Position numbers and translations under genes: made by a program
The notes under the pieces: model-generated
Told to the model about the DNA's origin: nothing
Database searches by the model: none
Seen by the model: only the letters and a program-made list of their open reading frames with translations
In this document: in pieces, positions 1-64,000 of the stretch
How the letters are laid out: each line of letters opens with the position of its first letter
How positions within the stretch are numbered: the first letter of the stretch is position 1
Source: Spirochaetia bacterium
Lineage (GTDB): Bacteria; Spirochaetota; Spirochaetia; UBA9216
Assembly: GCA_963677925.2 (NCBI GenBank)
Contig: CAXXYH010000004.1
Coordinates: 1,472,001 to 1,536,000 of the forward strand
Direction: 5' to 3'
Length of the DNA: 64,000 bases

Positions 1-284
1 AGTTCTTCTTTTATGCGTTTTCTGTAATGATGAATCTTTGCTGTGAGTTCCGGATCTCTTACCGAGCGTCCGTATATTTTTTTGTTTATTTCTTCTATAA
101 CAGGATTTTTAAAATGTGCGTATTTGGATACAAAGGATCTTTCGGCAGGTGTGTCCAGTTCTTCCGCAAAGTAATAGCAGGTCCATCCGTTTCTCTCAAA
201 AACATCAGCCCATTTTGCAATTTCCAGGCTTACTCCATCTGTTCCTGCTATCCGGAAAGAAACAAATCCCACATTCTTCTGCAT
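1..284 (-). CDS. Glycosyltransferase family 4 (MggS-like N-terminus), 5' part only; runs off the left edge
   Basis: Not in the ORF track. Manual translation from ATG at 284: MQKNVGFVSFRIAGTDGVSLEIAKWADVFERNGWTCYYFAEELD..., open to position 1. SD AAGGAG at 291-296. The GxDGVSLExxKW motif is typical of this GT4 subgroup. Confidence 0.8.
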   Translation of the reverse strand, partial: MQKNVGFVSFRIAGTDGVSLEIAKWADVFERNGWTCYYFAEELDTPAERSFVSKYAHFKNPVIEEINKKIYGRSVRDPELTAKIHHYRKRIKEE

Positions 285-294
285 AAAAAACTCC

Positions 295-1398
295 TTAGTC
301 TTCTTTTATAGGCTCTTCAGTCACGCTCCCGGTTATATGTATTTCGGCCCGTCTGTTCAGATATTGTTTATCTTTTTCCATGGTTACAGGCCGTGCTGCT
401 CCATATCCTTCGATCTTTGCATCGGTTGGAACCTTCCATACTGAAAGCAAGAATTCTCTTGTATTGGCTGCCCTGGCTTCACTAAGCTCAACTCGCCCGC
501 TTTCTGTTCCAAACCTTGCACAATGTCCGGTGATATCAATCCTTATCATATCAAGGTCGGTATTGTTCCCGGTAGGTAACTGTTTTACAAATTCAATTAT
601 CTTATTCCTGGCCTCTGCTGTCAAATCTGCATTATCCGGCAGGAAATTTACGGTGAGCTGTTTGTCAATTACGATTGTTACAGGCACAGGAGGGGCCGGT
701 TCCGGAGCCGGTGCGGATGTTTCTATTGGTTCTGATTCTGTGATTGCAGGTTCTTCTTCAGTTTTTTCAGGTAGAGTCTGCTGCCGGCTGATCTGAGGTG
801 CTTTATCAGTCTTTTGATCTGCAGGTTTTGGTATTTCTGGTTTTGAGATTTCCGGCCTGGTTTCTGAGGGTTTTATTTCCTCAGTTCTCCGCTCAGATAT
901 ATCAGGCTGAGTGCGGACTGCTGTTTCTGATACCGAACTGCGGTTTCTTCCTGCTGAAAAAATACTGTCGGAAGAAAAAATACTTAATGGGCTGACAGGC
1001 AGAAAAAAAAGTGCAAAGAGAAGCAGAATTATGACAGCGGCAATTGAGACCGGAATAAGAACCGAGCTGTCTTTTTTTACAGCTTCCTTTGGAATTTTTA
1101 CTGTGGATTTACGGATAAACCTGTTGTTCAGATAAATACTGTAGTTCATCCGTCTTTTTACAAGTTCAGATTCTACCGATATAAGAGGTTCACCGGCCTT
1201 TGCAGGCGGGATATTGTTTATAGTCTCGGAAATTAGTCTGAGTTTTCTGGATTCGGTTTTCACGTAGAAATTCAGAACAGCGGTATGCTGATAATCTGAA
1301 AGTGTAGTGAGATTGAGTCTGGACTTACCCTTTTCGTCAGGCGAGTGCATCCAGGCTACATGATTATTATCAATCTCAATCCCTATTAGGAAGCTCAT
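295..1398 (-). CDS. Membrane-anchored OmpA-like peptidoglycan-binding protein with an N-terminal Hsp70 substrate-binding-like domain
   Basis: C-terminal OmpA_C motifs (VNFLPDNADL, ITGHCARFG, LSEARA, GYGAARP, LNRRAEI). One TM helix (IAAVIILLLFALFFL) and a Pro/Glu-rich linker. Confidence 0.85.
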   Translation of the reverse strand: MSFLIGIEIDNNHVAWMHSPDEKGKSRLNLTTLSDYQHTAVLNFYVKTESRKLRLISETINNIPPAKAGEPLISVESELVKRRMNYSIYLNNRFIRKSTVKIPKEAVKKDSSVLIPVSIAAVIILLLFALFFLPVSPLSIFSSDSIFSAGRNRSSVSETAVRTQPDISERRTEEIKPSETRPEISKPEIPKPADQKTDKAPQISRQQTLPEKTEEEPAITESEPIETSAPAPEPAPPVPVTIVIDKQLTVNFLPDNADLTAEARNKIIEFVKQLPTGNNTDLDMIRIDITGHCARFGTESGRVELSEARAANTREFLLSVWKVPTDAKIEGYGAARPVTMEKDKQYLNRRAEIHITGSVTEEPIKED

Positions 1399-1447
1399 AA
1401 CTTAATTTTAATACGATATCGATTTATATCAAGAAAAAAAATCCGGC

Positions 1448-1870
1448 TTAGACTTTAGCAAGGTTTTTTTCAATTATATCTTTTATTGTAAGCTCTCTGA
1501 AATATTCATTGATATGATCGCTTATATCATTCCAGATTGTGTAGGCCTTACAATTTTCGGTTCGGTCACAGTCTTTTTTACAGTCGTCTGTCGAGCAGGG
1601 TGTCAGCATAACAGGTTCTCCGACTGATATAAGTAAATCTTCCAATGTTATCTGATCGATTGGTCTTGAAAGACTGAATCCGCCTCCCGGTCCCCTTGTA
1701 GACTTAATCAGCCCTGATTTTTTCATTTTATAAAAAATCTGCTCAAGGAACTCCGGTGAAATATCTTCTTCGGCGGCAATTGAGCTGATTGAAACAGGTT
1801 TTCCGTCTTCCTGCTCCGCCAGTTTCAGGATTGCCCGTAATCCGTATCTTCCCTTAGTTGTTATTCTCAT
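1448..1870 (-). CDS. Rrf2 family transcriptional regulator (IscR/CymR-like, Cys-rich C-terminus)
   Basis: MRITTKGRYGLRA, FLEQIF, STRGPGGGF, PCSTDDCKKDCDRTENC. Confidence 0.93.
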   Translation of the reverse strand: MRITTKGRYGLRAILKLAEQEDGKPVSISSIAAEEDISPEFLEQIFYKMKKSGLIKSTRGPGGGFSLSRPIDQITLEDLLISVGEPVMLTPCSTDDCKKDCDRTENCKAYTIWNDISDHINEYFRELTIKDIIEKNLAKV

Positions 1871-1948
1871 TTGAAAAGTCTCCTTAGCCTGACCTTTTTA
1901 GATTATGAAAAATTATAAGGTAATAAGTCCAAATAATAAAGGTATTAT

Positions 1949-3106
1949 TTATCGGTTTGGTCGGGATTTTAGCACCATTACTCTGAATCCGCGGTATTTT
2001 CTGCTGAAAATAATGCTGAAACTGCCTTTCACCCTTTCAATTTTTGCCATATCTGAACTTTTGCCGGCGATGATCAATTTTCCGCCCGGAGAAAGTATTT
2101 TTAAGGATGTTTCAATTATTTCAGCTTCCGCATCTGCTCCCGGCACAAATAACGGAACAGCAGCGATTTCCTTTATGCTGCCTTCAAACCCCGGGTACGT
2201 TGAAAATTCAGAGTATACAGGAAGATGGAGGTTTGATGATTTACGTTCTCCAAGATTAAAGGCAGCTGCCTTTAACTGGAGAAGATCGTTTCCGGCAAGT
2301 ATAATTTCGGCGTTCTCCGTACCGTTCAGGGCTGAATAAGCTGATGTAATATGACCCTGACCTGGGTTCCAGAACAGGATTTTACCTGTCCTTGCTGAAT
2401 CCTTTAATGTATCAATAAGGAGTTCCGAAGCATAGGAAACCGAGTCGAATTCGGGAAGTCCGTAAAAGCCCGTGTAACCGCTTTCAGAAACAGTTCGGCC
2501 GTAAAGTTTTTCAAAGGAAAGCGTCCGGGTCCTTTTTCGGGACGCGTCCGCAGGTTTGAAATGAAATACAGAATACTGCGGGGTTTTCTCGCTGTGGAGC
2601 AGTTCAGCTCCGCAAGCCTTGATTTCATTCTCTGTAAAATCACTCAGCGGCTCAACTATTACAACTGCTGCAATTCCGTCCTTGTTAAGGTGATAGCCGC
2701 AGTTATGAATGAAATCAGCTATAACCGGATTTCCGGCCTTCGCAGGAATATTGGATAGAATAAGATCGTAGCTGCCGTCCTGCTTTTCTTCAGATTCTAG
2801 GCTGCCTGGAAGAAGACCGGGAATTATTCTGATTCCGTCTGCAGGAATTCCGTTGAGTTTTGAGTTCATAGAGGTGAACTTCAGGGCAAGAGCATCGCGA
2901 TCGGATGCTGTAACCTGAAGAAGGGGAAATCTCTTTTTAAGACTTACTGCAATGACTCCGGTGCCGCAGCCGGAATCAAGGATGGAAGCATAATTTTCAG
3001 GATTCAGATGCTGGGCTACTGTTTTTAAAAGCAGCATTGTTCCGGCATCGATACTGAAGCTGCTGAACAGTCCATGAGAGAGATAAAAACGCAGCTTCTC
3101 TCCCAT
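1949..3106 (-). CDS. Class I SAM-dependent methyltransferase (RsmC/MTS-like), start uncertain
   Basis: GLFSSFSIDAGTMLLL, LDSGCGTGVI (motif I), DRDALAL, YDLILSNIP; degenerate second MTase half. Confidence 0.85.
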   Translation of the reverse strand: MGEKLRFYLSHGLFSSFSIDAGTMLLLKTVAQHLNPENYASILDSGCGTGVIAVSLKKRFPLLQVTASDRDALALKFTSMNSKLNGIPADGIRIIPGLLPGSLESEEKQDGSYDLILSNIPAKAGNPVIADFIHNCGYHLNKDGIAAVVIVEPLSDFTENEIKACGAELLHSEKTPQYSVFHFKPADASRKRTRTLSFEKLYGRTVSESGYTGFYGLPEFDSVSYASELLIDTLKDSARTGKILFWNPGQGHITSAYSALNGTENAEIILAGNDLLQLKAAAFNLGERKSSNLHLPVYSEFSTYPGFEGSIKEIAAVPLFVPGADAEAEIIETSLKILSPGGKLIIAGKSSDMAKIERVKGSFSIIFSRKYRGFRVMVLKSRPNR

Positions 3107-3150
3107 AAACTTTGATTCAGCTATCCGGTTAATGTATTTGTTGTCGAACT

Positions 3151-3717
3151 TTAGTTGTTTACCCGTTCTACATACTCCCCGGTTTCGGTGTTAACAAGAA
3201 TTCTTTCGCCCTGTTTGATGAAGATGGGTACTTTTACTTTAAGGCCTGTTTCAACTGTTACAACCTTGGTTGCACCTGTTACAGTATCGCCCTTGAGGGC
3301 TTCAGCAGCCTCGGTTACTTCATATACGACTTTGTATGGAATCTTGATATCAATCGGTTTTCCATCGTAGATGATTACCTTGTAGGTTTCACCGTCTTTC
3401 ATGTAGAGACCCTGCTCCTGCATGGTGACAACCGGAATTTCAAACTGATCGAAGGTCTCATTGTCCATGAAGTGGTAGTTTTCACCGTCCGAGTAGAGGT
3501 ACTGACAGTCTTTGTCTTCGACTGTAATATCTTCAACGTTGTCCTGGCTTTTCATTGTTTCTTTGAGAACAGAACCGTCAATCAGGTTCTTCAGTTTCAG
3601 CCTGACGAAGGCTGAGCCCTTACCGGGGTTTACAAATTCCCTCTCTGCAACGAGGTAGGGGTATCCTTTCAGAAGGAGAAAGGTTCCTTTATCAATTTGT
3701 CCTGCTTTTATCATCAT
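3151..3717 (-). CDS. efp: Elongation factor P
   Basis: FVNPGKGSAFVR loop with the modifiable Lys, QYLYSDG, KGDTVTGATK, VETGLKVKVPIFI, TETGEYVERV. Confidence 0.98.
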   Translation of the reverse strand: MMIKAGQIDKGTFLLLKGYPYLVAEREFVNPGKGSAFVRLKLKNLIDGSVLKETMKSQDNVEDITVEDKDCQYLYSDGENYHFMDNETFDQFEIPVVTMQEQGLYMKDGETYKVIIYDGKPIDIKIPYKVVYEVTEAAEALKGDTVTGATKVVTVETGLKVKVPIFIKQGERILVNTETGEYVERVNN

Positions 3718-3786
3718 ATGTCCTTTCAGAGAATTAAGAGGACACCGCGCAGGCCTGTTAAATAAGGCTGTAACGATGTCCGTAAA

Positions 3787-4824
3787 CTAAATTATAGCAG
3801 AAAAGGGGAACAAAATCACCCCCTCAAGCGATGAAGAATTAAGTATAAGCATGATAAGGCGGTCTATTCCCAGAGCCACTCCGGAGCAGTCTGGAAAGCC
3901 TTTTTTAAAGATTTCACACCATGTTTCATCAGCCTTAAGTGATACCAGTGCAGCTTCCTTCTCCCCGTTTTCTTTTCTGAAAAAATCAACAGCACGCTCA
4001 TAGTCAGTCTCTTCAGAGTAGCAGTTTGCAAGCTCAACACCGCCTGCATAAAGTTCCCACCTCTGCAGGCGTCCCGGGACCCGGGAGGGTTTTGCAAGTG
4101 TCGGGATCCCTGAAGGGTAGTCATAAAGAACAAGCGGTCTTTCTGAATCAAGATTTGGCTCTACAGAATGAACAAATATCAGGTTGAATAACTCTTCCCA
4201 GGTATCAGAGGCGCTGCAGCTCAGGCCGAGTCCGTCTGCCGCCTTAATCATGGCAGCCTTTTCTTCAGCTTCACTCATTCTGTCTGTACAGAAATCACTG
4301 ATATCAAAAGCTGCATGTTTTTTAAAGGCTTCAGTCATTGAAATTCTATTGAAGGGAGGGCGGAGCCATTCTGATTGTTTTCCAGTCTCAGGCCACTGCT
4401 CCTGCACAAAATCAAGAAGCCTCGAAAAAAGCTTCTCGGTGATCCGTATAGAATCTTCGGCATCTGCTTCCATAGTATAGTATTCGAGCATTGAGAACTC
4501 CGGGTTGTGTATGCGGCCAATCTGTTCGCTGTTTCTGAAACTCTTTGAAATATTGAAGATATCGCCGAATCCATCGGCTATCAGCTGTTTCAGGTAGTAC
4601 TCCGGCGATGGCAGCAGGTACATATCCTTTGATACTCCGTAGGGGTTCCGGTATTCTGTTTTAAAAAGTTCAATCGGTCCTTCGGGTATCACCGAAGGGG
4701 CCATCAGGGGCACATCGGCATCAAGGTAGCCTGCCTCAGTGAAGAAATTTCTGATAGCTGTAATGATCTGTGAACGTCGTCTGAGAAGCTCATATCTGCT
4801 GCTGTTTTTCTGTATTCCGGACAT
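3787..4824 (-). CDS. epmA: EF-P lysine aminoacylase (EpmA/GenX/PoxA)
   Basis: LysRS catalytic-domain paralogue without an anticodon domain: LLPSPEYYLK, FRNSEQIGRIHNPEFSMLEYY, ELYAGGVELANCYSE, SGVALGIDRL. Adjacent to efp. Confidence 0.95.
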   Translation of the reverse strand: MSGIQKNSSRYELLRRRSQIITAIRNFFTEAGYLDADVPLMAPSVIPEGPIELFKTEYRNPYGVSKDMYLLPSPEYYLKQLIADGFGDIFNISKSFRNSEQIGRIHNPEFSMLEYYTMEADAEDSIRITEKLFSRLLDFVQEQWPETGKQSEWLRPPFNRISMTEAFKKHAAFDISDFCTDRMSEAEEKAAMIKAADGLGLSCSASDTWEELFNLIFVHSVEPNLDSERPLVLYDYPSGIPTLAKPSRVPGRLQRWELYAGGVELANCYSEETDYERAVDFFRKENGEKEAALVSLKADETWCEIFKKGFPDCSGVALGIDRLIMLILNSSSLEGVILFPFSAII

Positions 4825-4941
4825 ATTCCAATTGTAATAAAATTCGCATGTCTGTGTATACTCATAATGTAATTCTAATTGACGGTGAATATTTCATTCT
4901 CTATCATGTATTAAATATTAAAACAGTCAGGAGTTTGCAAA

Positions 4942-5613
4942 ATGTTCGGGATTTATCTGTTTGCACTTATCTTCGGTTTCGGGGTTATTTTAATTGACAT
5001 GCTCGGTCTCATTGGTTCGGATCAGGGAAGCGGAGATGATTCTGGAGATATTTCAGCCGACAGCGGCGATGATATTGACGATATCAGTGCTGATGACGGC
5101 ATTGGATACAATGCCGGTGATGATACCGGGGAGGCAGGTAATGACTCCAGCGACCTGGACGCAAGCGATGATGGAGTACTTCTGCCTGATCTCCGCCGCG
5201 GAAGGTGGGGTTACAGTGCTCTGAATTATCTTAGATCCCTTGTATATTTCGCTCTCGGTTTCGGGGCTGTCGGGGTTTTCGGAAGTCTGACGGGGCATTC
5301 TTTTATAAGTACAATTCTCTGGAGTGCCGGAGCGGGAATCGTAATACTGATTATTGTAAAGTTTGTGATGCGGCTTCAGCGGAATGTACTTGATTCACAG
5401 GTGAAGGCCGGTGAGCTGATGCTGGCTCAGGCTGAAGTGTTGGTAACCATACCAAGGGGAAAGCTCGGCAGAATACGTGTAAAAAGCGGCGGCAGCTATC
5501 ATGACCTTTACGCACGCGGAAAGGATCCCGGAACAGTCTATCCGGCCGGGACTATAGTCTATGTTGTTGATTCTTCGGGTGATGATCTTATCGTTCATAC
5601 AGCGAAGGAATAA
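4942..5613 (+). CDS. NfeD-like (YuaF/YqiJ-type) membrane protein with C-terminal OB fold
   Basis: TM, Asp/Gly-rich loop, TMs, then AEVLVTIPRGKLGRIRV...LYARG...GTIVYVV. Precedes flotillins. SD CAGGAG. Confidence 0.8.
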   Translation: MFGIYLFALIFGFGVILIDMLGLIGSDQGSGDDSGDISADSGDDIDDISADDGIGYNAGDDTGEAGNDSSDLDASDDGVLLPDLRRGRWGYSALNYLRSLVYFALGFGAVGVFGSLTGHSFISTILWSAGAGIVILIIVKFVMRLQRNVLDSQVKAGELMLAQAEVLVTIPRGKLGRIRVKSGGSYHDLYARGKDPGTVYPAGTIVYVVDSSGDDLIVHTAKE

Positions 5614-5634
5614 AGAAGCTTTAGGAGGCAAAAA

Positions 5635-6951
5635 GTGGATATTATCACTGAATTACTTGGACAGGGGGGAGGTTCGATATTTCCGGCAATAGCGGCAATC
5701 ATCGTATTTTTTCTGCCCATCCTGATCCTGAAGGCATTTATCAAGGTGGCGCTGCCGCATATCCTGATTGTTGTTAACGGCCGCAAAAGCCGCCGTGATG
5801 GCAAGACCTACGGATTCTCCGTTGTCCGCGGAAGAACCACAGTGGTTCCCTATTTTCAGGAAGCAAGACAGCTTGATCTGGGAATCTACCCGATTAATGT
5901 ACGGGTTGAGGGTGTGAATTCCGCCAACGGAATTACCGTGGGTGCCGATGCAACTGCCTGCGTCTGTATCGATACTGATGACAGTGCAATGGTTTACACT
6001 GCTGTTGAAAAACTGCTGGGAAAAAGCCGTGAGGAAATTCAGGAGCAGATTCAGCGGACCCTGATAGGAAATTTCCGCGGTGCACTCAACAAGGCAACTC
6101 CCCAGGAGGCCATAGGCATGAAGAATGCGGATCCTGAATCAAGTGATACAGAAGGCTCAAGGGCTGAGTTTCGGGAGGAACTTGTGCGGGATATCGACAG
6201 CGACCTCTCAACCTTCGGAATGAAGGTCGTTTCAGTGTCCTTCCAGAATATCTGGGACACCTCCAACTATATAGCCAATCTTGCTCAGAAAACTCTTTCG
6301 TCAAAGCAGAAAGAGGTTGCCATCGAGGAAGCCCGTCTTAAAGCCGAGGCGGAACAGGCTGAATCTGACAGCAACAGAATCATCACCCTGGCCAGAAAAA
6401 AGGCCGAGGAAGCAATAATCGCTGCCAGACAGAAGGTTGAGCTTTACCGTAAAGAGAGTGAAAACCTGATAGTCGAGAAAAAGCTGCTTGCAGACAACGG
6501 CATAGAGAAGGCTCAGAATGAGGGCCAGACCCGTGTTCAGTCCGAGCATGTCGAGCTTAGGAAACTGCGGAACCAGACCGAGGTTGTTCTTGATGCCGAA
6601 GCCAAGAGTCAGGCTTCCGAAATCCTGGCAGAGGGAGAGAACGAGGCGATTCGTATAGTTGAGGGAACCAGAAACTCTATGCTGCGTCAGAAGACTGAAC
6701 TTCTGAAGAAGGCCGGAGATGTGGGAAACATGGTCCTTTTCATGAATCAGCTTCCCTTTCTTTATGAGGCCTACAAGCAGTCCGCAGGAAAGGCCGGTGT
6801 GAACAATTTTCTGGTTATGGATGAAAAAACAGGATTTTCTGGTGCAGTTAACCGCGGGCCTGCCGCCTTTGTTACCTTTCTGAAACACTTTCAGGAGGGA
6901 ATGGGAATCAATATACCTGAACTTATGGGTAAAAAGGAGGCCGCCAAATGA
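5635..6951 (+). CDS. Flotillin-like SPFH domain protein 1
   Basis: GTG start after AGGAGG. N-terminal TM, SPFH domain (VNSANGITVGADATACV, LIGNFRGAL, DLSTFGMKVVSVSFQNIWD) and an Ala/Glu coiled coil. Confidence 0.9.
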   Translation: MDIITELLGQGGGSIFPAIAAIIVFFLPILILKAFIKVALPHILIVVNGRKSRRDGKTYGFSVVRGRTTVVPYFQEARQLDLGIYPINVRVEGVNSANGITVGADATACVCIDTDDSAMVYTAVEKLLGKSREEIQEQIQRTLIGNFRGALNKATPQEAIGMKNADPESSDTEGSRAEFREELVRDIDSDLSTFGMKVVSVSFQNIWDTSNYIANLAQKTLSSKQKEVAIEEARLKAEAEQAESDSNRIITLARKKAEEAIIAARQKVELYRKESENLIVEKKLLADNGIEKAQNEGQTRVQSEHVELRKLRNQTEVVLDAEAKSQASEILAEGENEAIRIVEGTRNSMLRQKTELLKKAGDVGNMVLFMNQLPFLYEAYKQSAGKAGVNNFLVMDEKTGFSGAVNRGPAAFVTFLKHFQEGMGINIPELMGKKEAAK

Positions 6952-8237
6952 TGCTGTTTACCGTTACACTGATATTACTTATTCTTATAACTCTTTTTAT
7001 CCAGCTTATAACCCGGATGAAGATCATCGGGGGAAACAAACTTGGTATTATTGCAGGCAAGGGCGGCAAGGCCGGTTTTACCACGCTTTCGGGCGGACGG
7101 GCTTTTATAATACCGCTTTTTCACCGCTATACAACCGTAAATCTTATGCCTTATACAATAGACGTTGTTGTGAAGTCTTCCATCGCCGATGGGGTGGTTC
7201 CGCTGAACGTTAAGGCCACTGTAAGTTTTTCAATTGCATCATCCGCCCAGGGCAGGGATAAGGCTGTTACACGCCTGCTTTCAATGATAGATCATCCCGA
7301 TAACCTTAAAGAAGTTGCAAGCGATATCATCGAGGGACACCTCAGGGATGTAATTGCATCCATGACTCCTGAACAGGTTATGCAGGATAAGGATCAGCTT
7401 GTTTCAAACATGATAAACGTCTGTAAGACTGATCTTGAAAACATCGGACTTGAAATTGCAACAATGAATATTGCAGATGTCGATGATCACCGTCTTGAAG
7501 GTGTCGAGGACCCTGAACTCTACATTGCACTGCTTAAGCGTATTCAGACCGTGTATGCAGAATGCCAGGCCAGAATTGCAAAGGCTGAATCACAGGCAAA
7601 ATCGGTTGAAGAAGAGGAAAAGCGGCGTACTGAAATAGAAGTCAGGAAATACACCAATATGTATGAGAACATGGTTGCCGAGACCCGTGTTGCTGTTGCC
7701 GAGGAAGAGCAGCGGGGGCTGGTAGGTATTGAGGGTGTACAGAAAGCTGCGGATGCCGAGGTTGCCGGTCTTAAAACCAAGATCGAATCTGAAAAAGAGC
7801 GCGTGGTGATGCTCCGCAAGAAGCTTGAGGCAGAGGTTGTAACCCCGGCACAGGCTGAGAAGGAAAAGATGATTCTTGAGGCAAAAATCAAGTCTGCAGA
7901 AATAAGAGGTGAAGAACAGGCTGTTATAGATCAGCTTAAAGAGACTATAGATATTATCGCCTCACAGGGCGAAAAGGGTGCTACTGCCTATCTTATTGAG
8001 AATTTCAGCAAGCTTATTCAGCCTTTTGCCGAGACACTCACCCTTTTCAATGTTGATAATGTATCTGTTGTGACTGGAATGGAAGGCGGGCACCAGCCGA
8101 TAAGCGCCATTCATCCCCATGCTGTTGATATGACAAAAAATGAACTGATTAAAAACCTTATGGGAGACAGTCTTGGGGTATCTCCTGAGTTACTGACCGG
8201 TAAGAATTCCGTTTCTGTTTCTTCTATTAAAAAATAG
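6948..8237 (+). CDS. Flotillin-like SPFH domain protein 2
   Basis: 4-nt overlap with the previous gene; GGRAFIIP, IIEGHLRDVIASMTPE, DLENIGLEI, EAEVVTPAQAEK. Confidence 0.92.
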   Translation: MMLFTVTLILLILITLFIQLITRMKIIGGNKLGIIAGKGGKAGFTTLSGGRAFIIPLFHRYTTVNLMPYTIDVVVKSSIADGVVPLNVKATVSFSIASSAQGRDKAVTRLLSMIDHPDNLKEVASDIIEGHLRDVIASMTPEQVMQDKDQLVSNMINVCKTDLENIGLEIATMNIADVDDHRLEGVEDPELYIALLKRIQTVYAECQARIAKAESQAKSVEEEEKRRTEIEVRKYTNMYENMVAETRVAVAEEEQRGLVGIEGVQKAADAEVAGLKTKIESEKERVVMLRKKLEAEVVTPAQAEKEKMILEAKIKSAEIRGEEQAVIDQLKETIDIIASQGEKGATAYLIENFSKLIQPFAETLTLFNVDNVSVVTGMEGGHQPISAIHPHAVDMTKNELIKNLMGDSLGVSPELLTGKNSVSVSSIKK

Positions 8238-8244
8238 AATTCAA

Positions 8245-8293
8245 GCCTCTCTGACAGGATCAAATTCAGACTGTCAGAGAGGCCTTTCTGTTT
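8245..8293 (+). terminator. Intrinsic terminator after the flotillin operon
   Basis: Perfect 13-bp inverted repeat GCCTCTCTGACAG (8245-8257)/CTGTCAGAGAGGC (8271-8283), followed by CTTTCTGTTT. Confidence 0.75.
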
Positions 8294-8304
8294 AATCCCG
8301 CTTA

Positions 8305-8333
8305 TTGCAAATTCCAACCATCTGCGCTTTAAT
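8305..8333 (+). promoter_or_regulatory. Putative sigma70 promoter of tex (near-leaderless)
   Basis: TTGCAA-N17-TTTAAT, 8 nt before ATG 8342, no SD. Confidence 0.55.
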
Positions 8334-8341
8334 GTTGCTCT

Positions 8342-10504
8342 ATGGATGACAGATATTTTAAGCAGGCTTCGGCCGATACCGGCGTCCCCGTCAGGGGAGT
8401 AATTGCAGTCGCGGGACTTCTTGAAGAGGGGGCTACTGTTCCCTTTATAGCCCGCTATAGAAAAGAGGCAACAGGCAATCTTGATGAGGTTCAGATAATA
8501 GCCGTCAGGGATCGTCTTGAAGAAATTGCCGCCTTTGAAAAAAGACGTGAAGCAATCCTCTCCTCTCTGAAAGAACGGGAGCTTCTGACCGATGAGCTTG
8601 CCGCGGCAATTGACGCGGTTATGACCCTGAATGAACTGGAAGATCTCTATCTTCCATACCGCCCTAAGAAGAAAACCAGGGCCTCTGTTGCCGCGGAGAA
8701 GGGGCTTACTCCCCTTGCCGAAGCAATACTGTTATTCACCTGCAGCCTGCCGAAGGACGCCGAAGCTTTCATCAATCCAGAAAACGGAGTTGAAACTGCA
8801 GATGATGCACTCGCAGGAGCTTCGGATATCATTGCCGAGAAAGTTTCGGAGAGCAGCGCCGTCCGCGGAAAGCTTCGGGAACTCTTTGAACGCGATGCAG
8901 TTCTCAGTTCACAGGTTATTGCCAAAAAAAAGGAAGAGGCGGCCAAATACCAGGATTATTTTGATTTTTCCCAGCGGATTTCCGGGATTCCATCCCACCG
9001 CTTTCTGGCTGTAATGCGCGGGGCTGATGAGGGCTTTCTGCGATGGCACATCCTGCCTGATGAAGAGACCGCCCTGAAGATTATTAACCGTGAGTTTCAT
9101 GATCTTCTTCATAAACAGAGCGGGAGGAAGAACCCTGCCTGTACTGATTTTATCAGGGCGGCTTCGGCTGATGCTTACGGCAGGCTTATTGCCCCCTCAC
9201 TTGAAACTGAGACAAAGAAAGCGGCTAAACTAAGCGCCGATACCGAGGCTGTTTCGGTCTTTGCCGAGAACGTGCGCAACCTGCTTATGGCGGCCCCACT
9301 GGGCGCAAAGCGGATGATTGCTGTCGACCCGGGGCTTCGGACAGGATGCAAGGTTGTAGTTCTCGGCGCAGAGGGAGCCCTCCTTGAACATGATGTCATT
9401 TACCCCCTTCCGCCCCACAATAAAACAGCTGATGCAGAGCGCAAGCTGCTGGCCATGGCCTCAAAGTATAAAACCGAGGTCGTTGCTGTAGGTAACGGAA
9501 CAGGCGGAAGAGAGACTGAATCCTTTCTGCGCTCGGTATTCGCCGGGTCGACGGTGATTATAGAATCGGTTAATGAAAGCGGCGCTTCTGTTTATTCCGC
9601 ATCTGAGGCTGCACGGCGTGAGTTTCCTGACCAGGACGTTACAGTCCGGGGAGCTGTCTCAATCGGGCGGCGCCTGATGGATCCGCTGGCAGAGCTTGTA
9701 AAGATCGACCCGGGTTCAATCGGGGTCGGCCAGTATCAGCACGATGTTGATTCAAAGCTTCTTAAGAAGGGGCTTGATGATGTTGTTATATCATGCGTTA
9801 ACTCCGTCGGTGTTGAACTGAATACCGCCAGCAGCGAACTGCTTTCGTATGTTTCCGGACTCAGCAGAAAGACTGCTGATGCAATCGTAAAGAACCGTGA
9901 AAAGACCGGCAGCTTCAAGGCCCGTGAACAGCTTCTGAAGGTCGGCGGGGTAGGCGATAAGGTCTATCAGCAGGCGGCAGGCTTCCTGCGCATCAATAAT
10001 GGCAAGAATCCCCTTGATTCCAGCGGTGTCCACCCTGAAAGCTACCCGATTGTAGAGAAGATGGCCAAAAACAGCGGCTGTTCTGTGGCAGAGCTTATGA
10101 ACGATCCTAAAAAAATTGATTCCCTTGTGCCGCGTGATTATATTAGTGAAAGCGCCGGTCTTCCAACTGTGAACGATATTATTGCCGAGCTTAAAAAGCC
10201 GGGACGTGATCCGAGGGATGAATACAGGTTTTTCAGCTTTAGTGAGGGCATTAAAACGATGTCCGACCTGAAGGAGGGAATGCTTGTAAACGGCATAGTT
10301 ACAAACGTTGCAGCCTTTGGTGCCTTTGTTGATACCGGGGTGCATCAGGACGGACTGGTTCACATCAGTGAAATATCGGAGCATTTTATAAAGAACCCGT
10401 CCGATATTCTAAAGGTCGGCCAGTACGTTCAGGTGAAGGTTCTTGCCGTAGATGAAAAGAGGAAAAGGATCTCCCTTTCAATGAAGGGTGTTCCCCAGGG
10501 ATAG
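8342..10504 (+). CDS. tex: Tex family RNA-binding transcription accessory protein
   Basis: EGATVPFIARYRKEATG, LEDLYLPYRPKKKTRA, DPGLRTGCK, ESGASVYSAS, IGVGQYQHDV, C-terminal S1 domain. Confidence 0.97.
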   Translation: MDDRYFKQASADTGVPVRGVIAVAGLLEEGATVPFIARYRKEATGNLDEVQIIAVRDRLEEIAAFEKRREAILSSLKERELLTDELAAAIDAVMTLNELEDLYLPYRPKKKTRASVAAEKGLTPLAEAILLFTCSLPKDAEAFINPENGVETADDALAGASDIIAEKVSESSAVRGKLRELFERDAVLSSQVIAKKKEEAAKYQDYFDFSQRISGIPSHRFLAVMRGADEGFLRWHILPDEETALKIINREFHDLLHKQSGRKNPACTDFIRAASADAYGRLIAPSLETETKKAAKLSADTEAVSVFAENVRNLLMAAPLGAKRMIAVDPGLRTGCKVVVLGAEGALLEHDVIYPLPPHNKTADAERKLLAMASKYKTEVVAVGNGTGGRETESFLRSVFAGSTVIIESVNESGASVYSASEAARREFPDQDVTVRGAVSIGRRLMDPLAELVKIDPGSIGVGQYQHDVDSKLLKKGLDDVVISCVNSVGVELNTASSELLSYVSGLSRKTADAIVKNREKTGSFKAREQLLKVGGVGDKVYQQAAGFLRINNGKNPLDSSGVHPESYPIVEKMAKNSGCSVAELMNDPKKIDSLVPRDYISESAGLPTVNDIIAELKKPGRDPRDEYRFFSFSEGIKTMSDLKEGMLVNGIVTNVAAFGAFVDTGVHQDGLVHISEISEHFIKNPSDILKVGQYVQVKVLAVDEKRKRISLSMKGVPQG

Positions 10505-10507
10505 ATT

Positions 10508-11440
10508 ATGCAGAAAAAAACTGTTTTTATAGACACCGATTGCGGTATCGATGATGCTGTAGCCATCATGATGGCTCTTGCGGCTCCGGAACTTGAAGTT
10601 GCCGGAATAAGCTGCGTTGCAGGCAATACCAGCCTTGATAATGTTGTAAATAACGTATGCGGGCTTCTTTCTTTTTCCGGCCGGACCGATGTTCCGGTAT
10701 TCAAAGGGGCTGCCTTTCCCTTTGTCAGAAACGAGATTCGTTCGGACAATATACACGGAGCCAGCGGCCTTGGAAATGTCAAGCTTGATGCCTCGGCAAA
10801 GAGCATTGATGCATTGAATGCTGTTGATGGTCTTCTCAAAACTGCTGAGGAGAACAGGGGGATGACCCTGGTAACACTCGGGCCGCTTACAAATATAGCC
10901 ATCGCGCTTAATCTGTATCCGCAGCTGAAGGACCTTCTTGGAGAAATAGTGATGATGGGCGGGGCAATCGGTCCGGGAAATGTAACACCCCATGCCGAGT
11001 TTAACTTTGCCTATGATCCGGAGGCAATCGCCTTCTGTCTTTCCGCCGGGCTTCCGGTCAGTATCCTCACCTGGGATGCTGTAATGGATATGATTTACAC
11101 TGAAGAGGAGTTTGATGCCCTCGATATGGGCGGAACCGCCGCAGGACAGCTTTTTCTGGATCTCCAGAGCTTCTACATGGATTACAAGGAAAGCGTCTAT
11201 GGAAAGAGGCTTATCTCCTTTCCCGATCCGCTTGCCATGGCCTGTGTGATAGATCCATCATCGGTTACAGAATCAGAAAAAATGAATCTCGGAATAATAC
11301 TCGATCAGAGCGATGCGAGGCGCGGAGCCTCGGTTAAGGATGAAAAATTCGGCGGTTATGCCGATGTGATTACAAAATGCGATATAGACAAGTTCTCTGC
11401 TCTTCTGAAGCGGATAAAATACATAGGACAGAAAGGTTAG
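10508..11440 (+). CDS. Inosine/uridine-preferring nucleoside hydrolase
   Basis: DTDCGIDDA, AGN, HGASGLG, LGPLTNIA, AEFNFAYDPEA, PDP. Confidence 0.95.
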   Translation: MQKKTVFIDTDCGIDDAVAIMMALAAPELEVAGISCVAGNTSLDNVVNNVCGLLSFSGRTDVPVFKGAAFPFVRNEIRSDNIHGASGLGNVKLDASAKSIDALNAVDGLLKTAEENRGMTLVTLGPLTNIAIALNLYPQLKDLLGEIVMMGGAIGPGNVTPHAEFNFAYDPEAIAFCLSAGLPVSILTWDAVMDMIYTEEEFDALDMGGTAAGQLFLDLQSFYMDYKESVYGKRLISFPDPLAMACVIDPSSVTESEKMNLGIILDQSDARRGASVKDEKFGGYADVITKCDIDKFSALLKRIKYIGQKG

Positions 11441-11450
11441 ACAGATATTG

Positions 11451-14411
11451 ATGTACAGAATCGGAGAAAAACACCACGGATTTATATCAACAGAGATAGA
11501 TGACCTTCCTGAATACAAGGGCGAAGGCTTCCGTTTTACACATGAAAAGACAGGTCTTGACCTCTACCATGTAAAAAACGATGACAAGGAGAACCTCTTC
11601 TCCTTTATTTTCAAGACTCCGCCCTATGATGATACAGGCCTTCCCCACATCCTTGAGCACTGTGTTCTAAGCGGTTCAAGGAAGTATCCGATAAAGGACC
11701 CCTTCCTTGCAATGATGAACGGAAGCATGAATACCTTCCTCAACGCGATGACTTATCCCGATAAGACCGTCTTTCCGGCGGCATCAACTGTTGAACGCGA
11801 CTATTTCAACCTGATGAGCGTCTATGGAGACGCTGTTTTCTTTCCCCTGCTCAAAGAGGAAATTTTCATGCAGGAGGGAATACGCTTTGAAAAGGACGGA
11901 GACGGCGGCATACTGCCGCAGGGCGTTGTTTTCAACGAGATGAAGGGCGCCTACTCAAACCATGACTCCATTGCCTCTGAATATTCATACCGGAAACTTT
12001 TTCCCGATACGCCCTACCGCTTCGACAGCGGCGGGGAACCCTCGGCTATACCATCGCTTACCTATGAGGCCTTTGTTGCCTTTCACAAGCGCTACTATCA
12101 TCCTTCAAACTGCCGGATCTTTCTTTATGGTGATATAGAAACAGACAAGCAGCTGGCTTTCATTGAAGAAAACTTCCTTGGCGGATTTTCTGCAAAGGCG
12201 GAACCTGCAGAGGAACTCAACTTGCAGCCTGGCTGGTCTGCACCGGTTGTTGAAACCATCACCTGTCCCTTCGATGAGGATGGTGAGGGTGATGACCTTG
12301 CCACAATAACCATGAACTGGAAAACCGCCGGAGTGGGAGAACCCATAAACATTCTTGCATTCGAGGTACTAGCCGAAGCTCTCCTCGGAAATATGGGTGC
12401 CCCGGTCTACAAGGCCGTTGTTGAATCCGGACTCGGTGAAGATCTGAGCCCTGTAAGCGGAATAGAAACCGATCTGCGCGAGATTGTTTTTTCCATAGGA
12501 ATACGCGGGGCAAAAGCTGAATCAAGGGAAGATTTTGAAAAGCTGATCATGGATCTACTTGAGGATATGGCCGAAAACGGAATTCCAGCCGATTCGCTTA
12601 CCGGTGCAATTCACAAGGTTGAGTTCAGAAACCGTGAGATAAAGGGCGGAGCCCCCTTCGGCCTCAGACTGATGGGCCGTTCGCTCAAGGGCTGGCTGCA
12701 TGATGCTTCGCCTTCACATACAATGGTTTATGAATCGAGTATGGAGGAACTGAAGCGAAGAATTGCCGATGACAGCTCCTATTTCAGCAGGATGCTTAAG
12801 ACCTGGTTCATCGACAATCCCAACAGAATTACTCTTTCCGTTGTTCCCGATGCCGGTCATAACAGCAGGATGGACAGTGATATCGAAGCTGCTGTTGAGA
12901 AGCGGAGAGCCTCGTATACTGCCGAAGAAGCCTCCTCCCAGGATGAAAAACTTGAATCCTTTCAGAACTTTCAGGAGCAGCCTGATGATAAAAATGCGGA
13001 TCTGATTCCGACTCTGGATCTTGAAGATCTTCCGCTTGAAATACGAAAAATTAAAACCGATCAGGAGACCTTCAGCGGAGTTCCGCTTTATTCCCATAAG
13101 CTCTTTACAAACGGAATTGTCTACCTCGATCTGGCAATTGATGTACGGGATATCGAGGACGAAGACGGAATGCTTCTGCCCTTCTTCAGCAGGATGATAT
13201 GCTCATCGGCGCTGCCTGATATGACCTATGACGAGGTTGCTGTAAAGCTTTCAATGATTACCGGCGGGCTGTATACCTTTCTTGAATCAAGCCGGACGGC
13301 AGGGAAAGATCCGAAAAGGAAGGATTACCTCTTTTTCAGGCTGAAAGCCCTTGAGTCTGATTTTGATGAGGCAATGAAACTTACATCCGACCTTTTTCTT
13401 AAATCCCTCATCGGAGATGAAACCAGGATTAAAGACCTGCTGCTTGAGATGAAGAATGATTTCAAATCAAGCATTATTCCTGCCGGACATTCCTTCTGTG
13501 CTGTTAAAGCAGGCGCCGAGTTTGACCGGGTTCTTGAACGTGAGGATGAATGGCGGGGAACAAGGCAGTATCTCTACATAAACAGCCTGGCCGCAGATCT
13601 TAAGAAGTCAGTTCCCCAGATAGGGAAAAAACTGCTTGAAATCAGGGACGAACTCTTTGCTCCGGGAAGAATTTCATTCAATATTACCTGTGAAGAGGCT
13701 TCGGTCGGTATGGTGAAAGAGGGTATAGTTGATTTTCTGAAGAAGATTGACGACCGTGAATCTGTCCGCCAGCGAAAGGCTGCCGGAGCACCGCTTAAAA
13801 ATGAACCTGCTTTTTCGATGGCTTCACTGGCCGTTCCCTCATCAATCTGCTATACAGCGGCGGCCTTCCCCTGTTCAAAGCTTGGAACCGAAGAGCATTC
13901 CCATGAAACCCTGCTTGGACATCTGCTTAAAACAAACTACCTCTGGGAAGAGGTCCGGATGAAAAACGGAGCCTACGGTGTATATGCCGCGGTCAACGGA
14001 ACCGAAGGCCTTTTCACCCTTTCAACCTACAGGGACCCTGCTCCAGGAAAGAATATCAATGCAACCAGGACCGCCTTTGATTCGGCAATTTCAGGCCGCT
14101 ACAAATACAAAGATTTGAAGAAAGCAATTATTACAGTCGTCGGTAAGGATGCAAAACCCCTGAGCCCCGGTGAGCAGAGTCTGATCGGTTTCAGGCGGGA
14201 ACTCTATGACATTACCGACGAAATGCGTCAGCAGAAGAGAGAGGCAATGCTTGGTACAACTACCGAGGATATAATGGATGCCGCTATCAGGCTTAAGGAA
14301 AATATGAAGGGCTCGGTCACAGTAGTGATGGGACCTGATTCTGTAATAAATGAACTTGCTGCCGAGTTCGGCGATGAGATAAAGGAAAACCGCCAGCAGC
14401 TGCCGCTGTAA
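11451..14411 (+). CDS. M16C (presequence protease/insulinase-like) zinc metallopeptidase
   Basis: Inverted zinc motif HILEH, FLNAMTYPDKT, GVVFNEMKG, SGGEP, YHPSN, VRMKNGAYG, TYRDP. Confidence 0.95.
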   Translation: MYRIGEKHHGFISTEIDDLPEYKGEGFRFTHEKTGLDLYHVKNDDKENLFSFIFKTPPYDDTGLPHILEHCVLSGSRKYPIKDPFLAMMNGSMNTFLNAMTYPDKTVFPAASTVERDYFNLMSVYGDAVFFPLLKEEIFMQEGIRFEKDGDGGILPQGVVFNEMKGAYSNHDSIASEYSYRKLFPDTPYRFDSGGEPSAIPSLTYEAFVAFHKRYYHPSNCRIFLYGDIETDKQLAFIEENFLGGFSAKAEPAEELNLQPGWSAPVVETITCPFDEDGEGDDLATITMNWKTAGVGEPINILAFEVLAEALLGNMGAPVYKAVVESGLGEDLSPVSGIETDLREIVFSIGIRGAKAESREDFEKLIMDLLEDMAENGIPADSLTGAIHKVEFRNREIKGGAPFGLRLMGRSLKGWLHDASPSHTMVYESSMEELKRRIADDSSYFSRMLKTWFIDNPNRITLSVVPDAGHNSRMDSDIEAAVEKRRASYTAEEASSQDEKLESFQNFQEQPDDKNADLIPTLDLEDLPLEIRKIKTDQETFSGVPLYSHKLFTNGIVYLDLAIDVRDIEDEDGMLLPFFSRMICSSALPDMTYDEVAVKLSMITGGLYTFLESSRTAGKDPKRKDYLFFRLKALESDFDEAMKLTSDLFLKSLIGDETRIKDLLLEMKNDFKSSIIPAGHSFCAVKAGAEFDRVLEREDEWRGTRQYLYINSLAADLKKSVPQIGKKLLEIRDELFAPGRISFNITCEEASVGMVKEGIVDFLKKIDDRESVRQRKAAGAPLKNEPAFSMASLAVPSSICYTAAAFPCSKLGTEEHSHETLLGHLLKTNYLWEEVRMKNGAYGVYAAVNGTEGLFTLSTYRDPAPGKNINATRTAFDSAISGRYKYKDLKKAIITVVGKDAKPLSPGEQSLIGFRRELYDITDEMRQQKREAMLGTTTEDIMDAAIRLKENMKGSVTVVMGPDSVINELAAEFGDEIKENRQQLPL

Positions 14412-14488
14412 GGGTAACCGCGGCTGTCGCCTTAAAAAGGAACTGTCAGCGCCTAAGCTTCTTTCATAGCGGAAGCTTAGGCAGTTCC
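14409..14488. terminator. Hairpins between convergent genes (probable bidirectional terminator)
   Basis: GCCTAAGCTTC (14451-14461)/GAAGCTTAGGC (14472-14482), extended by GGAACTG/CAGTTCC; second weaker TAAGG...CCTTA hairpin followed by an A-tract. Confidence 0.55.
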
Positions 14489-14496
14489 AATCCTTC

Positions 14497-17295
14497 CTAC
14501 CAGCTGAATCCCAGGAGCAGAACAGTATCCTGAAGGGTGAATACACCGTTCTGGGTATTATATGCGAACCTGATTCCTGAACTCAGTTCAACCTCTGTGA
14601 ACAGAATATTGTAATTAAACCACAATTCAATTCCCGTTGTCTGAAGCAGTTCATCAGGAGTGAAGGATGCAGGTATCATGCTGTTATAGCAGAAACTTGT
14701 ATCAAGAAAAATATCAGTCCAAATTCTCTGAAGGTAAAACAGGCTGCCAAGCGAGAAATCCGGGTAGGCCAGTGGAAACATGTAGTCGAGTGTTGCTGTG
14801 TACATTGCTGTATAACCGTAATCTGATGCTGTCATAGCCCTCGGAGCAGTCCATGATGCTAAATTATAACGCTCTGAACCGGGATTCAATCCGGCTTCTA
14901 TTCCTGCCATTATACCGTGATTTTCTAAAAAAGAAGGAAGGTAGGTTTCCAGCCTGCTGAATATATAATTGTAGTAGGCCGGATCCAGGCTCAGATACCA
15001 TGTTGCATCAAGTGTAAATCCTGTCCGTGGAATCAGGTCTTTCACTGCCTGATATTCATAAACAGAAAGCGACAGGTTGTTCTGAAGTACTGTCTGAAAA
15101 TTGATACTGCTGCTGTCATTTATGTTTGCAAGCAGGGTAGTCTGAGTATAAAGAGATCTCAGTATATTTCCTGAGGAAAAATTAAAGGGAAGCATTACTC
15201 CGGTGTAGGCTATAGTATTAAAATAACTTCCCGGAGAAACCGCCGGAGTGCCGGTTTCGATACCGTAGACCAGCACCGGCCACAGCCCGCCGTACCATCC
15301 TGATATTGATGCGGCAAGTTCGATTGAATCAGGGTTATAACCTGCACCGATCATGTTTGATGTGTATCCAAGGATATCATCAGCCTGCATATAGGCAAGG
15401 ACAGCCCCGCTGAACTCTGATGTTGTGACTCCGCGGCTGTGAAAATTGAAGGCTCCCGGGAATGGGCTGTAATCGCGTACTGTGTAATCCCTGTCCTGTG
15501 TTTTTGCTTCATCCAGATTGTCGGGATATTTTATCCCGTTTTCCTGCTCTACAAGCCCGGTAAAGTAATCGACATGATGATTCTCAATGCCGGAGGCAGG
15601 CAGCAGTTCCATTTCTGCTGAATCAAGCATCACCGGACGGTAGCCTCCGATCGTATAATCAGCCGCGATAAGCCCGTTTGCCGCAGGAACCGGATTTGAC
15701 AGTCCGAAGCTGCTTCCTGCCGCCCTGTGCAGCTCACCGGTAACGAGGTCTACTGCATGTACTTCTTCGATGCCGGCCGCAGTTGAAATAAAATACAGGT
15801 AATCTTTGGAAGCTGCCGGGCCGGAGATGTCATAATCAGCGTCTTTAAGCAGAATCCGGGACTTTCCTGTCTCTGAATAAATCTGGACTATGGACTTTCT
15901 CCAGTTCTGCTGTCTTAAGAGGATAACCGATCTGCCGTCTGTACTCCAGCATGTCTGGAAATTGGAGCTTCCGTCCGGAAGGTTATATTTGTTAATAAGT
16001 TCTCCGCTGTCAGAATCAATAATTACAAGGTTTTCTGTGCAGTCTTCAAGTATCTCCACAGCCGCAACTCTTTGGGCATCCGGGGAGAGCGAAGGAGAGA
16101 AATACCTTGTTTTGTCAGTTATGAGTCTGTATTCTCCGGTTGCGGGTTCATAGCGCCTTATTTCATCGTAACTAAGGTTCCCCCAGCGCAGATCACCGGT
16201 CACCTCGGTCCAGCAGAATACTCCGTTTTGAAATGAAATGTTCCGGTCGGCGGGATTTATCGTTTTAAGCCTTGTGTTTTTGCCGTCTGCCCCGATTACG
16301 CCAAGCCATGGTCTGCGTGAGTAGGAAGTGTTGTAGGTGTAAACTTCACCTGCTGCGCCTGTTCCGACAGGATATATATTCTGATAGCTGTCATTCTCAG
16401 GCCTGTAAACTTCCTGCATCGGTGATATTTGATAAAAAGATTTCTGCTCCGTCCATTTCTCTTCAAGATCAGAAAGACAGGCCTTCCATAGCGTATTAAC
16501 GCTTTTCCCTGTGTATTTCTTAACCGACAGGTTGAGAATCGTCGGTACGAAGGAGAAATCAGCTGCAGTTTCAAGAATACGGTTGAACTTCTCTATACCG
16601 TATTTATCACGGATGTAGGCGGCAAGATGGTAGCCGTTTACATAATAGTTTGGAAAGTAGCTGCCTGTTGAGCCGAGCATTGCCTGTGAATAATCAGGAG
16701 TCTCTCCGCTTAATACCTGGGTCCGCAGCCCGCGTTCAAAGCCGGGCAGCCGTCCGCGTCCGGAATCTGTGAGCAGGGTTTCTGTGATAACAGCGTCTCC
16801 CTCCCATACCCAGGAGGGTACTGCAAAATGCGACATGGCTGCTGAGCCGTATTCACCGAAGAGAAAGGCTGCAAATGCTGTAAAGCCGCGGTTTAGCTTT
16901 TCATTCTGAACAATATGCCGCAGTTCATGTATCCATACAAATTCCAGCCAGTCTGATGTTCCGCTGAGTGTTGAACCCTGCGGCGGAAGATTGTAGAGCA
17001 TTGAGTGCTCGGGGGCTGATGCTACATAGCCGTTGCTTATCGTGTAGGTATTGTTCAGCACAACCTGCCACCGGTCGGTAGCCGTTTTCAGGCTGTAGGC
17101 ATCCGTATCGTATATGTAGTCAAATAATTGGGCTGTTTCCATGGCCGTATCAGTCATATCAGCCGGAAAGATCAGTGTGAAATTATCTGCTTCAATCTTT
17201 TTCCAGTCCATACCCGGGGGAAACTGGTTTGTCTGTGCCGATAACGATAAAACCGTTACGGCCGAAATGAGAAGAAATGCTGTAAACTTTTTCAT
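14497..17295 (-). CDS. Exported protein: gluzincin-like HExxH domain + TolB-like beta-propeller + putative C-terminal outer-membrane beta-barrel (WD40-Omp85-like)
   Basis: Signal peptide; WIHELRH...WVWEGDAV; propeller repeats (YFSPSLSPDAQRVA, TCWSTDGRSVI); amphipathic strands ending LLGFSW. Confidence 0.7.
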   Translation of the reverse strand: MKKFTAFLLISAVTVLSLSAQTNQFPPGMDWKKIEADNFTLIFPADMTDTAMETAQLFDYIYDTDAYSLKTATDRWQVVLNNTYTISNGYVASAPEHSMLYNLPPQGSTLSGTSDWLEFVWIHELRHIVQNEKLNRGFTAFAAFLFGEYGSAAMSHFAVPSWVWEGDAVITETLLTDSGRGRLPGFERGLRTQVLSGETPDYSQAMLGSTGSYFPNYYVNGYHLAAYIRDKYGIEKFNRILETAADFSFVPTILNLSVKKYTGKSVNTLWKACLSDLEEKWTEQKSFYQISPMQEVYRPENDSYQNIYPVGTGAAGEVYTYNTSYSRRPWLGVIGADGKNTRLKTINPADRNISFQNGVFCWTEVTGDLRWGNLSYDEIRRYEPATGEYRLITDKTRYFSPSLSPDAQRVAAVEILEDCTENLVIIDSDSGELINKYNLPDGSSNFQTCWSTDGRSVILLRQQNWRKSIVQIYSETGKSRILLKDADYDISGPAASKDYLYFISTAAGIEEVHAVDLVTGELHRAAGSSFGLSNPVPAANGLIAADYTIGGYRPVMLDSAEMELLPASGIENHHVDYFTGLVEQENGIKYPDNLDEAKTQDRDYTVRDYSPFPGAFNFHSRGVTTSEFSGAVLAYMQADDILGYTSNMIGAGYNPDSIELAASISGWYGGLWPVLVYGIETGTPAVSPGSYFNTIAYTGVMLPFNFSSGNILRSLYTQTTLLANINDSSSINFQTVLQNNLSLSVYEYQAVKDLIPRTGFTLDATWYLSLDPAYYNYIFSRLETYLPSFLENHGIMAGIEAGLNPGSERYNLASWTAPRAMTASDYGYTAMYTATLDYMFPLAYPDFSLGSLFYLQRIWTDIFLDTSFCYNSMIPASFTPDELLQTTGIELWFNYNILFTEVELSSGIRFAYNTQNGVFTLQDTVLLLGFSW

Positions 17296-17296
17296 A

Positions 17297-18409
17297 TTAC
17301 TTCCTGAAGAAGGATTTTCTTATTCCCCGCAGCAGATTGATGATTTCACGATCAAAATCAGTAGCCGTCAGGGATGTCTTTCCGGGAATCACTATCCAGT
17401 CCGGAACTTTCAGTTCCATCGGATCAAAATGTCTCGCCCACTGTCTTGAAATTTTCATGGAAACGGCATAGGGCATCAGCCTGAAGAAAAGACTGCTGTC
17501 CTTTTCGGATGCCTGCTTAAGCGCATCATCATTGGCGTTAAGGATATAGTTTCTGAACCCCAGGGCATGTTCGTACTGCTGTTCTCCGTAAGAGGTCATT
17601 CTGGTCATCATATTCATTACAATGGTGATGATAAACGCAGTTATAACAGAGAATACGTATCTGAAGCCGCTTGTTCCACCTCCGATGATCATGAAGGCAG
17701 TTAGAAGTATCGCTAGCCCGGTACTTAGTATCAGTGCGAACATGATAAAAAGCCATGCTTTATCTGTACGCAGCTGTTTGGGTCTTGCAAGCAGAAAACT
17801 GATGAAATAAAGCGCAACAAGGATGAAGGCACTTATGGATATTGTTATTCCGGGTCCGAATCTGAATGTATTGCGCAGCAGAACCATCTCGATGATAAGC
17901 AGCTTTGCAACCGGCAGAAGTGCAAAAAATCCGACAAGGACAATGTTCCTGGCGCTGTCGGCAGAGTAAAGTCTGAACTCGGGGTTTGATGTGAAATGTT
18001 TGACAAGCTTTCCCCTTGTCCGGCGTATCCGTCCGTAGATTGCCGAGATAATGTTAACTCTTCTGAAAATCTCTCCGTCGCCGTAGCGGTTGAAAAGGTT
18101 GTCAAAAAGATAAATTTCATACTGCCTGGCATTGTAGGGGAGGTCTTTGAGTTTCTGAATGTGAAAATCAACCCCGCTGTGAATGCGGATATAACCGTTT
18201 TCCGCCCAGTTCAGAATTATTACTGCGATCTCCATGTCCGAAGTTTTACCCGTAAGGAGGTAGCTTATTTCCGAAGGCAGTATGTTTTCAGGAGGCGCAT
18301 CCTCCATCGACGGAAAAAAATCCCTGCTCTGACCCCTGTAATACCATATGAGAAAAGGAATAAGGGTCAGGACTAAATCCAGAGCCAAATCTACTATCTG
18401 CATTATCAT
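17297..18409 (-). CDS. DUF2207-like membrane protein (membrane/C-terminal part only)
   Basis: PPENILPSEISYLL, IILNWAENGYIRI, YEIYLFDNLF, MTSYGEQQYEHALGFRNYI, LMPYAVSM, WARHF, PDW. Start may be the second ATG at 18403. Confidence 0.75.
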   Translation of the reverse strand: MIMQIVDLALDLVLTLIPFLIWYYRGQSRDFFPSMEDAPPENILPSEISYLLTGKTSDMEIAVIILNWAENGYIRIHSGVDFHIQKLKDLPYNARQYEIYLFDNLFNRYGDGEIFRRVNIISAIYGRIRRTRGKLVKHFTSNPEFRLYSADSARNIVLVGFFALLPVAKLLIIEMVLLRNTFRFGPGITISISAFILVALYFISFLLARPKQLRTDKAWLFIMFALILSTGLAILLTAFMIIGGGTSGFRYVFSVITAFIITIVMNMMTRMTSYGEQQYEHALGFRNYILNANDDALKQASEKDSSLFFRLMPYAVSMKISRQWARHFDPMELKVPDWIVIPGKTSLTATDFDREIINLLRGIRKSFFRK

Positions 18410-18474
18410 AATATAAACTATATTCGTTTAATTGTCATATTTAAAGATTAGGATTCTCATGATATCTTTAGTTC

Positions 18475-19149
18475 ATGCGTATAATGATCATCGAAGACGA
18501 CCAGACTATAGCTGATTTCCTGAAAAAAGGACTTAAGGAAGCCGGATACACGGTTGAGCATTCACTTACAGGAGAGGACGGCCTGTCGATGCTGCAGAAC
18601 AGCGAGTTTGATGCCGCTGTAATTGATATCATGCTTCCGGGCATGGACGGGCTGTCTGTCATTGAACAGCTTCGCGGTACCGGCAATCATCTGCCTATCA
18701 TGGTTCTAAGCGCCAAACGCTCGGTCGACGACAGGGTTCTGGGGCTTCAGAAGGGAGGCGATGACTATCTGGTGAAGCCGTTTTCCTTTTCCGAACTGCT
18801 TGCCCGTCTTCAGGCCCTTCTTAGACGTTCGGCCATTAAGCCGGAAGCCACCCTGCTTGAATCATCCGGACTGTCGCTGAATATAGTTACCAGAGAGGTT
18901 ATCCGGGACGGGGAACATCTTGATCTCAATCCGAAAGAATTCTCGCTTCTTGAATATTTCATGCGCAACAAGGATGTGGTGCTGTCAAAAACCATGATTA
19001 TGGAGCACATCTGGAACTATGATTTTGATCCCCAGACCAATGTTGTTGATGTTCTTGTTTCAAGACTTCGAAGCAAGGTTGACCGGGAATCAGAAAAGAA
19101 ACTTATTCATACCATTCGCGGCGTAGGTTATGTTTTCCGGGATAAATAA
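18475..19149 (+). CDS. OmpR-family response regulator (CusR/CopR-like)
   Basis: IIEDD, DIMLPGMDG, GGDDYLVKPFSFSELLAR, DFDPQTNVVDVLVSRLRSKVD, HTIRGVGY. Confidence 0.96.
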   Translation: MRIMIIEDDQTIADFLKKGLKEAGYTVEHSLTGEDGLSMLQNSEFDAAVIDIMLPGMDGLSVIEQLRGTGNHLPIMVLSAKRSVDDRVLGLQKGGDDYLVKPFSFSELLARLQALLRRSAIKPEATLLESSGLSLNIVTREVIRDGEHLDLNPKEFSLLEYFMRNKDVVLSKTMIMEHIWNYDFDPQTNVVDVLVSRLRSKVDRESEKKLIHTIRGVGYVFRDK

Positions 19150-20560
19150 AAGCATACGAGGCAATCTCAAGCTTACCGCCATCTTCGGTGCGGTTTTCTG
19201 GCTTACCGCAATAGTTCTATATCTTTTTGTTTTCATTTACATCTATACAACCCTCCGTCAGGAGGACCGCACCAGCCTTCAGGTCCGGCTTCTTGGATAC
19301 TGGGCCATTGAGCGCTCCGGTGGTCTGGATCTTTTAACCGGGAGTGTCGACGTTAATACCATACTTCCCGGAGAAGCGCCTTTTTTTGTGCGGATATCGG
19401 ACGAGTTCAACAGCACATACCTTCTTGAAACTCCTCAGCGCTGGGAGAGCTTCAATTTCAGCACACTTGAAAATGATCCGCCCGATCCGGGCAGCTTCAA
19501 GGTACTGCGCTCTCCCTCGCACAAGTATATCCTGGAGGCAGGCACCATCAGGCTGTCCGACGGCTATTTTCTTCAGGTCGGCATAAGCGATGAAACCCGG
19601 CGCCGGATTATGGAGATGCTGTCAAAAAGCTTTGTAGCCGCCTTTCTGGTGCTTATTTTTGTAAGCTTTGCGGCGGGATTTTTCATTTCATACCGTTACC
19701 TCAAACCGGTCAGACGGCTTGAATCGACAGTAGCCGATATCATAATGACCGGGAAAATCCAGCGGCGTATTGAAATCGAAACAAACGGCAGCGAGCTGAA
19801 TGAACTGTCTCTGTCATTTAACCGGATGCTTGAAAGAATAGAAAACCTTGTGAACGGGATGAAGGGTGCCCTTGATACTGTTGCCCATGATTTGCGGACG
19901 CCGATCACAAGGTTCAGGATGATTGCAGAACAGGCTTTAAGCCTATCAGGCGGATACTCCGCTGATCCGGAAATGCTTCAGACCGCACTTGAAAAAGCAG
20001 TCGAGGAATCCGACACCCTGCTTCGGATGATGAGTATGCTGATGGATATATCCGAGGCGGAAACCGGAACCCTGCGCCTGAATCTCAGCCGTTTTGCACC
20101 GCTTGATGTTCTTCGCGAGGCAATCGATGTCTATTCCATTCTGGCTGAGGAGCGCGGGATGCGGATAACAATTTCAGATGACAGCTGGGACGGAGACATT
20201 ACAGCAGATCAGGACCGCTTCAGGCAGGTTGCGGGTAACCTTCTTGATAATGCGGTGAAATACGGCAAAACCGGCGGTGAAGTTCTGGTGTCTGTAGCCA
20301 CGGTTTCAGATGAAGCAGTTATCTCTGTTAAAGATGACGGGGAAGGAATTGCCGAAGAGGATGTTTCGAGAATATGGGAACGCCTGTACAGGGGGAAATC
20401 CTCCATGAACGGTCTCGGTCTGGGGCTTAGCCTTGTTAACGCTATAGTTACCGCACACGGCGGCCGGGCAGAAGTGTTCAGTACTCCGGGGCAGGGTTCA
20501 GATTTCAGGGTGATATTCCCGCTTAAAACAACGGACAATAATTTACAAGATACTGACTGA
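19130..20560 (+). CDS. Membrane sensor histidine kinase (2 TM, HAMP, HisKA, HATPase)
   Basis: ELNELSLSFNRML, VAHDLRTP, NLLDNAVKY, DDGEGI, GLGLGLSLV; overlaps the regulator. Confidence 0.95.
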   Translation: MFSGINKSIRGNLKLTAIFGAVFWLTAIVLYLFVFIYIYTTLRQEDRTSLQVRLLGYWAIERSGGLDLLTGSVDVNTILPGEAPFFVRISDEFNSTYLLETPQRWESFNFSTLENDPPDPGSFKVLRSPSHKYILEAGTIRLSDGYFLQVGISDETRRRIMEMLSKSFVAAFLVLIFVSFAAGFFISYRYLKPVRRLESTVADIIMTGKIQRRIEIETNGSELNELSLSFNRMLERIENLVNGMKGALDTVAHDLRTPITRFRMIAEQALSLSGGYSADPEMLQTALEKAVEESDTLLRMMSMLMDISEAETGTLRLNLSRFAPLDVLREAIDVYSILAEERGMRITISDDSWDGDITADQDRFRQVAGNLLDNAVKYGKTGGEVLVSVATVSDEAVISVKDDGEGIAEEDVSRIWERLYRGKSSMNGLGLGLSLVNAIVTAHGGRAEVFSTPGQGSDFRVIFPLKTTDNNLQDTD

Positions 20561-20602
20561 ATAATCCAATCCAATTGACAAAGGTCGTATTATAATTTTC
20601 TC

Positions 20603-23422
20603 ATGGGAAGATATGTACGAATTATTGCCTGCAGTGTACTGGACAGTGAGCTTAAGGCTGCGGCCGAAAGAGCAGGCGTTACAATAGATGAAGAATACCT
20701 TGAAGCTGGACTGCATGAGCAGCCTCACGTGCTTCACTCTGAGCTTCAGGCCGCGATTGACCGGGCAGAAGAGCTGAAAAATGAAGGCCGCAATTATGAT
20801 GCGCTTGTCATAGGCTACGGCCTCTGCGGCCGGGGAACAACCGGCATTACTGCAGGCAGCATACCGCTTATCATTCCGAGGGTTCATGACTGCATTGCCA
20901 TGTTTCTGGGCTCCGACAAGAGATACCGAAAGCAGTTTGCCGGGAATCCCGGCACTTTTTATATGACCCGGGGCTGGTATGACTATAAAACCCAGCCGAT
21001 GGCGGTAAAAAAGCGCGGAGACCGCCCGGTTGAGGGCAACTGGGATATAAGCGCCGGATTCGATTCAATAAAGAGGAAATACGGCAGGGATAATGCCGAA
21101 GAAATATACTCGTTTCTTAATTCATGGAAGAAGAACTACACCCGGTCGGTTTTTATCGAGACCGGAACAGAGAAAAGCAACGAATATGAGGATTATACCA
21201 GAGACCTTGCAGATGAACTGGGCTGGAAGTTTGAAAGGGTAAAGGGCAGTGACCACCTCTTTCTGCGTATGCTGATGACCGAATCAACCGATGATGAGAT
21301 TCTTGTTGTTCCCCCGGGACATATAACCGCCTTTGATCCTCTTAAATACGGACTTTATTCATATGATCCCGGCAGCGGCAGCAAAAAGCTCTGGGATCGT
21401 CCGGTACCGGGCACTGAAGCCTCTTTAGAGGATAGACCCGCAGCCCCGGCTGAATCCAGAGTCCGGGGGATAGGTCTTGGTATTGACGCCGGCGGAACCT
21501 ATACCGATGCTGTCATCTATGATTTCGGCCGCTGTAAAGTTCTTGCCCGGGCCAAGTCTCCCACAACAAGATGGAACTATACAATCGGCATCGTGGAAGC
21601 GGTTAAGAAGCTTCCTCCGAAACTGCTGCCTGAGATAATAATAACCGTTGTTTCAACCACTCTGGCCACCAACGCAATAGTTGAAAATGCCGGCCAGAAA
21701 GTAGGACTGCTTCTTATGCCGCTGGGGGATGCGACAGCAAAACAGATCTCACACTCGCCGTACAGAATAGTAAAGGGAAGGCTGTCGATTCAGGGTGATG
21801 AACTTGAAGCGGTTGATGTTCAGCAGATCAAGGCGGCTGCCTCCGAACTTGTCAAAAATGAACAGGTAGGCTCCTTTGCTGTTTCCGGCTACGGGAGCAC
21901 GGTTAACCCTGCCCATGAGCTGCAGATAAAGAAAATCCTAGAGGATGAAACCGGTCTGGGTGTCTGCTGCGGTCATGAACTGTCCAGCACGCTTAATTTC
22001 TTTGTGAGGGCAAATACTGCTGTTCTCAACGCCGGAATCATTCCCCTTCTTGAACAGTTTATAAAGGAGCTGCAGACAGCCCTGACGGAGCTTCAGATAT
22101 CAGGCTCTGTTATGATAGTCCGCGGCGACGGCTCGCTTATGAGCTGCGCACGGGCGGTTGAGCACCCGATTGAAACTACGCTTTCAGGCCCGGCTGCAAG
22201 TATCGCCGGTGCAAGATTCCTATCCGGAAGTGCCGATGCCCTTGTAATCGATGTGGGCGGAACAACCTCTGATATAGGCCTTATTAAAAATGGTGTAATA
22301 AGGCTGACCGAAGAGGGTGCCAGAGTCGGCAGGTGGAAGACCCACATCAAGGCTGTGGACATGGCGACCCTGGGTACCGGCGGCGACAGCAGGATTGTTA
22401 TCGACAGCAGGGAGCTGAAAACCGGTCCGCGGCGTGTTGCTCCTGTCGGAAGAGTTTTTGAAATTTCGGGTCATGAAGATACTGTGGAATATATCAGCAG
22501 CCTTCAGTACGACTACTTTGTAAACACCGCCCCGATGGAGATCCTTTCCCTGACCGGCCGAAAGCCTGAATTTGAACTTACAAAAGAAGAAACTGCTATA
22601 ATTGATATTCTTTCAGAGCGTCCGTTTTCGGTAATGGAGCTTTCTCACCGGATAAATCACGGACTATGGAAAATTCTTAACACAGCAAGACTTGAGACCT
22701 CGGCAGTTATTCTGCGCTACGGTCTTACTCCGACAGACCTGCTTACAGCTTCAGGCGATGTAAGCCTCTGGCCTGCTGAAATTTCAAAGCAGATTCTGGA
22801 GCTGTATTCTGAAATATGGGGAACCGAACCTGATGTTTTCACAGCAGATGTATTTAAGTCTGTAACCGATAATCTTCTGCGAACCCTTGTTATTCAGGAG
22901 CTCGATATACCCGGAGATGAGGCTGAAAACCTCTCAGGTAACGCCACTTTTAGAAACCTTCTTTCAAGGCTTAAGGGCGGCTCAAGAGCTCTCGCGCTGA
23001 CGCCGTCCCTGAAGACCGACTTGATCGGTGTAGGTGCTGCGGCAGGATGGCTTTTAAAAGGTCTGTCTGAACTGCTTGGCTCCCAGCTTGTTATTCCCGA
23101 CGATGCAGATGTTGCAAACGCCGTAGGAGCTGTGTGCAGCATGGTTTCGGTCCGCAGGGATGCTTCGGTCACCCCGGCTTCGGGAGGCGGTTTCCTTGTA
23201 AACGGTACCGGCGAGCTGAAACAGTTCGATGACTATGACGAGGCCTGTGACTATCTGGAGGAAAAACTGGCTGGAGTCATAAGGACGGACGCTGCAGCCG
23301 CCGGAACAGCTGAAACCGGTATCAAATGGAGTGTTGAAAACCGTATTTCAGCAACCAGCGACGGAACCAGTGTCTTTCTCGGCCGCGAGTATACGGTAGA
23401 AATTACCGGCCTTCCTGTTTGA
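20603..23422 (+). CDS. DUF1638 domain fused to hydantoinase/oxoprolinase A-type ATPase domain
   Basis: N-term IIACSV, GLHEQP, GYGLCGRG, PRVHDCIAMFLG, PGTFYMTRGW; C-term GIDAGGTYTDAV, STTLATNAIVE, NPAHE, SGPAAS, DVGGTTSDIG, GTGGDS, VANAVGA. Confidence 0.88.
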   Translation: MGRYVRIIACSVLDSELKAAAERAGVTIDEEYLEAGLHEQPHVLHSELQAAIDRAEELKNEGRNYDALVIGYGLCGRGTTGITAGSIPLIIPRVHDCIAMFLGSDKRYRKQFAGNPGTFYMTRGWYDYKTQPMAVKKRGDRPVEGNWDISAGFDSIKRKYGRDNAEEIYSFLNSWKKNYTRSVFIETGTEKSNEYEDYTRDLADELGWKFERVKGSDHLFLRMLMTESTDDEILVVPPGHITAFDPLKYGLYSYDPGSGSKKLWDRPVPGTEASLEDRPAAPAESRVRGIGLGIDAGGTYTDAVIYDFGRCKVLARAKSPTTRWNYTIGIVEAVKKLPPKLLPEIIITVVSTTLATNAIVENAGQKVGLLLMPLGDATAKQISHSPYRIVKGRLSIQGDELEAVDVQQIKAAASELVKNEQVGSFAVSGYGSTVNPAHELQIKKILEDETGLGVCCGHELSSTLNFFVRANTAVLNAGIIPLLEQFIKELQTALTELQISGSVMIVRGDGSLMSCARAVEHPIETTLSGPAASIAGARFLSGSADALVIDVGGTTSDIGLIKNGVIRLTEEGARVGRWKTHIKAVDMATLGTGGDSRIVIDSRELKTGPRRVAPVGRVFEISGHEDTVEYISSLQYDYFVNTAPMEILSLTGRKPEFELTKEETAIIDILSERPFSVMELSHRINHGLWKILNTARLETSAVILRYGLTPTDLLTASGDVSLWPAEISKQILELYSEIWGTEPDVFTADVFKSVTDNLLRTLVIQELDIPGDEAENLSGNATFRNLLSRLKGGSRALALTPSLKTDLIGVGAAAGWLLKGLSELLGSQLVIPDDADVANAVGAVCSMVSVRRDASVTPASGGGFLVNGTGELKQFDDYDEACDYLEEKLAGVIRTDAAAAGTAETGIKWSVENRISATSDGTSVFLGREYTVEITGLPV

Positions 23423-24719
23423 GAGGAGCCTCTTTCCGGGGCTGACTTTCCATCCCGAGTGCCAGAAACAGCACTATTACGGGCAGCACCGCAGCAATAA
23501 CGGCTCCGTATCTGAGTGCTCCGGTTACATCGTTTATAAAAGACATGAAAACCGGGCCCAGGGAGCTTGCAATAACACCGGCTGAGACCAGCACTCCGTT
23601 AATAGAGCCCAGATGCTTTCTGCCGAAATAGGCGGGCATGGCCGTTGCATTAACAGGTCCGAACATTGAAGAGCCCAGCCCCAGCCCCGCTATAGTCATT
23701 ATGAAGCCCGCATGGGTATTAAAAAAGAAAAGCGATATAAACCCGATTACCTGCCCGGCAAGCATAAAAAACACAATATACTTGATCTTTATTCTGTCGC
23801 TGAGCCAGGAACCCAGAAAACTGAGCGGAATAGAAATAAATGATATCGGCAGAAAGATGGATACCGTCTTTTCGATGGATAAACCCGATTGAATGCCCAG
23901 AGCCTGGATGTGAAATGTTATACCTGTGAAAACGAAGGAGTGAATGGATACCGCAGCTGCAATTACCCAGAAGGCCCTTGTCCGCAAAGCTTCTTTAAGC
24001 GGTGTTCCGTCTACAACCAGGGGTTTACTGTCGCTTGAGCCCTCAACGTGGATCCCGCAGGCCTCCGGACTGTCCCTGTAGAAAAGCAGAGCAAGCAGTG
24101 TCATTCCCAGTCCGACAGTTATTGCCAGAAGCATCCATGCATTTTTCCAGCCTGCCGCATTGACTATCGAATTAAGCACTGCAGGAGCAGAGGCAAAGGC
24201 CAGACTGTTGAATACTCCTACTACTGCAATCGCTTTTCCCCTGGATCTGCTGAACCATCTTGATACCATTGTATTTGAGGTCATACTCATCAGCCCCTGT
24301 CCGAAAAATCTTATACCGAAGAGTCCGGGAACAAGGAGGATAATATAGATTACTGCTGAGGGCGCATCAGGAAAGAGTCCCATGAGCCAGGCTGCGTTTA
24401 AATCAATTCTGCTTAAAAGAAAGAGCACAAGTCCAAGCCCTATCGTTGCAAAACCCATGAAGTATCGGGCTCCGAAACGGTCCAAAAGCGGACCCATAAA
24501 GGGAAGTATGAAGCCGCTTGTTATGGTTCCGGCCATATATGCGAAGGAAAGCTGGGTTCGTCCCAGTCCCGACAGAGCCAGAACAGGCTCTGTAAATGCG
24601 CTGAATCCGGCGGTCTGGCCGGGGAGAGTCATTATTACACCTATAACTGCTGCCGGAACTACTATCCAGCCGTAATAGAAAGGTACTCTTTGTGCAAGGT
24701 TCAATTTATTCTGATTCAT
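23403..24719 (-). CDS. MFS transporter
   Basis: About 12 TMs; FYYGWIVV, PGQT, GPLLDRFGAR, RWFSRSRGKA, YFGRKHLGSING. Confidence 0.93.
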   Translation of the reverse strand: MNQNKLNLAQRVPFYYGWIVVPAAVIGVIMTLPGQTAGFSAFTEPVLALSGLGRTQLSFAYMAGTITSGFILPFMGPLLDRFGARYFMGFATIGLGLVLFLLSRIDLNAAWLMGLFPDAPSAVIYIILLVPGLFGIRFFGQGLMSMTSNTMVSRWFSRSRGKAIAVVGVFNSLAFASAPAVLNSIVNAAGWKNAWMLLAITVGLGMTLLALLFYRDSPEACGIHVEGSSDSKPLVVDGTPLKEALRTRAFWVIAAAVSIHSFVFTGITFHIQALGIQSGLSIEKTVSIFLPISFISIPLSFLGSWLSDRIKIKYIVFFMLAGQVIGFISLFFFNTHAGFIMTIAGLGLGSSMFGPVNATAMPAYFGRKHLGSINGVLVSAGVIASSLGPVFMSFINDVTGALRYGAVIAAVLPVIVLFLALGMESQPRKEAPLKQEGR

Positions 24720-24730
24720 ATTCCCTGATT

Positions 24731-24779
24731 ATTACTAAATTGTAATGTTTCTGCAATGCTGGTGTAAGGTTACTGTTAT
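24731..24779 (+). promoter_or_regulatory. OmpR-family (CopR/CusR-type) binding array upstream of degP
   Basis: ATTACTAAATTGTAAT inverted repeat (24731-24746) plus TGTAAT/TGCAAT/TGTAAG/TGTTAT at 24741, 24752, 24763, 24774 (11-bp period). Confidence 0.6.
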
Positions 24780-24862
24780 AACTTATTATCAGAAATTAAC
24801 ACTGCAGGTTGAGGTTGAAGCAGCGAACTGCCGAAATGTCAGCCAATAAACAGGAGCGAAAA

Positions 24863-26326
24863 ATGGAAAACAGAAAAGGAAACAAAAAACTTCTTATTGT
24901 TTCAGCAGTGATACTTATAAGTCTGGTTTCTGCTGGAACAGTCTTTGCACAGAGAACCGGTTCAGTCGGAAGCAGTTCAACTTCCAGTTATGATGTGGCT
25001 GCGGCCTATCAGCAGAGTTTCAGAGACGTTGCGAGTGAGACTCTGCCGGTAGTCGTGGAAGTGAATGTTGTAAATGTCGTAAAGACTCAGGCTCTTCCTG
25101 ATGCCTTTAATTTTTTCTTCGGCAATCAGGACCAGAACAATCAGAACAGTCAGCCACGTGAATACAGACAGCAGGGCCTGGGGTCCGGTGTAATTGTACG
25201 GCATGACGGCAGCAAGGGATATATTCTTACAAATCACCATGTTGTCAACGGCGCGGATGAGATTCAGGTCACTCTATATGACGGCCGTGAATACGACGCG
25301 GAACTTGTCGGAAGTGATCCGAGACGTGACCTTGCTCTTATTAAAATTGAAACCAGGGAAGATCTGCCTGTCGCAGTCCTCGGAGATTCGGATGATCTCT
25401 ATGTAGGTGACTGGGTGTTTGCGGTCGGAAATCCCATGGGTTTTGAATCTACATTTACAGCGGGTATTGTCAGCGCTGTAGGCCGGGAATCTGATGAGAT
25501 AATTCAGGGCGGAAGTTTTACAGACTATATCCAGACTGATGCAGCTATCAATCCGGGCAACAGCGGAGGAGCGCTTGTAAACCTGAAAGGTGAGGTTATC
25601 GGCGTCAATTCATGGATTGCTACCCAGTCCGGCGGAAGCCAGGGGCTTGGATTCGCAATACCTATAAACAATGCCAAGAAGGCTATCAATGATTTCATTG
25701 AATCCGGCAGCGTGACTTACGGATGGCTCGGTGTAAATGTAAGAGATATTAGCGACGACAGCAAGGACAGTCTTGACCTCAAAGGAATAGACGGAGCCTT
25801 CATAAATGATGTGTTTATTAATTCCCCTGCTGAGGATGGCGGTCTTCTTCCAGGCGATTTTATAACAAAGGTTAACAACAGAGAAGTAAGCAACAGGAAT
25901 GACCTTGTAAAGATTATCGGAAACCTTGAACCTGACCGATGGACTACTTTCGAACTTTACAGGGACGGCAAGAAACAGAATGTCAGTCTTAAGATCGGCA
26001 GACGTGATGATGAGAAGAACATTGCGGATGACGGAAGCATAAATGTGTGGCCCGGACTGACAGTAGTTGAAGCAACAGATGAAGTCAGACAGTCACTGAA
26101 TCTTGATACCAACAAGGGAAGCGTCGTTGTTGCCAATGTTACAAAGGGAAGCCCTGCAGAAACGGCCGGACTCAGACCCGGGGATATTATACTCCGAGTT
26201 GACAATGACCGGATTAAGGACCTTGGCGAGTTCTACAGCAAAATGAATGATTCTGAAGATTCTGAAGTAATGCTGAGAGTTTACCGCGGTAACAGAGAGG
26301 CTATCATCGGGATAGTCAAGGATTAG
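24863..26326 (+). CDS. degP: Do/DegP/HtrA periplasmic serine protease with two PDZ domains
   Basis: GLGSGVI, LTNHHVV, DLALIKI, IQTDAAINPGNSGGAL, two PDZ domains. Start moved to ATG 24863 behind SD CAGGAG. Confidence 0.95.
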   Translation: MENRKGNKKLLIVSAVILISLVSAGTVFAQRTGSVGSSSTSSYDVAAAYQQSFRDVASETLPVVVEVNVVNVVKTQALPDAFNFFFGNQDQNNQNSQPREYRQQGLGSGVIVRHDGSKGYILTNHHVVNGADEIQVTLYDGREYDAELVGSDPRRDLALIKIETREDLPVAVLGDSDDLYVGDWVFAVGNPMGFESTFTAGIVSAVGRESDEIIQGGSFTDYIQTDAAINPGNSGGALVNLKGEVIGVNSWIATQSGGSQGLGFAIPINNAKKAINDFIESGSVTYGWLGVNVRDISDDSKDSLDLKGIDGAFINDVFINSPAEDGGLLPGDFITKVNNREVSNRNDLVKIIGNLEPDRWTTFELYRDGKKQNVSLKIGRRDDEKNIADDGSINVWPGLTVVEATDEVRQSLNLDTNKGSVVVANVTKGSPAETAGLRPGDIILRVDNDRIKDLGEFYSKMNDSEDSEVMLRVYRGNREAIIGIVKD

Positions 26327-26362
26327 GAAAACACACAAGGACAGTGTTTTATATAGTTTTTT

Positions 26363-26482
26363 CGGGCGGCCCGTCCCCCTCCATACAGTTTTCTCCTTAA
26401 CGGGGCGCCCGGGTTTCATTAATTCTCCTTCTAAATATACCGGCGGATGAGCAAGTTTTGTTCTTCCGCCGGTCCCTTTTTT
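26363..26482 (+). ncRNA. Candidate structured degP 3'-UTR RNA with C/U-rich anti-SD loops
   Basis: Stem CGGGCGGCCCGT (26363-26374)/ACGGGGCGCCCG (26400-26411) enclosing CCCCCTCC and TTCTCCTT; third TTCTCCTTCT in the linker; then the terminator. Confidence 0.35.
26439..26482 (+). terminator. Intrinsic terminator downstream of degP
   Basis: ACCGGCGGATGAGCAA/TTGTTCTTCCGCCGGT hairpin followed by CCCTTTTTT. Confidence 0.75.
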
Positions 26483-26550
26483 ATAAGCATGACTGATGCA
26501 AGAATGTACAAAACAGCCAATAAAATGCAGAATACGCCTGAGGTGACAAT

Positions 26551-28026
26551 ATGGCTGATGATTATAAAGATATTCCGGTTCTCCGGGCTGCAGACAGATA
26601 TTCTGATGAAGTTAAGGCAAGTTTCCGTATTCCGGGGCACCGGGCGGAAAGAGGTATCCCTGAACCCTTCAACAGGGCTGCAGAATCAGGATTTTTCAGG
26701 CTTGATCTTACAGAAACCCCTCTGACAGACGACCTGCACAGTCCTGAGGCCGCTATTGCAGAAGCTCAGAAGCTTGCTGCCGAAGCCTTCGGTGCAGGAC
26801 ACAGTTTTTTTCTGATTAACGGTTCAAGCTGCGGAAACGAATCGATGATCATGGCTGCAGCCGGTGAGGGTGAGAAAATCATCATCCCCCGGAACTCTCA
26901 TAAATCTGTAATGTACGGGCTGATATTCTCCGGAGCTGATCCTGTATACGTTAAGCCTGAATATAATGCAGAATTCAGTCTCTACTGCGGAATGCTTCCG
27001 CAGACGGTAAAGACCGCACTTGATGCCAATCCCGACTCAAAGGCCGTATTCGCCCTAAGTCCCACCTACCACGGCTTCTGCAGTGATTTAAAGGGTCTTT
27101 CAGGTGTCGCCCATGAAAAAGGCATTCCTGTGCTTGTAGATGAGGCTCACGGGGTTCATTACTACTTCAGCAGCAGAATGCCCGCCGGAGCTCTTGAGCT
27201 TGGCGCAGACGCCTGCGTCCAGAGCATTCACAAGACTGCGGGAGCCATGACTCAGGCGTCCATCCTTCATCTTGCAGAAAATTCCAATCTATCATATGAA
27301 CGGCTGAACTCCGCTCTTCGAATGACACAGAGCACAAGCCCCTCGTATCCGCTGATGATCAGTATCGATGCCGCCCGGTGGCAGCTGCAGCAGTCAGGCG
27401 AAGCGGATTGGGATTTTGCCTGTGAAAATTCTGAGTTTATAAAGGAACAGATTAAGAGTTCAGGCGTGTTCAAGTTTATATCTATGGAGATGACAGGCAG
27501 CAGGGGTATTACTGCAATGGACCCATGCAGGGTTATCATCAATACAGCCGCATCCGGAATAAACGGATATGATATGCGCAGAATCCTCTGGGATGATTAC
27601 CGGATAGATGTTGAATACGCTGATGATGCCAATATTCTGGCCATAGTGAGCCCCTACAGCAGCAGGAAGGAGGCTGAAGTTTTTGTAGACGCATTAAAAA
27701 ATATTGCAGCTGATCCGCAGATAAAAAGGCAGAAGGGCAGTGCAGAAAAGACTGTTATGCCCGAAATTCCGGAGGCTGTTTTAACGCCGCGAAAGGCCTG
27801 GTTTTCTCCGAAAAAGCAGGTTTCATTTGAGCAGGCGAGGGGTGCTGTTTCGGGAGAGATGATAGCTCCCTATCCGCCGGGAATTCCTGTGATTTATCCG
27901 GGTGAGGTGATAACAGATGAGATCTTTGAGTTTATAAAGCAGCTTAAGGCTGGAAAAAGACACTTTCACGGTCCGGCAGATCCGAGCCTTGATACTCTGA
28001 ATATTATTTCAGATAATGTAAACTAA
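26551..28026 (+). CDS. Orn/Lys/Arg decarboxylase family PLP enzyme (wing-less, Bacillus SpeA/YaaO-like)
   Basis: PGH, DDLHSPE, LINGSS, PRNSHKS, SPTYHG, VDEAHG, QSIHKT (PLP Lys), STSPSY, PYPPGIP. Confidence 0.92.
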   Translation: MADDYKDIPVLRAADRYSDEVKASFRIPGHRAERGIPEPFNRAAESGFFRLDLTETPLTDDLHSPEAAIAEAQKLAAEAFGAGHSFFLINGSSCGNESMIMAAAGEGEKIIIPRNSHKSVMYGLIFSGADPVYVKPEYNAEFSLYCGMLPQTVKTALDANPDSKAVFALSPTYHGFCSDLKGLSGVAHEKGIPVLVDEAHGVHYYFSSRMPAGALELGADACVQSIHKTAGAMTQASILHLAENSNLSYERLNSALRMTQSTSPSYPLMISIDAARWQLQQSGEADWDFACENSEFIKEQIKSSGVFKFISMEMTGSRGITAMDPCRVIINTAASGINGYDMRRILWDDYRIDVEYADDANILAIVSPYSSRKEAEVFVDALKNIAADPQIKRQKGSAEKTVMPEIPEAVLTPRKAWFSPKKQVSFEQARGAVSGEMIAPYPPGIPVIYPGEVITDEIFEFIKQLKAGKRHFHGPADPSLDTLNIISDNVN

Positions 28027-28124
28027 AGTATTTTTTGGGTGGATAGCATGATATGCTTAATGGGATATCCATAAAAATGCTTCAGCGGTTTTGAAATAAT
28101 AATAAAGAGAGGTATATTACATCA

Positions 28125-28424
28125 ATGATGGATTTGAATGATTTTACAAGAGTTGAAGGTGAGAAGAATGATAAGGAGCTTGTTTTCCTGGGGCTCTCAA
28201 CATGCGGATTCTGCAGAAAGGCGAAGACTTTTCTGAATGAAGGGAATTATGCCTATCATTTTGTAGATGTGGATAAACTGGACAGGGATGAGAGAATGAA
28301 GATTAAGGATGAGATTAAAAAGAGATTTACACCTGATATTCTCTATCCTTTTCTTATAGTTAACGATGATCATTACATTTCGGGTTTCAAACAGGCCGAC
28401 TGGGAAAAGGAGCTGGACACCTGA
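28125..28424 (+). CDS. Glutaredoxin-like protein
   Basis: LSTCGFC active site, YPFLIV, ISGF. Confidence 0.9.
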   Translation: MMDLNDFTRVEGEKNDKELVFLGLSTCGFCRKAKTFLNEGNYAYHFVDVDKLDRDERMKIKDEIKKRFTPDILYPFLIVNDDHYISGFKQADWEKELDT

Positions 28425-28768
28425 TGGCTAAAAAGGAAATGAATCTCGATGATGTTGTTAAGTTTACCCGTAATGCTGCCTCCATGCACGGCTGGGCGGT
28501 GAATCCTGAAGAGGATTTTCACATGTCTATTGCAGAGGGGCTGCTTGTTAACTATAACCGTTACGGATATTTTCAGTGCCCCTGCCGTGAGGCCTGGGGT
28601 GAGAGAGAAAAAGACAGGGATGTAATCTGCCCATGTTCGTATTGTGCCGACGATGTTAAAGAGTACGGGCACTGTTACTGCGCACTTTACATGTCTGAAG
28701 ATTTTATAAAAAGCGGAGCTGAACCGGGCAGTATTCCGGAGCGGCGCCCTGATGAGCTGGCGCCGTAA
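28424..28768 (+). CDS. Ferredoxin:thioredoxin reductase catalytic-subunit-like protein
   Basis: RYGYFQCPCR, ICPCSY, GHCYCALY, IPERRP; TGATG coupling to the glutaredoxin. Confidence 0.92.
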   Translation: MAKKEMNLDDVVKFTRNAASMHGWAVNPEEDFHMSIAEGLLVNYNRYGYFQCPCREAWGEREKDRDVICPCSYCADDVKEYGHCYCALYMSEDFIKSGAEPGSIPERRPDELAP

Positions 28769-28803
28769 GACACTTAGTATAAAAAATATGGAGAAAGACA
28801 GAG

Positions 28804-29436
28804 ATGAAAGTTAAAAAATTGGCCTTACTTCTTGTCCTGCTGCTTGTAAGCGGAGTCTTTGTGTTCGCAGAAGAAGAAAATGTTTTCAGTAAGTATGACC
28901 AGTCGCTTGGTTTCTACGGAAACTCTACTGGTATGATGGGAATAAGTTATCAGGACTGGAACGGCCGTCTTGGCTATCAGGTTACCGGAGGATTCACATA
29001 CAGTGATGATTACGCGTTTGATGTTTATTCATATGATGGAGAAAATGTTCCTGTAGATATTTTTTCATATAATATCGGTGCTGAAGTATTCTATATGCTT
29101 TATGAAGATTCATATGATGACTGGCTTGCCGGTGCGCTATATGTGTTCGGAAACCTTACGCATATAGGCAGTATCAATACAGATATAACATTTACCGGAA
29201 CTACAATTACTCCAACAGAAGGGGATCCGTATACTGAATATTCAGCATCAGGAGAAACTGACCCTTATTTCACACCAGGCATTGGTCTGGCTGTAGGTGT
29301 AGGTTTTGAAATAGTTTTATTCGACCACTTTTCGATACCGGTTGAAGTAGGTTACGGCGGGGCATGGGAATTCAGTTCTATCGTTCCTGTTAACGGCGGT
29401 TTTATGGCCGGAGGCGGATTCAGATACCGCTATTGA
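28804..29436 (+). CDS. Putative small outer-membrane beta-barrel protein
   Basis: Signal peptide (VFVFA|EEE), Gly/aromatic-rich amphipathic strands, C-terminal FRYRY. Confidence 0.65.
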   Translation: MKVKKLALLLVLLLVSGVFVFAEEENVFSKYDQSLGFYGNSTGMMGISYQDWNGRLGYQVTGGFTYSDDYAFDVYSYDGENVPVDIFSYNIGAEVFYMLYEDSYDDWLAGALYVFGNLTHIGSINTDITFTGTTITPTEGDPYTEYSASGETDPYFTPGIGLAVGVGFEIVLFDHFSIPVEVGYGGAWEFSSIVPVNGGFMAGGGFRYRY

Positions 29437-30565
29437 TGATTACGCCTGCAAACAGCAGGAACCATATAATCAGTATCAGAATAATTGAAAATATATATCC
29501 GGGGGCCTTTGCTCCCGGTTTTTTTGTCTCTGAAGCTCCGGTCTTGTTTCCGGCGCTGTAGAGTGCAAGGATCTTCTGATCGAGTTTTGAGAAAAGCCCT
29601 TCCTTTCCAAGCCTTTCGCCCTCGGTAATCCGTTCAAAATAGTAGAATACAAGAGAGACAAGGCTTCCTATCCGTCCGGGAAAGCTCAGCCCCTGCCTGA
29701 TTGAGTACCGTGAGATGTATATCAGTCCGATCAGCATGAAGGATTTCTGCAGCCCTGATGCCAGTGCTCCCGCTGTGATTTTTACAGGACCTATTTCGGC
29801 AAGTACATAACCGATAGGCGTTATAAGGTTTGCCGCAGTAATACCTGCCAGCATGATAATATTCGGCAGAATACGTATCCTTTTTCCGGATATACCTGAA
29901 AGAATCATGAATAATACAGCCTCAAAAGTGATCAGCAGCAGATTCGGCTGAAAGACAAAAGCCGGGATCATGATCAGCCCGCAGATGAATTTGAACTTCG
30001 GATAATGTGATTTATTAACAGATATTTCAATATCAGCTGCTTTCAGGCTTCCGGCAGAAAATCCGGCATACCACTCCGATACAGCTGTAAACCTGGCTGT
30101 GAACAGTCCAAGCAGTATCGATGTAGCAAGGCCCACCGCAAGAAAGGGCGGCGCAATAAGTACAGCAGCCTGTCCGAAAATGACGGCACGTGCAAACAGC
30201 AGCTGTACTGCATTTGAAGCCATTGCCCCTGCAATGCTTATACCTACATAGGAAACCCGCTTTTTCAGTGCATAGAAAACTATAAGCATGACTGCTGTGC
30301 TTGCAAATGTTCCGGCTGCTGAGAACAGAAAGATATATGAAAAAAGTGTGCCGTTTATCAGTCCCTGCCCGAGAATCTTCAGCAGGGCCAGAAGAAAAAC
30401 TCCTGAAACCGGGAAAACTCCAAGTGAAATCAGAATCGGCAGATTTGCCAGGCCTAGACGCATAAAGGGCATTGGTTTGGGTATGAGGTATTCAATAACC
30501 GAAAGAAACATGCAGAAGGCTGCAAGGATGGCAGTATCAGTAACTGAGATCGTCGATTTCTTCAT
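29420..30565 (-). CDS. Gx transporter / heptaprenyl diphosphate synthase component I family (EetB-like) fused to a partial EcfT-like domain
   Basis: IEYLIPKPMPFMRLGLAN, FSAAGT, GISIAGAMASNAVQL; C-term TPIGYVLAEIGPVKITAGALASGL. Start set at ATG 30565 behind AAGGAGGT. Confidence 0.85.
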   Translation of the reverse strand: MKKSTISVTDTAILAAFCMFLSVIEYLIPKPMPFMRLGLANLPILISLGVFPVSGVFLLALLKILGQGLINGTLFSYIFLFSAAGTFASTAVMLIVFYALKKRVSYVGISIAGAMASNAVQLLFARAVIFGQAAVLIAPPFLAVGLATSILLGLFTARFTAVSEWYAGFSAGSLKAADIEISVNKSHYPKFKFICGLIMIPAFVFQPNLLLITFEAVLFMILSGISGKRIRILPNIIMLAGITAANLITPIGYVLAEIGPVKITAGALASGLQKSFMLIGLIYISRYSIRQGLSFPGRIGSLVSLVFYYFERITEGERLGKEGLFSKLDQKILALYSAGNKTGASETKKPGAKAPGYIFSIILILIIWFLLFAGVIINSGI

Positions 30566-30914
30566 CCTGAGAACCTCCTTCAATCGATATGAATATTCTG
30601 TTGGGCAGGCATGCCGCCCAGTGTCCCGGTTTTGTAATATCACCCATGAGTACACAGAGTTTATCTTCACACGGTGAGTCTGAAATACTGGCTTTACCGT
30701 CTTTTATCACAATGTGCGAATGCCCGATCGGTCCTTCAATATCAAATTCCGCATCCTTATCAAGGGGGTAGATATACTGACCTTCATCACTGTCAATAAT
30801 GAGTCTGGCTGCCGAGGAGTTGCCCGTGTAGATCATAATCGAAAGAAGTACGATAGCAAGAACAGAAACCGCGGCAATAATATAGTCAAATGGTTTCAAT
30901 TGGCCTTTAAACAT
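30537..30914 (-). CDS. NusG domain II-containing membrane-anchored protein (EetA-like)
   Basis: LKPFDYII + TM, EGPIG, SDSPCEDKLCVLMG, ACLPNRIFI. Start set at ATG 30914. Confidence 0.9.
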   Translation of the reverse strand: MFKGQLKPFDYIIAAVSVLAIVLLSIMIYTGNSSAARLIIDSDEGQYIYPLDKDAEFDIEGPIGHSHIVIKDGKASISDSPCEDKLCVLMGDITKPGHWAACLPNRIFISIEGGSQDEEIDDLSY

Positions 30915-30999
30915 GTGCGGTATACTATATAATAAATATTGAAAAAGGTAAGCTTTTAGGTAATAATTTATCGAAAAAACTTTTAAATTCGGGTGGAAA

Positions 31000-31749
31000 A
31001 TGCTTGAAATAAGCGGCTGCAGAGCTGCATATGGTGACAATATTATTTTTGATGACCTCTCATGTTCCTTTGCTCCGGGAGATTCGGTGAGCATAGTGGG
31101 GGCTTCTGGCTGCGGGAAGTCTACTCTGGTCCTGACAGCCTCGGGATTGCTCAGTCCCTCTGTCGGCAGTGTAAGACTGGACGGGATGCCGCTTCAGCGC
31201 GGGGATTCCCGGGTAGGACTTATTCTTCAGAATTACGGACTTTTTCCCTGGATGACTGTTTTTGAAAATGCATCTCTGAGTCTCAGAATCAAGGGCGGAT
31301 TCAGAGGCAGAACCGTATCCGCCGATTCCCGGGTCCGGGTTATGGATATACTTAGGGAGCTTGGGCTTGAACAGAAGGAAAAGGAGTATCCGTCAAACCT
31401 CAGCGGCGGCGAACAGCAGCGGGTGGCAATTGCAAGGGCTATAGTAGCCAAACCGGAGGTTCTTCTGATGGATGAGCCCTTTTCAGCTCTCGATGCGATA
31501 AGCAGGGAGAATCTGCAGGATATGGTGAAGAATGTAATCATGCAGCATAAGCTGATGATGATAATGGTGACTCACAGTGTCGAGGAAGCTGTTTATATGG
31601 GCTCCCGTCTGATGATTATGAAAAAAACTGATAAGGGTGCAGTCCTTGATGAACTGCCCAATCCTTCATGGGACAGGCCTGATGTCCGCCTTGATGATCT
31701 GTACTTTTTGACTGTGAAGGAGCTTCGAAAAAGGCTGAAGAATGGGTGA
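31000..31749 (+). CDS. NitT/TauT-family ABC transporter ATP-binding protein
   Basis: GASGCGKST, QNYGLFPW, LSGGEQQR, LMDEPFSALD, VTHSVEEA. Confidence 0.95.
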   Translation: MLEISGCRAAYGDNIIFDDLSCSFAPGDSVSIVGASGCGKSTLVLTASGLLSPSVGSVRLDGMPLQRGDSRVGLILQNYGLFPWMTVFENASLSLRIKGGFRGRTVSADSRVRVMDILRELGLEQKEKEYPSNLSGGEQQRVAIARAIVAKPEVLLMDEPFSALDAISRENLQDMVKNVIMQHKLMMIMVTHSVEEAVYMGSRLMIMKKTDKGAVLDELPNPSWDRPDVRLDDLYFLTVKELRKRLKNG

Positions 31750-32365
31750 ACTTACTGCTTTTTCTGAAATTGTCTCAGCTGTGGCCTTCTCTCTGGGAAG
31801 AATATTAGTTTCTTTGTTAATTGCAGTTGCAGCAGCAGTTCCGGCAGCGGTGTTTACCGGAACAAAACCTTTTCTATGTAGACTGTTTTCACCGCTTATC
31901 ATGTTTCTGTACTCCATCCCAAAAATAGCGCTTTTCCCGCTTGCACTGCTTGTTTTCGGATTCAACGATGCTGCCAGAATAATGACTGCAGCCCTTGTTG
32001 TTTTTTTTCAGACTCTTATTACTGTCATAGACAGTATCCGCAGGCTTCCTCCTGAGTACAGGATTTCCATTGATTCTGTCGGAGCCGGGCGTTTTCAGAG
32101 ATTTCTGTTCCTGTATCTGCCGGCAGCTATGCCGGCAATATTTACCTCGCTGCGGATCGGTGTCGGGGCTGCTTTTGCGGTGCTTTTTTTTACAGAAGCT
32201 TCTATAACCAGAGGTTACGGACTCGGCAGGCTGGTAATTGAAAGCTGGTCCAGGCTCGATTACGGGACTATGATTCTGGCGGTTTTGCTGTCTGCCGTAT
32301 CGGGACTGGTTCTCTTTATAATTATTGATTTAGCTGAAAAACGGCTATTAAAGTGGAAGGCCTGA
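31742..32365 (+). CDS. NitT/TauT-family ABC permease (N-terminally short)
   Basis: SLGRI, YSIPKIALFP, EAA-loop-like SIDSVGAGRFQ, LFFTE, GLG. Confidence 0.88.
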   Translation: MGELTAFSEIVSAVAFSLGRILVSLLIAVAAAVPAAVFTGTKPFLCRLFSPLIMFLYSIPKIALFPLALLVFGFNDAARIMTAALVVFFQTLITVIDSIRRLPPEYRISIDSVGAGRFQRFLFLYLPAAMPAIFTSLRIGVGAAFAVLFFTEASITRGYGLGRLVIESWSRLDYGTMILAVLLSAVSGLVLFIIIDLAEKRLLKWKA

Positions 32366-33166
32366 GTTCTTTCGGGTATTCCATCTGCACAGCAGTCCCT
32401 CTGCCAGCCTGATTGTTCCAAAAATTACTCCGCTTATAAAAGTTAGTACCAGGATACCGCTGTAAAGATCTGTATAATCCATCCGTACCCGTGAGTCCAT
32501 TATATAAAAGCCCATACCATAGGTGGTTCCGAAATATTCAGAGAAAAAAAGTACTGCCACCGAGATTCCTGCTGAAATCCGTAATGTTGAAAACAGCCCC
32601 GGAAGCACTGCCGGCATGATCAGATACCTCAACTCGTCCGTTTTACCACCTCCGGAAGCCTGCAGGGATTTATAATAGCTTTCATCAATTCCGGCGGTGC
32701 TGTCTCTTACGCTTATGACTATTTGAAAGACAAGCGAAAAGGTGATCAGCAGTACTTTTGAAAACTCTCCTATCCCGAAGGCCAGTACGAATATCGGAAT
32801 CAGGGCCGTTTTGGGAAGGGGGTAGAGCAGGTAGGAGGCAATGCTTATGAAGCCTTTTCCTGAAGGTCTGCTAAGCCTGCGTCCGCGGATACCGGCAGCA
32901 ATACCTGCAGGTATTCCAATCAGTGCTGCTATAAGGCTGCCGGCGGCTATCCGGTAAAGACTGTAAAGCATATGATGAATAAGTCCGGGGCTGAATGGAA
33001 TACTGTATAAGCAGGCTGAGAACCGCGGCAGCAAGGGCGTATCAGCCAGTACCGCCGCTGTTTCCCAAAGGATGAAAAATGAGGATAAAATCAGGGCAGG
33101 TAGGATGTATCTACCAGTTCCCCGAAAGAGTATTCTTTTTTGATAAGCTGTCTTGAGCTCAGCCAT
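32348..33166 (-). CDS. NitT/TauT-family ABC permease
   Basis: SLYRI, YPLPKTALIP, PAVLPGLFSTLRIS, LFFSEYFGTTYGMGFYIMD. SD GAGGT; overlaps the SBP gene by 76 nt. Confidence 0.9.
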   Translation of the reverse strand: MAELKTAYQKRILFRGTGRYILPALILSSFFILWETAAVLADTPLLPRFSACLYSIPFSPGLIHHMLYSLYRIAAGSLIAALIGIPAGIAAGIRGRRLSRPSGKGFISIASYLLYPLPKTALIPIFVLAFGIGEFSKVLLITFSLVFQIVISVRDSTAGIDESYYKSLQASGGGKTDELRYLIMPAVLPGLFSTLRISAGISVAVLFFSEYFGTTYGMGFYIMDSRVRMDYTDLYSGILVLTFISGVIFGTIRLAEGLLCRWNTRKNSGLPL

Positions 33167-34047
33167 TCGATTACCTCTTTTACTTCCTTCTCCGGAGGAG
33201 CTGCTGCCTTTGTGTATGCCGGAAGTTCCATGACTTCCTTTGCTGCCGGAGGGAATCCCATCTCGCTTATAATGCTGTCGATATACTCATTTTTATCTGT
33301 TTCGATGAGATAATCAACCGCCTTGTTGTAGGCTGTAAAAAGAGCAGTTAATGCCTTGCTGTTTTCGGATGCGTAGTCGGTTCCAGCAAGAAGAATTCCA
33401 GGATTAATTCCGAGTTTATCGGTGGATGTGAGCACATTTGCTCCGGAAGTTACCGATACAGTCGCAAGCGGTTCTGCGAGGGTTGCTCCGTCAATCCTGC
33501 TGTTTGAAAGAAGTTCAAGTCTGACGGGAATCTGGGGGATAATTTCCTTAACAATAACTGAATCGGATAATCCGCCCGCCTTGAGCATTTTATCGGTTGC
33601 ATATTCGATTATTGTATTCTTTGAGATACCTATGCTTTTACCGGTAAGATCGCTTATGGATGTAATTCCCGATTCTGCTGATGTGAGCAGTTTATATGAA
33701 CCGTTTGTAGCTGCAACAGCCCGGACGTCAAAGCCGCCGTTCACGGAAAATGCGGCGGCAAGCAGATCTGAAATCACCAGGTCAATTTCTCCTGCTTGAA
33801 AGGCTGCATCCCTGTCATTGGGGTTTTTGAACTGCATTATTTCAACTTCAATGCCTTCTTCACCGTAGTAGCCGTTAAGATCGGCAATAACGAATGGAAT
33901 TGAATCAACGTCGGGAAGCACTCCCAGACGAATGTGAGTTATCTGTTCAACTTTATTGATATCTGTACTTTTTTCTGAATTTCCTGCTGAAAAAGCAGAT
34001 ACTGTCAGCATAAGCATCAGCAGCATCAAAAGAAATTTTTTAATCAT
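33091..34047 (-). CDS. NitT/TauT (NMT1/THI5-like) ABC substrate-binding protein
   Basis: Signal peptide ending SAFSAGNSE; GVLPDVDSIP, RDAAFQAGEID, GISKNTIIEY, IPVRLELL, LAEPLA. Start ATG 34047 behind GGAG (34059 also possible). Confidence 0.9.
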   Translation of the reverse strand: MIKKFLLMLLMLMLTVSAFSAGNSEKSTDINKVEQITHIRLGVLPDVDSIPFVIADLNGYYGEEGIEVEIMQFKNPNDRDAAFQAGEIDLVISDLLAAAFSVNGGFDVRAVAATNGSYKLLTSAESGITSISDLTGKSIGISKNTIIEYATDKMLKAGGLSDSVIVKEIIPQIPVRLELLSNSRIDGATLAEPLATVSVTSGANVLTSTDKLGINPGILLAGTDYASENSKALTALFTAYNKAVDYLIETDKNEYIDSIISEMGFPPAAKEVMELPAYTKAAAPPEKEVKEVIEWLSSRQLIKKEYSFGELVDTSYLP

Positions 34048-34075
34048 TCGAATCTCCATATAATTAAAATGTCGC

Positions 34076-34092
34076 TTAGTAATTATTACTAA
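34076..34092. promoter_or_regulatory. Palindromic operator upstream of the SBP operon
   Basis: Perfect palindrome TTAGTAAT-T-ATTACTAA; cognate regulator unknown. Confidence 0.45.
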
Positions 34093-34163
34093 ATAAATAA
34101 TGTATAGTTCAAGCCCTTTAAACCGGGATTAACCCATATTCCATAAGGGTATATTATATAGCC

Positions 34164-34610
34164 GTGGATTGCAAAATTAAGCAGATTACGGAAGGAAATT
34201 ATACCTGTTTATCAAGCCTCGTGAAAGACAGGACGGCCATTGATTTTTCCTTTGTTAAATCAGCTTTTGATGAATGGATTTCGGGAAAAAACAGATTTGA
34301 CCGAAAAGGTGAAATACTTCTCGGTGTTTTTGCAGGGGATGAGTGTGCCGGAATTTGCGGCCTGAATATTGATCCCTATGCTGAAGACTTGCGTCTTGGC
34401 AGAGTCAGGCATCTGTTTATATGCGAGGCCTACCGGCGTCAGGGCCTTGGACAGCAGCTGCTGACCAGTATCATAGAACAGGCTTCAGAGAATTTCGACC
34501 GGATTCGTTTATATACAGACAGTAAAGCTGCAGCAGCTCTATATGAGAAAACGGGGTTCAGGAAGTCCTTCCGATTTAAAGAAAGTCACATTATGGATTT
34601 GAAAGTTTGA
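34164..34610 (+). CDS. GNAT acetyltransferase
   Basis: GICGLNIDPY, GRVRHLFI, RRQGLGQQL, LYEKTGF; GTG start. Confidence 0.9.
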   Translation: MDCKIKQITEGNYTCLSSLVKDRTAIDFSFVKSAFDEWISGKNRFDRKGEILLGVFAGDECAGICGLNIDPYAEDLRLGRVRHLFICEAYRRQGLGQQLLTSIIEQASENFDRIRLYTDSKAAAALYEKTGFRKSFRFKESHIMDLKV

Positions 34611-34635
34611 CTGCCTAATAAAATCATGATAATCT
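34607..34635 (+). promoter_or_regulatory. Putative leaderless sigma70 promoter of the thioesterase
   Basis: TTGACT-N17-TAATCT (with TG extension), 6 nt before ATG 34642. Confidence 0.6.
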
Positions 34636-34641
34636 CAGCGC

Positions 34642-35052
34642 ATGACAGAAACTGAAATAATTGTGAGATATGCCGAAACCGACCAGATGGGGATTGTTCA
34701 CCATGCTGTTTACCCGGTCTGGTTTGAGGCTGCCAGAACAGATATGATGGAAAAGGCGGGCTATCCCTATTCGAGAATTGAGGAAGAAGGGATTATGATT
34801 CCACTCTCCCATCTTGAGTGTGATTACCTTGCCGGAGCAAAATATGGAGAGAGGGTGATTGTAAGCTGCAGAGTTGAAAAGCTTTCAATCGCACGCTTTG
34901 CTATGGCCTATGAGGTCCGGCGGAAGGATGACGGTGAGCTGCTCGCAACCGGGAAGTCGATGCACGGCTGGACAGATACGAATCTTAATGTGATTAATCT
35001 GAAAAAACGAGCTCCGGATTTATATAATTTTCTGGAGAATATGGGGAAGTAG
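34642..35052 (+). CDS. YbgC/4HBT-family acyl-CoA thioesterase
   Basis: VRYAETDQMGIVHHAVYPVWFEAAR hot-dog motif. Confidence 0.93.
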   Translation: MTETEIIVRYAETDQMGIVHHAVYPVWFEAARTDMMEKAGYPYSRIEEEGIMIPLSHLECDYLAGAKYGERVIVSCRVEKLSIARFAMAYEVRRKDDGELLATGKSMHGWTDTNLNVINLKKRAPDLYNFLENMGK

Positions 35053-35112
35053 GAGTTCCGCTGTGAGATGCGTTGAACGGTTCAGGGCGGCCATTTATGA
35101 TATTTTTGAAGG

Positions 35113-35655
35113 ATGGAAAAAGTGATTGAAATGAAAAATTCAGAATTAATTTATAAGGCCTGCAGCCTTGGTCTGCAGACAAAAAGCCTTAATAATCACT
35201 GTTCACAAGCCTGTCTGTGCGGGATAGCACCTCATATCGGGCTTGATGATGCTATGGCCCTTAAGATGATGGCCGCTATGGGCGGAGGTATGAGGCATGG
35301 ACAGCTTTGCGGTGCTGTGACTGCAGCCGGAGTAGCATTAGGGCTGGAATTCGGTGCGGAATCTTTAAAAAAGAATCCTGATGAAACTGCCCGGGATAAA
35401 AGGCTCGGGGAGCTTACCGAGGAATTTGTTGCAAGGTTTAAGGATGTATTGAGCACTACGCTCTGTGATGACATACTAGAGTCCGAGCTTGAATCTTTCA
35501 GCTGGGATATGCCTGAGGAGCTGAATTTTGTACCTAACACGGATAATGAAAACGGAAATGAGTACAACATAAAGCATCCATCCTGCGGAGTAGCGATAAC
35601 CAAGGCCATTGAAATAGCCCTTGATATTATCTACCGGGAGAGAGACTTGGCTTAG
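35113..35655 (+). CDS. C-GCAxxG-C-C family putative redox protein
   Basis: HCSQA, GGGM...CGAVTA, TTLCDDI, SCG. Start may be 35131. Confidence 0.85.
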   Translation: MEKVIEMKNSELIYKACSLGLQTKSLNNHCSQACLCGIAPHIGLDDAMALKMMAAMGGGMRHGQLCGAVTAAGVALGLEFGAESLKKNPDETARDKRLGELTEEFVARFKDVLSTTLCDDILESELESFSWDMPEELNFVPNTDNENGNEYNIKHPSCGVAITKAIEIALDIIYRERDLA

Positions 35656-35656
35656 T

Positions 35657-36505
35657 TCAGGGAGCAATGGCCTTTTCATAGAAATGCTGTGCGAAAGGAT
35701 TATCATTATATCTTTCAATTTCATGATAACCGTATCCCCGATACATGGCCTTTGCTTCGTTAAGATTATCGTTGGTATCCAGCCGGACTGTTTTTTTTCC
35801 GGCCCGGAAAGCCTCTGCTTCAAGCTGTCCAAGTATTTTGGAAGCGATTCCCCGCCCCCTGCAGGATGAAGCTACCCACATTCTTTTCACTTCTGCAAAA
35901 TCGGGATACATTACTACAGCACCGCATCCAACGGTTGCTCCATGAAGATCTGCAATAAAAAATATACCATTCTCCATTTGTCCCGGATCAAAGTGCATCC
36001 CGAATCTGTCTGAAAGTTCAGAATAGTATGATTCAAGAGATTTCTGAGCACGGGGGTCGGATTCTTTGACCCTGATCAACTGAACCGCGGCGGTTTCAAG
36101 CAGCTGTTCAACTTTTTTCATTGCCCCGGTAAGAATCTGCTGTTTTTTTTCAGGCAGTTTTGTCAGCAATTCTGTCATCTCTAGATCTGAAAGTCTGTTC
36201 AGTTCCTGCAGTTCAATAATTCCCGCTTCAGTCAGCTGAACCTGCCGAATCCGGCGATCCTTAGGAGAAGGTTCAGTTTTAATCAATGATTCCTTTTCGA
36301 GAGTCCGTAGCAGGCGTGACATGTAGCCTGAATCAACCCCCAGCCTGTCCCGCAGCGTACGTACCTCTGCTCCTTCAGTGCCTATCTCATATATTAATCG
36401 CGATGCCGCAAGGGGTCTTGGACGGCCGAGATACTGCCTGTTGAATATGCCGATGCTGCGGGTTACGGTGCGGTTGAATTCCCGCATAATCTCAATATTA
36501 TTCAT
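35657..36505 (-). CDS. Bifunctional MarR-HTH / GNAT protein
   Basis: REFNR, LGVDSGYMSRLL, DRR, LTEAG; C-term AEVKRMWV, RGRGIA, RLDTN, YNDNPFA. Confidence 0.92.
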   Translation of the reverse strand: MNNIEIMREFNRTVTRSIGIFNRQYLGRPRPLAASRLIYEIGTEGAEVRTLRDRLGVDSGYMSRLLRTLEKESLIKTEPSPKDRRIRQVQLTEAGIIELQELNRLSDLEMTELLTKLPEKKQQILTGAMKKVEQLLETAAVQLIRVKESDPRAQKSLESYYSELSDRFGMHFDPGQMENGIFFIADLHGATVGCGAVVMYPDFAEVKRMWVASSCRGRGIASKILGQLEAEAFRAGKKTVRLDTNDNLNEAKAMYRGYGYHEIERYNDNPFAQHFYEKAIAP

Positions 36506-36542
36506 AATATCTGATTTTAGTCAGATATTATTACTTGTTCAA
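36505..36542 (-). promoter_or_regulatory. Promoter with overlapping autoregulatory palindrome for the MarR-GNAT gene
   Basis: TTGAAC-N17-TAAAAT 8 nt before the ATG; perfect 10-bp inverted repeat TAATATCTGA-N6-TCAGATATTA (36505-36530) covering the -10. Confidence 0.65.
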
Positions 36543-36574
36543 GATTTTAATTAAAGATACAGGAAAAAAATAAC

Positions 36575-36594
36575 TACGACACAGGGCTGTCGTA
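36575..36594 (+). promoter_or_regulatory. Palindrome resembling a WYL/YafY-family regulator site
   Basis: TACGACA-N6-TGTCGTA just upstream of TG-TATTAT, in front of the GyrI-like gene. Confidence 0.55.
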
Positions 36595-36632
36595 TATACT
36601 GTATTATCCTCGTTTTAACAGGAGTGAAAAAT

Positions 36633-37256
36633 ATGAAACATGAATGGAAAAAACAGGAAAAGCAGTTTTATCTTCCTAAAAATAAACCGGAAATTATTGA
36701 GATACCCGAAATGAAATTCTTTACTGTCAGCGGTGAAGGAAACCCCAATGATGAAGCCTTGGGTGAATATATCGGTGTTCTCTACTCGCTGTCATATGCT
36801 GTCCGGATGAGTCCGAAGAAGGGATTAGCACCGGATGGATATTTCGAGTATACAGTGTATCCGCTTGAGGGAGTGTGGAGTCTGACAAAAAAGGGAATTG
36901 CTGAAAATGACGGAAGTCTGAATAAAGATCATCTGGCTTTCACATTGATGATACGGCAGCCTGATTTTGTGACTTATGAGTATGCCCTGGAAACAATAGA
37001 ACGTCTAAAGAAAAACAAGCCGCATGAACTGCTTGAAAAGGCTGATTTTCAGACTTTAGCAGAAGGTAAATGCATTCAGATGCTGCACAATGGCCCCTAT
37101 GATGATGAACCGGAAAGCTTTGCTATGATGGAAGAGTATGCTGAAAGCATCGGAGTAAAAAGACTGTCTAAGAATCATCGTGAGATTTATCTGTCTGATG
37201 CCAGGAAGACAGAGCCTGTAAAGCTTAAAACCGTTCTGCGGTTTGAGTGCGAATAA
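36633..37256 (+). CDS. GyrI-like small-molecule-binding protein
   Basis: MKHEWKK, GEGNPN, YTVYPLEGVW, MIRQPDFV, HNGPYDDEP, HREIYLSD, LKTVLR. SD CAGGAG; GTG 36624 is an alternative start. Confidence 0.9.
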   Translation: MKHEWKKQEKQFYLPKNKPEIIEIPEMKFFTVSGEGNPNDEALGEYIGVLYSLSYAVRMSPKKGLAPDGYFEYTVYPLEGVWSLTKKGIAENDGSLNKDHLAFTLMIRQPDFVTYEYALETIERLKKNKPHELLEKADFQTLAEGKCIQMLHNGPYDDEPESFAMMEEYAESIGVKRLSKNHREIYLSDARKTEPVKLKTVLRFECE

Positions 37257-37260
37257 GAGA

Positions 37261-37295
37261 AAAAGGCCGGAAGTGAATGTTTCCAGCCTTATTTA
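37261..37295. terminator. Probable bidirectional terminator
   Basis: AAGGCCGGAA/TTCCAGCCTT hairpin flanked by an A-tract and TATTT, between convergent genes. Confidence 0.5.
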
Positions 37296-37306
37296 TCGGC
37301 TGCTCT

Positions 37307-38323
37307 CTATTCCGTTGTGAGGCTGAATTTATCCCAGAATCCATTGGATAGAATAGCTACATCATCAGTCTTATCATCAGTAGTTCCTGAATCATAGACT
37401 GAAATTATATCACTAACATCGATATTGAAAGTTATTGTGGTTTCTTCGTCAACTGCTATGCTTTCCATCGGCAGGTATAAGACGGGGGCTGATGCGTTTG
37501 CAATGCCGGGTGAAACATTTCCGTAATCCGACAGAAGTATACTGTCGCCCCAGTCCGGAACAAGAATTTCTGGGGCAGAGCATTGCGAACTAAGCAGATA
37601 ATAACCTATTCGAATGGAGCGCTGTCCATAGGGGACATCGGCTTCATCAACAGGATCAGGCAGGAGTTCATAGAGCATAAACCTGAAAGTATTTCCGCCG
37701 AGATTTTGCCGGAAATATCTACCGGTAGGGTCTCCTGTACTGATATCTGTTTCTTCAATATCCGGCCATTCAGCGACCGTGTAGCCCGGTATTTCTACCG
37801 TGATATATGGTTCCAATGTTAGGTTAAAAGTCTCGGATCCTGTAAAAGTTGATGTTTCCAACACACAGGAATCAATATTCAATACTAACGAATCATAAAC
37901 TCCAATCCAGGTCTCGGCTGTAATCATAAATGGCTCATCAGCTACAAAATCGACATGCATTGAGTCTTCCAGACTCTCTGCATCTGTGTAATTATAGGCT
38001 GACTGAAATGGAATGTCCCATAATTCCTCGCCGTTTCCGGTATCTATCATCCCGGTAAGAAGGGGGAAGCCCAGAGGCAGAGTGAAAGATGTCGGGGTGA
38101 GAACTGAAAGTCTTGTACCAAGGCTGCCGTACACAGCATCAAGTTCGCTGATTGAACTTCTTGATTCTAGAGTTCTCTGAGCAATTCGTCCGGAAGTCTT
38201 TCCGGCGTTCGGCGCTGCATTAAATGTTACATTAGTTAAGCCTGTACCTCCGCATCCTGAGATAATTCCTGCAGTCAGAATTAATAAAAGTAGTTTTGAC
38301 AGATTTTTTGCTAAGTTTTTCAT
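37307..38323 (-). CDS. Hypothetical lipoprotein
   Basis: Basic N-terminus, hydrophobic stretch, lipobox IISG|C; acidic beta-rich body; no family recognised. Confidence 0.75.
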   Translation of the reverse strand: MKNLAKNLSKLLLLILTAGIISGCGGTGLTNVTFNAAPNAGKTSGRIAQRTLESRSSISELDAVYGSLGTRLSVLTPTSFTLPLGFPLLTGMIDTGNGEELWDIPFQSAYNYTDAESLEDSMHVDFVADEPFMITAETWIGVYDSLVLNIDSCVLETSTFTGSETFNLTLEPYITVEIPGYTVAEWPDIEETDISTGDPTGRYFRQNLGGNTFRFMLYELLPDPVDEADVPYGQRSIRIGYYLLSSQCSAPEILVPDWGDSILLSDYGNVSPGIANASAPVLYLPMESIAVDEETTITFNIDVSDIISVYDSGTTDDKTDDVAILSNGFWDKFSLTTE

Positions 38324-38392
38324 ACGATGAATGCCTTTCTCATTAAGATTATGGCCTTCATTTTAACTGAGTGTCTGAATCACATACAAGCA

Positions 38393-38425
38393 AAAAAATC
38401 TGCCTGCTGAAAAATTGGCGGTTAT
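38393..38425 (+). repeat. 33-bp direct repeat, copy 1 (includes the kinase stop codon)
   Basis: AAAAAATCTGCCTGCTGAAAAATTGGCGGTTAT; 31/33 identical to 40109-40141. Confidence 0.9.
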
Positions 38426-40059
38426 GAGACTGAAATTCTATCTACACCTCTGATTTCAGGAAAACTAATTGACCAATTCACTCCGTTATCGGTTTTAACT
38501 TTTACGGTTCCGTTCAGCTGGTGCTCGCCGATGTTAAAGATTGTAAATATACCGAAATCATTCTTTTTATTGAGATCAACTGATGAGGGAAATCCAACTC
38601 CGTCATCATTGATTTCCAGATGAATCAGTTTTTCAGGTGTAAAGTTCAGTGATACTGATAAAATCCCCGATCTTTTACCGGGGAATGCGTGAACAAAGGA
38701 GTTTGATATAATTTCCTGAAGCAGCAGCCCGCAGGGAATGGCTGTGTCCAGAGTTACATTAACTTCTTCCAGGTTAAAATGATATTTGATACGGCTGCTA
38801 TCCAGTTCCAGATTTCCAGCAAGAAGCAATACAAGATCCCTTATATACTCAGCAAGGTTGATATTGATCAAATCGCCCGATTCATAGAGTTTTTCATGAA
38901 CCAGGGCCATGCTGTGGATACGGTTCTGTGTTCCGACGAGGACACTCTGGAGTTTTGCATCCTGAAAAAAGGAATTCTGAATTCCAAGCAGGGCTATGAT
39001 CAGCTGCATGTTGTTCTTTGTCCGGTGATAAAGCTCCTGTATTAGAAGTGTTTTTTCCTGCAGTGCTCTCTCAAGGTGCTGTTCAAATAACTTTCTGTCA
39101 CTTACATCATTATATACGATGGCAACTCCATGATCCGGAAGAGGTACAGGTGCCGCTGTGACATTCAGCCAGGTGATTGCCCCCTCTGAACTGATGAATC
39201 CGATTTCCGAATTTTCAACCTTTCTGCTCTCCCGAAGTGCTATTACTCCAGGATATGCTGAAGATTCCAGTTCATTTCCACTGGAATCTACAATATTCCA
39301 TTGATTTCCGTTAAGCATTCGGCTGGTATGTTCCTTGTGGGGAAGTTTTAAAATCTTTTCAGCTATATCATTTGTTTCAATTATTTTTCCTTCATTATCA
39401 GTAATTGTTATGCCAAGAGGAAAAGATTCAAACAGCACACGGTATTTTTTTTCACTGATTACCAGAGCCTGTCTGGTTTTCAGGCTGGATTCCTCTCGCC
39501 GCAGCATAAGCCCGCCCAGAAAAATGCCGATAAATATTGCAGTTCCGTAAGGTAGGCCCATGCTGAGCATTAAATTCAAGCCGGTTTTCAGATCTCCCAC
39601 AAAAAGAAATCCGGGTAAAATGATAATCACTGTAAAAAGGCTTTGAAATACGGCAGAAGATACTCTGGTAAAGCTTTTTCTTTGGAAATAAAGTATGCTT
39701 CCGGCTGAGGCTGCAAGATTAACACCTACAATTCCTGCCAATACGCCGCTTCCACCAAGATAATATCTGTATGCGCCTGCAAATGCTGCACTTATAAAAC
39801 CTGCCAGCGGACCTCCGAATGCTGAGCTTAATGCTATTACGGCATTCCGCTGATCAACGATTACTCCTTCAAAAACAGGAATTTTTGCGTACATACTTAT
39901 GATCGCAAAAACACCGAAAGCTACACCTGTAACTGTCTGCTGTTTTAGTCTGCTTAGTTTCTCACTGAGATTATATAGATATCTGTAGATATAAATTAAA
40001 GCAATGAAAACTGCCAGATTGTTAAATAATGCAAGGAACAGTAATCTTCCGCCTATCAT
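38422..40059 (-). CDS. Orphan sensor histidine kinase: 5TM-5TMR_LYT + PAS + HisKA_2 + HATPase
   Basis: EGVIVDQRNA, FGGP, YRYYLGGSG; LFESFPLGI; ELYHRTKNNMQ, MALVHEKLY, EIISNSFVHAF, DDGVG. Confidence 0.92.
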   Translation of the reverse strand: MIGGRLLFLALFNNLAVFIALIYIYRYLYNLSEKLSRLKQQTVTGVAFGVFAIISMYAKIPVFEGVIVDQRNAVIALSSAFGGPLAGFISAAFAGAYRYYLGGSGVLAGIVGVNLAASAGSILYFQRKSFTRVSSAVFQSLFTVIIILPGFLFVGDLKTGLNLMLSMGLPYGTAIFIGIFLGGLMLRREESSLKTRQALVISEKKYRVLFESFPLGITITDNEGKIIETNDIAEKILKLPHKEHTSRMLNGNQWNIVDSSGNELESSAYPGVIALRESRKVENSEIGFISSEGAITWLNVTAAPVPLPDHGVAIVYNDVSDRKLFEQHLERALQEKTLLIQELYHRTKNNMQLIIALLGIQNSFFQDAKLQSVLVGTQNRIHSMALVHEKLYESGDLININLAEYIRDLVLLLAGNLELDSSRIKYHFNLEEVNVTLDTAIPCGLLLQEIISNSFVHAFPGKRSGILSVSLNFTPEKLIHLEINDDGVGFPSSVDLNKKNDFGIFTIFNIGEHQLNGTVKVKTDNGVNWSISFPEIRGVDRISVS

Positions 40060-40065
40060 TCTAGT

Positions 40066-40094
40066 ATTTTAGGTCTGGCGGTGGGTAATGTCAA
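40066..40094 (-). promoter_or_regulatory. Near-consensus leaderless sigma70 promoter of the kinase gene
   Basis: TTGACA-N17-TAAAAT, 6 nt before ATG 40059. Confidence 0.7.
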
Positions 40095-40108
40095 ACTATT
40101 ATGTTTTC

Positions 40109-40141
40109 AAAAAATCTACCCGCTGAAAAATTGGCGGTTAT
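40109..40141 (+). repeat. 33-bp direct repeat, copy 2 (includes the ubiX stop codon)
   Basis: AAAAAATCTACCCGCTGAAAAATTGGCGGTTAT. Confidence 0.9.
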
Positions 40142-40743
40142 TCCCCCCAGCGTTTACTCAGGCTGTTATAAATGCCTAGGTGATCCAGGATTCTTGCTGT
40201 TACAAAATTGACTGCATCTATGAGGGTGCGGGGCTGGGTGTAGAATCCTGGGGACGCAGGCAGTATGGTTGCACCCGCCTCATCGAGTGCGAGCATATTT
40301 TTCAGATGAATGCGATTGTAGGGTGTTTCTCTCGGTACGGTGATGAGCTGCCGCTTTTCCTTCAGGCAGACATCTGCTGCCCTGCCTATTAGGCTCTGAA
40401 GAGTTCCGTTGGCAACCGACCCTAGTGAGGACATACTGCATGGAACTATCACCATTGATTCTATTCCAAATGATCCGCTTGCAGGGCCGGCGAAGAGGTT
40501 TTTATTATCGTGTACTGTTATGGCAGGAGTGTCCTGCGCACTTATTTTTTCAATCCATCCGCTAATATCTGCAGCATCAATATCTGTCTCGAACTTAAAA
40601 ACATCTGCTCCGGTTTCTGAAAAAACAAGGTGGATATCACATCCCGCCTTCCACAGTTCCTCTAAAAGCCTCAGTGCGTATATGGAACCGCTGGCTCCTG
40701 TTACCGCTACTAATATTTTCCTGTTCCTGTTTACATCGCTCAT
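40138..40743 (-). CDS. ubiX: Flavin prenyltransferase UbiX
   Basis: VAVTGASGSIY, ASGS, PCSM, RAADVCLKE, PRETP, PASPGFY. Confidence 0.96.
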   Translation of the reverse strand: MSDVNRNRKILVAVTGASGSIYALRLLEELWKAGCDIHLVFSETGADVFKFETDIDAADISGWIEKISAQDTPAITVHDNKNLFAGPASGSFGIESMVIVPCSMSSLGSVANGTLQSLIGRAADVCLKEKRQLITVPRETPYNRIHLKNMLALDEAGATILPASPGFYTQPRTLIDAVNFVTARILDHLGIYNSLSKRWGE

Positions 40744-40805
40744 AGCATAAATATAATATATATATCCAGCTTAAAACCACCCTTTATATTTTCAAGTAAT
40801 CAGGA

Positions 40806-41330
40806 TTAAGCAGCCCGTCTTCTTCCCGGTACAGGCTTTTTCTTTTTTTTCTTTCCCTTTGGATTTCCGTAAACAGCTGTAATAAAGACATCCGCAAAGG
40901 TATTCCTGGGTTTTGAATAAATTTCATCAGTATTCGCAATAATATTTCTGATAATTCCTCTTTTTTTCGGCTTGTTAATAGCCGCATAATCTTTCACAGC
41001 CTCAACAGCATTAACCTCAGGATTATTCAATTTGAGGTTATACCAGTGATCAGAAACGGCAATGTAAAGTTCGCCTGTGCTCATATTATTGAATCTCAAA
41101 TTGAGGTTGCTTATTTCAATACCGAGTTTCAGTGCCTTGTAGATGTTTTCATACCAGGAATATAGTGCCTGGCTGTAAGTAACATACTCTCCCAGCTGTT
41201 CAATCAGAAACTGATGATGAACGTTCACATGTTCTGCTATTGCGTTCCAGTCTTCATTTGAATTAAAGTGCATGCCTTCTTCGGTCAGCATGAATTCCAT
41301 TAGTTTAGCTTTGTTTATTTTCTGAGTCAT
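40806..41330 (-). CDS. Hypothetical protein resembling the DUF4032-type helical domain
   Basis: HVNVHHQFL...ALYSWYENIY...GELYIAVSDHWYNLK; SD GGGAG; basic tail. Confidence 0.6.
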   Translation of the reverse strand: MTQKINKAKLMEFMLTEEGMHFNSNEDWNAIAEHVNVHHQFLIEQLGEYVTYSQALYSWYENIYKALKLGIEISNLNLRFNNMSTGELYIAVSDHWYNLKLNNPEVNAVEAVKDYAAINKPKKRGIIRNIIANTDEIYSKPRNTFADVFITAVYGNPKGKKKKKKPVPGRRRAA

Positions 41331-41459
41331 TTGTATACTCCCTATTAACCGGTCTTAATATATCGATAAAATAATACCTAATAAGAATTATGTCAATACT
41401 ATTTAGATAAAAAAAATATCTTTCTATTGTGAGTATAAAAATTGAGTAGGGGAATGAAC

Positions 41460-41720
41460 TCAGATTCCCATATTGCTCAATAAAGTCGCAATACGGTTTA
41501 GTGCATCCGTGATAACTGGGTGGGTCGCTTCAAAGTATTTAATATTATCCTGTACGGTTGTGCCTATCTCCGCAGAATGCGGAAAATCGGTTTCGATGGA
41601 AGTTTCGATATTTTTCAATAGAGTATTCAGCCGTGACGCAGCTTCGGTATCACTGCTCTGCAGTTTTTCAAGCTCTTCCCTGAGTTCCTCAATGTATTTT
41701 TGAAGTTTATCTCTTTCCAT
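41460..41720 (-). CDS. DUF4404 family protein
   Basis: LREEL...FEATHPVITDALNRIATLLSNMGI C-terminus. Start ATG 41720, 6 nt after TATGAT. Confidence 0.85.
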   Translation of the reverse strand: MERDKLQKYIEELREELEKLQSSDTEAASRLNTLLKNIETSIETDFPHSAEIGTTVQDNIKYFEATHPVITDALNRIATLLSNMGI

Positions 41721-41889
41721 ACTGAGATCATAATGCAGAACACCTGCCGGGAGCAAGAAAAATCATACGAAATAGTATTAAAAATTCAGGTATCCGACAA
41801 TAATGTAGGAATGGTTTAATACTCTTAAAATATATAAATGCTTTCTGTATAACGAAATAGAACTGTATAGCTTCGCTGTTTGTTATGTT

Positions 41890-41905
41890 TGGTATGATTA
41901 TTGCA
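41890..41905 (+). promoter_or_regulatory. sigma54 (-24/-12) promoter of amt-GGDEF
   Basis: TGGTATGATTATTGCA with GG-N10-GC. Confidence 0.75.
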
Positions 41906-41945
41906 TAAAGTTTATGATATATAAAAGTTCAAATGCTTTTTATGG

Positions 41946-43829
41946 ATGATGCGGATGAAGAACATGAGTGATCTTCTCTGGGTTATTATCTCGGCCATGC
42001 TTGTTTTTCTGATGCAGCCGGGCTTTATGGCTCTTGAGACAGGTCTTACAAGGGCAAAGAACTCAATTAATGTTGCAATCAAGAATATGTCTGATTTTCT
42101 TGTTTCTGTTGCAGCTTTCTGGTTTATCGGGTTCGGTCTCATGTTCGGAAAATCCTTTCATGGAATCATAGGCATTAGCGATTTTTTTGTTAACTTTGAA
42201 ATGGATAACTGGAAGGCCGCCTTTTTTGTTTTTCAGGCAGTTTTTGTAGGAACAGCAGCTACGATTGATTCAGGCGCGGTAGCCGAGCGGGCGAAATTCA
42301 GCACATATCTGATGATGTCTTTTCTTACTTCAGCATTTATATATCCGGTTTTCGGTCACTGGGCCTGGGGCAGCGCCTTCTATCCGGATAATCCCGGCTG
42401 GCTTCAGAAGCTCGGATTCCTTGATTTTGCGGGGTCTACTGTTGTCCATTCGATTGGCGGATGGGTAGGACTTGCCGGTATTATCACTATCGGCCCAAGG
42501 ATAGGCCGATTCAGTGAAGACGGGAAGCCCAATAAAATATCCGGGCATAATCTGGTTTTCGCCTACTTCGGAGTCTGTATTCTGTTTTTTGCCTGGTTTG
42601 CCTTTAACGCAGGGAGTACTCTCAGTGCATCGGAGAGTATTGCTAATATTCTGGCCAATACTATTATTTCAGCGTCTTTCGGGGGACTTACAACATTATT
42701 TGTAAGCTGGATGCTCAGTGAAAACCATCTGCCTGAACCGGAACTTATTATCAACGGAATTCTCGGAGGCCTTGTAGGAATAACCGCCGGCTGCAGGTAT
42801 ATGGGCGAACTCAGTTCCATGCTTGTCGGAATTGTATCAGGAATTATAGTTGTTTTCGGAAACCGGCTGCTTGAAAAACTAAAACTTGATGATGCTGTAG
42901 GTGCTGTTCCTGTTCATGGCTTTGCGGGGATGTGGGGAACAATAGCAACCGGACTCTTTATAAAGAACAGTTTTCTTCTGGAATTCGGAATATCAAGGGG
43001 AAATCAGATTTTAATTCAGTTGCTTGGATCTGCCGCTGCTCTTGTATGGGGGCTTGGTGTATCGCTCCTCCTGATGAAAATAATAAACAGATTTTCTCCG
43101 ATGAGGGTATCCCCGGCATTTGAGGAGATAGGCCTGAATATTGCCGAACACGGAGCAAGCTCCAGCATTCTTGAACTGTCCAATTCGGTCAGAAAGATAA
43201 TAGAAAGCAGGAATTTCAGGGAAACCGGAAAGATTCAGGTTGAGTACGGAACAGAGATTGGAGAGCTCACCAATTATTTCAATACGATGATTGATGATCT
43301 GAAGATTAAGGAGGATGCGGCCGAAGAAGCACTTTCATCTCTGCATCAGATGGCAATTACCGACGGATTGACCCAGATATACAACAGAAAATTTATCTCG
43401 GACACCCTGGTCAAGGAGATTGCCAGATCGATCCGCTACGAAAGTAAATTATCAGTATTAATGTTCGATATAGATTTTTTTAAGGATATAAACGATAAAT
43501 ACGGCCATCCGGCCGGAGATAAGGTTCTTATTGAAATTTCTAAAAGAGTTAAGGAGTCACTGCGGGAGTCCGACTATTTCGGCAGGTATGGGGGAGAAGA
43601 ATTTCTGGTGATTTTTCCGGAGACAGATCTCGCAAATGCCTACATTATCTCAAACCGGATAAAAGAGAATATTGAATGCATGTGCTGGGACTTCAACGAG
43701 GTATTCTGTGTCACTGTAAGCGGCGGTGTGGTGGAAAACTTCGGTGAAGATTTTGACCGGATGATTAAGCGGGCAGACAACCTGCTGTACTACGCAAAAG
43801 AAAACGGCCGCAACATGATTATAAAATAA
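41946..43829 (+). CDS. Ammonium transporter fused to a HAMP-like linker and GGDEF diguanylate cyclase
   Basis: MQPGFMALETG, SGAVAER, DFAGSTVVH, FAFNAGS, DDAVGAVPVHG, GLNIAEHG; EIGELTNYFNTM; DGLTQIYNR, DIDFFKDINDKYGHPAGD, RESD, GGEEF. Start among 41946-41964. Confidence 0.95.
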   Translation: MMRMKNMSDLLWVIISAMLVFLMQPGFMALETGLTRAKNSINVAIKNMSDFLVSVAAFWFIGFGLMFGKSFHGIIGISDFFVNFEMDNWKAAFFVFQAVFVGTAATIDSGAVAERAKFSTYLMMSFLTSAFIYPVFGHWAWGSAFYPDNPGWLQKLGFLDFAGSTVVHSIGGWVGLAGIITIGPRIGRFSEDGKPNKISGHNLVFAYFGVCILFFAWFAFNAGSTLSASESIANILANTIISASFGGLTTLFVSWMLSENHLPEPELIINGILGGLVGITAGCRYMGELSSMLVGIVSGIIVVFGNRLLEKLKLDDAVGAVPVHGFAGMWGTIATGLFIKNSFLLEFGISRGNQILIQLLGSAAALVWGLGVSLLLMKIINRFSPMRVSPAFEEIGLNIAEHGASSSILELSNSVRKIIESRNFRETGKIQVEYGTEIGELTNYFNTMIDDLKIKEDAAEEALSSLHQMAITDGLTQIYNRKFISDTLVKEIARSIRYESKLSVLMFDIDFFKDINDKYGHPAGDKVLIEISKRVKESLRESDYFGRYGGEEFLVIFPETDLANAYIISNRIKENIECMCWDFNEVFCVTVSGGVVENFGEDFDRMIKRADNLLYYAKENGRNMIIK

Positions 43830-43831
43830 AT

Positions 43832-44872
43832 TTACACTGATACTGTGTTTAGAAGTTCCCTGCCTGCAGCCTGAAGATAGGTGGCAAGTTCCTGTTTATT
43901 AACAATATAGTAATAGCGCCTGCTGTTCCCCGGTTTTATGCTCAATATTCTTGATGAAACCATTTTATTGAGATGGTAGGACATTGTCGCCGGGGTTATT
44001 CCGAAATGAGTTGCCAGTTCATTGCTGAACCAGGGTCTTATTGAAACGAGTCGTAGAATTTCAAGTCTTTTGCTGTCTCCAAGAACAGAAAACAGTATGT
44101 CTGTTTTTCTGTTGTCGGATTGATTATTCAATATATCCTTTGTTCCCGCTCCGATTATCACCATGGGCATATCTGTCGAAAGATACGAACTTGTATCCAG
44201 AAAGAATGAGAAATAGATATTGTTTAATCCCTGCTCAGTCTCGAAGAAATTGTTGAAGAGATCCCTTGTTGCACCGTTAAGATAAGAGATTTCATCCTGC
44301 TCAAATCTTTCTTTATGCCAAATGAAAAGACTTTTAATCTGCTCACTATTATTAACCTCTGTCTGACTGTAAAAATCGGAATAGAAGATTTTATACAGAT
44401 TTTTCAGGCGTTCGAGAAAGTCTGCGGGAGTAGTGAGGAATGATGAAATGAGTCTGGCAGTTTCCTCAGGTGAGTTTTCTGAAGATGATATCTCTGGCAG
44501 AATTGCCAGAATATTCTCATACGAAACTACCTTGTCCTGTGGAAGATTTAAAATGCTTTTTATCCGGGTCTGTATATACTCTGGTGTGAGGCTGTTCAGA
44601 ATATTCAGGAACCCGGCCGCTGTGCTGCAGCCTTCATTGGATATTACAGTTTCAATAAGAAGCCAGCTTGTCTGAGGTATTTTTTTCACAAGCAATTCAA
44701 TATCACTCTCAAGAAAAGGTGAAATGTTTTTCTCTGTAATATCAATCCATTCCTGTACGGCTTCTATTCCTTTCAAACCGAGGAATGTCTTCTTTTCTGC
44801 TGTTTCGTTCCGGAGTGCATAATGCAGTACAGCGCAAATGAAATCGATTGCCTGGTTATGTATAAATTCCAT
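43832..44872 (-). CDS. Large ArsR-family regulator with C-terminal winged HTH
   Basis: FSVLGDSKRLEILRLV, ELATHFGITPATMSYHLNKM at the C-terminus of a 346-aa protein. Confidence 0.88.
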   Translation of the reverse strand: MEFIHNQAIDFICAVLHYALRNETAEKKTFLGLKGIEAVQEWIDITEKNISPFLESDIELLVKKIPQTSWLLIETVISNEGCSTAAGFLNILNSLTPEYIQTRIKSILNLPQDKVVSYENILAILPEISSSENSPEETARLISSFLTTPADFLERLKNLYKIFYSDFYSQTEVNNSEQIKSLFIWHKERFEQDEISYLNGATRDLFNNFFETEQGLNNIYFSFFLDTSSYLSTDMPMVIIGAGTKDILNNQSDNRKTDILFSVLGDSKRLEILRLVSIRPWFSNELATHFGITPATMSYHLNKMVSSRILSIKPGNSRRYYYIVNKQELATYLQAAGRELLNTVSV

Positions 44873-44891
44873 TTCATGATTTTATCACTAA

Positions 44892-44980
44892 TTAGAAATA
44901 TATCTAATATAAAATTTCGAAAATATTCTAAATTAGTAGATTAATATAAGATATAGATCTAATATTAGAAACATATCTAA
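44892..44980. promoter_or_regulatory. Four copies of a TTAGA-N6-TCTAA operator
   Basis: 44892 TTAGAAATATATCTAA; 44916 TTCGAAAATATTCTAA; 44947 TAAGATATAGATCTAA; 44965 TTAGAAACATATCTAA. Confidence 0.7.
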
Positions 44981-45013
44981 CACTAAGTATGTTTCTGATA
45001 AAAAGGGGTGTTT

Positions 45014-45211
45014 ATGTTTGAGTCTTCACATGAGTCGTATTATATGAGCAGAGCCCGGGGCAGACAGTTGTATCTGGAATATCAACGGGGACGTAATGTA
45101 CCGGGAGAAGTCCTTCTATGGTTAAAAGAAAAGGGCAAGCGCTGTAAAAAGAAGAAAGGTTACACCGATTATCTGATTGATGTTGTATGCGGCGAAGTTG
45201 ATCAGTCGTGA
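45014..45211 (+). CDS. Small hypothetical protein divergent from the ArsR gene; 3' end overlaps ubiA antisense
   Basis: SD AAGGGG before ATG 45014; MFESSHESYYMSRARGRQLYLEYQRG; 90-nt convergent overlap with ubiA. Confidence 0.45.
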   Translation: MFESSHESYYMSRARGRQLYLEYQRGRNVPGEVLLWLKEKGKRCKKKKGYTDYLIDVVCGEVDQS

Positions 45212-45988
45212 ATCTTTTTTTACCCTTTCAGGCAGAATCAGCAGGTGTTCGAAGATAAACAGGGCTGTAATGATTCCGACTCCGGCATAATAGATAATAC
45301 CCAGCCCCTGAAGGTAGCCGGTGACTGCCATAAGCAGTACCGACGCAGCATGCATACCGGCCGCACCGAGTCTTGCCAGTTTTTCTCCGAAGACGGAGGG
45401 TATTGAGTAGAGGCCTTCAGAACGGTCAAAGTCGATATCCTGAATAGCATAAATTACATCAAATCCTGCAACCCAGGCGGCATTGGCCGCAGCCAGAACA
45501 AAGGTCGTAAGTTCAGCTCCTGCGGTTACTCCGACCCATGCACCGAATGCTCCGCCGGCACAGGCCGCACCCAGAATTATATGGCAGAGCCATGTGAAAC
45601 GTTTTGTGTAGGAGTAGAGTATGAATATTCCGGCGGCCAGCGGAAGAAGTACTACACAGAGCCAGTTGAGCATGAACGCCGAAACGGTGAGAAGTATCAT
45701 ACCGGCGACTGCAACAGCGAGGGCATCACGCCGGTGAAGTTTTCCCGACGGCAGGTGACGCCCGGCAGTTCTGGGATTTCTTGCATCGATATTGCGGTCT
45801 ACTATCCGGTTCATGGCATTCGCAGCGTTTCTTCCGCCGGTAAATGCCAGCACTATCCAGATGAACGTTTTCCATCCGGGGAAGCCATGTGCAGCCATGA
45901 GCATTGCAGCAAGTGTTACCGGAAGCGAAAAAAGCGTATGCGAAAACATCACCATTTCCGCATACAGCTTCAGTTTCTTAAAGGCCAT
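45122..45988 (-). CDS. ubiA: UbiA-family prenyltransferase (futalosine-route MqnP-like)
   Basis: FSHTLFSLP, NRIVDRNIDARNPRTAGRHLPSG, YSYTKRFTWLCH, GFDVIYAIQDIDFD, GLYSIP. Start ATG 45988 overlaps the ubiD stop. Confidence 0.93.
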   Translation of the reverse strand: MAFKKLKLYAEMVMFSHTLFSLPVTLAAMLMAAHGFPGWKTFIWIVLAFTGGRNAANAMNRIVDRNIDARNPRTAGRHLPSGKLHRRDALAVAVAGMILLTVSAFMLNWLCVVLLPLAAGIFILYSYTKRFTWLCHIILGAACAGGAFGAWVGVTAGAELTTFVLAAANAAWVAGFDVIYAIQDIDFDRSEGLYSIPSVFGEKLARLGAAGMHAASVLLMAVTGYLQGLGIIYYAGVGIITALFIFEHLLILPERVKKDSRLINFAAYNINQIIGVTFLLFTALALFF

Positions 45989-47420
45989 ATTCAGACCACT
46001 TTTTGTCGACCATGGCTTTGACTTCATCAGTCATCTCGATGTCATCAGGCCATTCACGCGGGTGGCCTTCCTCAGGCCACTTTTTAGTGGCATCTATTCC
46101 AAGCCTGCTTCCGTAATGGGGCAGGGGCGAGGCATGATCCAGTGCATCCAGCGGACCTTCGGTAATAAGCAGGTCGCGTCTTGCATCAATATTGTTGAAG
46201 ACCTTCCACATTACAGTAGATATATCCGAGGGATTGATGTTCTTATCAACTACGATGATCATTTTTGTGTACATCATCTGGCCGCTGCCCCATATTGCGT
46301 TCATGACTTTCTTGGCATGGCCGGGGTATTTCTTGTCTATCGAGACAATTACACAGCTGTGAAAAACGCCCTCCAGCGGGAAGTTGATGTCCATAATCTC
46401 GGGGTTTATCATCTTTATAAGCGGAAGAAAGGTTCTCTCCGTAAGTTTTGCCAGATAGCAGTCCTCCATCGGCGGCTTGCCGACGATGGTAGCCGGGAAG
46501 ACCGGCTTTTTCTTACGGGTGATCTTTTCAACATGAAAAACCGGGTAGTAGTCTGTTAGTGAATAGTATCCGGTGTGATCACCGAAGGGGCCTTCAAGCA
46601 CATGAGGCTCGGCAGGATCCACCCAGCCTTCGAGGATAAACTCGGCATTCGCCGGAACTTTGATATCGTTTGTTATACATTTTACCTGCTCAACAGCCGC
46701 CTTGCGCAGAAAGCCTGCAAACATTATTTCATCAATGATAGCCGGCAGAGGTGCAGTTGCAGAATAGATGATTGCGGGATCACAGCCGAGGGCTACCGAT
46801 ACCGGCATCTTTTTTCCGGCTTTGCGGTATTTTTCATATATTTCACGGCCGTCCTTGTGCAGGTGCCAGTGCATTCCAGTTGTATTTTTGGAAAATACCT
46901 GCATCCGGTACATTCCTATATTCTGCTGTCCGGTATCCGGATCTCTTGTAAAAACAAGCGGCAGAGTCATGAAAGGTCCGCCGTCCTGAGGCCAGCAGTG
47001 CAGTACCGGCAGTGTATTCAGATCCGGTTCCTCCACCACCTGCTGACAGGCTGCGGGGCCGACAACCGGCCTGGGGAAAACCTCCAGCATTCTGGCCAGT
47101 TTGGGTATCGATTTTATCTTGTCGATGAGTCCCATATAGCTGCTTACATCAAGAAGATCTGTTATCTGATCAGCAAAATCGTCGATGGACTCTATTCCGA
47201 AGGCGAGATTCAGCCGGTCATAAGTTCCGAACCCATTTATGAATACAGGGTATTCCGAGCCTTTTACGTTTTCAAAAAGAAGTGCAGGTCCGCCCTCTTT
47301 CACAACCCTGTCGGCAATCTCGGTTATTTCAAGGTAGCTGTCGACTTCAGCTGAAATCCTTTTCAGCTCACCTTTCTTCTCAAGAAGTTTTATAAAACCC
47401 TGAAGATCTTTTACTGCCAT
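45978..47420 (-). CDS. ubiD: UbiD-family prFMN decarboxylase (menaquinone biosynthesis decarboxylase, MqnL-like)
   Basis: GGPALLFENV, WPQDGGPF, NIGMYRMQ, HWHLHKDG, EGPFGDHTGYY, GKPPMED, GPLDALDHAS, GIDATKK. Confidence 0.95.
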   Translation of the reverse strand: MAVKDLQGFIKLLEKKGELKRISAEVDSYLEITEIADRVVKEGGPALLFENVKGSEYPVFINGFGTYDRLNLAFGIESIDDFADQITDLLDVSSYMGLIDKIKSIPKLARMLEVFPRPVVGPAACQQVVEEPDLNTLPVLHCWPQDGGPFMTLPLVFTRDPDTGQQNIGMYRMQVFSKNTTGMHWHLHKDGREIYEKYRKAGKKMPVSVALGCDPAIIYSATAPLPAIIDEIMFAGFLRKAAVEQVKCITNDIKVPANAEFILEGWVDPAEPHVLEGPFGDHTGYYSLTDYYPVFHVEKITRKKKPVFPATIVGKPPMEDCYLAKLTERTFLPLIKMINPEIMDINFPLEGVFHSCVIVSIDKKYPGHAKKVMNAIWGSGQMMYTKMIIVVDKNINPSDISTVMWKVFNNIDARRDLLITEGPLDALDHASPLPHYGSRLGIDATKKWPEEGHPREWPDDIEMTDEVKAMVDKKWSEYGL

Positions 47421-47423
47421 TTA

Positions 47424-48509
47424 TTATCTCCCGACCTCGTTGTAGCTCGTGTCAGTTAGGCTGAAACTGTCTCCCAGCCCGCTTGTGAGGTACATATCCT
47501 TATTTTCCATCAGAATAATTGCTTCTGTGTCCGGCATTTCTTCAACAAGAGCCAGGCCTGCCTCTACACCGAGGGAGAAAACTGTGGTAGACATTGCATC
47601 CGCCTGCATTGATACAGGGCAGATTATTGACACCTGGGCGATTCCGTTTTCAACGGGGTATCCGTCCTTAGTGCTTAAGATATGGTGATACCGCCTGTCA
47701 TCTTCAATAAAGAAGCGTTCATATTTACCCGAAGAAACTACTGCCTTATCACTGATTGAAAGGACTCCGATGTATTCGCCCCTTGATGTATCCGGATTCT
47801 GGATTCCAATCCGCCATTCCGAGCCGTCGAGTTTTGTACCGAGTGCAAGTACATTCCCGCCAAGGTTTATAAGCGATGATGTGACGCCGACTGAATGGAG
47901 GTATTCGGCGATTTTATCGGCTGAAAAACCCTTGGCTACTCCGCCCGGTTCCAGTTTCATTTTTTCAGTTTCGAGGAATGCATAGTATTTACCGCTGTCG
48001 GATGTGAGACTGAGTCTGTTATAGTCAACCAGTTCAAGTGCTGCATTTATTTCTGCTTTTGAGGGAACTCTTGCATCTTCACTTCCTATTCCCCAGAGGC
48101 TTACAAGAGGCCCTATGGTTATGTCGAAGGTACCACCGCTTTTCTCAGAGAACTGAAGGCCCTCTGAAAGTACTTTGTAGAAGTCGGCGGAAATCTCAAC
48201 CGGTTGAAGGCCTGCAGCCTTGTTAACTTTATTTGCAGTGCTGTCCGCAATTGTCACACTCATCTGCTGCTCAATATCATCAACCAGAGTCCTGATTTCA
48301 GAAAATATATCTGATGCCTGTAAATTATCTGTACCGGCAACTCTGCCTTTTTTATCGGCATCGATGCTGATACTGCAGGTTGTTCCGATGGCAAGAAAGC
48401 TGTCATTTACACGTTCATATTCAGTCTGTCCGAGAGCAAAAAGGCTGCCGGCAGATAAAACTGCTGTTAAAAATATTAGAGTAAAAATTTTATTAGTTCG
48501 TATTTGCAT
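47424..48509 (-). CDS. apbE: FAD:protein FMN transferase (ApbE/FmnB)
   Basis: FDITIGPLVSLWG, GGVAKGF, INLGGNV, WRIGIQNP, SSGKYERF, YHHIL, ADAMST. Start ATG 48509 with signal peptide; promoter TTAACA-N17-TAAAAT 7 nt upstream. Confidence 0.95.
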   Translation of the reverse strand: MQIRTNKIFTLIFLTAVLSAGSLFALGQTEYERVNDSFLAIGTTCSISIDADKKGRVAGTDNLQASDIFSEIRTLVDDIEQQMSVTIADSTANKVNKAAGLQPVEISADFYKVLSEGLQFSEKSGGTFDITIGPLVSLWGIGSEDARVPSKAEINAALELVDYNRLSLTSDSGKYYAFLETEKMKLEPGGVAKGFSADKIAEYLHSVGVTSSLINLGGNVLALGTKLDGSEWRIGIQNPDTSRGEYIGVLSISDKAVVSSGKYERFFIEDDRRYHHILSTKDGYPVENGIAQVSIICPVSMQADAMSTTVFSLGVEAGLALVEEMPDTEAIILMENKDMYLTSGLGDSFSLTDTSYNEVGR

Positions 48510-48606
48510 ACCGGCTATTTTAGTGAAAGCGGGCGGCATTGTTAATAGTAGTTGCGTAGATCCCGATGACCTTTTCATACTAATTGCTTCTGATGTATAT
48601 TCAGAT

Positions 48607-49158
48607 ATGGACGATATTCTTCAGAACATTGGAAAAAGAATAAAAAAAATCAGGAAAGATAAAGAGCTTACTATAAAGGACATTGCCGACAGGCTGAATC
48701 TTACCAGAAGCCTTATCAGTCAGATCGAAAACAACAAGGTTACACCGTCCATAAAAACACTTGCCCAGATAGCATCAATTCTGAATACTCCTTTAACAGC
48801 CTTCTTTGAAGACATCGATGACCCCAATCCCGTTGTGAGGAAAAGTGAAAGACAGAAGCTTGAAACAAGAGACGGCGTATCTTATGAGATGCTTACCCGA
48901 AACGTTTCCTGTCATAAGTTCGAAGTTCTTGAAAGCACCTTTGAAGAGGATGGAACTTCGGGTTTTCATCATAAACACAGCGGTGAAGAATGCGGGATTG
49001 TCGTTAAGGGACGGTTCCGGGTCGAGACTGGTGATGATGAATACACCCTAAGCGAGGGAGATTCCATCTATATTGATTCTTCAAGACCGCACAGAATCAC
49101 AAATGTATCCGACGGTGAATCGGTTGCGATATGGATAAACTGTCCGCCTTCACGGTAA
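48607..49158 (+). CDS. XRE-family HTH + cupin regulator (PuuR-like)
   Basis: IGKRIKKIRK, SQIENNKVTPSIKTL, HSGEECG, GDSIYIDSSRPH. The ORF-track extension to 48220 lies antisense to apbE. Confidence 0.92.
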   Translation: MDDILQNIGKRIKKIRKDKELTIKDIADRLNLTRSLISQIENNKVTPSIKTLAQIASILNTPLTAFFEDIDDPNPVVRKSERQKLETRDGVSYEMLTRNVSCHKFEVLESTFEEDGTSGFHHKHSGEECGIVVKGRFRVETGDDEYTLSEGDSIYIDSSRPHRITNVSDGESVAIWINCPPSR

Positions 49159-49255
49159 TTATATCGCTGCAGTTATAACGATACTATGAAATAACCATTT
49201 TGACTTTCTCCCTCTTTGCGTTAGCATGAAGCATGAAAACTTCCAGGGAGGAAAT

Positions 49256-51214
49256 ATGAAAGATATAAGCCGGTATGCTCACGTGTTCCAGCCATTGACT
49301 ATAAAGGGTGTAACACTTAAAAACAGGCTGCAGTATGCACCGACTGTGGTATTGAAATGTGCGCCGAACGGCGATATGACTGAAGAAATGCTCGAATTCA
49401 TGGAATGGCAGGCTAAAACCGGTGTTGCATATGTGACTGTAGGCGATACTCCCGTTACCCATGAAAATGACTCTGCATGGCTCTGCGAAATGAATGTAAA
49501 TTCAGATGACAACATACATGGAATGAATCAGCTGGTAGAAGCTGCACGATATAACGGAGCAGAGATCTCAGTTGAACTTGCACATGCCGGAAGAGGCTCG
49601 CGACAGAACATAGACTGCCCGCCGGTGCTTGCTGTATCTGCCTCCCGTCCATTGAACCCTGAAGAAACGCACCTGAAAGAGATGGATCAGGCGGATATGG
49701 ATTATATGAAGAGTCGGTATGTCGATTGCGCTGTGAGATGTAAAAAAGCGGGTTTCCGTATAATCATGCTTCACTGCGCCCACAACAACCTCATTGCCCA
49801 GTTTCTTTCTCCTGCCAGCAACGTCCGGACTGATGAATACGGCGGAACACCGCAGAACCGGCGCAGATGGCCTCTTGAGGTTCTGAAGGCTGTAAGGGAT
49901 GCGGTTGGTGAAGAAATGGTAATTGAGATAAGGGTTTCCGCCCAGGAGGATAACCCTGATGGCCTTCAGTTTGATGAGTCGCTCGACTTCATGGAAGCAG
50001 CACAGCAGTACATTGATATTGTACATATTTCACGCGGAAGCATCTTTGACTTTACAGCCGCGGTCTACACCATCCCCACATATTTCAAGGGAAGACAGCT
50101 TAATGTAGCCTTTGCAGCCGAGGCAAAAAAAAGGCTGAAGATTCCTGTTGCCGTTGTCGGAAATATCACTTCACTTGCTGAAGCTGAAGAAATAATAGCA
50201 TCCGGCAAGGCTGATATTGTGGCTATCGCCAAATCCTACATGGCGGACGGTGATCTGATTCATAAATCAGTGGATGGAAGGGCTGAGGATATCAGACCAT
50301 GTACCCGATGTGATCAGTGCGGGAATGCGAATACCTACGGTACTTCAATGCGCTGTGCAGTCAATCCGCGAATGGGTATTCCCGGCGGTATCGAAGTGCT
50401 CGCTCCTGCAGATCGTAAAAAAGTAATGATTGTAGGCGGCGGACCCGGCGGAATGATGGCGGCTCAGACTCTTATCGCCCTGGGGCACAGGGTGAGTCTA
50501 TATGAAAAAATGGAGACTCTCGGCGGTCTTTTAAAAGACGCTACGGCTGCACCTTTTAAGGAATACCTTCGAAACTATCTTGACTGGGACATCAGGGCAA
50601 CTATGTCCTGCGGTGCCGAAATAAAACTGAATACCGAAGTTTCGGCAGAACTTGTTGAAAAAGAGAATCCTGATGCAGTAATTGTTGCTACAGGTTCCAA
50701 GTATCTAGTTCCGCCGATTCCGGGAATTGAGAGCGATATTGTAAAGTCTGTAATTGATGTTGAGTCAAATAGAGCCGTGACAGGTGAAAAGGTACTTGTC
50801 TGCGGTGGCGGGCTGTCGGGCCTTGAGTGCGCACTTACCCTTGCTATGGAGGGGAAGGATGTTACTGTGATAGACATGATACCGGTGAATGAATTCTGTG
50901 TTGATATGCCTATTTTTAATAAGGCGGATCTCTTCGAGCACCTGAAACGCTTTGGTGTAAAGCTGGTAGGTGAACGGAGAATTATATCCTTTTCAGAGTC
51001 GGGTGTGGAAGTTTCCGGTCCTGACGGAGAGAAGGAAATATTTGAGGCGGATACCTGCGTCAATGCCCTGGGCGTTGTGCCGGATAATACGCTTGGGCTG
51101 GAGCTTCTTGGAAAGTATGGAAATGATGTTTTTTTGATTGGGGACTGTGTATCAAAGGGGCGGACTTTTTATCATGCTAACCAGGAAGCCTACCATGCTT
51201 CAATGCGGATTTAA
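49256..51214 (+). CDS. Old-yellow-enzyme / NADH:flavin oxidoreductase with Fe-S and FAD domains (BaiCD/DCR-like architecture)
   Basis: LKNRLQYAP, ELAHAGR, HCAHNNLIAQFLSP, RTDEYGG, CTRCDQC...CAVNP, GGGPGG, VATGS, GGGLSGLE, IGDC. SD GGGAGG. Confidence 0.93.
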   Translation: MKDISRYAHVFQPLTIKGVTLKNRLQYAPTVVLKCAPNGDMTEEMLEFMEWQAKTGVAYVTVGDTPVTHENDSAWLCEMNVNSDDNIHGMNQLVEAARYNGAEISVELAHAGRGSRQNIDCPPVLAVSASRPLNPEETHLKEMDQADMDYMKSRYVDCAVRCKKAGFRIIMLHCAHNNLIAQFLSPASNVRTDEYGGTPQNRRRWPLEVLKAVRDAVGEEMVIEIRVSAQEDNPDGLQFDESLDFMEAAQQYIDIVHISRGSIFDFTAAVYTIPTYFKGRQLNVAFAAEAKKRLKIPVAVVGNITSLAEAEEIIASGKADIVAIAKSYMADGDLIHKSVDGRAEDIRPCTRCDQCGNANTYGTSMRCAVNPRMGIPGGIEVLAPADRKKVMIVGGGPGGMMAAQTLIALGHRVSLYEKMETLGGLLKDATAAPFKEYLRNYLDWDIRATMSCGAEIKLNTEVSAELVEKENPDAVIVATGSKYLVPPIPGIESDIVKSVIDVESNRAVTGEKVLVCGGGLSGLECALTLAMEGKDVTVIDMIPVNEFCVDMPIFNKADLFEHLKRFGVKLVGERRIISFSESGVEVSGPDGEKEIFEADTCVNALGVVPDNTLGLELLGKYGNDVFLIGDCVSKGRTFYHANQEAYHASMRI

Positions 51215-51340
51215 TAACTTCAAAGGTATGGAGATTGCGATTTTTATTCATTGACAGAATCGAAGAATTTAACTAACATTTGTGTACTCATCTTTACTAT
51301 GGTTAAAAACACAAATACCAAATATTTGGAGGAATAATAA

Positions 51341-52099
51341 ATGGGACGATTACAGGATAAAATAGCAATTGTAACCGGCGGAAACTCCGGAATCGGACTT
51401 GCAACAGCAAAGCTCTTCTGCAAGGAAGGTGCAAAAGTTGTTATCTGCGGTAGAAGAGACGCTGAAAACAAAAAGGCTGTTGAAGAAATTACAGCAGCAG
51501 GCGGCGAAATAATGGCTGTTCAGGCTGATGTTTCAAAGCAGGAAGACTGTCACAAGGTTGTTGACGCAACTATTGAAAAATACGGAAAGATTGATGTACT
51601 GGTTAACAATGCCGGTATTGCAGACAGGCACATGCCTATCAACAAGTGTACTGAAGACTGGTATATGGAAGTATGTCTGATTGACCAGTTCTCAGTTTAC
51701 TACATGAGCAAGTATACTCTTGAGCACATGGAAAAGGTTGGAACTGGTTCTATTGTTAACGTTTCTTCAATCGGAGCAATGGGTCTTGCCGGTATTTCAT
51801 ACAGCGCAGCAAAATCTGCTGTTAACGCAATGACCAAGAATATCGGTCTTCAGTATTCTGCAACAGGAATCAGATGCAACGCTGTTGGCCCCGGACCTAC
51901 TCCTACACCGCTTAACGCTCCTGAAGCATTCAAGCACTTCTATATGGAGTTTGCAGATAAGTGTGCACAGCATCTTGACCTTTCTGTTCCGGAGGCTCAG
52001 GCTGAGGACCAGGCTGAAGCAATTCTCTTTTTTGCAAGCGATGCTTCAAAAGCTGTTACAGCTCAGGTTATGTACGTATCTCACGGAACAACAATATAA
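51341..52099 (+). CDS. Short-chain dehydrogenase/reductase
   Basis: TGGNSGIG, NNAG, SS, YSAAK, PGPTPT. Confidence 0.95.
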   Translation: MGRLQDKIAIVTGGNSGIGLATAKLFCKEGAKVVICGRRDAENKKAVEEITAAGGEIMAVQADVSKQEDCHKVVDATIEKYGKIDVLVNNAGIADRHMPINKCTEDWYMEVCLIDQFSVYYMSKYTLEHMEKVGTGSIVNVSSIGAMGLAGISYSAAKSAVNAMTKNIGLQYSATGIRCNAVGPGPTPTPLNAPEAFKHFYMEFADKCAQHLDLSVPEAQAEDQAEAILFFASDASKAVTAQVMYVSHGTTI

Positions 52100-52133
52100 T
52101 CGACGCTGTCAGTCAATTTTAAATTGAGTATCT

Positions 52134-52168
52134 GCCTGCAGGGAATTCCCTCTGCAGGCTTTTTTTTT
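52134..52168 (+). terminator. Intrinsic terminator
   Basis: GCCTGCAG/CTGCAGGC hairpin followed by T9. Confidence 0.88.
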
Positions 52169-52205
52169 GTATATATTCTGTTTTATAATTAAACCGGAGA
52201 CGCAG

Positions 52206-52805
52206 ATGAACGAACGTGCCCGGCAGGCGAATCCGGTTTTTAAGGATCGTACCACTATTTCAATAAGAGCCTTTGGAATGGTATTTACCGGTAATATAAT
52301 AGGTTATATTCCGGATTCCGATGGAGGAAATGCCAAGTGGCACAGATGGATATTCGAAAATGACGGAACCTCACCGTCTATGAACCCTCTGGCTCATTTT
52401 TTCCCGGGACGGGATTTTAAAAAATTTTTATTCAAGCATCCTGATACCGATTTTGGAATGAGCAGATATCTTGTTTTGGGAAATACCACCCTGAATCAAG
52501 GCTACCGTGTAACTCTTGCCGACGGAACAGTTGTTTCAGGATACGACTACGAAAACTCCGCTCCTGAAAGCAGGGAGCGCCGTATGATTCCCGTAAGACT
52601 GAAGCCTGTTCTCTATGAGCTGAACGGTGTTAGTCTTGATGAGGCACAGAATATTTTCAGCTCACTTTCTGAAGAGTTTTCGGATTACATCAACCTTAAA
52701 TTTGAGGTGGATGATGAATACGGGACGACAGTGCTTAATCTCTGGGGTGAACGCCTGGAAACAGATGAGGAATACAGGCAGCGTAGATCTGCTGCAGATA
52801 AATAG
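52206..52805 (+). CDS. Hypothetical protein
   Basis: 199-aa ORF filling the gap, SD GGAG, TATAAT upstream; no family recognised. Confidence 0.6.
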   Translation: MNERARQANPVFKDRTTISIRAFGMVFTGNIIGYIPDSDGGNAKWHRWIFENDGTSPSMNPLAHFFPGRDFKKFLFKHPDTDFGMSRYLVLGNTTLNQGYRVTLADGTVVSGYDYENSAPESRERRMIPVRLKPVLYELNGVSLDEAQNIFSSLSEEFSDYINLKFEVDDEYGTTVLNLWGERLETDEEYRQRRSAADK

Positions 52806-52869
52806 AGCAGCCTGCCGAAGGGTAGTATTCCTTTAACGACATATCGAGAAAGATGTGGTAAGATTTCTT

Positions 52870-53784
52870 ATGGAATTTAATCAGCTGCGTTATTTTCAGA
52901 CTGTTGCAAAGACGGGAAATGTTTCAAAGGCCTCGGAAATACTATTTGTAACTCAGCCCAATATCAGCAAGAGCATCGCCCGGCTTGAAGATGAAATCGG
53001 GGTCCAATTATTCGATCACCGCAAGGGCAAGATTACTCTCAATGAATACGGTCGGGTCTTTCTTTCCAGCGTTGAAGTAGCTTTTTCGGAACTGACTACC
53101 GGGGTTCAGACAGTACAGCGTCTTTTTGAAACAAGTCAGGGTACCCTGTCTCTTGCATGTTCAATTGATGATTTTCTGCCCGACCTTCTTAAGCAGTTTT
53201 CGCTTCAGCATCCTGAAATCGGAATAAGGCAGTTAAGCCATTCTTTTAGCACTATAATCGAACATCTTCTGGATCGTTCCCTTAATATTGCAATTACAAG
53301 TCAGGAAATAAAAGATGAACGCATTGTTTTTGAGCTTTTAGGGCGTAAAGACTATGTAATTCTTGTGCATAAGTCACATCTTCTTGCCTCGGAAGGCGAG
53401 GTTCACGTCAGTCAGCTGCGTGATGAGAAGTTTATCTGCGACAGTACCAGGCTTAACCTGGAAAAACTCAGGGATATCTGTATTAAACAGGGTTTCGCAC
53501 CCGATGTGGCCTTTGAGGTTGAAAGTTCGGATTTAATCTTTCAGCTGATTGAAGGGAATGCCGGTATTGCCTTAGTTCCCGTCCCTCAGTTTGCAAAATT
53601 TGTATCGCAGAACAGAGACCATCATATCAGTGTTCTTAAGATTAAGGATGATATTCCTCCGGCCATGATTGGGGTAGCTTATCATAAAGGCTATGTTATT
53701 TCAAAGTCAGCCGAGATGTTCATTGCCTTCATCAGAGAGTGGCTTGCAGGTGAAGACAGGCTGATTGAAAAACTCGGTTTATAG
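52870..53784 (+). CDS. LysR-family transcriptional regulator
   Basis: MEFNQLRYF, ASEILFVTQPNISKSIARLEDEIGVQLFDH, LNEYG. Confidence 0.95.
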   Translation: MEFNQLRYFQTVAKTGNVSKASEILFVTQPNISKSIARLEDEIGVQLFDHRKGKITLNEYGRVFLSSVEVAFSELTTGVQTVQRLFETSQGTLSLACSIDDFLPDLLKQFSLQHPEIGIRQLSHSFSTIIEHLLDRSLNIAITSQEIKDERIVFELLGRKDYVILVHKSHLLASEGEVHVSQLRDEKFICDSTRLNLEKLRDICIKQGFAPDVAFEVESSDLIFQLIEGNAGIALVPVPQFAKFVSQNRDHHISVLKIKDDIPPAMIGVAYHKGYVISKSAEMFIAFIREWLAGEDRLIEKLGL

Positions 53785-53899
53785 GATTTTTCTGAAGCTG
53801 CTGAAAGTTATTACCTGTACAGCATAACGATAGGATGAAAAAGACATTTTGAACAGAAGGCCTGCACTGATATACTGTTTTTCAGAAAATGAAAGGAGT

Positions 53900-54691
53900 A
53901 TGAAAATGCCGGCTGATATTAAGGGAAAAGTTGTTCTTATAACAGGCGGAGCTTCAGGGATGGGCAGAGCGGCAGCTCTTGAGTTCGCTGAGCTCGGCGC
54001 AAAGGTAGTTGTATCAACTGCAAATAACATAAAAGGCGGTGAAGAGACCGTTTCAATGATAAAAGAAAAGGGCGGCGAGGCTTTTTTTATTCAGTGCGAT
54101 GTAGGCTCTGAAGCTTCCGTGGAAAAACTGGTTGCGGGCACTGTCGGGAAGTACGGCAGGCTGGACTGCGCCTTTAATAATGCGGGGATCGGTCCCGACG
54201 GCGTTCGGATTCCGCATGTTCCCCTTACTGAAGTTTCTGAAGAAAACTGGGACCGCATAATGAATACAAACCTGAAGGGTATCTTTTTCTGTCTGAAACA
54301 TGAGCTTAGGCAGATGCAGAAGCAGGGAAGCGGGGCTATCGTAAATACAGCCTCAATCGGAGGTCTGAAAATGGCCCCGAACTTCGGAGCTTACGGTCCG
54401 AGCAAGAGCGCAGTAATTGCGGTTACACGAACAGCAGCAATCGAGAATGCCAGAAATGGTATCAGGGTTAATGTTGTCTGCCCGGGGCCCACTGCAGGGA
54501 CCAATCTTATGAATAATACGCTTGAAACAAATCCTGAGGAGGAGAACCTTCTCAGGGAACATGTTATCCCTATGGGGAAACTTGGAACAACCCTGGATGT
54601 TGCAAGGGCCGTTGTATGGCTTTGTTCAGATTTTTCAGGAAATACTACCGGTCAGGCTCTGTCTGTTGACGGCGGAATGCATATTGCCTGA
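53900..54691 (+). CDS. Short-chain dehydrogenase/reductase
   Basis: TGGASGMG, FNNAGI, NTAS, YGPSK, CPG, VDGG. SD AAGGAG. Confidence 0.95.
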   Translation: MKMPADIKGKVVLITGGASGMGRAAALEFAELGAKVVVSTANNIKGGEETVSMIKEKGGEAFFIQCDVGSEASVEKLVAGTVGKYGRLDCAFNNAGIGPDGVRIPHVPLTEVSEENWDRIMNTNLKGIFFCLKHELRQMQKQGSGAIVNTASIGGLKMAPNFGAYGPSKSAVIAVTRTAAIENARNGIRVNVVCPGPTAGTNLMNNTLETNPEEENLLREHVIPMGKLGTTLDVARAVVWLCSDFSGNTTGQALSVDGGMHIA

Positions 54692-54723
54692 TCATAGCTA
54701 TCTGAATAAGTAAATGCTGATTG

Positions 54724-54758
54724 AATCCCCGGAGCCGAGATACTCCGGGATTTTTTTT
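54724..54758 (+). terminator. Intrinsic terminator
   Basis: AATCCCCGGAG/CTCCGGGATT hairpin followed by a T-tract. Confidence 0.75.
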
Positions 54759-54766
54759 AGGTTTAA

Positions 54767-55639
54767 TTAAAGTTCGAATCCCAGAAAGGTTCTTACCGCC
54801 CAGCCTATGCCGAAGGATATGATAGCTACACCGATACTGATGCCTGCCATCTCAAGGAATCTGCTCTTGAAATCAAGGTCTTTGGCGACAGAAATATAAA
54901 AATTAAAGAACAGGATGATAAGCACAGCTATAGCTATTGTTATTCCAAGATCGATGAACGGATTGGGGATGATAAGAAAGGGAAGTACCAGAAGGGTAAC
55001 AGTTATTATATAGGCCAGGCCTGTATAAATACTTGAACTGAATCCCCCTTCCTCCTTTTCCTCTCTCTTGGAAAGGTATTCGCTTGCTGCCATTGAGAGT
55101 GATGCGGATATACCGGTAATCAGACCGAGAAGGGCAATGTTTCTGCTGTCCTGTATTGCGAAGGTGTAGCCTGCAAGTGCACCTGTAAGCTCGACAAGGG
55201 CATCATTGAGTCCAAGAACTATTGAACCTATATAGTTAAGGCGTTTTTCATTGAGCATATCGATGAGTTCACGTTCATGCCGTTCCTCTTCTTCGATGAC
55301 CAGCTTAAGTTCGGGCAGATATTCTTCTATTAAAGAATATCCCTCATGAGCTTCCTGCTCACCGTTTTCAAGCAGTTTGAAAGCGAATGTCAGTCCCAGT
55401 ATCCTTGCAATTATTTTGAAAATCAGTACATACAGGAATCTTGGTTTTATATCCATCCCCGAGAATTTTTTCAGGTAGTCATAGTGCTTTTTTTCATCAG
55501 CAGCTATGGTTTTAAGAATTTTCGCATTCTCAGGGTTTTTGCATGAAGCGGCAATGCTGCTGTATATAAGATGGGCTTCTATCTCGTTGCGCTGGTCTCT
55601 GCGGATCTCCAGCCTGACTTTTTCAGGTATATCTGACAT
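54767..55639 (-). CDS. Ferritin/rubrerythrin-like domain + VIT1/CCC1 transporter (MbfA-like)
   Basis: ExxH motifs (DEKKH, EERHE); GSIVLGLNDALVELTGALAG, ASLSMAASEYLS. Confidence 0.92.
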   Translation of the reverse strand: MSDIPEKVRLEIRRDQRNEIEAHLIYSSIAASCKNPENAKILKTIAADEKKHYDYLKKFSGMDIKPRFLYVLIFKIIARILGLTFAFKLLENGEQEAHEGYSLIEEYLPELKLVIEEEERHERELIDMLNEKRLNYIGSIVLGLNDALVELTGALAGYTFAIQDSRNIALLGLITGISASLSMAASEYLSKREEKEEGGFSSSIYTGLAYIITVTLLVLPFLIIPNPFIDLGITIAIAVLIILFFNFYISVAKDLDFKSRFLEMAGISIGVAIISFGIGWAVRTFLGFEL

Positions 55640-55727
55640 TATTTTCTCCTGGTTTTATTGTGTAAATATTGAGGACTGACTGTCAATAGAATATTTCAGA
55701 AATAATTTAAAATACGACGGCCGGAGT

Positions 55728-56669
55728 TCAGTTGTTTAAAACGGCGAGTGCTGTCTGTTCATCAATAATGAGATGGCTGAATATCCTTGATTTCAGTCCT
55801 GCAGAAACAGCCTTCGCTTTTTCAAGCCCGGCCACTATACAGAAAACCTTCGGTATTTTTTTCAGCTGTTCATGGCTGCAAACCATAAGCAGTTCTGTTG
55901 CATCGCCCGACAGAAAATTGCCGTCCTTATCGAAGGGCCAGCCGCAGATATCTCCTACTGCATTATTGAATACAGGGGATTTATCATCTTCGAGATCGAG
56001 GTATTTCCGCCATATTTCATCTGTAGTGTCTGAAGGCGGAACCCCGATTGATGTGACGGCTATATCGAGGGTATCCCAGTACTGGACAATCTTTTTCATC
56101 ATAGAGCTGTTTTTATACAGCTGCAGATCTTCAAGGCTTTCGGCCATTGCCGGTGCATGTATGAAGTTGGGAGTAGCATTCAGCTTTTCGGCAAAATCAC
56201 GAACCATTTCGTTTATCTGAAATCGTTTATGAGCACGGTTGCTCCCGCCGATCAGGGGTACTATGTTCAAATCGATATAGGTATTTTCATCATTGTAATA
56301 CTGGGTCATGAATTCATAGCAGGTACGGCCCCATGCAATACCGATGTTAAGCCCGGGAAGCAGCTCTTCGTTAAATATTTCTATTGCCCTTTCCGCGGCA
56401 AGTTTAAGCAGAAGGTTGGAATCTCTTATAGATGTGGGGACTACAAAACATCGCTCAAGACTGTATTTCTCAATAAGTCTTGAGGCAAGCGCCTCATTGT
56501 TTCCCAGAGGGTTTCTCAGTTTAATTTCAACTATTCCCGCTTCTCTTGCCTGGGTCAGAAACATCGAGATTGATGATCTGGAACGTTTTATGATTGAGGC
56601 AATTTCTTCCTGTTTTTTCCCTTCCAGATAATACATTCTGGCGACATTGTAAAGCAGCTGTTTATCCAC
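55728..56669 (-). CDS. SorC/DeoR-family sugar-binding transcriptional regulator
   Basis: VARMYYLEGKKQEEIA, AREAGIVEI, GIAWGRT, VPLIGG, AVGDICG, LIIDE. GTG start after GAGG. Confidence 0.94.
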   Translation of the reverse strand: MDKQLLYNVARMYYLEGKKQEEIASIIKRSRSSISMFLTQAREAGIVEIKLRNPLGNNEALASRLIEKYSLERCFVVPTSIRDSNLLLKLAAERAIEIFNEELLPGLNIGIAWGRTCYEFMTQYYNDENTYIDLNIVPLIGGSNRAHKRFQINEMVRDFAEKLNATPNFIHAPAMAESLEDLQLYKNSSMMKKIVQYWDTLDIAVTSIGVPPSDTTDEIWRKYLDLEDDKSPVFNNAVGDICGWPFDKDGNFLSGDATELLMVCSHEQLKKIPKVFCIVAGLEKAKAVSAGLKSRIFSHLIIDEQTALAVLNN

Positions 56670-56735
56670 TGAGCACCTCTGAAGATATGATTATACCAGT
56701 TTCGCATGAGAATCTTCAAGTTGATTCATATTATG

Positions 56736-58199
56736 CTATTTTACTGCTTCAAGATACTTTTTAAACAGCTGAAATTTCCGTTCATAAACGGCTGTATTTT
56801 CTTTAACCGGCTCAATAACCCTGGAGACTCTTACCATTTCTTTGGCTGCTTCTGCAAGATCCTGATAGGTGCCTGCGCCTACAGCGGCTCCCATTGATGC
56901 TCCAAGGGTTCCAAGTTCATCACCCTCGGTTATTTCTACCGGAAGTCCGAGGATATCTGCAAAGATCTGAACCCATTCCTTTGATTTCGAAGCGCCGCCG
57001 GATATTCTTATTTTTCTGGGTTTGTCCCGGTATTTAAGCAGCTTGTCGATGTGAAGTCTGTGTCCGAAAACAACACCTTCATATATTGCCCGAAGCATAT
57101 GGGCTCTTGTGTGCCATCCATAGAGACCTATAAAACTCGAAGACATTTCTTCTTTCAGGTTCGAGCCGAATAGATACGGGAAAAATATTAGATCTGATTC
57201 GTCAGGTTTTACTGATTCTACCAGTTTGTTTGCCGCGTCATAGTCGGAACTTTCTATTATATTGTTCATAAACCATTCAAGGTTTGAAGCTGATGTTGGA
57301 CTTGCCTCGGTTACAAGCCAGTATCCGGGGATGCCGTAGATGCTTGTCATGAACAGTTCTTCGGCTCCCACCGGAGAACTGCTTATAAATTCGTTTATAC
57401 TCCAGGTGCCTGCAATTACAGTGAGATCCTTATCATCGGTAAGACCTGTAGCAATAGCGCAGGCGTGAATATCAAAAAAGCCTCCCATAACCGGTGTTCC
57501 GGCCTTAAGCCCGGTTGCCGCAGCAGTGCTTTCTGAAACATAACCGCAGATATCTGTAGAGTTTTTAAGCGGCGGAAGCTTTGGAAGTATCTCAGGGATT
57601 CCGAAATCAGCAAGAAGGTCTTCATCATAGTTTCCGGTAAGTACATTCACCATGTTGGTTCCTGAGTAGTCGGTTATTTCTGCATAAACTTCGCCGGTCA
57701 GTTTGAAACGGATATAGTCTTTGCACATCAGTATCCAGCGGGTTTTTTCTATAATAGAGGGATTATTATCTTTGAACCAGTTTACAAGTGCAACAGGCTG
57801 AGCTGCCCATATTGACTGAAGGGTCTTCTTATTGATTTTTTCAAATGTACCGTCACTGTACCACTTGTCAACATATGATTTTGCTCTCATATCTGTTGAT
57901 ATGATACCGTTCATAACAGCATCGCCGTTTTCATCGATCAGGAACATTCCGTTTCCGTGACCGGTCTGTGATATTCCTGCAATTTCGTCAGCAGATATAT
58001 CCGCCTGTGAGAGAGCCTCTTTTATGGCCTGGACATTGGCGTTCCAGAATTCGTTCATATCCTTCTCAGTATGACCCGATTCCGGGTAGAGCATTTCCAC
58101 CTTTCTGCTGGCAATTGATATCTCATTGCCTTTTGAATCGTAAATGCCGACCTTGCAGACTGTTCCGCCGTTGTCTATTCCCATAAATAACTTTCTCAT
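56736..58199 (-). CDS. FGGY carbohydrate kinase, L-xylulokinase (LyxK/SgbK)-like
   Basis: GIDNGGTVCK, TGHGNG, STDMRA, CKDYIRFKLTG, FDIHAC, AGTWSINE, SPTSASNLEWF, SGGASKS. Confidence 0.9.
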   Translation of the reverse strand: MRKLFMGIDNGGTVCKVGIYDSKGNEISIASRKVEMLYPESGHTEKDMNEFWNANVQAIKEALSQADISADEIAGISQTGHGNGMFLIDENGDAVMNGIISTDMRAKSYVDKWYSDGTFEKINKKTLQSIWAAQPVALVNWFKDNNPSIIEKTRWILMCKDYIRFKLTGEVYAEITDYSGTNMVNVLTGNYDEDLLADFGIPEILPKLPPLKNSTDICGYVSESTAAATGLKAGTPVMGGFFDIHACAIATGLTDDKDLTVIAGTWSINEFISSSPVGAEELFMTSIYGIPGYWLVTEASPTSASNLEWFMNNIIESSDYDAANKLVESVKPDESDLIFFPYLFGSNLKEEMSSSFIGLYGWHTRAHMLRAIYEGVVFGHRLHIDKLLKYRDKPRKIRISGGASKSKEWVQIFADILGLPVEITEGDELGTLGASMGAAVGAGTYQDLAEAAKEMVRVSRVIEPVKENTAVYERKFQLFKKYLEAVK

Positions 58200-58210
58200 C
58201 AACACACCTC

Positions 58211-59044
58211 TTAAAACATATTCTCTATTACGAAATTCTTTGCGGCTTTAAGCTCTTCCATTGTGTCAGTGCTTTCATCAGCCCACATCTCAATGACTAT
58301 CATCCCTTTGAATTCTGCAGTCTTTACAGCTTCTGATGCACGTTGAAAGTCTACAGTACCCTTGCCGAAGGGGATCCTTCTGACTACGCCGGGATTTGTA
58401 TCTTTTATGTGCATGGCTGCTATGTGCCCCCTGGCAGAGGCCAGATCCAGAACTATGTCGTTGCCCATAGCTGAACTGTTGCCCAGATCGGGATAGGCCT
58501 GAAGATAGGGGGAGTCAAACATTTTTACATAGGTCATAACGCGTTCTATGGAGGGCATGAAAATTATGCCCATATTTTCAATAGCAAGGGTTACTCCGCG
58601 CTTCTCTGCATAGCGGAGTGATTTTTCAAGATTGGAAAGGTAGTTATCCTGCGATTGCTGAGTACTCTCCTCATCATATGCCGCGTCGTAGCCGGCAAGC
58701 TGCACAATCCTTATCCCTGTGTCGGATGCAAAGTCTATCGCATCGAACATCAGCTTCATGCCTGCGGTACGGATATCTTCATAGCAGCTTCCAATCGGAT
58801 AACGCCGATGCCCGCTCAGGCACATGGTCGGAACTTTCAGGCCTGAATTGAGCACTGCCTTTACGAAATCTTTCTTTTCACTCATAGACCAGTTCATTCT
58901 TGAAAGTCTGTAGTCGCTCTCATCCACTGATATTTCGACAAAGCTGAATCCTGCTTCACCGGCATACTCAAGAAGCTGCGGCCATTCCATTCCTTCGGGA
59001 ACAGCTTTCTCATATAGTCCGAACTGGTAATTATCAATATTCAT
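58211..59044 (-). CDS. ulaE: L-xylulose-5-phosphate 3-epimerase (UlaE/SgbU)
   Basis: GLYEKA, FVEISVDESD, MCLSGHRRYP, IVQLAGYD, YPDLGN, HIKDT, IEMW. Confidence 0.92.
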   Translation of the reverse strand: MNIDNYQFGLYEKAVPEGMEWPQLLEYAGEAGFSFVEISVDESDYRLSRMNWSMSEKKDFVKAVLNSGLKVPTMCLSGHRRYPIGSCYEDIRTAGMKLMFDAIDFASDTGIRIVQLAGYDAAYDEESTQQSQDNYLSNLEKSLRYAEKRGVTLAIENMGIIFMPSIERVMTYVKMFDSPYLQAYPDLGNSSAMGNDIVLDLASARGHIAAMHIKDTNPGVVRRIPFGKGTVDFQRASEAVKTAEFKGMIVIEMWADESTDTMEELKAAKNFVIENMF

Positions 59045-59049
59045 AACTG

Positions 59050-59691
59050 TTATTTTGACTGTCCGTAATCTTTAAAAACATTAACTGCTTCAACAAACTG
59101 TTCATCTGTAAGAAGAACCGGTTCGCCCATAGATTTTGCTACAAAGAGGGTTTTTACAGCATCCTCAAGATATACTGCGGCATAAAGAGCTTCCTTGATT
59201 GTTTTACCGACAGTAATTACGCCGTGGTTTTTGAGGATTACCGCATTTGAATCACCGATGTTGTCTACGGTTTCTTCACCCATAGCAAGGCTTGCCGCAG
59301 AGCTGAAGGGAGCTACATGAACTTCACCGGCACAAGCGTTCGCAAGTGTTGTTACGGCATTGGGGACCTTGTCGTATACCATGCCGACTGCTGTTGCATA
59401 TACCTGATGTGTGTGGATAATTGCGTTTACTCTTTCCATGTTCTTATAAACATGAAGGAGGGCAATTGAATCAACGGAGGGTCTTCTTGTTCCCTCTATT
59501 ATGTTTCCGTCTATATCCATAACTACAATATCATCTGCAACCATGGTGTCGTATGCCATGCCTGAAGGAGTTACAAGTATTTTGTTATCCGGCATTCTGC
59601 TGCTGACATTTCCCCCTGAAAGTGCAATGAGGTTGTATTCTTTCAGCGCCTGGCCTGTTTTAATGAGTTCATTTTTCTCTTTTTCGTACAT
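59050..59691 (-). CDS. Class II aldolase/epimerase, probably L-ribulose-5-phosphate 4-epimerase by context
   Basis: GGNVSSR, TPSG, RPSVD, HTH, NHG; the D after PS favours an AraD-type enzyme over FucA. Confidence 0.85.
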   Translation of the reverse strand: MYEKEKNELIKTGQALKEYNLIALSGGNVSSRMPDNKILVTPSGMAYDTMVADDIVVMDIDGNIIEGTRRPSVDSIALLHVYKNMERVNAIIHTHQVYATAVGMVYDKVPNAVTTLANACAGEVHVAPFSSAASLAMGEETVDNIGDSNAVILKNHGVITVGKTIKEALYAAVYLEDAVKTLFVAKSMGEPVLLTDEQFVEAVNVFKDYGQSK

Positions 59692-59724
59692 TATCTTCTC
59701 CTGTGGTTTTTAGTAGGATGCGAT

Positions 59725-59783
59725 AATTTAACATGGTTCATGTCGTATGTCAAATAAAATGACAAATGTTAAAACATATGTCA
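59725..59783 (-). promoter_or_regulatory. sigma70 promoter of the catabolic operon with three TGACAWATGTCA-like operators
   Basis: TTGACA (59753-59748)-N17-TAAATT; plus-strand TGTCGTATGTCA (59741), TGACAAATGTTA (59760), AAACATATGTCA (59772). Confidence 0.65.
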
Positions 59784-59788
59784 GTAAA

Positions 59789-61621
59789 TCAGATGAAATG
59801 AGGGATCAGTATTGTAAATACACAGCCCGATTCAGGATGGTTTTCGACGGTAATTTTCCCGTTCATTTTATTAACTATTCCGTAAGATACCGACAGGCCT
59901 AGACCCAGGTTGTTTCCTGTTGCGTTTTTCTTTGAGAAAAACGGCAGGAAAATATTCTTTTTATCATCCTCGCTTATTCCAGGGCCGGTATCCCTGAATA
60001 CCATCTTCGCATAGCTGATTCCGCCTTCCGAAACTGATGTAAGTGATATTTCAAGTCTGCCTTCGCTGTTAACCGCTTCGAAACTGTTTTTGATGATATT
60101 GAGAATAATCTGCTTTACCTCTGTCCGGTTGCAGGCAACCAGAACTGCTGATTCGGGATCTGAATAATTTATTTCAATATTTCTTTTTTTTGCATTGTAG
60201 GAGATAAGCTGAATAATGTGACCAAGTACTTCGGATAGATCAATTACCTCGGTCTTTTCACTCGCACTGTCGCTGAATGATACCAGGTTGCTGACAATCT
60301 GTACGATGCTTTCAACCTCTTCCTCTATGTTATCAAGCACCTTGTCCAGCCGACCATCCGGAAGCATGGTCCTCAGATAGTCAATTTCATTGACTATTAT
60401 CTCAAGCGGGTTGTTGATTTCATGGGATACCCCGGCTGCAAGCAGTCCTACAGACCCCAGTTTTTCTGAAAAGTTAAGCTTCTCCCGGAGTGATTCCTGC
60501 TCGGTAATGTCTCCGACAATAATCATACTTCCTATGTACATAGTTCCGTCATAGATAGGATAGGTGGTTATTGTATTGATGGTCTCGTTTCCGCTGTTGT
60601 GTTTCAGCCGGACTGTGAAGGTTTCAAGCTGTCTTTTTTTAAGTGATTCAAAAACAGATTCAAGGATTTCCGGATTTCCGTTCAGGTTGAAAAACTCATC
60701 AATGCTCTGTCCGATAACAGGCTTATCACCGATTGAGAAGTAAGTCTTGGCATTGTTGTTAAGCAGTCTGAGTATCCGGTACTCATCAACTACAATCAGG
60801 TTCATGGGCAGGTTTTCAAGTATGGCCCTGTTGTATTTAAGCAGCTGGTAGAACTCCTGAGTGGTTGTGTCCAGACTGCTTTCCTGTACAACCTGAGTGT
60901 ATGCAAGCTTTATCAGATTGATCTTGTCGATATTTTTGATGGATTCGGTAGTAAGAATCCTTCCGTTTCTGATTACCGATACCCTGTCTGCAAAAGTGTA
61001 GACATCATCAATTCGATGAGTAATGAAAATAATGCTTGTGCCTTCCTCTTTTCTCTTTTTAAGTTCGGGAATGATTCTGTTAATATCGACAGCTGTCATC
61101 TTCTCAAAGGTTTCATCAAGTATCAGAAGCGCAGGGTCAGTGTGAAGGTGTTTGAGCAGTTCCAGCAGAACCTTCTCGGTATCCTTAAGAGTGCTCAGTC
61201 TTCGATGGCTGCGGAAATTGAAGCCGAGTGAGTCAAAAAAATCATCTGCCTTTCTGTTCAGTTCCTTGTTTGTGAAAAAACTCTTCATGAAGAAACGGGG
61301 ATCGTTGGCAAAAAGGTTCTGCGCGATTGAGAGCCTCTCATACTGCTCAATTTCCTGCATAACTATCTCTATTCCCTGCTCCTTTGCGGAACCCGGCTGA
61401 AAATATGCAGTCTGACTGGCATCCCAGAAAAGCTGTCCGGAATCAGGTTTTACATGGCCGGAAAGGATCATTGCCAGCGAAGATTTGCCCGCACCATGCT
61501 CTCCTATGACTGCATGAATTTCGCCCTTTCGGACGCTGAAATCAATTTTGCGCAGTACACTTGTCTGGCCGTAATTTAAACAGATTTTCTTTAGTTCTAT
61601 GATGTTCGTATCAGAGGACAT
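59789..61621 (-). CDS. Soluble histidine kinase with N-terminal sugar-ABC ATPase domain (NBD-PAS-HisKA-HATPase)
   Basis: GEHGAGKS, MQE, LLILDE, FITH, ADRVSVIRNG; PAS ILENLPMNLIVVD; AAGVSHEINNPL, LNIIKNSFEA, DTGPGI, FLPFFS, GLGLSVSYGIV; no TM. Confidence 0.93.
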   Translation of the reverse strand: MSSDTNIIELKKICLNYGQTSVLRKIDFSVRKGEIHAVIGEHGAGKSSLAMILSGHVKPDSGQLFWDASQTAYFQPGSAKEQGIEIVMQEIEQYERLSIAQNLFANDPRFFMKSFFTNKELNRKADDFFDSLGFNFRSHRRLSTLKDTEKVLLELLKHLHTDPALLILDETFEKMTAVDINRIIPELKKRKEEGTSIIFITHRIDDVYTFADRVSVIRNGRILTTESIKNIDKINLIKLAYTQVVQESSLDTTTQEFYQLLKYNRAILENLPMNLIVVDEYRILRLLNNNAKTYFSIGDKPVIGQSIDEFFNLNGNPEILESVFESLKKRQLETFTVRLKHNSGNETINTITTYPIYDGTMYIGSMIIVGDITEQESLREKLNFSEKLGSVGLLAAGVSHEINNPLEIIVNEIDYLRTMLPDGRLDKVLDNIEEEVESIVQIVSNLVSFSDSASEKTEVIDLSEVLGHIIQLISYNAKKRNIEINYSDPESAVLVACNRTEVKQIILNIIKNSFEAVNSEGRLEISLTSVSEGGISYAKMVFRDTGPGISEDDKKNIFLPFFSKKNATGNNLGLGLSVSYGIVNKMNGKITVENHPESGCVFTILIPHFI

Positions 61622-62918
61622 CTGTAATACCGTATTTAGTCATCTTGCTGTACAGGGTTGTCCTTGAAATACTCAGTTCCTCTGCCGCTTTCTTTTTATT
61701 ATATGAGTGTCTAATAAGAGTTTTGATTATAAGCTCTTTTTCAACTGCCATAACCGGAGTGAGTGTGGCTGTTTCATCAATAGTTTTTACCGGATGCGAC
61801 ATGGGCAGATCTTCAGGAAGCATGATCCCGTTTGAACAAATTGTTGCACCGTAATTGACGGCGGCTTTCAGCTCTCTCACATTTCCCGGCCAGTCATAAT
61901 TCAGAAGCAGTTCCATAGCCTGGTCGGAAATTGAAACACGGGGTTTTGCTTCCTCATCAGAATAACGGTTGAGAAAGTAATCGATCAGCAGGGGGATGTC
62001 TTCCTTCCGATCTCTAAGCGGCGGAATATAAACAGAGGCGCAGTTGAGTCTGTAATACAGGTCGCTTCTAAAAAGCTTGTCGGAAACAAGTTCTTCAAGA
62101 TTCCTGTTTGTAGCCGCTATGAAGCGGACGTTAATCTTTATGATTTCCTTACCGCCGAGTCGTCTTATTTCATTTTCCTGAATGGCCCGAAGGATTTTTG
62201 CCTGAATAGATAGGGGCATGTCCCCAAGTTCATCCAGGAAGAGAGAGCCGTTATCGGCCTGTTCAAAAACCCCCTTGAAGCAGTCATTTGCCCCGGTGTA
62301 TGAACCCTTCTCGTGTCCGAAGAGCTCGTTGTCCAGCAGTGATTCCGGAAAGGCGGCACAGTTTATCTTTACGAAGTTTTTTTCTTCTCTTGGAGAGTAT
62401 TTATGAATGAGGTCGGCAAGCAGTTCTTTTCCGGTGCCGCTTTCCCCGAGAATCAGTACCGAGAGATTTGACTGCGCAAGTTTCAGTGATTTCTTTATTA
62501 CATCAACCATCCTGCTGTTGCGTGTCTGTATCTCGGGAATCGCCGGAAGCTCCCTGGATTCTTCTCTCAAAAGTGCTTTTACCTGTTCCAGCAGGGTAGG
62601 GAATCTTACAGGCTTTTTGAGGTATTCATTAGCTCCAAGCTTAATTGCCTGTACTGCTGTTTCAACGGTTGCAAAACCGGTTATCATCAGAACAGGAAGA
62701 TCCGGCATCATCTTCTTGATCATAGTCAGAGCGTCAATTCCGCTTTCCTCTCCGATCTTGATATCAACAATCGCAAGATCGATTGGGCAGCACTGGAGAA
62801 TTCCCGATGCTGTGCTTATGTCGGGAGCTGTGGCGCATTCTATTCCTACAGAACCGAAATTACGTGAAAGGGTATCAAGAATCTTCTGGTTATCATCAAG
62901 TATTAAAATTCTGCTCAT
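61611..62918 (-). CDS. sigma54-dependent response regulator (NtrC family)
   Basis: REC (LDDN, VDIKIG, ITGF, KP); GESGTGKE, NCAA, ELFGHEKGSYTGA, FLDE, QAKILR, FRSDLYYRL, WPGNVREL; Fis HTH. Confidence 0.96.
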   Translation of the reverse strand: MSRILILDDNQKILDTLSRNFGSVGIECATAPDISTASGILQCCPIDLAIVDIKIGEESGIDALTMIKKMMPDLPVLMITGFATVETAVQAIKLGANEYLKKPVRFPTLLEQVKALLREESRELPAIPEIQTRNSRMVDVIKKSLKLAQSNLSVLILGESGTGKELLADLIHKYSPREEKNFVKINCAAFPESLLDNELFGHEKGSYTGANDCFKGVFEQADNGSLFLDELGDMPLSIQAKILRAIQENEIRRLGGKEIIKINVRFIAATNRNLEELVSDKLFRSDLYYRLNCASVYIPPLRDRKEDIPLLIDYFLNRYSDEEAKPRVSISDQAMELLLNYDWPGNVRELKAAVNYGATICSNGIMLPEDLPMSHPVKTIDETATLTPVMAVEKELIIKTLIRHSYNKKKAAEELSISRTTLYSKMTKYGITDVL

Positions 62919-63007
62919 CGGTGGAAATACTTTAACACGGTTTTTTATGCAGTCAAAGATAAAACTTTACCAAACAGGGAACTGAACATTTTCTGAACAT
63001 GTAATTC

Positions 63008-63021
63008 GGACAGATCTGTCC
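63008..63021. promoter_or_regulatory. Candidate enhancer (UAS) for the sigma54 activator
   Basis: Perfect palindrome GGACAGATCTGTCC about 100 bp upstream of the sigma54 promoter, flanked by TGAACA repeats. Confidence 0.5.
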
Positions 63022-63107
63022 AGATATTGAACACATTGTTTTTGACAGTTTTTTCCGGAATCTGTTAACTTATTCTGATTATGTGACTTAGCTGTTTTTC
63101 GGATTTT

Positions 63108-63123
63108 TGGCATGCTTACTGCA
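63108..63123 (+). promoter_or_regulatory. sigma54 (-24/-12) promoter of the sugar ABC operon
   Basis: TGGCATGCTTACTGCA with GG-N10-GC. Confidence 0.8.
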
Positions 63124-63134
63124 TGTATAGATTT

Positions 63135-63146
63135 TGACAAATGTCA
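63135..63146. promoter_or_regulatory. Operator at the predicted +1 of the sugar ABC operon
   Basis: TGACAAATGTCA, the same motif as at 59760. Confidence 0.6.
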
Positions 63147-63178
63147 TAAAATAATTCAATCACAAAAGGAGAGAGATT

Positions 63179-64000
63179 ATGAAGACTAGTAAAGTTCTTG
63201 CTCTTGTACTTGCTGTACTGACAGTGTTCGCACTGCTGGGTTTCAGCGGCTGTGCAAAAGAAGAGGCAGCAGCCGCACCTGCAGCTGCTGATACAGAAGA
63301 GGTTAGTTCACCTTTTATCGGCGACCCCAGCGAAACATATTATATGTGTGTTATGGTGTCAGGTGTAGAATACTGGTTCCCTGTTTATGAAATGATGAAG
63401 CAGGCCGGACAGCAGCTTGGTGTTGATACTGTTTATACAGGAACTCCTGAATACGACGTTAACAAGCAGCTTGCTGTATTTGAGCAGATTCTTGCTAAAA
63501 AACCTGCCGGTATCCTTCTTCACCCGATGAATCCGGATGCATTCATTGAACCAATCAACAGAGCCGCAGAAATGGGAATTCCTGTTGTTACATTTGCTGC
63601 TGACTCACCCAATTCAAAGCGTGTTTCCTACATTACTTCAGATAACACAAGAGAAGGTAGTTTTGCTGCCGACACAATCGCTAAGGATATGGGAGAAAAA
63701 GGTGAAGTTGCCGTTCTTGAAAATCCGGGACAGGATAACCACGACAAGCGTGTTAAGGCATTTATCGAAAGAATTGAAACTGCATATCCAAACATGAAAG
63801 TTGTTGCCAGAGCTGCTACAAACCAGGATCCCAACAAGGCATACCAGGCTCTTATGACAATGGCACAGGCTCATCCTAACCTCGGCGGTGTTTTCATGCC
63901 GGAAGCCAGCTCGGGAATGGGTGCTGCACAGGCTGCCAAAGAACTCGGAACAGGCATCAGGGTAATGTGTGTTGACGTTAATGCAAAGGTTCTTGATATG
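63179..64000 (+). CDS. Sugar ABC transporter substrate-binding lipoprotein (RbsB-like), runs off the right edge
   Basis: Not in the ORF track. Manual translation: MKTSKVLALVLAVLTVFALLGFSG|CAKEE...VEYWFPVY...KKPAGILLHP...GIPVVTFAADSPNSKRVSYITSDN. SD AAGGAG. Confidence 0.93.
   Translation, partial: MKTSKVLALVLAVLTVFALLGFSGCAKEEAAAAPAAADTEEVSSPFIGDPSETYYMCVMVSGVEYWFPVYEMMKQAGQQLGVDTVYTGTPEYDVNKQLAVFEQILAKKPAGILLHPMNPDAFIEPINRAAEMGIPVVTFAADSPNSKRVSYITSDNTREGSFAADTIAKDMGEKGEVAVLENPGQDNHDKRVKAFIERIETAYPNMKVVARAATNQDPNKAYQALMTMAQAHPNLGGVFMPEASSGMGAAQAAKELGTGIRVMCVDVNAKVLDM

Follow-up and report, generated by a model that had tools for sequence, protein, structure and literature searches.

How does a bacterium come by the aromatic ring of its membrane quinone when its genome holds enzymes to finish such a molecule and no pathway to begin it? 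The question is raised by a locus of a Spirochaetia bacterium, lying in a stretch of 64,000 nucleotides that was analysed as a whole (the window), in which quinone-finishing genes share a neighbourhood with an ABC importer and with genes for extracytoplasmic flavinylation. The original prediction, made from the sequence alone, proposed that a naphthoate head group made by other microbes is imported here and completed. Our analysis makes it fairly probable that the locus represents, in loosened form, a mobile module for "late-step menaquinone salvage", coupled to extracytoplasmic flavinylation.

Gene content of the locus

Scans of the window with Pfam and NCBIfam profiles found all of the minus-strand genes originally named, apbE-ubiD-ubiA, ubiX, a NitT/TauT-type binding protein (SBP)-permease pair and EetA- and EetB-like genes, in the order given (Table 1). 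The first three do form one tight operon, with the apbE stop 3 nt from the ubiD start and an overlap between ubiD and ubiA. The SBP-permease pair was likewise confirmed, but two plus-strand genes of the same ABC system, for its ATPase and another permease (31000-32365), had been overlooked. These two genes converge on the SBP-permease 2 pair and diverge from EetA/EetB across 85 bp; both the convergent permease pair and the EetA/ATPase divergence recur in L024, the closest relative.

Table 1. Features of the locus, with positions in the window and supporting profile matches
Feature	Position	Strand	Evidence
ApbE-type FAD:protein FMN transferase, exported	47424..48578	-	PF02424, 294.6 bits; probable start 48509
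UbiD-family, MqnL-type prFMN-dependent decarboxylase	45978..47420	-	All three UbiD Pfam domains; TIGR03701, 648.5 bits (cut-off 495.9)
UbiA-family, MqnP-like aromatic prenyltransferase	45122..46027	-	PF01040, 177.5 bits; TIGR01475, 252.7 bits (cut-off 180.8)
ArsR-type regulator, long N-terminal domain	43832..44872	-	HTH_20/HTH_5, residues 264-310
UbiX flavin prenyltransferase, prFMN source for UbiD	40138..40743	-	PF02441, 142.7 bits; TIGR00421, 201.1 bits (cut-off 108.9)
Periplasmic NMT1/SsuA-family SBP, proposed head-group receptor	33091..34059	-	PF09084, 72.6 bits
ABC permease 2	32348..33166	-	PF00528
ABC permease 1	31742..32365	+	PF00528
ABC ATPase, nitrate/sulfonate/taurine type	31000..31749	+	PF00005, 111.3 bits
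EetA-like NusG_II membrane protein	30537..30914	-	PF07009, 83.7 bits
EetB-like ECF-S domain and EcfT-like half, fused; proposed FAD exporter for ApbE	29420..30565	-	PF07456, 117.2 bits, N-terminal half

As listed, the long open reading frames of the EetA- and EetB-like genes run into each other; internal starts give proteins of 125 and 381 aa. In apbE, the end at 48509 given originally is an internal ATG that opens a hydrophobic, signal-like stretch. The parts of the module span 19 kb and are separated by about 8 kb without evident link to either module, some of it on the other strand: an Amt-GGDEF fusion, DUF4404, a histidine kinase, and GyrI-like, MarR-GNAT, GCAxxG and GNAT proteins, none with a family tie (Pfam) to quinone or flavinylation modules, as the original prediction had it. 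Between ubiA and ubiX lies the ArsR-type regulator, of which L024 carries a 41%-identical copy in the same position. A paralogue of this regulator (23% identity, E 8e-21) adjoins a NapH-like/FMN_bind cluster at another place in the genome.

The genome does not encode head-group synthesis

The original prediction named a complete de novo pathway elsewhere in the genome as a result that would refute it; in this 99.63%-complete genome none was found over cut-off, and profile scans of the window gave no mqn or men gene, as had been noted. PF02621, the family of MqnA and MqnD, has no match genome-wide. None over cut-off was found in the genome for MqnC (best 22 bits vs 428), MenD (64 vs 244) or MenB (131.5 vs 342.7), and these sub-cut-off matches were rejected as paralogues. 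Genome searches for MenA and for MenG/UbiE at E<=1e-20 and for UbiG-type finishing enzymes returned nothing. Among genomes with related loci (see below), 41 of 50 have no PF02621 match and the other nine have single matches of 27-42 bits, which places the absence of the early pathway at 41-50 of 50 according to how these nine weak matches are read; MenD is over cut-off in two of 51 such genomes and MenA in three.

UbiD and UbiA of probable futalosine type, and UbiX

The UbiD of the window passes the TIGR03701 equivalog ("menaquinone biosynthesis decarboxylase") and misses the equivalog NF008175 (443 vs 788). It is 83-84% identical to its counterpart in L024, 63-74% to clostridial copies and 49-58% to spirochaete MqnL proteins proven by their gene context, and in the tree it forms the sister group of the spirochaete UbiDs that adjoin mqnA/D. 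E. coli UbiD (2idb) also aligns with it end to end (E 1.4e-121); given this full-length match to an enzyme of the 4-hydroxybenzoate pathway and 49-58% identity to MqnL, sequence alone does not fix the substrate. UbiA, whose translation shows both Asp-rich motifs (N..xD...D and DxDxD), is the single PF01040 match and thus the sole UbiA-family gene of the genome. It passes the cut-off of the generic TIGR01475 and misses every lineage-specific MqnP cut-off (MqnP_DT, 273 bits, below 430). Context-proven spirochaete MqnPs score 231-264 bits on the MqnP models, which is no higher than salvage-type UbiA (254-336 bits), so that in this respect the window protein matches them. Among the 80 related loci, 55-59 have ubiX after ubiA.

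The ABC importer

The two permeases share 33-36% identity. The best NCBIfam matches of permease 2 are SaoP, TauC and NtrB-type models, and those of the ATPase SaoA, NtrCD and TauB-type models, all below cut-off. The SBP has a signal-like N-terminus without a Cys, where its clostridial orthologues have a lipobox Cys. Its structural model (pLDDT 93.5) has the fold of SsuA, ThiY, TauA and PqqT, and residues R83, R180 and W299 are invariant across 56 sequences. The nearest solved relatives, at only 16-21% identity, bind sulfonates, thiamine pyrimidines or PQQ. PqqT, a PQQ-uptake binding protein (PDB 9b1u, 9ooz; Foldseek E ~1e-16 to 5e-17), has the highest identity to the window SBP among the structural matches listed (20-21%) and matches the SBP profile at E 1e-5. 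It exemplifies the binding of a carboxylated aromatic quinone by this fold, but it is distant and differs in ligand, organisms and gene neighbourhood, and we treat it as a lead rather than as evidence of membership.

Conservation of the module in other genomes

The reference set comprised the 80 UbiD loci closest to the window UbiD, from Bacillota, Spirochaetota and one Thermotogota; they were picked by this similarity, and related genomes among them do not count as independent. An SBP, ATPase or permease adjoins ubiD-ubiA(-ubiX) in 69 of the 80, which upholds the conserved linkage whose absence the original prediction had named as a refuting result. By tblastn, UbiA was found in 78 loci, a permease in 62, the ATPase in 61, UbiX in 59 and the SBP in 58. 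Nine of the 11 loci without an ABC part lie on contigs that end within 1.8 kb past ubiD; the other two, from Treponema MAGs, have full flanks and carry ubiD-ubiA-ubiX but no ABC system nearby. In L024 the same parts, all in unchanged order, fit into 12.5 kb, and this order together with the linkage in 69 loci makes the grouping of the parts more than chance.

An even sample of 201 clostridial genomes gave a similar result. TIGR03701 was over cut-off in ten, and the SBP profile, scored on 200 genomes (G357 unscored), reached at least 334 bits in exactly those ten and in G278, where a contig of 2967 bp breaks off after SBP-UbiX-UbiA. The proposed co-occurrence of this SBP subfamily with the operon thus held in 11 of 11 operon-bearing Clostridia against 0 of 189 others; the SBP lay within 6 kb of ubiD in six of nine. 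Among 201 sampled Spirochaetota the same UbiD type occurs in 19 other genomes (608-644 bits), all of which have MqnA/D (110-263 bits); in ten of them MqnA/D and ubiD share a contig and lie less than 10 kb apart. None of these 19 ubiD loci contains the SBP, permease, ApbE, EetA/B or Ndh2. The description of the locus as an ancestral cluster needs amending: a compact module is shared with Bacillota, but the tree suggests that it was probably acquired by transfer and then loosened here.

Flavinylation and electron-export genes

Searches that the original prediction had called for found, about 870 kb from the locus, an EET-type Ndh2-like gene (719 aa) with a HepT-like polyprenyl synthase next to it, as well as 14 FMN_bind matches and NapH-like/FMN_bind clusters; cytochrome bd was not found in the genome. 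The neighbours of the 80 loci include a polyprenyl synthase in 29, Ndh2-like genes in 22, ApbE in 21 (within 10 kb; directly upstream of ubiD in five), EetA in 17, EetB in 17 and two kinds of small FMN_bind protein in 15 and ten. At least one of Ndh2, EetA, EetB, ApbE and small FMN_bind proteins is present in 33 loci and at least three kinds in 21, while in the remaining 47 no gene for electron export or flavinylation lies within 10 kb. The genome has two ApbE genes, the other copy being too short N-terminally for a signal peptide; Rnf and an Nqr-like complex must also be clients of the exported ApbE, whose position beside ubiD thus need not reflect a function reserved for the module.

EetB is described as an FAD-exporter subunit (PMC9973259), and on that account we ruled it out as an electron carrier. 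In its model here (pLDDT 89.5), residues 3-169 superpose on TmRibU (Z 12.8, rmsd 2.9 over 161) and residues 186-376 on EcfT (5d3m_D; Z 10.3, rmsd 4.9 over 140), and the fusion probably exports FAD for ApbE. Two-domain "Gx transporter" relatives are common in spirochaetes.

Discussion

An importer and three enzymes for the last steps, in a genome that lacks ring synthesis, suggest that the membrane quinone is probably built from a precursor released by other microbes; many Clostridia carry this set within electron-export gene clusters. In the model that we propose, the ABC importer (SBP, two permeases and ATPase) would bring in an aromatic head group that is soluble and bears a carboxyl group. 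The likeliest candidate is 1,4-dihydroxy-6-naphthoate, with which the soluble part of the futalosine route ends. The MqnP-like UbiA would prenylate this head group with a long polyprenyl chain, supplied as the diphosphate by the HepT-like synthase beside ndh2, and the MqnL-type UbiD, loaded with prenyl-FMN by UbiX, would remove the carboxyl group; as there is no MenG/UbiE, the product should be demethylmenaquinone. The EET-type Ndh2 would reduce this quinone with NADH, and the quinol electrons may pass outward, probably via NapH-like membrane proteins, to flavin-carrying periplasmic proteins, to which the exported ApbE would attach the flavin using FAD from the EetB-EcfT fusion.

The same logic of import, prenylation and decarboxylation could instead serve another head group, such as 4-hydroxybenzoate, 1,4-dihydroxy-2-naphthoate (DHNA) or another aromatic acid, to give a different prenylated phenol or quinone, a reading that we consider unlikely though worth taking seriously. 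It draws on the E. coli UbiD match, as that enzyme acts on prenyl-4-hydroxybenzoate, on the generic TIGR01475 being the only such model whose cut-off UbiA passes, and on a sister SBP subfamily that adjoins a MenA-like prenyltransferase in one lineage. Moreover, a 643-aa U32-family protein (UbiU/TrhP-like matches, below cut-off) and a class-III aminotransferase occur in 15 and 13 of the 80 loci, in several arrangements; a simple naphthoate-to-demethylmenaquinone route needs neither, and some Clostridia might tailor their product with this linked U32-type hydroxylase and aminotransferase. However, UbiD passes TIGR03701 by 150 bits while missing NF008175, and its type stands beside mqnA/D in other spirochaetes. 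Since this genome lacks a U32 gene close to the module as well as MenG/UbiE and UbiG-type enzymes, a 4-hydroxybenzoate route would end at a redox-inactive prenylphenol, and DHNA use normally requires MenA alone, UbiD being unnecessary.

That the product is no respiratory quinone and instead protects the membrane against oxidation, acts as a signal or serves to rid the cell of toxic aromatic acids, with the flavinylation and Ndh2 neighbours reflecting shared regulation rather than electron flow, strikes us as improbable. The 47 loci without nearby electron-export genes, the lack of cytochrome bd and the other clients of ApbE would fit it, yet Ndh2-like, EetA, EetB, ApbE, FMN_bind and polyprenyl synthase genes recur in many arrangements, with at least three kinds in 21 loci, Ndh2 is paired with a polyprenyl synthase in this genome, and the similarly built Listeria/Lactiplantibacillus locus is reported to be quinone-dependent (PMC9888254). 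We give even less credence to import of a cofactor precursor in place of the ring, either a thiamine pyrimidine or a flavin to feed prFMN formation and flavinylation: the SBP fold family (NMT1/ThiY) does include ThiY, Thi5 and a thiamine-binding SBP, and the module needs FMN for UbiX and FAD for ApbE, but such needs are universal, whereas the SBP subfamily follows the operon in Clostridia and no such transporter stands beside the same enzymes in the 19 ring-making spirochaetes. Without an imported substrate, the enzymes of this genome would have no source of one. Least credible is an accidental proximity of the modules, with apbE-ubiD-ubiA as the sole functional unit; the intervening unlinked genes, partly on the opposite strand, would suit this, but it is already contradicted by the synteny counts, with the order kept in L024 and linkage and co-occurrence across two phyla.

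The proposed module has partial counterparts among known systems. The FLEET/EET locus of Listeria monocytogenes and Lactiplantibacillus plantarum comprises Ndh2, PplA, EetA, EetB, FmnA, FmnB/ApbE, DmkA and DmkB (PMC9888254, PMC9973259). Clostridial relatives of the module stand among Ndh2-like, EetA (NusG_II), EetB (PF07456), ApbE, FMN_bind and polyprenyl synthase genes, and every one of these kinds is also present in this genome, with ApbE, EetA and EetB in the window. Here, too, the quinone is expected to be demethylmenaquinone from an exogenous head group; L. plantarum completes it from DHNA with MenA/DmkA (PMC9888254). Unlike those loci, however, the present one has MqnP-like UbiA, MqnL-type UbiD and UbiX in place of the MenA-type DmkA, an EetB fused to an EcfT-like half, scattered parts in a diderm host, and an SBP-dependent ABC importer, no head-group importer being named for theirs in the available text of these sources. 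The EET and flavinylation genes of the 33 loci and the rarity of MenA support the view of a futalosine-type counterpart of the Listeria system.

Salvage of DHNA with MenA/DmkA is also found in group B streptococci. As in the lactic acid bacteria, no own head group is made here and demethylmenaquinone would derive from a soluble precursor of neighbours, but a different branch of the prenyltransferase family is used, the enzymes are encoded together with a high-affinity importer of their own, and the additional prFMN-dependent decarboxylation implies that the carboxyl group is not lost at prenylation. The late futalosine enzymes MqnP, MqnL and MqnM are a prediction of Ravcheev and Thiele 2016 (PMC4746308), which, in its available text, reports mqnP/L/M only alongside the Mqn pathway and regards importers of menaquinone precursors as still to be found. 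In contrast to those genomes, the early pathway is missing here and an importer belongs to the operon; we found no published description of such importer-linked head-group salvage. What this spirochaete adds to the picture from the clostridial operons is a diderm, scattered version of the module with apbE in the operon, a contrast with its ring-making relatives, and the EetB-EcfT fusion.

Gene content and layout

When the ORFs between 26.5 and 51 kb of the window were scanned with Pfam and NCBIfam, every gene named in the original prediction was recovered on the minus strand and in the order proposed, but the transporter ATPase and a second permease, both on the plus strand, had been overlooked. 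With these included, the locus encodes a complete ABC importer of the nitrate/sulfonate/taurine (NMT1/SsuA) type, with one PF09084 substrate-binding protein (SBP) modelled in the SsuA/ThiY fold, two PF00528 permeases and one PF00005 ATPase. The plus-strand pair is convergent with the SBP-permease pair and divergent from the NusG_II gene over 85 bp. Only 3 nt separate apbE from ubiD, ubiD and ubiA overlap, and the apbE boundary given earlier (48509) is an internal ATG ahead of a hydrophobic, signal-like stretch. The intervening genes (an Amt-GGDEF fusion, DUF4404, a histidine kinase and GyrI-like, MarR-GNAT, GCAxxG and GNAT proteins) showed no family tie to quinone or flavinylation modules in the Pfam scan.

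Features of the window and related loci elsewhere in the same genome (G000; contigs C3 and C4)
Feature	Position	Strand	Family match or remark
ApbE	47424-48578	-	PF02424, 294.6 bits
UbiD, MqnL-type	45978-47420	-	UbiD_N, UbiD, UbiD_C; TIGR03701, 648.5 bits
UbiA, MqnP-like	45122-46027	-	PF01040, 177.5 bits
ArsR-type regulator, 346 aa	43832-44872		between ubiA and ubiX
Amt domain-GGDEF diguanylate cyclase fusion	41946-43829	+	between ArsR-type gene and ubiX
UbiX	40138-40743	-	TIGR00421, 201.1 bits
4HBT thioesterase	34642-35052		
SBP, NMT1/SsuA type	33091-34059	-	PF09084
Permease	32348-33166	-	PF00528
Second permease	31742-32365	+	PF00528
ABC ATPase	31000-31749	+	PF00005
NusG_II protein (EetA-like)	30537-30914	-	
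PF07456 protein (EetB-like)	29420-30565	-	
XRE-cupin regulator	48700-49158	+	
OYE + pyridine-nucleotide-disulfide oxidoreductase, 662 aa	49226-51214	+	divergent from apbE
ABC ATPase-PAS-HisKA-HATPase_c protein	59789-61621	-	single ORF
Sigma-54-dependent response regulator	61611-62918		
Ndh2-like gene and polyprenyl synthase	C4:2389.5-2392.7 kb		
Second ApbE with reductase fusion (L105)	C4:594400-598500		
NapH-like/FMN_bind locus (L125)	C4:70800-75200		
rnfCDGEAB	C3:557600-562500		canonical
NqrBCDEF-like cluster (L126)	C3:1821500-1825400		no NqrA gene upstream

Three further features of the window are recorded here in their own right. Relatives of the inserted Amt-GGDEF fusion, at 37-43% identity, also lie near the operon in three other loci (L096, L098, L100). 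The 662-aa OYE protein, which stands behind the XRE-cupin regulator, has as its top models BaiCD, mycofactocin-system FadH/OYE and bilirubin reductase, every one below cut-off. Directly behind the sigma-54-dependent response regulator lies an unusual fusion of an ABC ATPase domain to a histidine kinase.

The importer is conserved with ubiD, ubiA and ubiX

The UbiD protein was scanned over one genome per species and the best 80 loci (63-83% identity) were taken, mostly from Clostridia and other Bacillota, with eight from Spirochaetota and one labelled Thermotogae. Cultured species among the carriers include Caloramator quimbayensis, Clostridium drakei, Clostridium tagluense and Geosporobacter subterraneus. 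The window's proteins were then searched for within 10 kb of ubiD by tblastn; in addition, all ORFs of the 80 loci were clustered and the cluster representatives scanned against Pfam.

Genes near ubiD, as number of the 80 loci
Gene or family	tblastn, window's proteins	ORF clusters
UbiA	78	
Permease	62	
ATPase	61	
UbiX	59	
SBP	58	
ApbE	21	21
NusG_II	9	17
PF07456		17
Polyprenyl synthase		29
Pyr_redox_2 protein, ~634 aa (type II NADH dehydrogenase-like)		22
Response regulator		20
U32-family protein, 643 aa		15
FMN_bind protein, 119 aa		15
Class-III aminotransferase		13
FMN_bind protein, 294 aa		10

The commonest arrangement is a single tight operon, ubiD-ubiA-ubiX-SBP-ATPase-permease, and at least one ABC transporter part is present in 69 of the 80 loci. 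Nine of the 11 loci without a transporter lie on contigs that stop within 1.8 kb past ubiD. The other two (L084, L085) belong to Treponema MAGs and carry ubiD-ubiA-ubiX with full 10-kb flanks and no ABC system; both genomes are without MqnA/D, and one of them (G043) has MenA over cut-off. The closest relative of the window, a Spirochaetales MAG locus (L024) with a UbiD 83-84% identical, holds all of the window's parts in the same order within 12.5 kb, down to the ArsR-type gene, the convergent permease pair and the divergent EetA/EetB pair, which suggests that the window is a loosened copy of a compact cluster. The 4HBT thioesterase was considered as a further core part and rejected: L024 has a 72% identical copy, but it is found in only 1 of the 80 loci.

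Because these loci had been picked by their likeness to the window's UbiD, a second, even sample of 200 Clostridia genomes plus the centre genome was examined. TIGR03701, the MqnL equivalog model, exceeded its cut-off in 10 of these 201 genomes. The MqnA/MqnD family PF02621 had no match in eight of the nine positive Clostridia (centre excluded) and a 35.5-bit match in the ninth. A profile of the SBP matched all nine at 335-463 bits, within 6 kb of ubiD in six, and across the 200 genomes scored it reached at least 334 bits in exactly those ten and in one more (G278), whose 2967-bp contig reads SBP-UbiX-UbiA and stops where ubiD is expected. The SBP subfamily is therefore present in 11 of 11 operon-bearing genomes and 0 of the 189 others, a plain count in which relatives are not independent. 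The original prediction had placed the importer in one ancestral cluster with ubiD, ubiA and ubiX, and both samples bear out this linkage and co-occurrence; we consider it highly probable that the importer is functionally coupled to the three enzymes.

A probable futalosine-type finishing branch in a genome with no ring synthesis found

UbiD lies above the TIGR03701 cut-off (495.9), has the full three-domain architecture and falls below the E. coli-type UbiD model (443 bits against a cut-off of 788), and UbiX clears its cut-off of 108.9. UbiA, in which both Asp-rich motifs are readable in the translation, exceeds the cut-off of the generic TIGR01475 alone, reaching 273, 215 and 187 bits on the lineage-specific MqnP models NF041586, NF041584 and NF041585 (cut-offs 430, 420 and 375). 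Six spirochaete MqnP proteins proven by context, from genomes with the early futalosine genes mqnA/D, also fall below the NF041586 (MqnP_DT) cut-off at 231-264 bits, with nine salvage-type UbiA proteins at 254-336 bits on the same model. Since the context-proven proteins score no higher, the missed cut-off appears to reflect the lineage bias of the models and not a different subfamily.

The naming of MqnL rests on its co-occurrence with mqnA-D, and the UbiD of the window stands without these early partners, its genome giving no match to PF02621 and only sub-cut-off scores for MqnC. When an even sample of 201 Spirochaetota was scored with TIGR03701, 20 genomes exceeded the cut-off, the window's among them. 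All 19 others carry MqnA/D (two copies in 18 and a single copy in one), with a copy within 10 kb of ubiD on the same contig in 10 of the 19, leaving the window's genome as the sole TIGR03701-positive spirochaete of the sample without MqnA/D. The UbiD proteins of these ring-making spirochaetes are 49-58% identical to the window's, and their UbiA proteins 32-41% (16 loci with an adjacent UbiA); no SBP, permease, ApbE, EetA, EetB, Ndh2 or synthase gene was found within 10 kb of ubiD in the 19 loci.

Searches of the whole genome of the window (5.04 Mb, four contigs, 99.63% complete) gave zero matches for MqnA/MqnD, none over the cut-off of 428 for MqnC (two matches of approximately 20-22 bits), none over 244 for MenD (top 64 bits) and none over 342.7 for MenB (top 131.5 bits). 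Neither MenA (TIGR00751) nor MenG/UbiE matched at E<=1e-20, a search for cytochrome bd found none, and the one UbiA-family (PF01040) gene genome-wide is the window's ubiA, of MqnP type. With the head-group genes not found in so complete a genome, UbiA, UbiD and UbiX are left without an internal source of substrate, and the outcome that would have refuted the original prediction, a complete de novo ring pathway elsewhere in the genome, was not seen, every Mqn and Men search being empty or below cut-off.

The other carriers are similar. The 50 genomes that hold 50 of the 80 loci were searched, and 41 have no PF02621 match. Single matches in the other nine (27-42 bits, in 316-363-aa ORFs, against 110-263 bits for true MqnA/D pairs) were read as probably unrelated PBP-fold proteins. 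Counting the window's genome, MenD exceeds its cut-off in two of 51 genomes, MenG/UbiE in five and MenA in only three.

In a maximum-likelihood tree of 99 sequences, a branch with SH-aLRT 90 gathers the window's UbiD and 78 of its 80 relatives, and the 19 ring-making spirochaete UbiDs fall outside it. The window's UbiD pairs with L024 (support 100); five other spirochaete MAGs and two Bacillota MAGs join the pair (support 92), and this set is placed within Bacillota. Although the tree is a quick one, rooted on a distant paralogue, the topology is consistent with the module having passed from one phylum to the other, probably out of Bacillota.

The substrate-binding protein

Across 56 aligned SBP sequences G46, R83, A86, D98, S146, T149, P178, R180 and W299 are invariant, and the clostridial copies have the lipobox cysteine expected in extracytoplasmic receptors of monoderms. 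The structure model (pLDDT 93.5) has the fold of SsuA, TauA, ThiY, Thi5 and PqqT, with the PQQ-binding PqqT showing the highest identity among the structural matches listed (20-21%). Searched against PDB sequences, the SBP profile gave weak THI5/SsuA matches only (best E 5e-8), and the ligand is not readable from homology. The arginines R83 and R180, together with W299, would suit an aromatic carboxylate.

A sister subfamily, 26-29% identical to the window's SBP and reaching 226-251 bits with the SBP profile, is encoded in a separate SBP-ATPase-permease operon in ubiD-less Clostridia, here five UbiD-negative genomes that represent four lineages, loci L133 and L134 being 83-86% identical. Only in the L133/L134 lineage (L133:2236-4205, L134:6944-8915) does a MenA-like prenyltransferase stand divergent from this operon, its best models all being 1,4-dihydroxy-2-naphthoate polyprenyltransferase, below cut-off; no such neighbour is present at L131, L132, L135 or the metagenome relative L137. 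The adjacency was given no weight.

Likeness to the Listeria electron-export locus

At least one electron-export or flavinylation gene is present in 33 of the 80 loci, and three or more kinds in 21. Two typical maps, with PPS denoting the polyprenyl synthase, read PPS< EetB< EetA< Ndh2< FMN_bind> ApbE> UbiD> UbiA> UbiX> SBP> ATPase> permease and Ndh2> EetA> EetB> PPS> UbiD> UbiA> UbiX> ATPase> permease. The locus for flavin-based extracellular electron transfer (EET) in Listeria and Lactiplantibacillus, as passages of PMC9888254 list it, comprises Ndh2, PplA, EetA, EetB, FmnA, FmnB/ApbE, DmkA and DmkB, and measured by this list the neighbour set of the clostridial loci has the same build. The window itself holds counterparts of EetA, EetB and ApbE/FmnB, and its genome has, unlinked to the window, an Ndh2-like gene and a polyprenyl synthase, the DmkB counterpart. 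Unlike the Listeria system, it has UbiA, UbiD, UbiX and the importer in place of the MenA-type DmkA.

A pair consisting of the U32 protein and the aminotransferase adjoins the ubiD operon in varied arrangements at L026, L033, L037, L038, L039, L041, L044, L045, L047, L052, L057, L060 and L079, and the U32 protein occurs without the aminotransferase at L065 and L066. Its matches to the TrhP and UbiU models are below cut-off only, and no such pair lies near the module in the window's genome. The pair hints that in some Clostridia the ring might be tailored further, possibly without oxygen.

Passages of Rivera-Lugo et al. 2023 (PMC9973259) describe EetB (PF07456) as an ECF-S-like FAD-binding protein that, with the EcfT-like FmnA, is required to export FAD for ApbE, report no phenotype for a clean eetA deletion in Listeria, and mention EetB-EcfT fusions. 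The window's PF07456 protein (381 aa) has a two-part build like such a fusion, and spirochaetes commonly have homologues of it, 350-470 aa long, which NCBI calls 'Gx transporter family'. In a model made from 51 sequences (pLDDT 89.5), VIA-align paired residues 3-169 with the riboflavin S-component TmRibU (Z 12.8, rmsd 2.9 over 161) and residues 186-376 with the folate-transporter EcfT 5d3m_D (Z 10.3, rmsd 4.9 over 140), the C-terminal half also pairing with CbiQ (Z 7.7). These values are supportive and not conclusive, since for helical bundles a Z below approximately 13 may mean a common arrangement only. The S-component and EcfT likeness was seen by VIA-align alone: Foldseek found no match to the model in the PDB at E<=0.001, the C-terminal half had no Pfam match at E<=5, and a protein-atlas search gave, as a lead only, a CbiQ-containing cluster at 0.88. 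We read the EetB-like gene as a predicted FAD supply line for ApbE and not as an electron carrier.

Partners elsewhere in the genome

Ndh2 and the polyprenyl synthase, which the original prediction did not see in the window, were found when the whole genome was searched with clostridial representatives by tblastn. The Ndh2-like protein (719 aa, Pyr_redox_2) has a membrane extension at its C-terminus and, along most of its sequence, 40% identity to the clostridial copy; its gene is directly followed by that of a 324-aa HepT-like synthase, with ispH convergent, approximately 870 kb away from the window. Among NCBIfam models the synthase scores best, though below cut-off, on that for heptaprenyl diphosphate synthase component II. 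There are 14 FMN_bind matches, several of them in 613-741-aa ORFs with FAD_binding_2 and four in ORFs of 136-154 aa; these small ORFs and the larger reductases are possible candidates for a PplA-like protein.

As read from the sequence, the window's ApbE has a hydrophobic N-terminal stretch as its putative export signal. The second ApbE of the genome has no room for a signal peptide and follows a 1019-aa OYE-FMN_bind-FAD_binding_2 fusion; the two look like a self-contained cytoplasmic unit, a flavinylated reductase together with the transferase that serves it. This would leave the window's ApbE as the sole exported copy, one that must supply Rnf as well; its position in the ubiD operon is suggestive and not exclusive of other roles.

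The NqrBCDEF-like cluster contains an NqrB/RnfD-like protein, an FMN_bind protein, two Rnf-Nqr membrane subunits and an NqrF-like protein (Fer2-FAD-NAD); should it be a quinone reductase, the salvaged quinone would have a second user. The genome has eleven NapH-like Fer4_5 matches, and at one locus (L125) two NapH-like iron-sulfur membrane proteins stand beside an FMN_bind protein (135 aa), an MFS transporter and an ArsR-type regulator (335 aa). Over its full length this regulator is paralogous to the window's own (23% identity, E 8e-21), which hints that the quinone module and a flavinylated electron conduit may be under shared control. NapH-like proteins are described in PMC8238504 as putative quinol-linked partners of flavinylated proteins, and they are a candidate for the quinol-to-periplasm step.

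Discussion

We read the finding as an electron-export and quinone-salvage system of the Listeria type that has its own importer and finishes the quinone by a futalosine-type branch; in this diderm its parts are scattered. In our model, a carboxylated aromatic head group would be imported and prenylated by the MqnP-like UbiA, after which the MqnL-type UbiD would remove the carboxyl group in a reaction dependent on prenyl-FMN. The resulting demethylmenaquinone would be used by an EET-type Ndh2, with electrons passing to flavinylated proteins outside the cytoplasm.

As the head group we predict 1,4-dihydroxy-6-naphthoate and hold the chances of this to be evenly balanced: it is favoured as the one futalosine intermediate that needs no MqnC/D to be used, and its import would account for the retention of a separate decarboxylase. 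The main rival is that a different head group is imported. In the boldest reading, the imported ring would be no known menaquinone intermediate and the product an undescribed class of quinone, the SBP-ABC system would be the first dedicated importer of a quinone building block, the prenylated ring would be hydroxylated or aminated without oxygen to a low-potential quinone for electron export in those Clostridia that have the U32 (prephenate-dependent hydroxylase-like) and aminotransferase genes, and the whole module would pass as one piece between Bacillota and Spirochaetota. Taken jointly, these claims seem to us improbable.

That microbes exchange menaquinone precursors has been suggested before. 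MqnP, MqnL and MqnM were predicted in 2016 in a paper of which passages say that they occur only alongside the Mqn pathway and that importers of menaquinone precursors were yet to be predicted or found (PMC4746308). Our literature search, made over full texts and not over the cluster supplements of PMC9973259 and PMC8238504, returned no precursor importer described since then and nothing that ties ubiD, ubiA and ubiX to an ABC importer or an EET locus; the main text of PMC8238504 leaves UbiA, Ndh2 and DmkA unmentioned.

The SBP subfamily is a sharply defined and directly testable candidate for such an importer, and annotation of MqnL or MqnP alone is no proof of a futalosine pathway. Many anaerobes scored as being without head-group synthesis may run a quinone-dependent route from NADH to the outside when their neighbours supply the ring, a hidden respiratory capacity that would cover approximately 5% of the sampled Clostridia and some spirochaetes. 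This bears on metabolic models, on the culturing of uncultured anaerobes and on how genomes are scored for extracellular electron transfer.

Follow-up and report, generated by a model that had tools for sequence, protein, structure and literature searches.

Transporters that double as sensors are, to our knowledge, always separate proteins from the signalling component or permease fusions. In MalK-MalT and PstB-PhoU-PhoR, the conformation of an importer nucleotide-binding domain (NBD) signals transport activity to gene regulation, and in the Pho system the receiver is a PAS-containing kinase. A transporter component fused to a histidine kinase occurs in CbrA, where it is a membrane permease domain. 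In the Bce modules (BceRS-BceAB of Bacillus subtilis; PMC4513084, PMC10314905), a kinase that lacks its own sensor domain is signalled by an ABC transporter, and the two-component system (TCS) controls the operon of that same transporter. KdpD is a histidine kinase controlling a transporter operon (PMC11018627). Here, we analyze a locus in a window of 64,000 nucleotides (the whole stretch of DNA examined) in which, as a new element, half of a transporter ATPase is built into the kinase itself. A literature search found no description of an NBD-kinase fusion, in keeping with the first-pass annotation of this DNA, which knew of no characterised example. The location of this fused NBD-kinase beside a CUT2 importer suggests an unstudied tie of gene control to a transporter.

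A soluble kinase gene beside a CUT2 importer operon

The features of the locus are as follows, with the evidence for each in brackets.

59789..61621, minus strand: kinase gene, NBD-PAS-HisKA-HATPase_c, soluble, 610 aa (ORF, Pfam, hydropathy, AlphaFold2)
60893..61621, minus strand: NBD, residues 1-243, like the first half (N1) of CUT2 ATPases (Pfam, NCBIfam, motifs, Foldseek)
60494..60865, minus strand: PAS domain and N-cap helix, residues 253-376 (Pfam PAS_9, PAS_4, PAS_10, PAS)
59789..60493, minus strand: DHp (H400) and catalytic ATP-binding domain, residues 377-610 plus stop (Pfam HisKA, HATPase_c)
61611..62918, minus strand: NtrC-type sigma-54-dependent response regulator, 435 aa (ORF, Pfam, NCBIfam)
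63008..63021, no strand: perfect 7+7 palindrome GGACAGA/TCTGTCC, candidate regulator site (sequence)
63108-63123, plus strand: predicted sigma-54 -24/-12 element TGGCATGCTTACTGCA (pattern match, conserved position)
63179..64000, plus strand: 5' part of a lipoprotein binding-protein (SBP) gene, 358 aa when whole, L002 4180-5256 (ORF, Pfam)

The kinase ORF runs without interruption. Pfam places ABC_tran at residues 23-172 (1.7e-21; 77.7 bits, with the cut-off at 25; alignment to positions 1-136 of the 137 in the profile), PAS_9/PAS_4 at 266-376, and HisKA (392-452, 38.6 bits) and HATPase_c (499-607, 72.8 bits), both above cut-off, in the C-terminal part. Hydropathy gave no TM helix in the kinase, the Kyte-Doolittle 19-residue mean peaking at 1.12 with no segment at or above 1.6. 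The AlphaFold2 model has a mean pLDDT of 80.1, and the NBD-PAS linker (residues 243-252, ca. 10 residues) is of low confidence, with pLDDT below 50. The kinase core contains HEINNPL with H400, N512, G1 at 544-548 and G2 at 573-575, and the H, N, G1 and G2 boxes together with both profiles mark it as a HisKA-class histidine kinase; H400, N512, D544, G546, G548, G573 and G575 are kept in all 165 family sequences. Residues 254-608 match AtoS in NCBIfam (3.7e-59), the best solved relative of the core is ThkA (3a0r, 5.1e-29), and the best Foldseek matches of the kinase are PAS/LOV kinases. Among structure-profile and Foldseek matches, no solved chain spans both the NBD and the PAS-kinase half.

The regulator, whose ORF shares 11 nt with that of the kinase, comprises Response_reg, Sigma54_activat, AAA_lid_14 and HTH_8 domains (Pfam) and belongs to the NtrC family by its receiver, sigma-54 AAA+ domain, Fis-type HTH and GAFTGA-type loop. 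In the window regulator, this loop for sigma-54 contact has the sequence GSYTGA; in the 64 associated regulators it reads GAYTGA (24), GAFTGA (17) or GSYTGA (7), and the pattern used did not match the other 16. The genome contains rpoN (191.7 bits). The TGGCATGCTTACTGCA site lies 55 nt ahead of the SBP start codon at 63179 and points at the SBP gene, with the palindrome about 100 nt upstream of it. Sites of this type are by themselves at chance level (28 matches in the window versus 31 expected). In related intergenic regions, a -24/-12 site toward the transporter was found in 33 of 48 and toward the regulator in none of the 48, while shuffled controls averaged 0.34 and never exceeded 2; the promoter predicted at the importer operon is conserved across loci far above chance. 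The SBP, with the lipoprotein-type signal MKTSKVLALVLAVLTVFALLGFSGC at its N-terminus, is encoded by the first gene of a CUT2 operon that continues past the window with a two-NBD ATPase (502 aa, L002 5324-6832) and a permease (329 aa, L002 6844-7833), completing an SBP-dependent importer with a BPD_transp_2 permease. That the kinase-regulator pair controls this operon is well supported. The first-pass annotation had described a single 610-aa ORF without TM helix, a PAS domain and complete NtrB-type kinase after the NBD, an 11-nt overlap with an NtrC-family gene, and a TCS pair divergent from a sigma54 promoter and a sugar-binding lipoprotein; the ORF list and coordinates, hydropathy, Pfam, the boxes around H400 and the intergenic comparison bear out this layout.

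Spread of the fusion and ancestry of its NBD

The best 120 matches to the kinase are 598-634 aa long at a query coverage of 98-100%, and all carry PF00005, PF00512 and PF02518. Out of 1.84 billion cluster representatives, a profile of the NBD/PAS junction retrieved 182 at E<=1e-10, from Spirochaetota, KSB3 and a few other phyla, and 13 of the 401 genomes sampled from the phylum encode the fusion. By these sequence comparisons, the fusion is a genuine conserved family and not an assembly chimera, a concern that the first-pass annotation, which also proposed a domain-architecture search, had raised and that recurrence in independent assemblies of several phyla refutes.

Locus context was assessed by tblastn on 64 full-length family members. 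In 62 of 63 loci, the gene directly upstream of the kinase, in the same orientation, is that of the regulator, and a two-NBD ATPase gene lies divergently within 8 kb in 46 of 51 loci and anywhere in the locus in 49; at the other two (L150, L153), no ATPase gene was found within 10 kb. ORF-based counts concur (63/68 for the regulator, 52/59 for the ATPase). The proposed linkage to CUT2 operons and sigma54 activators is thus upheld, and the fusion has long been kept in several phyla, nearly always (46-49 of 51 loci) beside the same importer class. Median identity to the window is 40% for the NBD, 36.5% for the PAS domain and 26% for the SBP; of the 64 loci in this comparison, just 25 had a detectable SBP homologue. 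Seventeen neighbours had gone unrecognised, and of these at least 8 match sugar-type binding-protein families and 2 match Bmp. A constant sensor module next to diverging binding proteins would fit a substrate-independent signal.

The fused NBD resembles one particular half of a transporter ATPase. Residues 5-262 match the first halves of LsrA (9-257 of 510) and YtfR (2-248 of 492) in NCBIfam, as well as those of AraG, AlsA, RbsA and MglA. The best score, 146.6 bits, is far below the family cut-offs of 586-850, and the kinase is itself no CUT2 importer ATPase, a class defined by two tandem NBDs, ca. 500 aa and a score above the NCBIfam equivalog cut-off. Foldseek aligns the NBD with LptB, MJ1267 and other transporter NBDs at TM-scores of 0.75-0.87 (normalised to target). 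In a tree, all fused NBDs (49 of 49 sequences) fall into a single clade with support 1.0. By profiles, motifs and tree, the fused NBD is best read as a copy, old and monophyletic, of the CUT2 ATPase half that comes first and is catalytic. In the CUT2 ATPases compared, Walker A, Q and H match the consensus in the first NBD, whereas it is the second that has the consensus signature, with a canonical LSGGNQQ (3.50 bits) and D-loop (3.99 bits) and no Walker A lysine, Q or H. Both the RbsA/MglA-type likeness and the view of CUT2 ATPases as two NBDs with the functional Walker A in the first, as stated in the first-pass annotation, hold in this half-by-half comparison. Its further idea that the kinase had replaced the second NBD stands as to first-half likeness and fails as a local swap: the neighbouring ATPase is complete, the clade is old, and the adjacent importer's ATPase, at 29.8% identity, is not more similar to the fused NBD than are the genome's other CUT2 ATPases (up to 33.6%), for which it has some 27 further genes.

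A residue check agreed with the motifs first noted as intact or degenerate. The window NBD has A-loop Y17, Walker A GEHGAGKS (40-47), Q89, Walker B LLILDE with the catalytic E (165-170; ILDE 167-170) and ITH (200-202, H202); the signature position reads LKDTEK (145-150), and ETFEKM stands where the D-loop would be. Without any motif filter, K46 is kept in 160, D169 in 162, E170 in 149, Q89 in 132 and H202 in 123 of 165 family sequences; conservation of Y17 is at least 90%. The LSGGQ signature and SALD-type D-loop are missing from window and family alike, the family consensus being LNLSDR and ALEKLS, respectively. Only 39 of 165 members have S at the signature serine position, G is outside the top five residues at the first-glycine position, and none of the 165 sequences has a canonical signature; the proline after Walker B is lost like the D-loop. 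The family shows what becomes of an NBD after loss of its motor function, with the ATP-binding side and the Q-loop kept and the signature and D-loop lost.

Conservation of the Q-loop segment, which in ABC transporters faces the membrane domain, is 2.54 bits in the fused NBD and 2.68 in true first halves, and the C-terminal helix 228-243 is family-specific and far better conserved than in those halves (3.40 versus 2.22 bits). That the fusion is a chimera, or a decaying vestigial domain without a role, is so improbable as to be negligible, and nothing was found in its favour: architecture, length and junction recur across many independent assemblies, the NBD is on average as conserved as working transporter halves (2.47 versus 2.44 bits), and no family-specific element is better conserved than the helix at the junction, which together refute it.

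The importer as a possible receptor

The best explanation, which we offer tentatively, is a dedicated CUT2-importer TCS whose NBD engages the importer as its signal source. The soluble kinase would phosphorylate the translationally coupled NtrC-type regulator, which would switch on the divergent SBP-ATPase-permease operon from its sigma-54 promoter. With a kinase devoid of TM helices and a lipoprotein as SBP, extracellular sugar would be seen only by the importer, which may serve as extracellular receptor for a kinase without membrane or periplasmic part. The fused NBD probably still binds ATP; as it has no signature of its own, a canonical hydrolytic sandwich would be out of reach for the two NBDs of a kinase dimer. 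The mechanism we favour is engagement with the importer, with the NBD either taking the NBD-docking site under the permease or pairing with the second half of the ATPase, which bears the signature. The importer's state, with SBP-sugar docked and cycling or idle, would then alter NBD position or closure, and this change may pass through the conserved C-terminal helix to the PAS dimer and the kinase core. NBD C-termini lie on the membrane-distal side, where MalK and MetN carry their regulatory domains, so a C-terminal PAS-kinase would be sterically compatible with docking. Because the importer owns a complete ATPase, docking to the permease would mean competition with it. In one possible but rather doubtful version, the kinase dimer replaces the ATPase under some permease dimers as a non-transporting receptor complex, and docking of sugar-SBP closes the fused NBDs in an ATP-dependent manner, turning the kinase on. 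If true, an ABC importer scaffold would act as transmembrane receptor for a soluble kinase, independent of substrate chemistry.

Other observations sit against docking. The NBD-PAS connection is the low-confidence linker and not a rigid helix; specificity is unexplained with some 27 other CUT2 ATPase genes present and the cognate one not specially similar; two of 51 loci have no ATPase gene nearby; E170, Q89 and H202 are kept in 75-90%, needless in a purely non-hydrolysing dock; and the PAS domain could be the true sensor.

This last point leads to an account that we consider on the unlikely side, in which PAS senses a cytoplasmic sugar or sugar phosphate after basal transport and the NBD is an ATP gate without importer contact; in variants, the NBD reports the ATP/ADP energy state, or ATP-dependent dimerisation sets kinase versus phosphatase activity. 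A PAS domain is present in the window protein and most listed relatives and, among the three parts of the kinase, shows the lowest identity, which would allow ligands to differ; the ATP-binding residues are the best-kept part of the NBD, the flexible linker suits a self-contained module, and there are the two loci without an importer gene nearby. Such a gate would leave unexplained, however, why the ATP module is always like a CUT2 first half and, in 46-49 of 51 loci, is linked to CUT2 importers, and why its membrane-facing Q-loop segment matches that of working transporter halves in conservation. One ATP-binding domain, the catalytic one, is present in the kinase anyway, and two signature-less copies are poor candidates for ATP-driven dimerisation.

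The complementarity of motifs raises a sub-variant of importer engagement, which we judge improbable, with the ATPase and not the permease as partner. As in MalK-MalT, the ATP-loaded fused NBD would pair with the free second half of the cognate ATPase in the resting importer, holding the kinase in one state until transport cycles release it. Only the CUT2 second half combines canonical LSGGNQQ and D-loop with absence of Walker A lysine, Q and H, exactly complementary to the fused NBD, and the retention of catalytic E and H would be sensible if a partner gave the signature. Yet the ATPase halves are one polypeptide, face-to-face, making access for a third NBD sterically doubtful, and the fused NBD has lost D-loop and post-Walker B proline, both parts of the NBD-NBD interface.

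If, as we favour, the NBD engages the importer, the arrangement would be a compact, portable means by which any SBP-dependent sugar importer could signal its substrate to a transcription switch, with no ligand pocket dedicated to the task, and a tractable soluble system for how NBD movement becomes a signal.

Comparison with known systems

The locus resembles Bce modules, in logic only, in that a TCS is tied to the ABC transporter whose operon it controls. In Bce modules, kinase and transporter are distinct proteins that associate within the membrane, with a transporter of resistance exporter type and an OmpR-like regulator; the present locus instead has a soluble kinase with an ATPase half fused to it, a sugar importer that depends on an SBP, and a sigma-54-dependent regulator. 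Without a TM helix, the kinase is no intramembrane-sensing partner of a BceAB-type transporter. With the CUT2 ATPases RbsA, MglA, AraG, XylG, LsrA and YtfR, the protein shares first-half Walker A, Q, Walker B-E and H and a weak signature; it differs in having a single NBD, in lacking an LSGGQ-type signature, post-Walker B proline and D-loop, and in forming a separate clade. Unlike MalK-MalT and PstB-PhoU-PhoR, in which separate polypeptides use the transporter's working NBD, a dedicated extra NBD resides inside the kinase.

KdpD has an N-terminal P-loop-type nucleotide-binding domain and thus likewise places such a domain on the histidine kinase of a transporter operon, but it belongs to another P-loop fold family, is membrane-anchored, works with an OmpR-type regulator and, unlike the fused NBD, has no homology to subunits of the regulated transporter. 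Partnership with an NtrC-family regulator is shared with NtrB and AtoS, which, together with ThkA (3a0r) and YF1 (4gcz), are cytoplasmic PAS-DHp-CA kinases, none with an ABC NBD. Compared with CbrA, the fused transporter part is the cytoplasmic ATPase half and not a permease domain.

The fusion kinase and its relatives

The fusion kinase is encoded by a single uninterrupted ORF, in which Pfam recognizes each of the following domains above cut-off.

59789–61621, (−) strand: fusion kinase, 610 aa
residues 23–172: ABC_tran, within the fused nucleotide-binding domain (NBD)
residues ~266–376: PAS
residues 392–452: HisKA
residues 499–607: HATPase_c

Against NCBIfam models, residues 5–262 resemble the first halves of the two-NBD sugar ATPases LsrA, YtfR, AraG, AlsA, RbsA, and MglA, and residues 254–608 resemble AtoS; since all of these scores lie far under the equivalog cut-offs, the protein belongs to none of those families. 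The highest 19-residue Kyte-Doolittle mean is 1.12, and the absence of any mean of at least 1.6 indicates a soluble protein. An AlphaFold2 model computed from a 45-sequence alignment (mean pLDDT 80.1) contains a well-folded NBD (block means of 69–94 for residues 1–240, mostly >80), a low-confidence linker at residues 243–252, and then a PAS-DHp-CA kinase. Foldseek matched one half to PAS/LOV kinases and the other to transporter NBDs (LptB, MJ1267); among solved structures, including those searched with Foldseek, no chain spans both halves.

This architecture, reported in the first-pass annotation, was borne out in the ORF itself and in its relatives. The best 120 database matches each measure 598–634 aa, cover 98–100% of the query, and carry PF00005, PF00512, and PF02518. 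A 100-position profile of the NBD/PAS junction, searched against 1.84 billion cluster representatives, retrieved 2179 at E≤0.001, with 182 still retained at 1e-10 and 51 at 1e-30. In a sample of the phylum to which the window belongs, full-length matches occur in 13 of 401 genomes and 10 of 153 genera, with two or three in some genomes. Scanning species genomes for the junction pattern yielded 61 loci, by record title 46 from spirochaetes, 12 from KSB3 (Moduliflexus, Vecturithrix, UASB14/270), and one each from Smithellaceae, Opitutae, and an unclassified bacterium; a full-length relative is also present in a Planctomycetota record (L007). As the majority of the scan records are metagenome bins, single odd phyla should be read with caution. 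The scan employed a junction-only alignment, since patterns from the full-length alignment were dominated by the generic kinase H-box and gave true fusions in only about 7 of 80 loci. Recurrence of the same fusion in database matches, species genomes, and junction-profile representatives rules out an assembly chimera. Public records call such proteins only "ATP-binding cassette domain-containing protein" or "histidine kinase".

Gene neighborhood and predicted regulon

Upstream of the kinase gene lie a regulator gene and a divergent operon encoding a sugar-binding protein (SBP), an ATPase, and a permease, which together constitute a complete CUT2 importer.

61611–62918, (−) strand: NtrC-type regulator with receiver, sigma-54 AAA+, and Fis-type HTH domains; 11-nt overlap with the fusion kinase ORF
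63108–63123: sigma-54-like site TGGCATGCTTACTGCA with in-register GG and GC; the SBP start codon follows 55 nt later
from 63179, (+) strand, opposite to the fusion kinase: SBP, a 358-aa lipoprotein (Peripla_BP_4), first gene of the divergent operon running past the window end
past the window end, same operon: cognate ATPase, 502 aa, two ABC_tran domains
past the window end, same operon: permease, 329 aa, BPD_transp_2

Conservation of this arrangement was assessed by tblastn at non-redundant loci of 64 full-length fusion kinases, after removal of L131 and L141, which duplicate the contig stretches of L003 and L006, and of L101, whose junction stretch is identical to that of the window. Of the 63 loci with enough upstream sequence, 62 have an NtrC-type regulator as the adjacent upstream gene in the same orientation. 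For 51 loci the upstream sequence extends 7 kb or more; 46 of these carry a divergent two-NBD ATPase gene no farther than 8 kb away, and 49 carry one somewhere in the locus. These counts uphold the proposed linkage of the kinase to a regulator and a CUT2-type transporter. Three loci (L147, L160, L024) have the transporter elsewhere in the locus, not divergent within 8 kb, and no two-NBD ATPase gene was found within 10 kb in L150 and L153. The recount supersedes an ORF-based one (regulator 63/68, ATPase 52/59), the exceptions to which were mostly artefacts: spurious long antisense ORFs, four of which matched no Pfam family, had masked regulators or kinases in L003, L143, L145, and L147. The seed search missed 20 first divergent neighbors, of which 17 were submitted to Pfam and three ORFs of 98–124 aa were left out. 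Peripla_BP_4 and Peripla_BP_1 each matched eight of the 17 (tallies that may overlap), and Bmp-type binding proteins accounted for two; the remainder comprised dehydrogenases of sugar or quinate type plus one URO-D.

Matches to the sigma-54 pattern number 28 across the window against 31 expected, so that a single site is no better than chance. Of 55 regulator/transporter intergenic regions, 7 were too short, and the 48 spanning 40 nt or more were searched for the site with up to 2 mismatches, GG and GC being required. A site occurs on the transporter strand in 33 of the 48 regions and on the regulator strand in none, compared with a mean of 0.34 and a maximum of 2 regions in 200 mononucleotide shuffles. 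Together with the presence of rpoN in the genome, these counts strengthen the earlier proposal of a sigma-54 promoter driving the SBP operon, and the prediction that the kinase-regulator pair activates the importer operon is well supported. A perfect palindrome, GGACAGA/TCTGTCC (63008–63021), precedes the -24/-12 element by about 100 nt and has two AACATTTTCTGAACATGT-like direct repeats nearby; palindrome and repeats are candidate binding sites for the regulator. The sigma-54 contact loop of the regulator (residues ~200–209) is GSYTGA rather than GAFTGA. Across the 64 regulators that accompany fusion kinases, GAYTGA was found in 24, GAFTGA in 17, and GSYTGA in 7, with 16 falling outside the search pattern.

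Four genes follow the kinase on the same strand (55728–59691, (−)): a class II aldolase/epimerase (best match L-ribulose-5-P 4-epimerase, under cut-off), an L-ribulose-5-phosphate 3-epimerase (294.9 bits, above the TIGR00542 cut-off of 272), an FGGY pentulose-type kinase (best match xylulokinase, under cut-off), and a SorC/DeoR-type regulator. They look like a ketopentose (L-xylulose-type) pathway, which hints at the importer substrate; the close relatives L102 and L103 carry other genes at this position. Past the window end, in record L002 (8094–14526), the importer operon is directly followed by a trp operon (anthranilate synthase I, fused GATase/phosphoribosyltransferase, fused IGPS/PRAI, TrpB, and TrpA), beyond which lie another SorC regulator and a further CUT2 ATPase. 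Upstream of the regulator in L150, positions 4641–7115 encode an 824-aa fusion of CoA-disulfide-reductase-like, rhodanese, TusA, and DsrE domains. Two NBD-kinase/regulator pairs stand side by side in L024 (back to back at 4950–11779), L126, and L145, each with its own CUT2 operon, and these paired paralogues would be good material for studying specificity.

Identity of the fused NBD

Alignment of the fused NBDs with both halves of 60 neighboring ATPases showed that they follow the first-half pattern, except that their signature has degenerated further and the segment past Walker B differs.

Motifs of CUT2 ATPase halves and of the fused NBD
Walker A: first half GENGAGKST; second half GAGRT (no lysine); fused NBD GEHGAGKSS
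Q-loop Q: first half present; second half absent; fused NBD present (TQQ)
Signature: first half weak, LSIAQQQ; second half canonical, LSGGNQQ; fused NBD LNLSDRV
Walker B: first half DE present; second half DE present; fused NBD LLILDE
After Walker B: first half PTSALT; second half PTRGID; fused NBD ALEKLS
H-switch: first half present; second half absent; fused NBD ITHR

Only sequences with a Walker A pattern entered this alignment (165 of 182), which overstates Walker A conservation there. Residues were also counted without this filter in 165 sequences comprising the window kinase, locus-derived members, and representatives of 560–700 aa. Walker A K46 is kept in 160, Walker B D169 and E170 in 162 and 149, Q89 in 132, and H202 in 123; serine occupies the signature serine position in 39, and at the first signature glycine position the five commonest residues do not include glycine. 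The kinase H, N, G1, and G2 residues are kept in all 165. In the NBD alignment, conservation of the A-loop tyrosine Y17 reaches 90% or more. By information content, the Walker A, Q-loop, and helical-subdomain profile tracks that of true first halves, and the C-terminal helix at residues 228–243 (consensus NIDKINLIKLAYTQ) reaches 3.40 bits, compared with 2.22 in first and 1.90 in second halves.

The 49 fused NBDs taken from the loci group together in an unrooted FastTree phylogeny, in a single split supported at 1.0. The same holds for the 60 second halves but not for the first halves. The window NBD shares 29.8% identity with the first half of its cognate ATPase and 33.6% with the best other in the genome. 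Tree and identities rule out a recent duplication of the neighboring ATPase as its origin. The genome (G000, C3 and C4) contains a single NBD-kinase fusion. Elsewhere in it, the H-switch part of the junction profile matched 27 more times, in open frames of 500–550 aa, which indicates many CUT2-type two-NBD ATPases.

Signal source and known systems

In ABC proteins, ATP is sandwiched between the Walker A motif of one NBD and the opposing NBD's signature, and the Q-loop region faces the coupling helix of the membrane domain. Because a kinase dimer would join two signature-less NBDs, a canonical hydrolytic dimer is unlikely. One possibility is that the fused NBD docks beneath the permease; another is that it partners the ATPase half that bears the signature. 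Complex predictions of NBD residues 1–250 with two permease copies, using the NBD and permease alignments, scored 0.50, 0.53, and 0.54 versus 0.36 for a single control, values that weigh on docking in neither direction. The permease has no PDB relatives at E≤0.001.

Median identities to the window are 40% for the NBD, 36.5% for PAS, 45% for the kinase core, and 47% for the regulator, and 41%, 33%, and 26% for ATPase, permease, and SBP, with an SBP homologue detectable in 25 of 64 loci compared. The sensor module thus stays recognisably alike while the binding proteins diverge. This likeness, the constrained ATP side, the unrelaxed membrane-facing segment, and the CUT2 kind and neighbor of the NBD together favor a substrate-independent signal derived from the importer. 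The PAS domain could alternatively sense a cytoplasmic metabolite, with the NBD only gating by ATP, an account to which we assign a minor share of the probability. Several points speak against engagement of the importer: it owns a complete ATPase, the NBD-PAS linker appears flexible in the model, specificity would be needed among ~28 CUT2 systems, and two loci have no importer nearby. Engagement of the importer by the kinase in the broad sense is a tentative proposition, nearly as apt to be right as wrong, and its receptor-complex version specifically is less likely, on a par with the PAS account. The mechanism of the first-pass annotation, in which the fused NBD would dock on the cognate permease or ATPase and relay importer state into kinase phosphorylation, is a plausible hypothesis; its underlying observation is confirmed overall, with architecture, linkage, and regulon all supported.

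The closest logic is that of Bce-type modules, in which the kinase senses through its transporter. MalK-MalT and PstB-PhoU-PhoR are also similar, as NBD state serves as the signal in both. None of these systems is known to have an NBD fused to the kinase. Known transporter-fused kinases, to our knowledge, carry permease domains as the fused part, and the N-terminal P-loop domain of KdpD is unrelated to the fused NBD. No description of an NBD-fused kinase was found in full-text searches of open-access literature or among the passages of one review (PMC6978683) retrieved by term search. The fusion kinase represents a new and widespread, apparently unstudied form of transporter-coupled two-component signaling.
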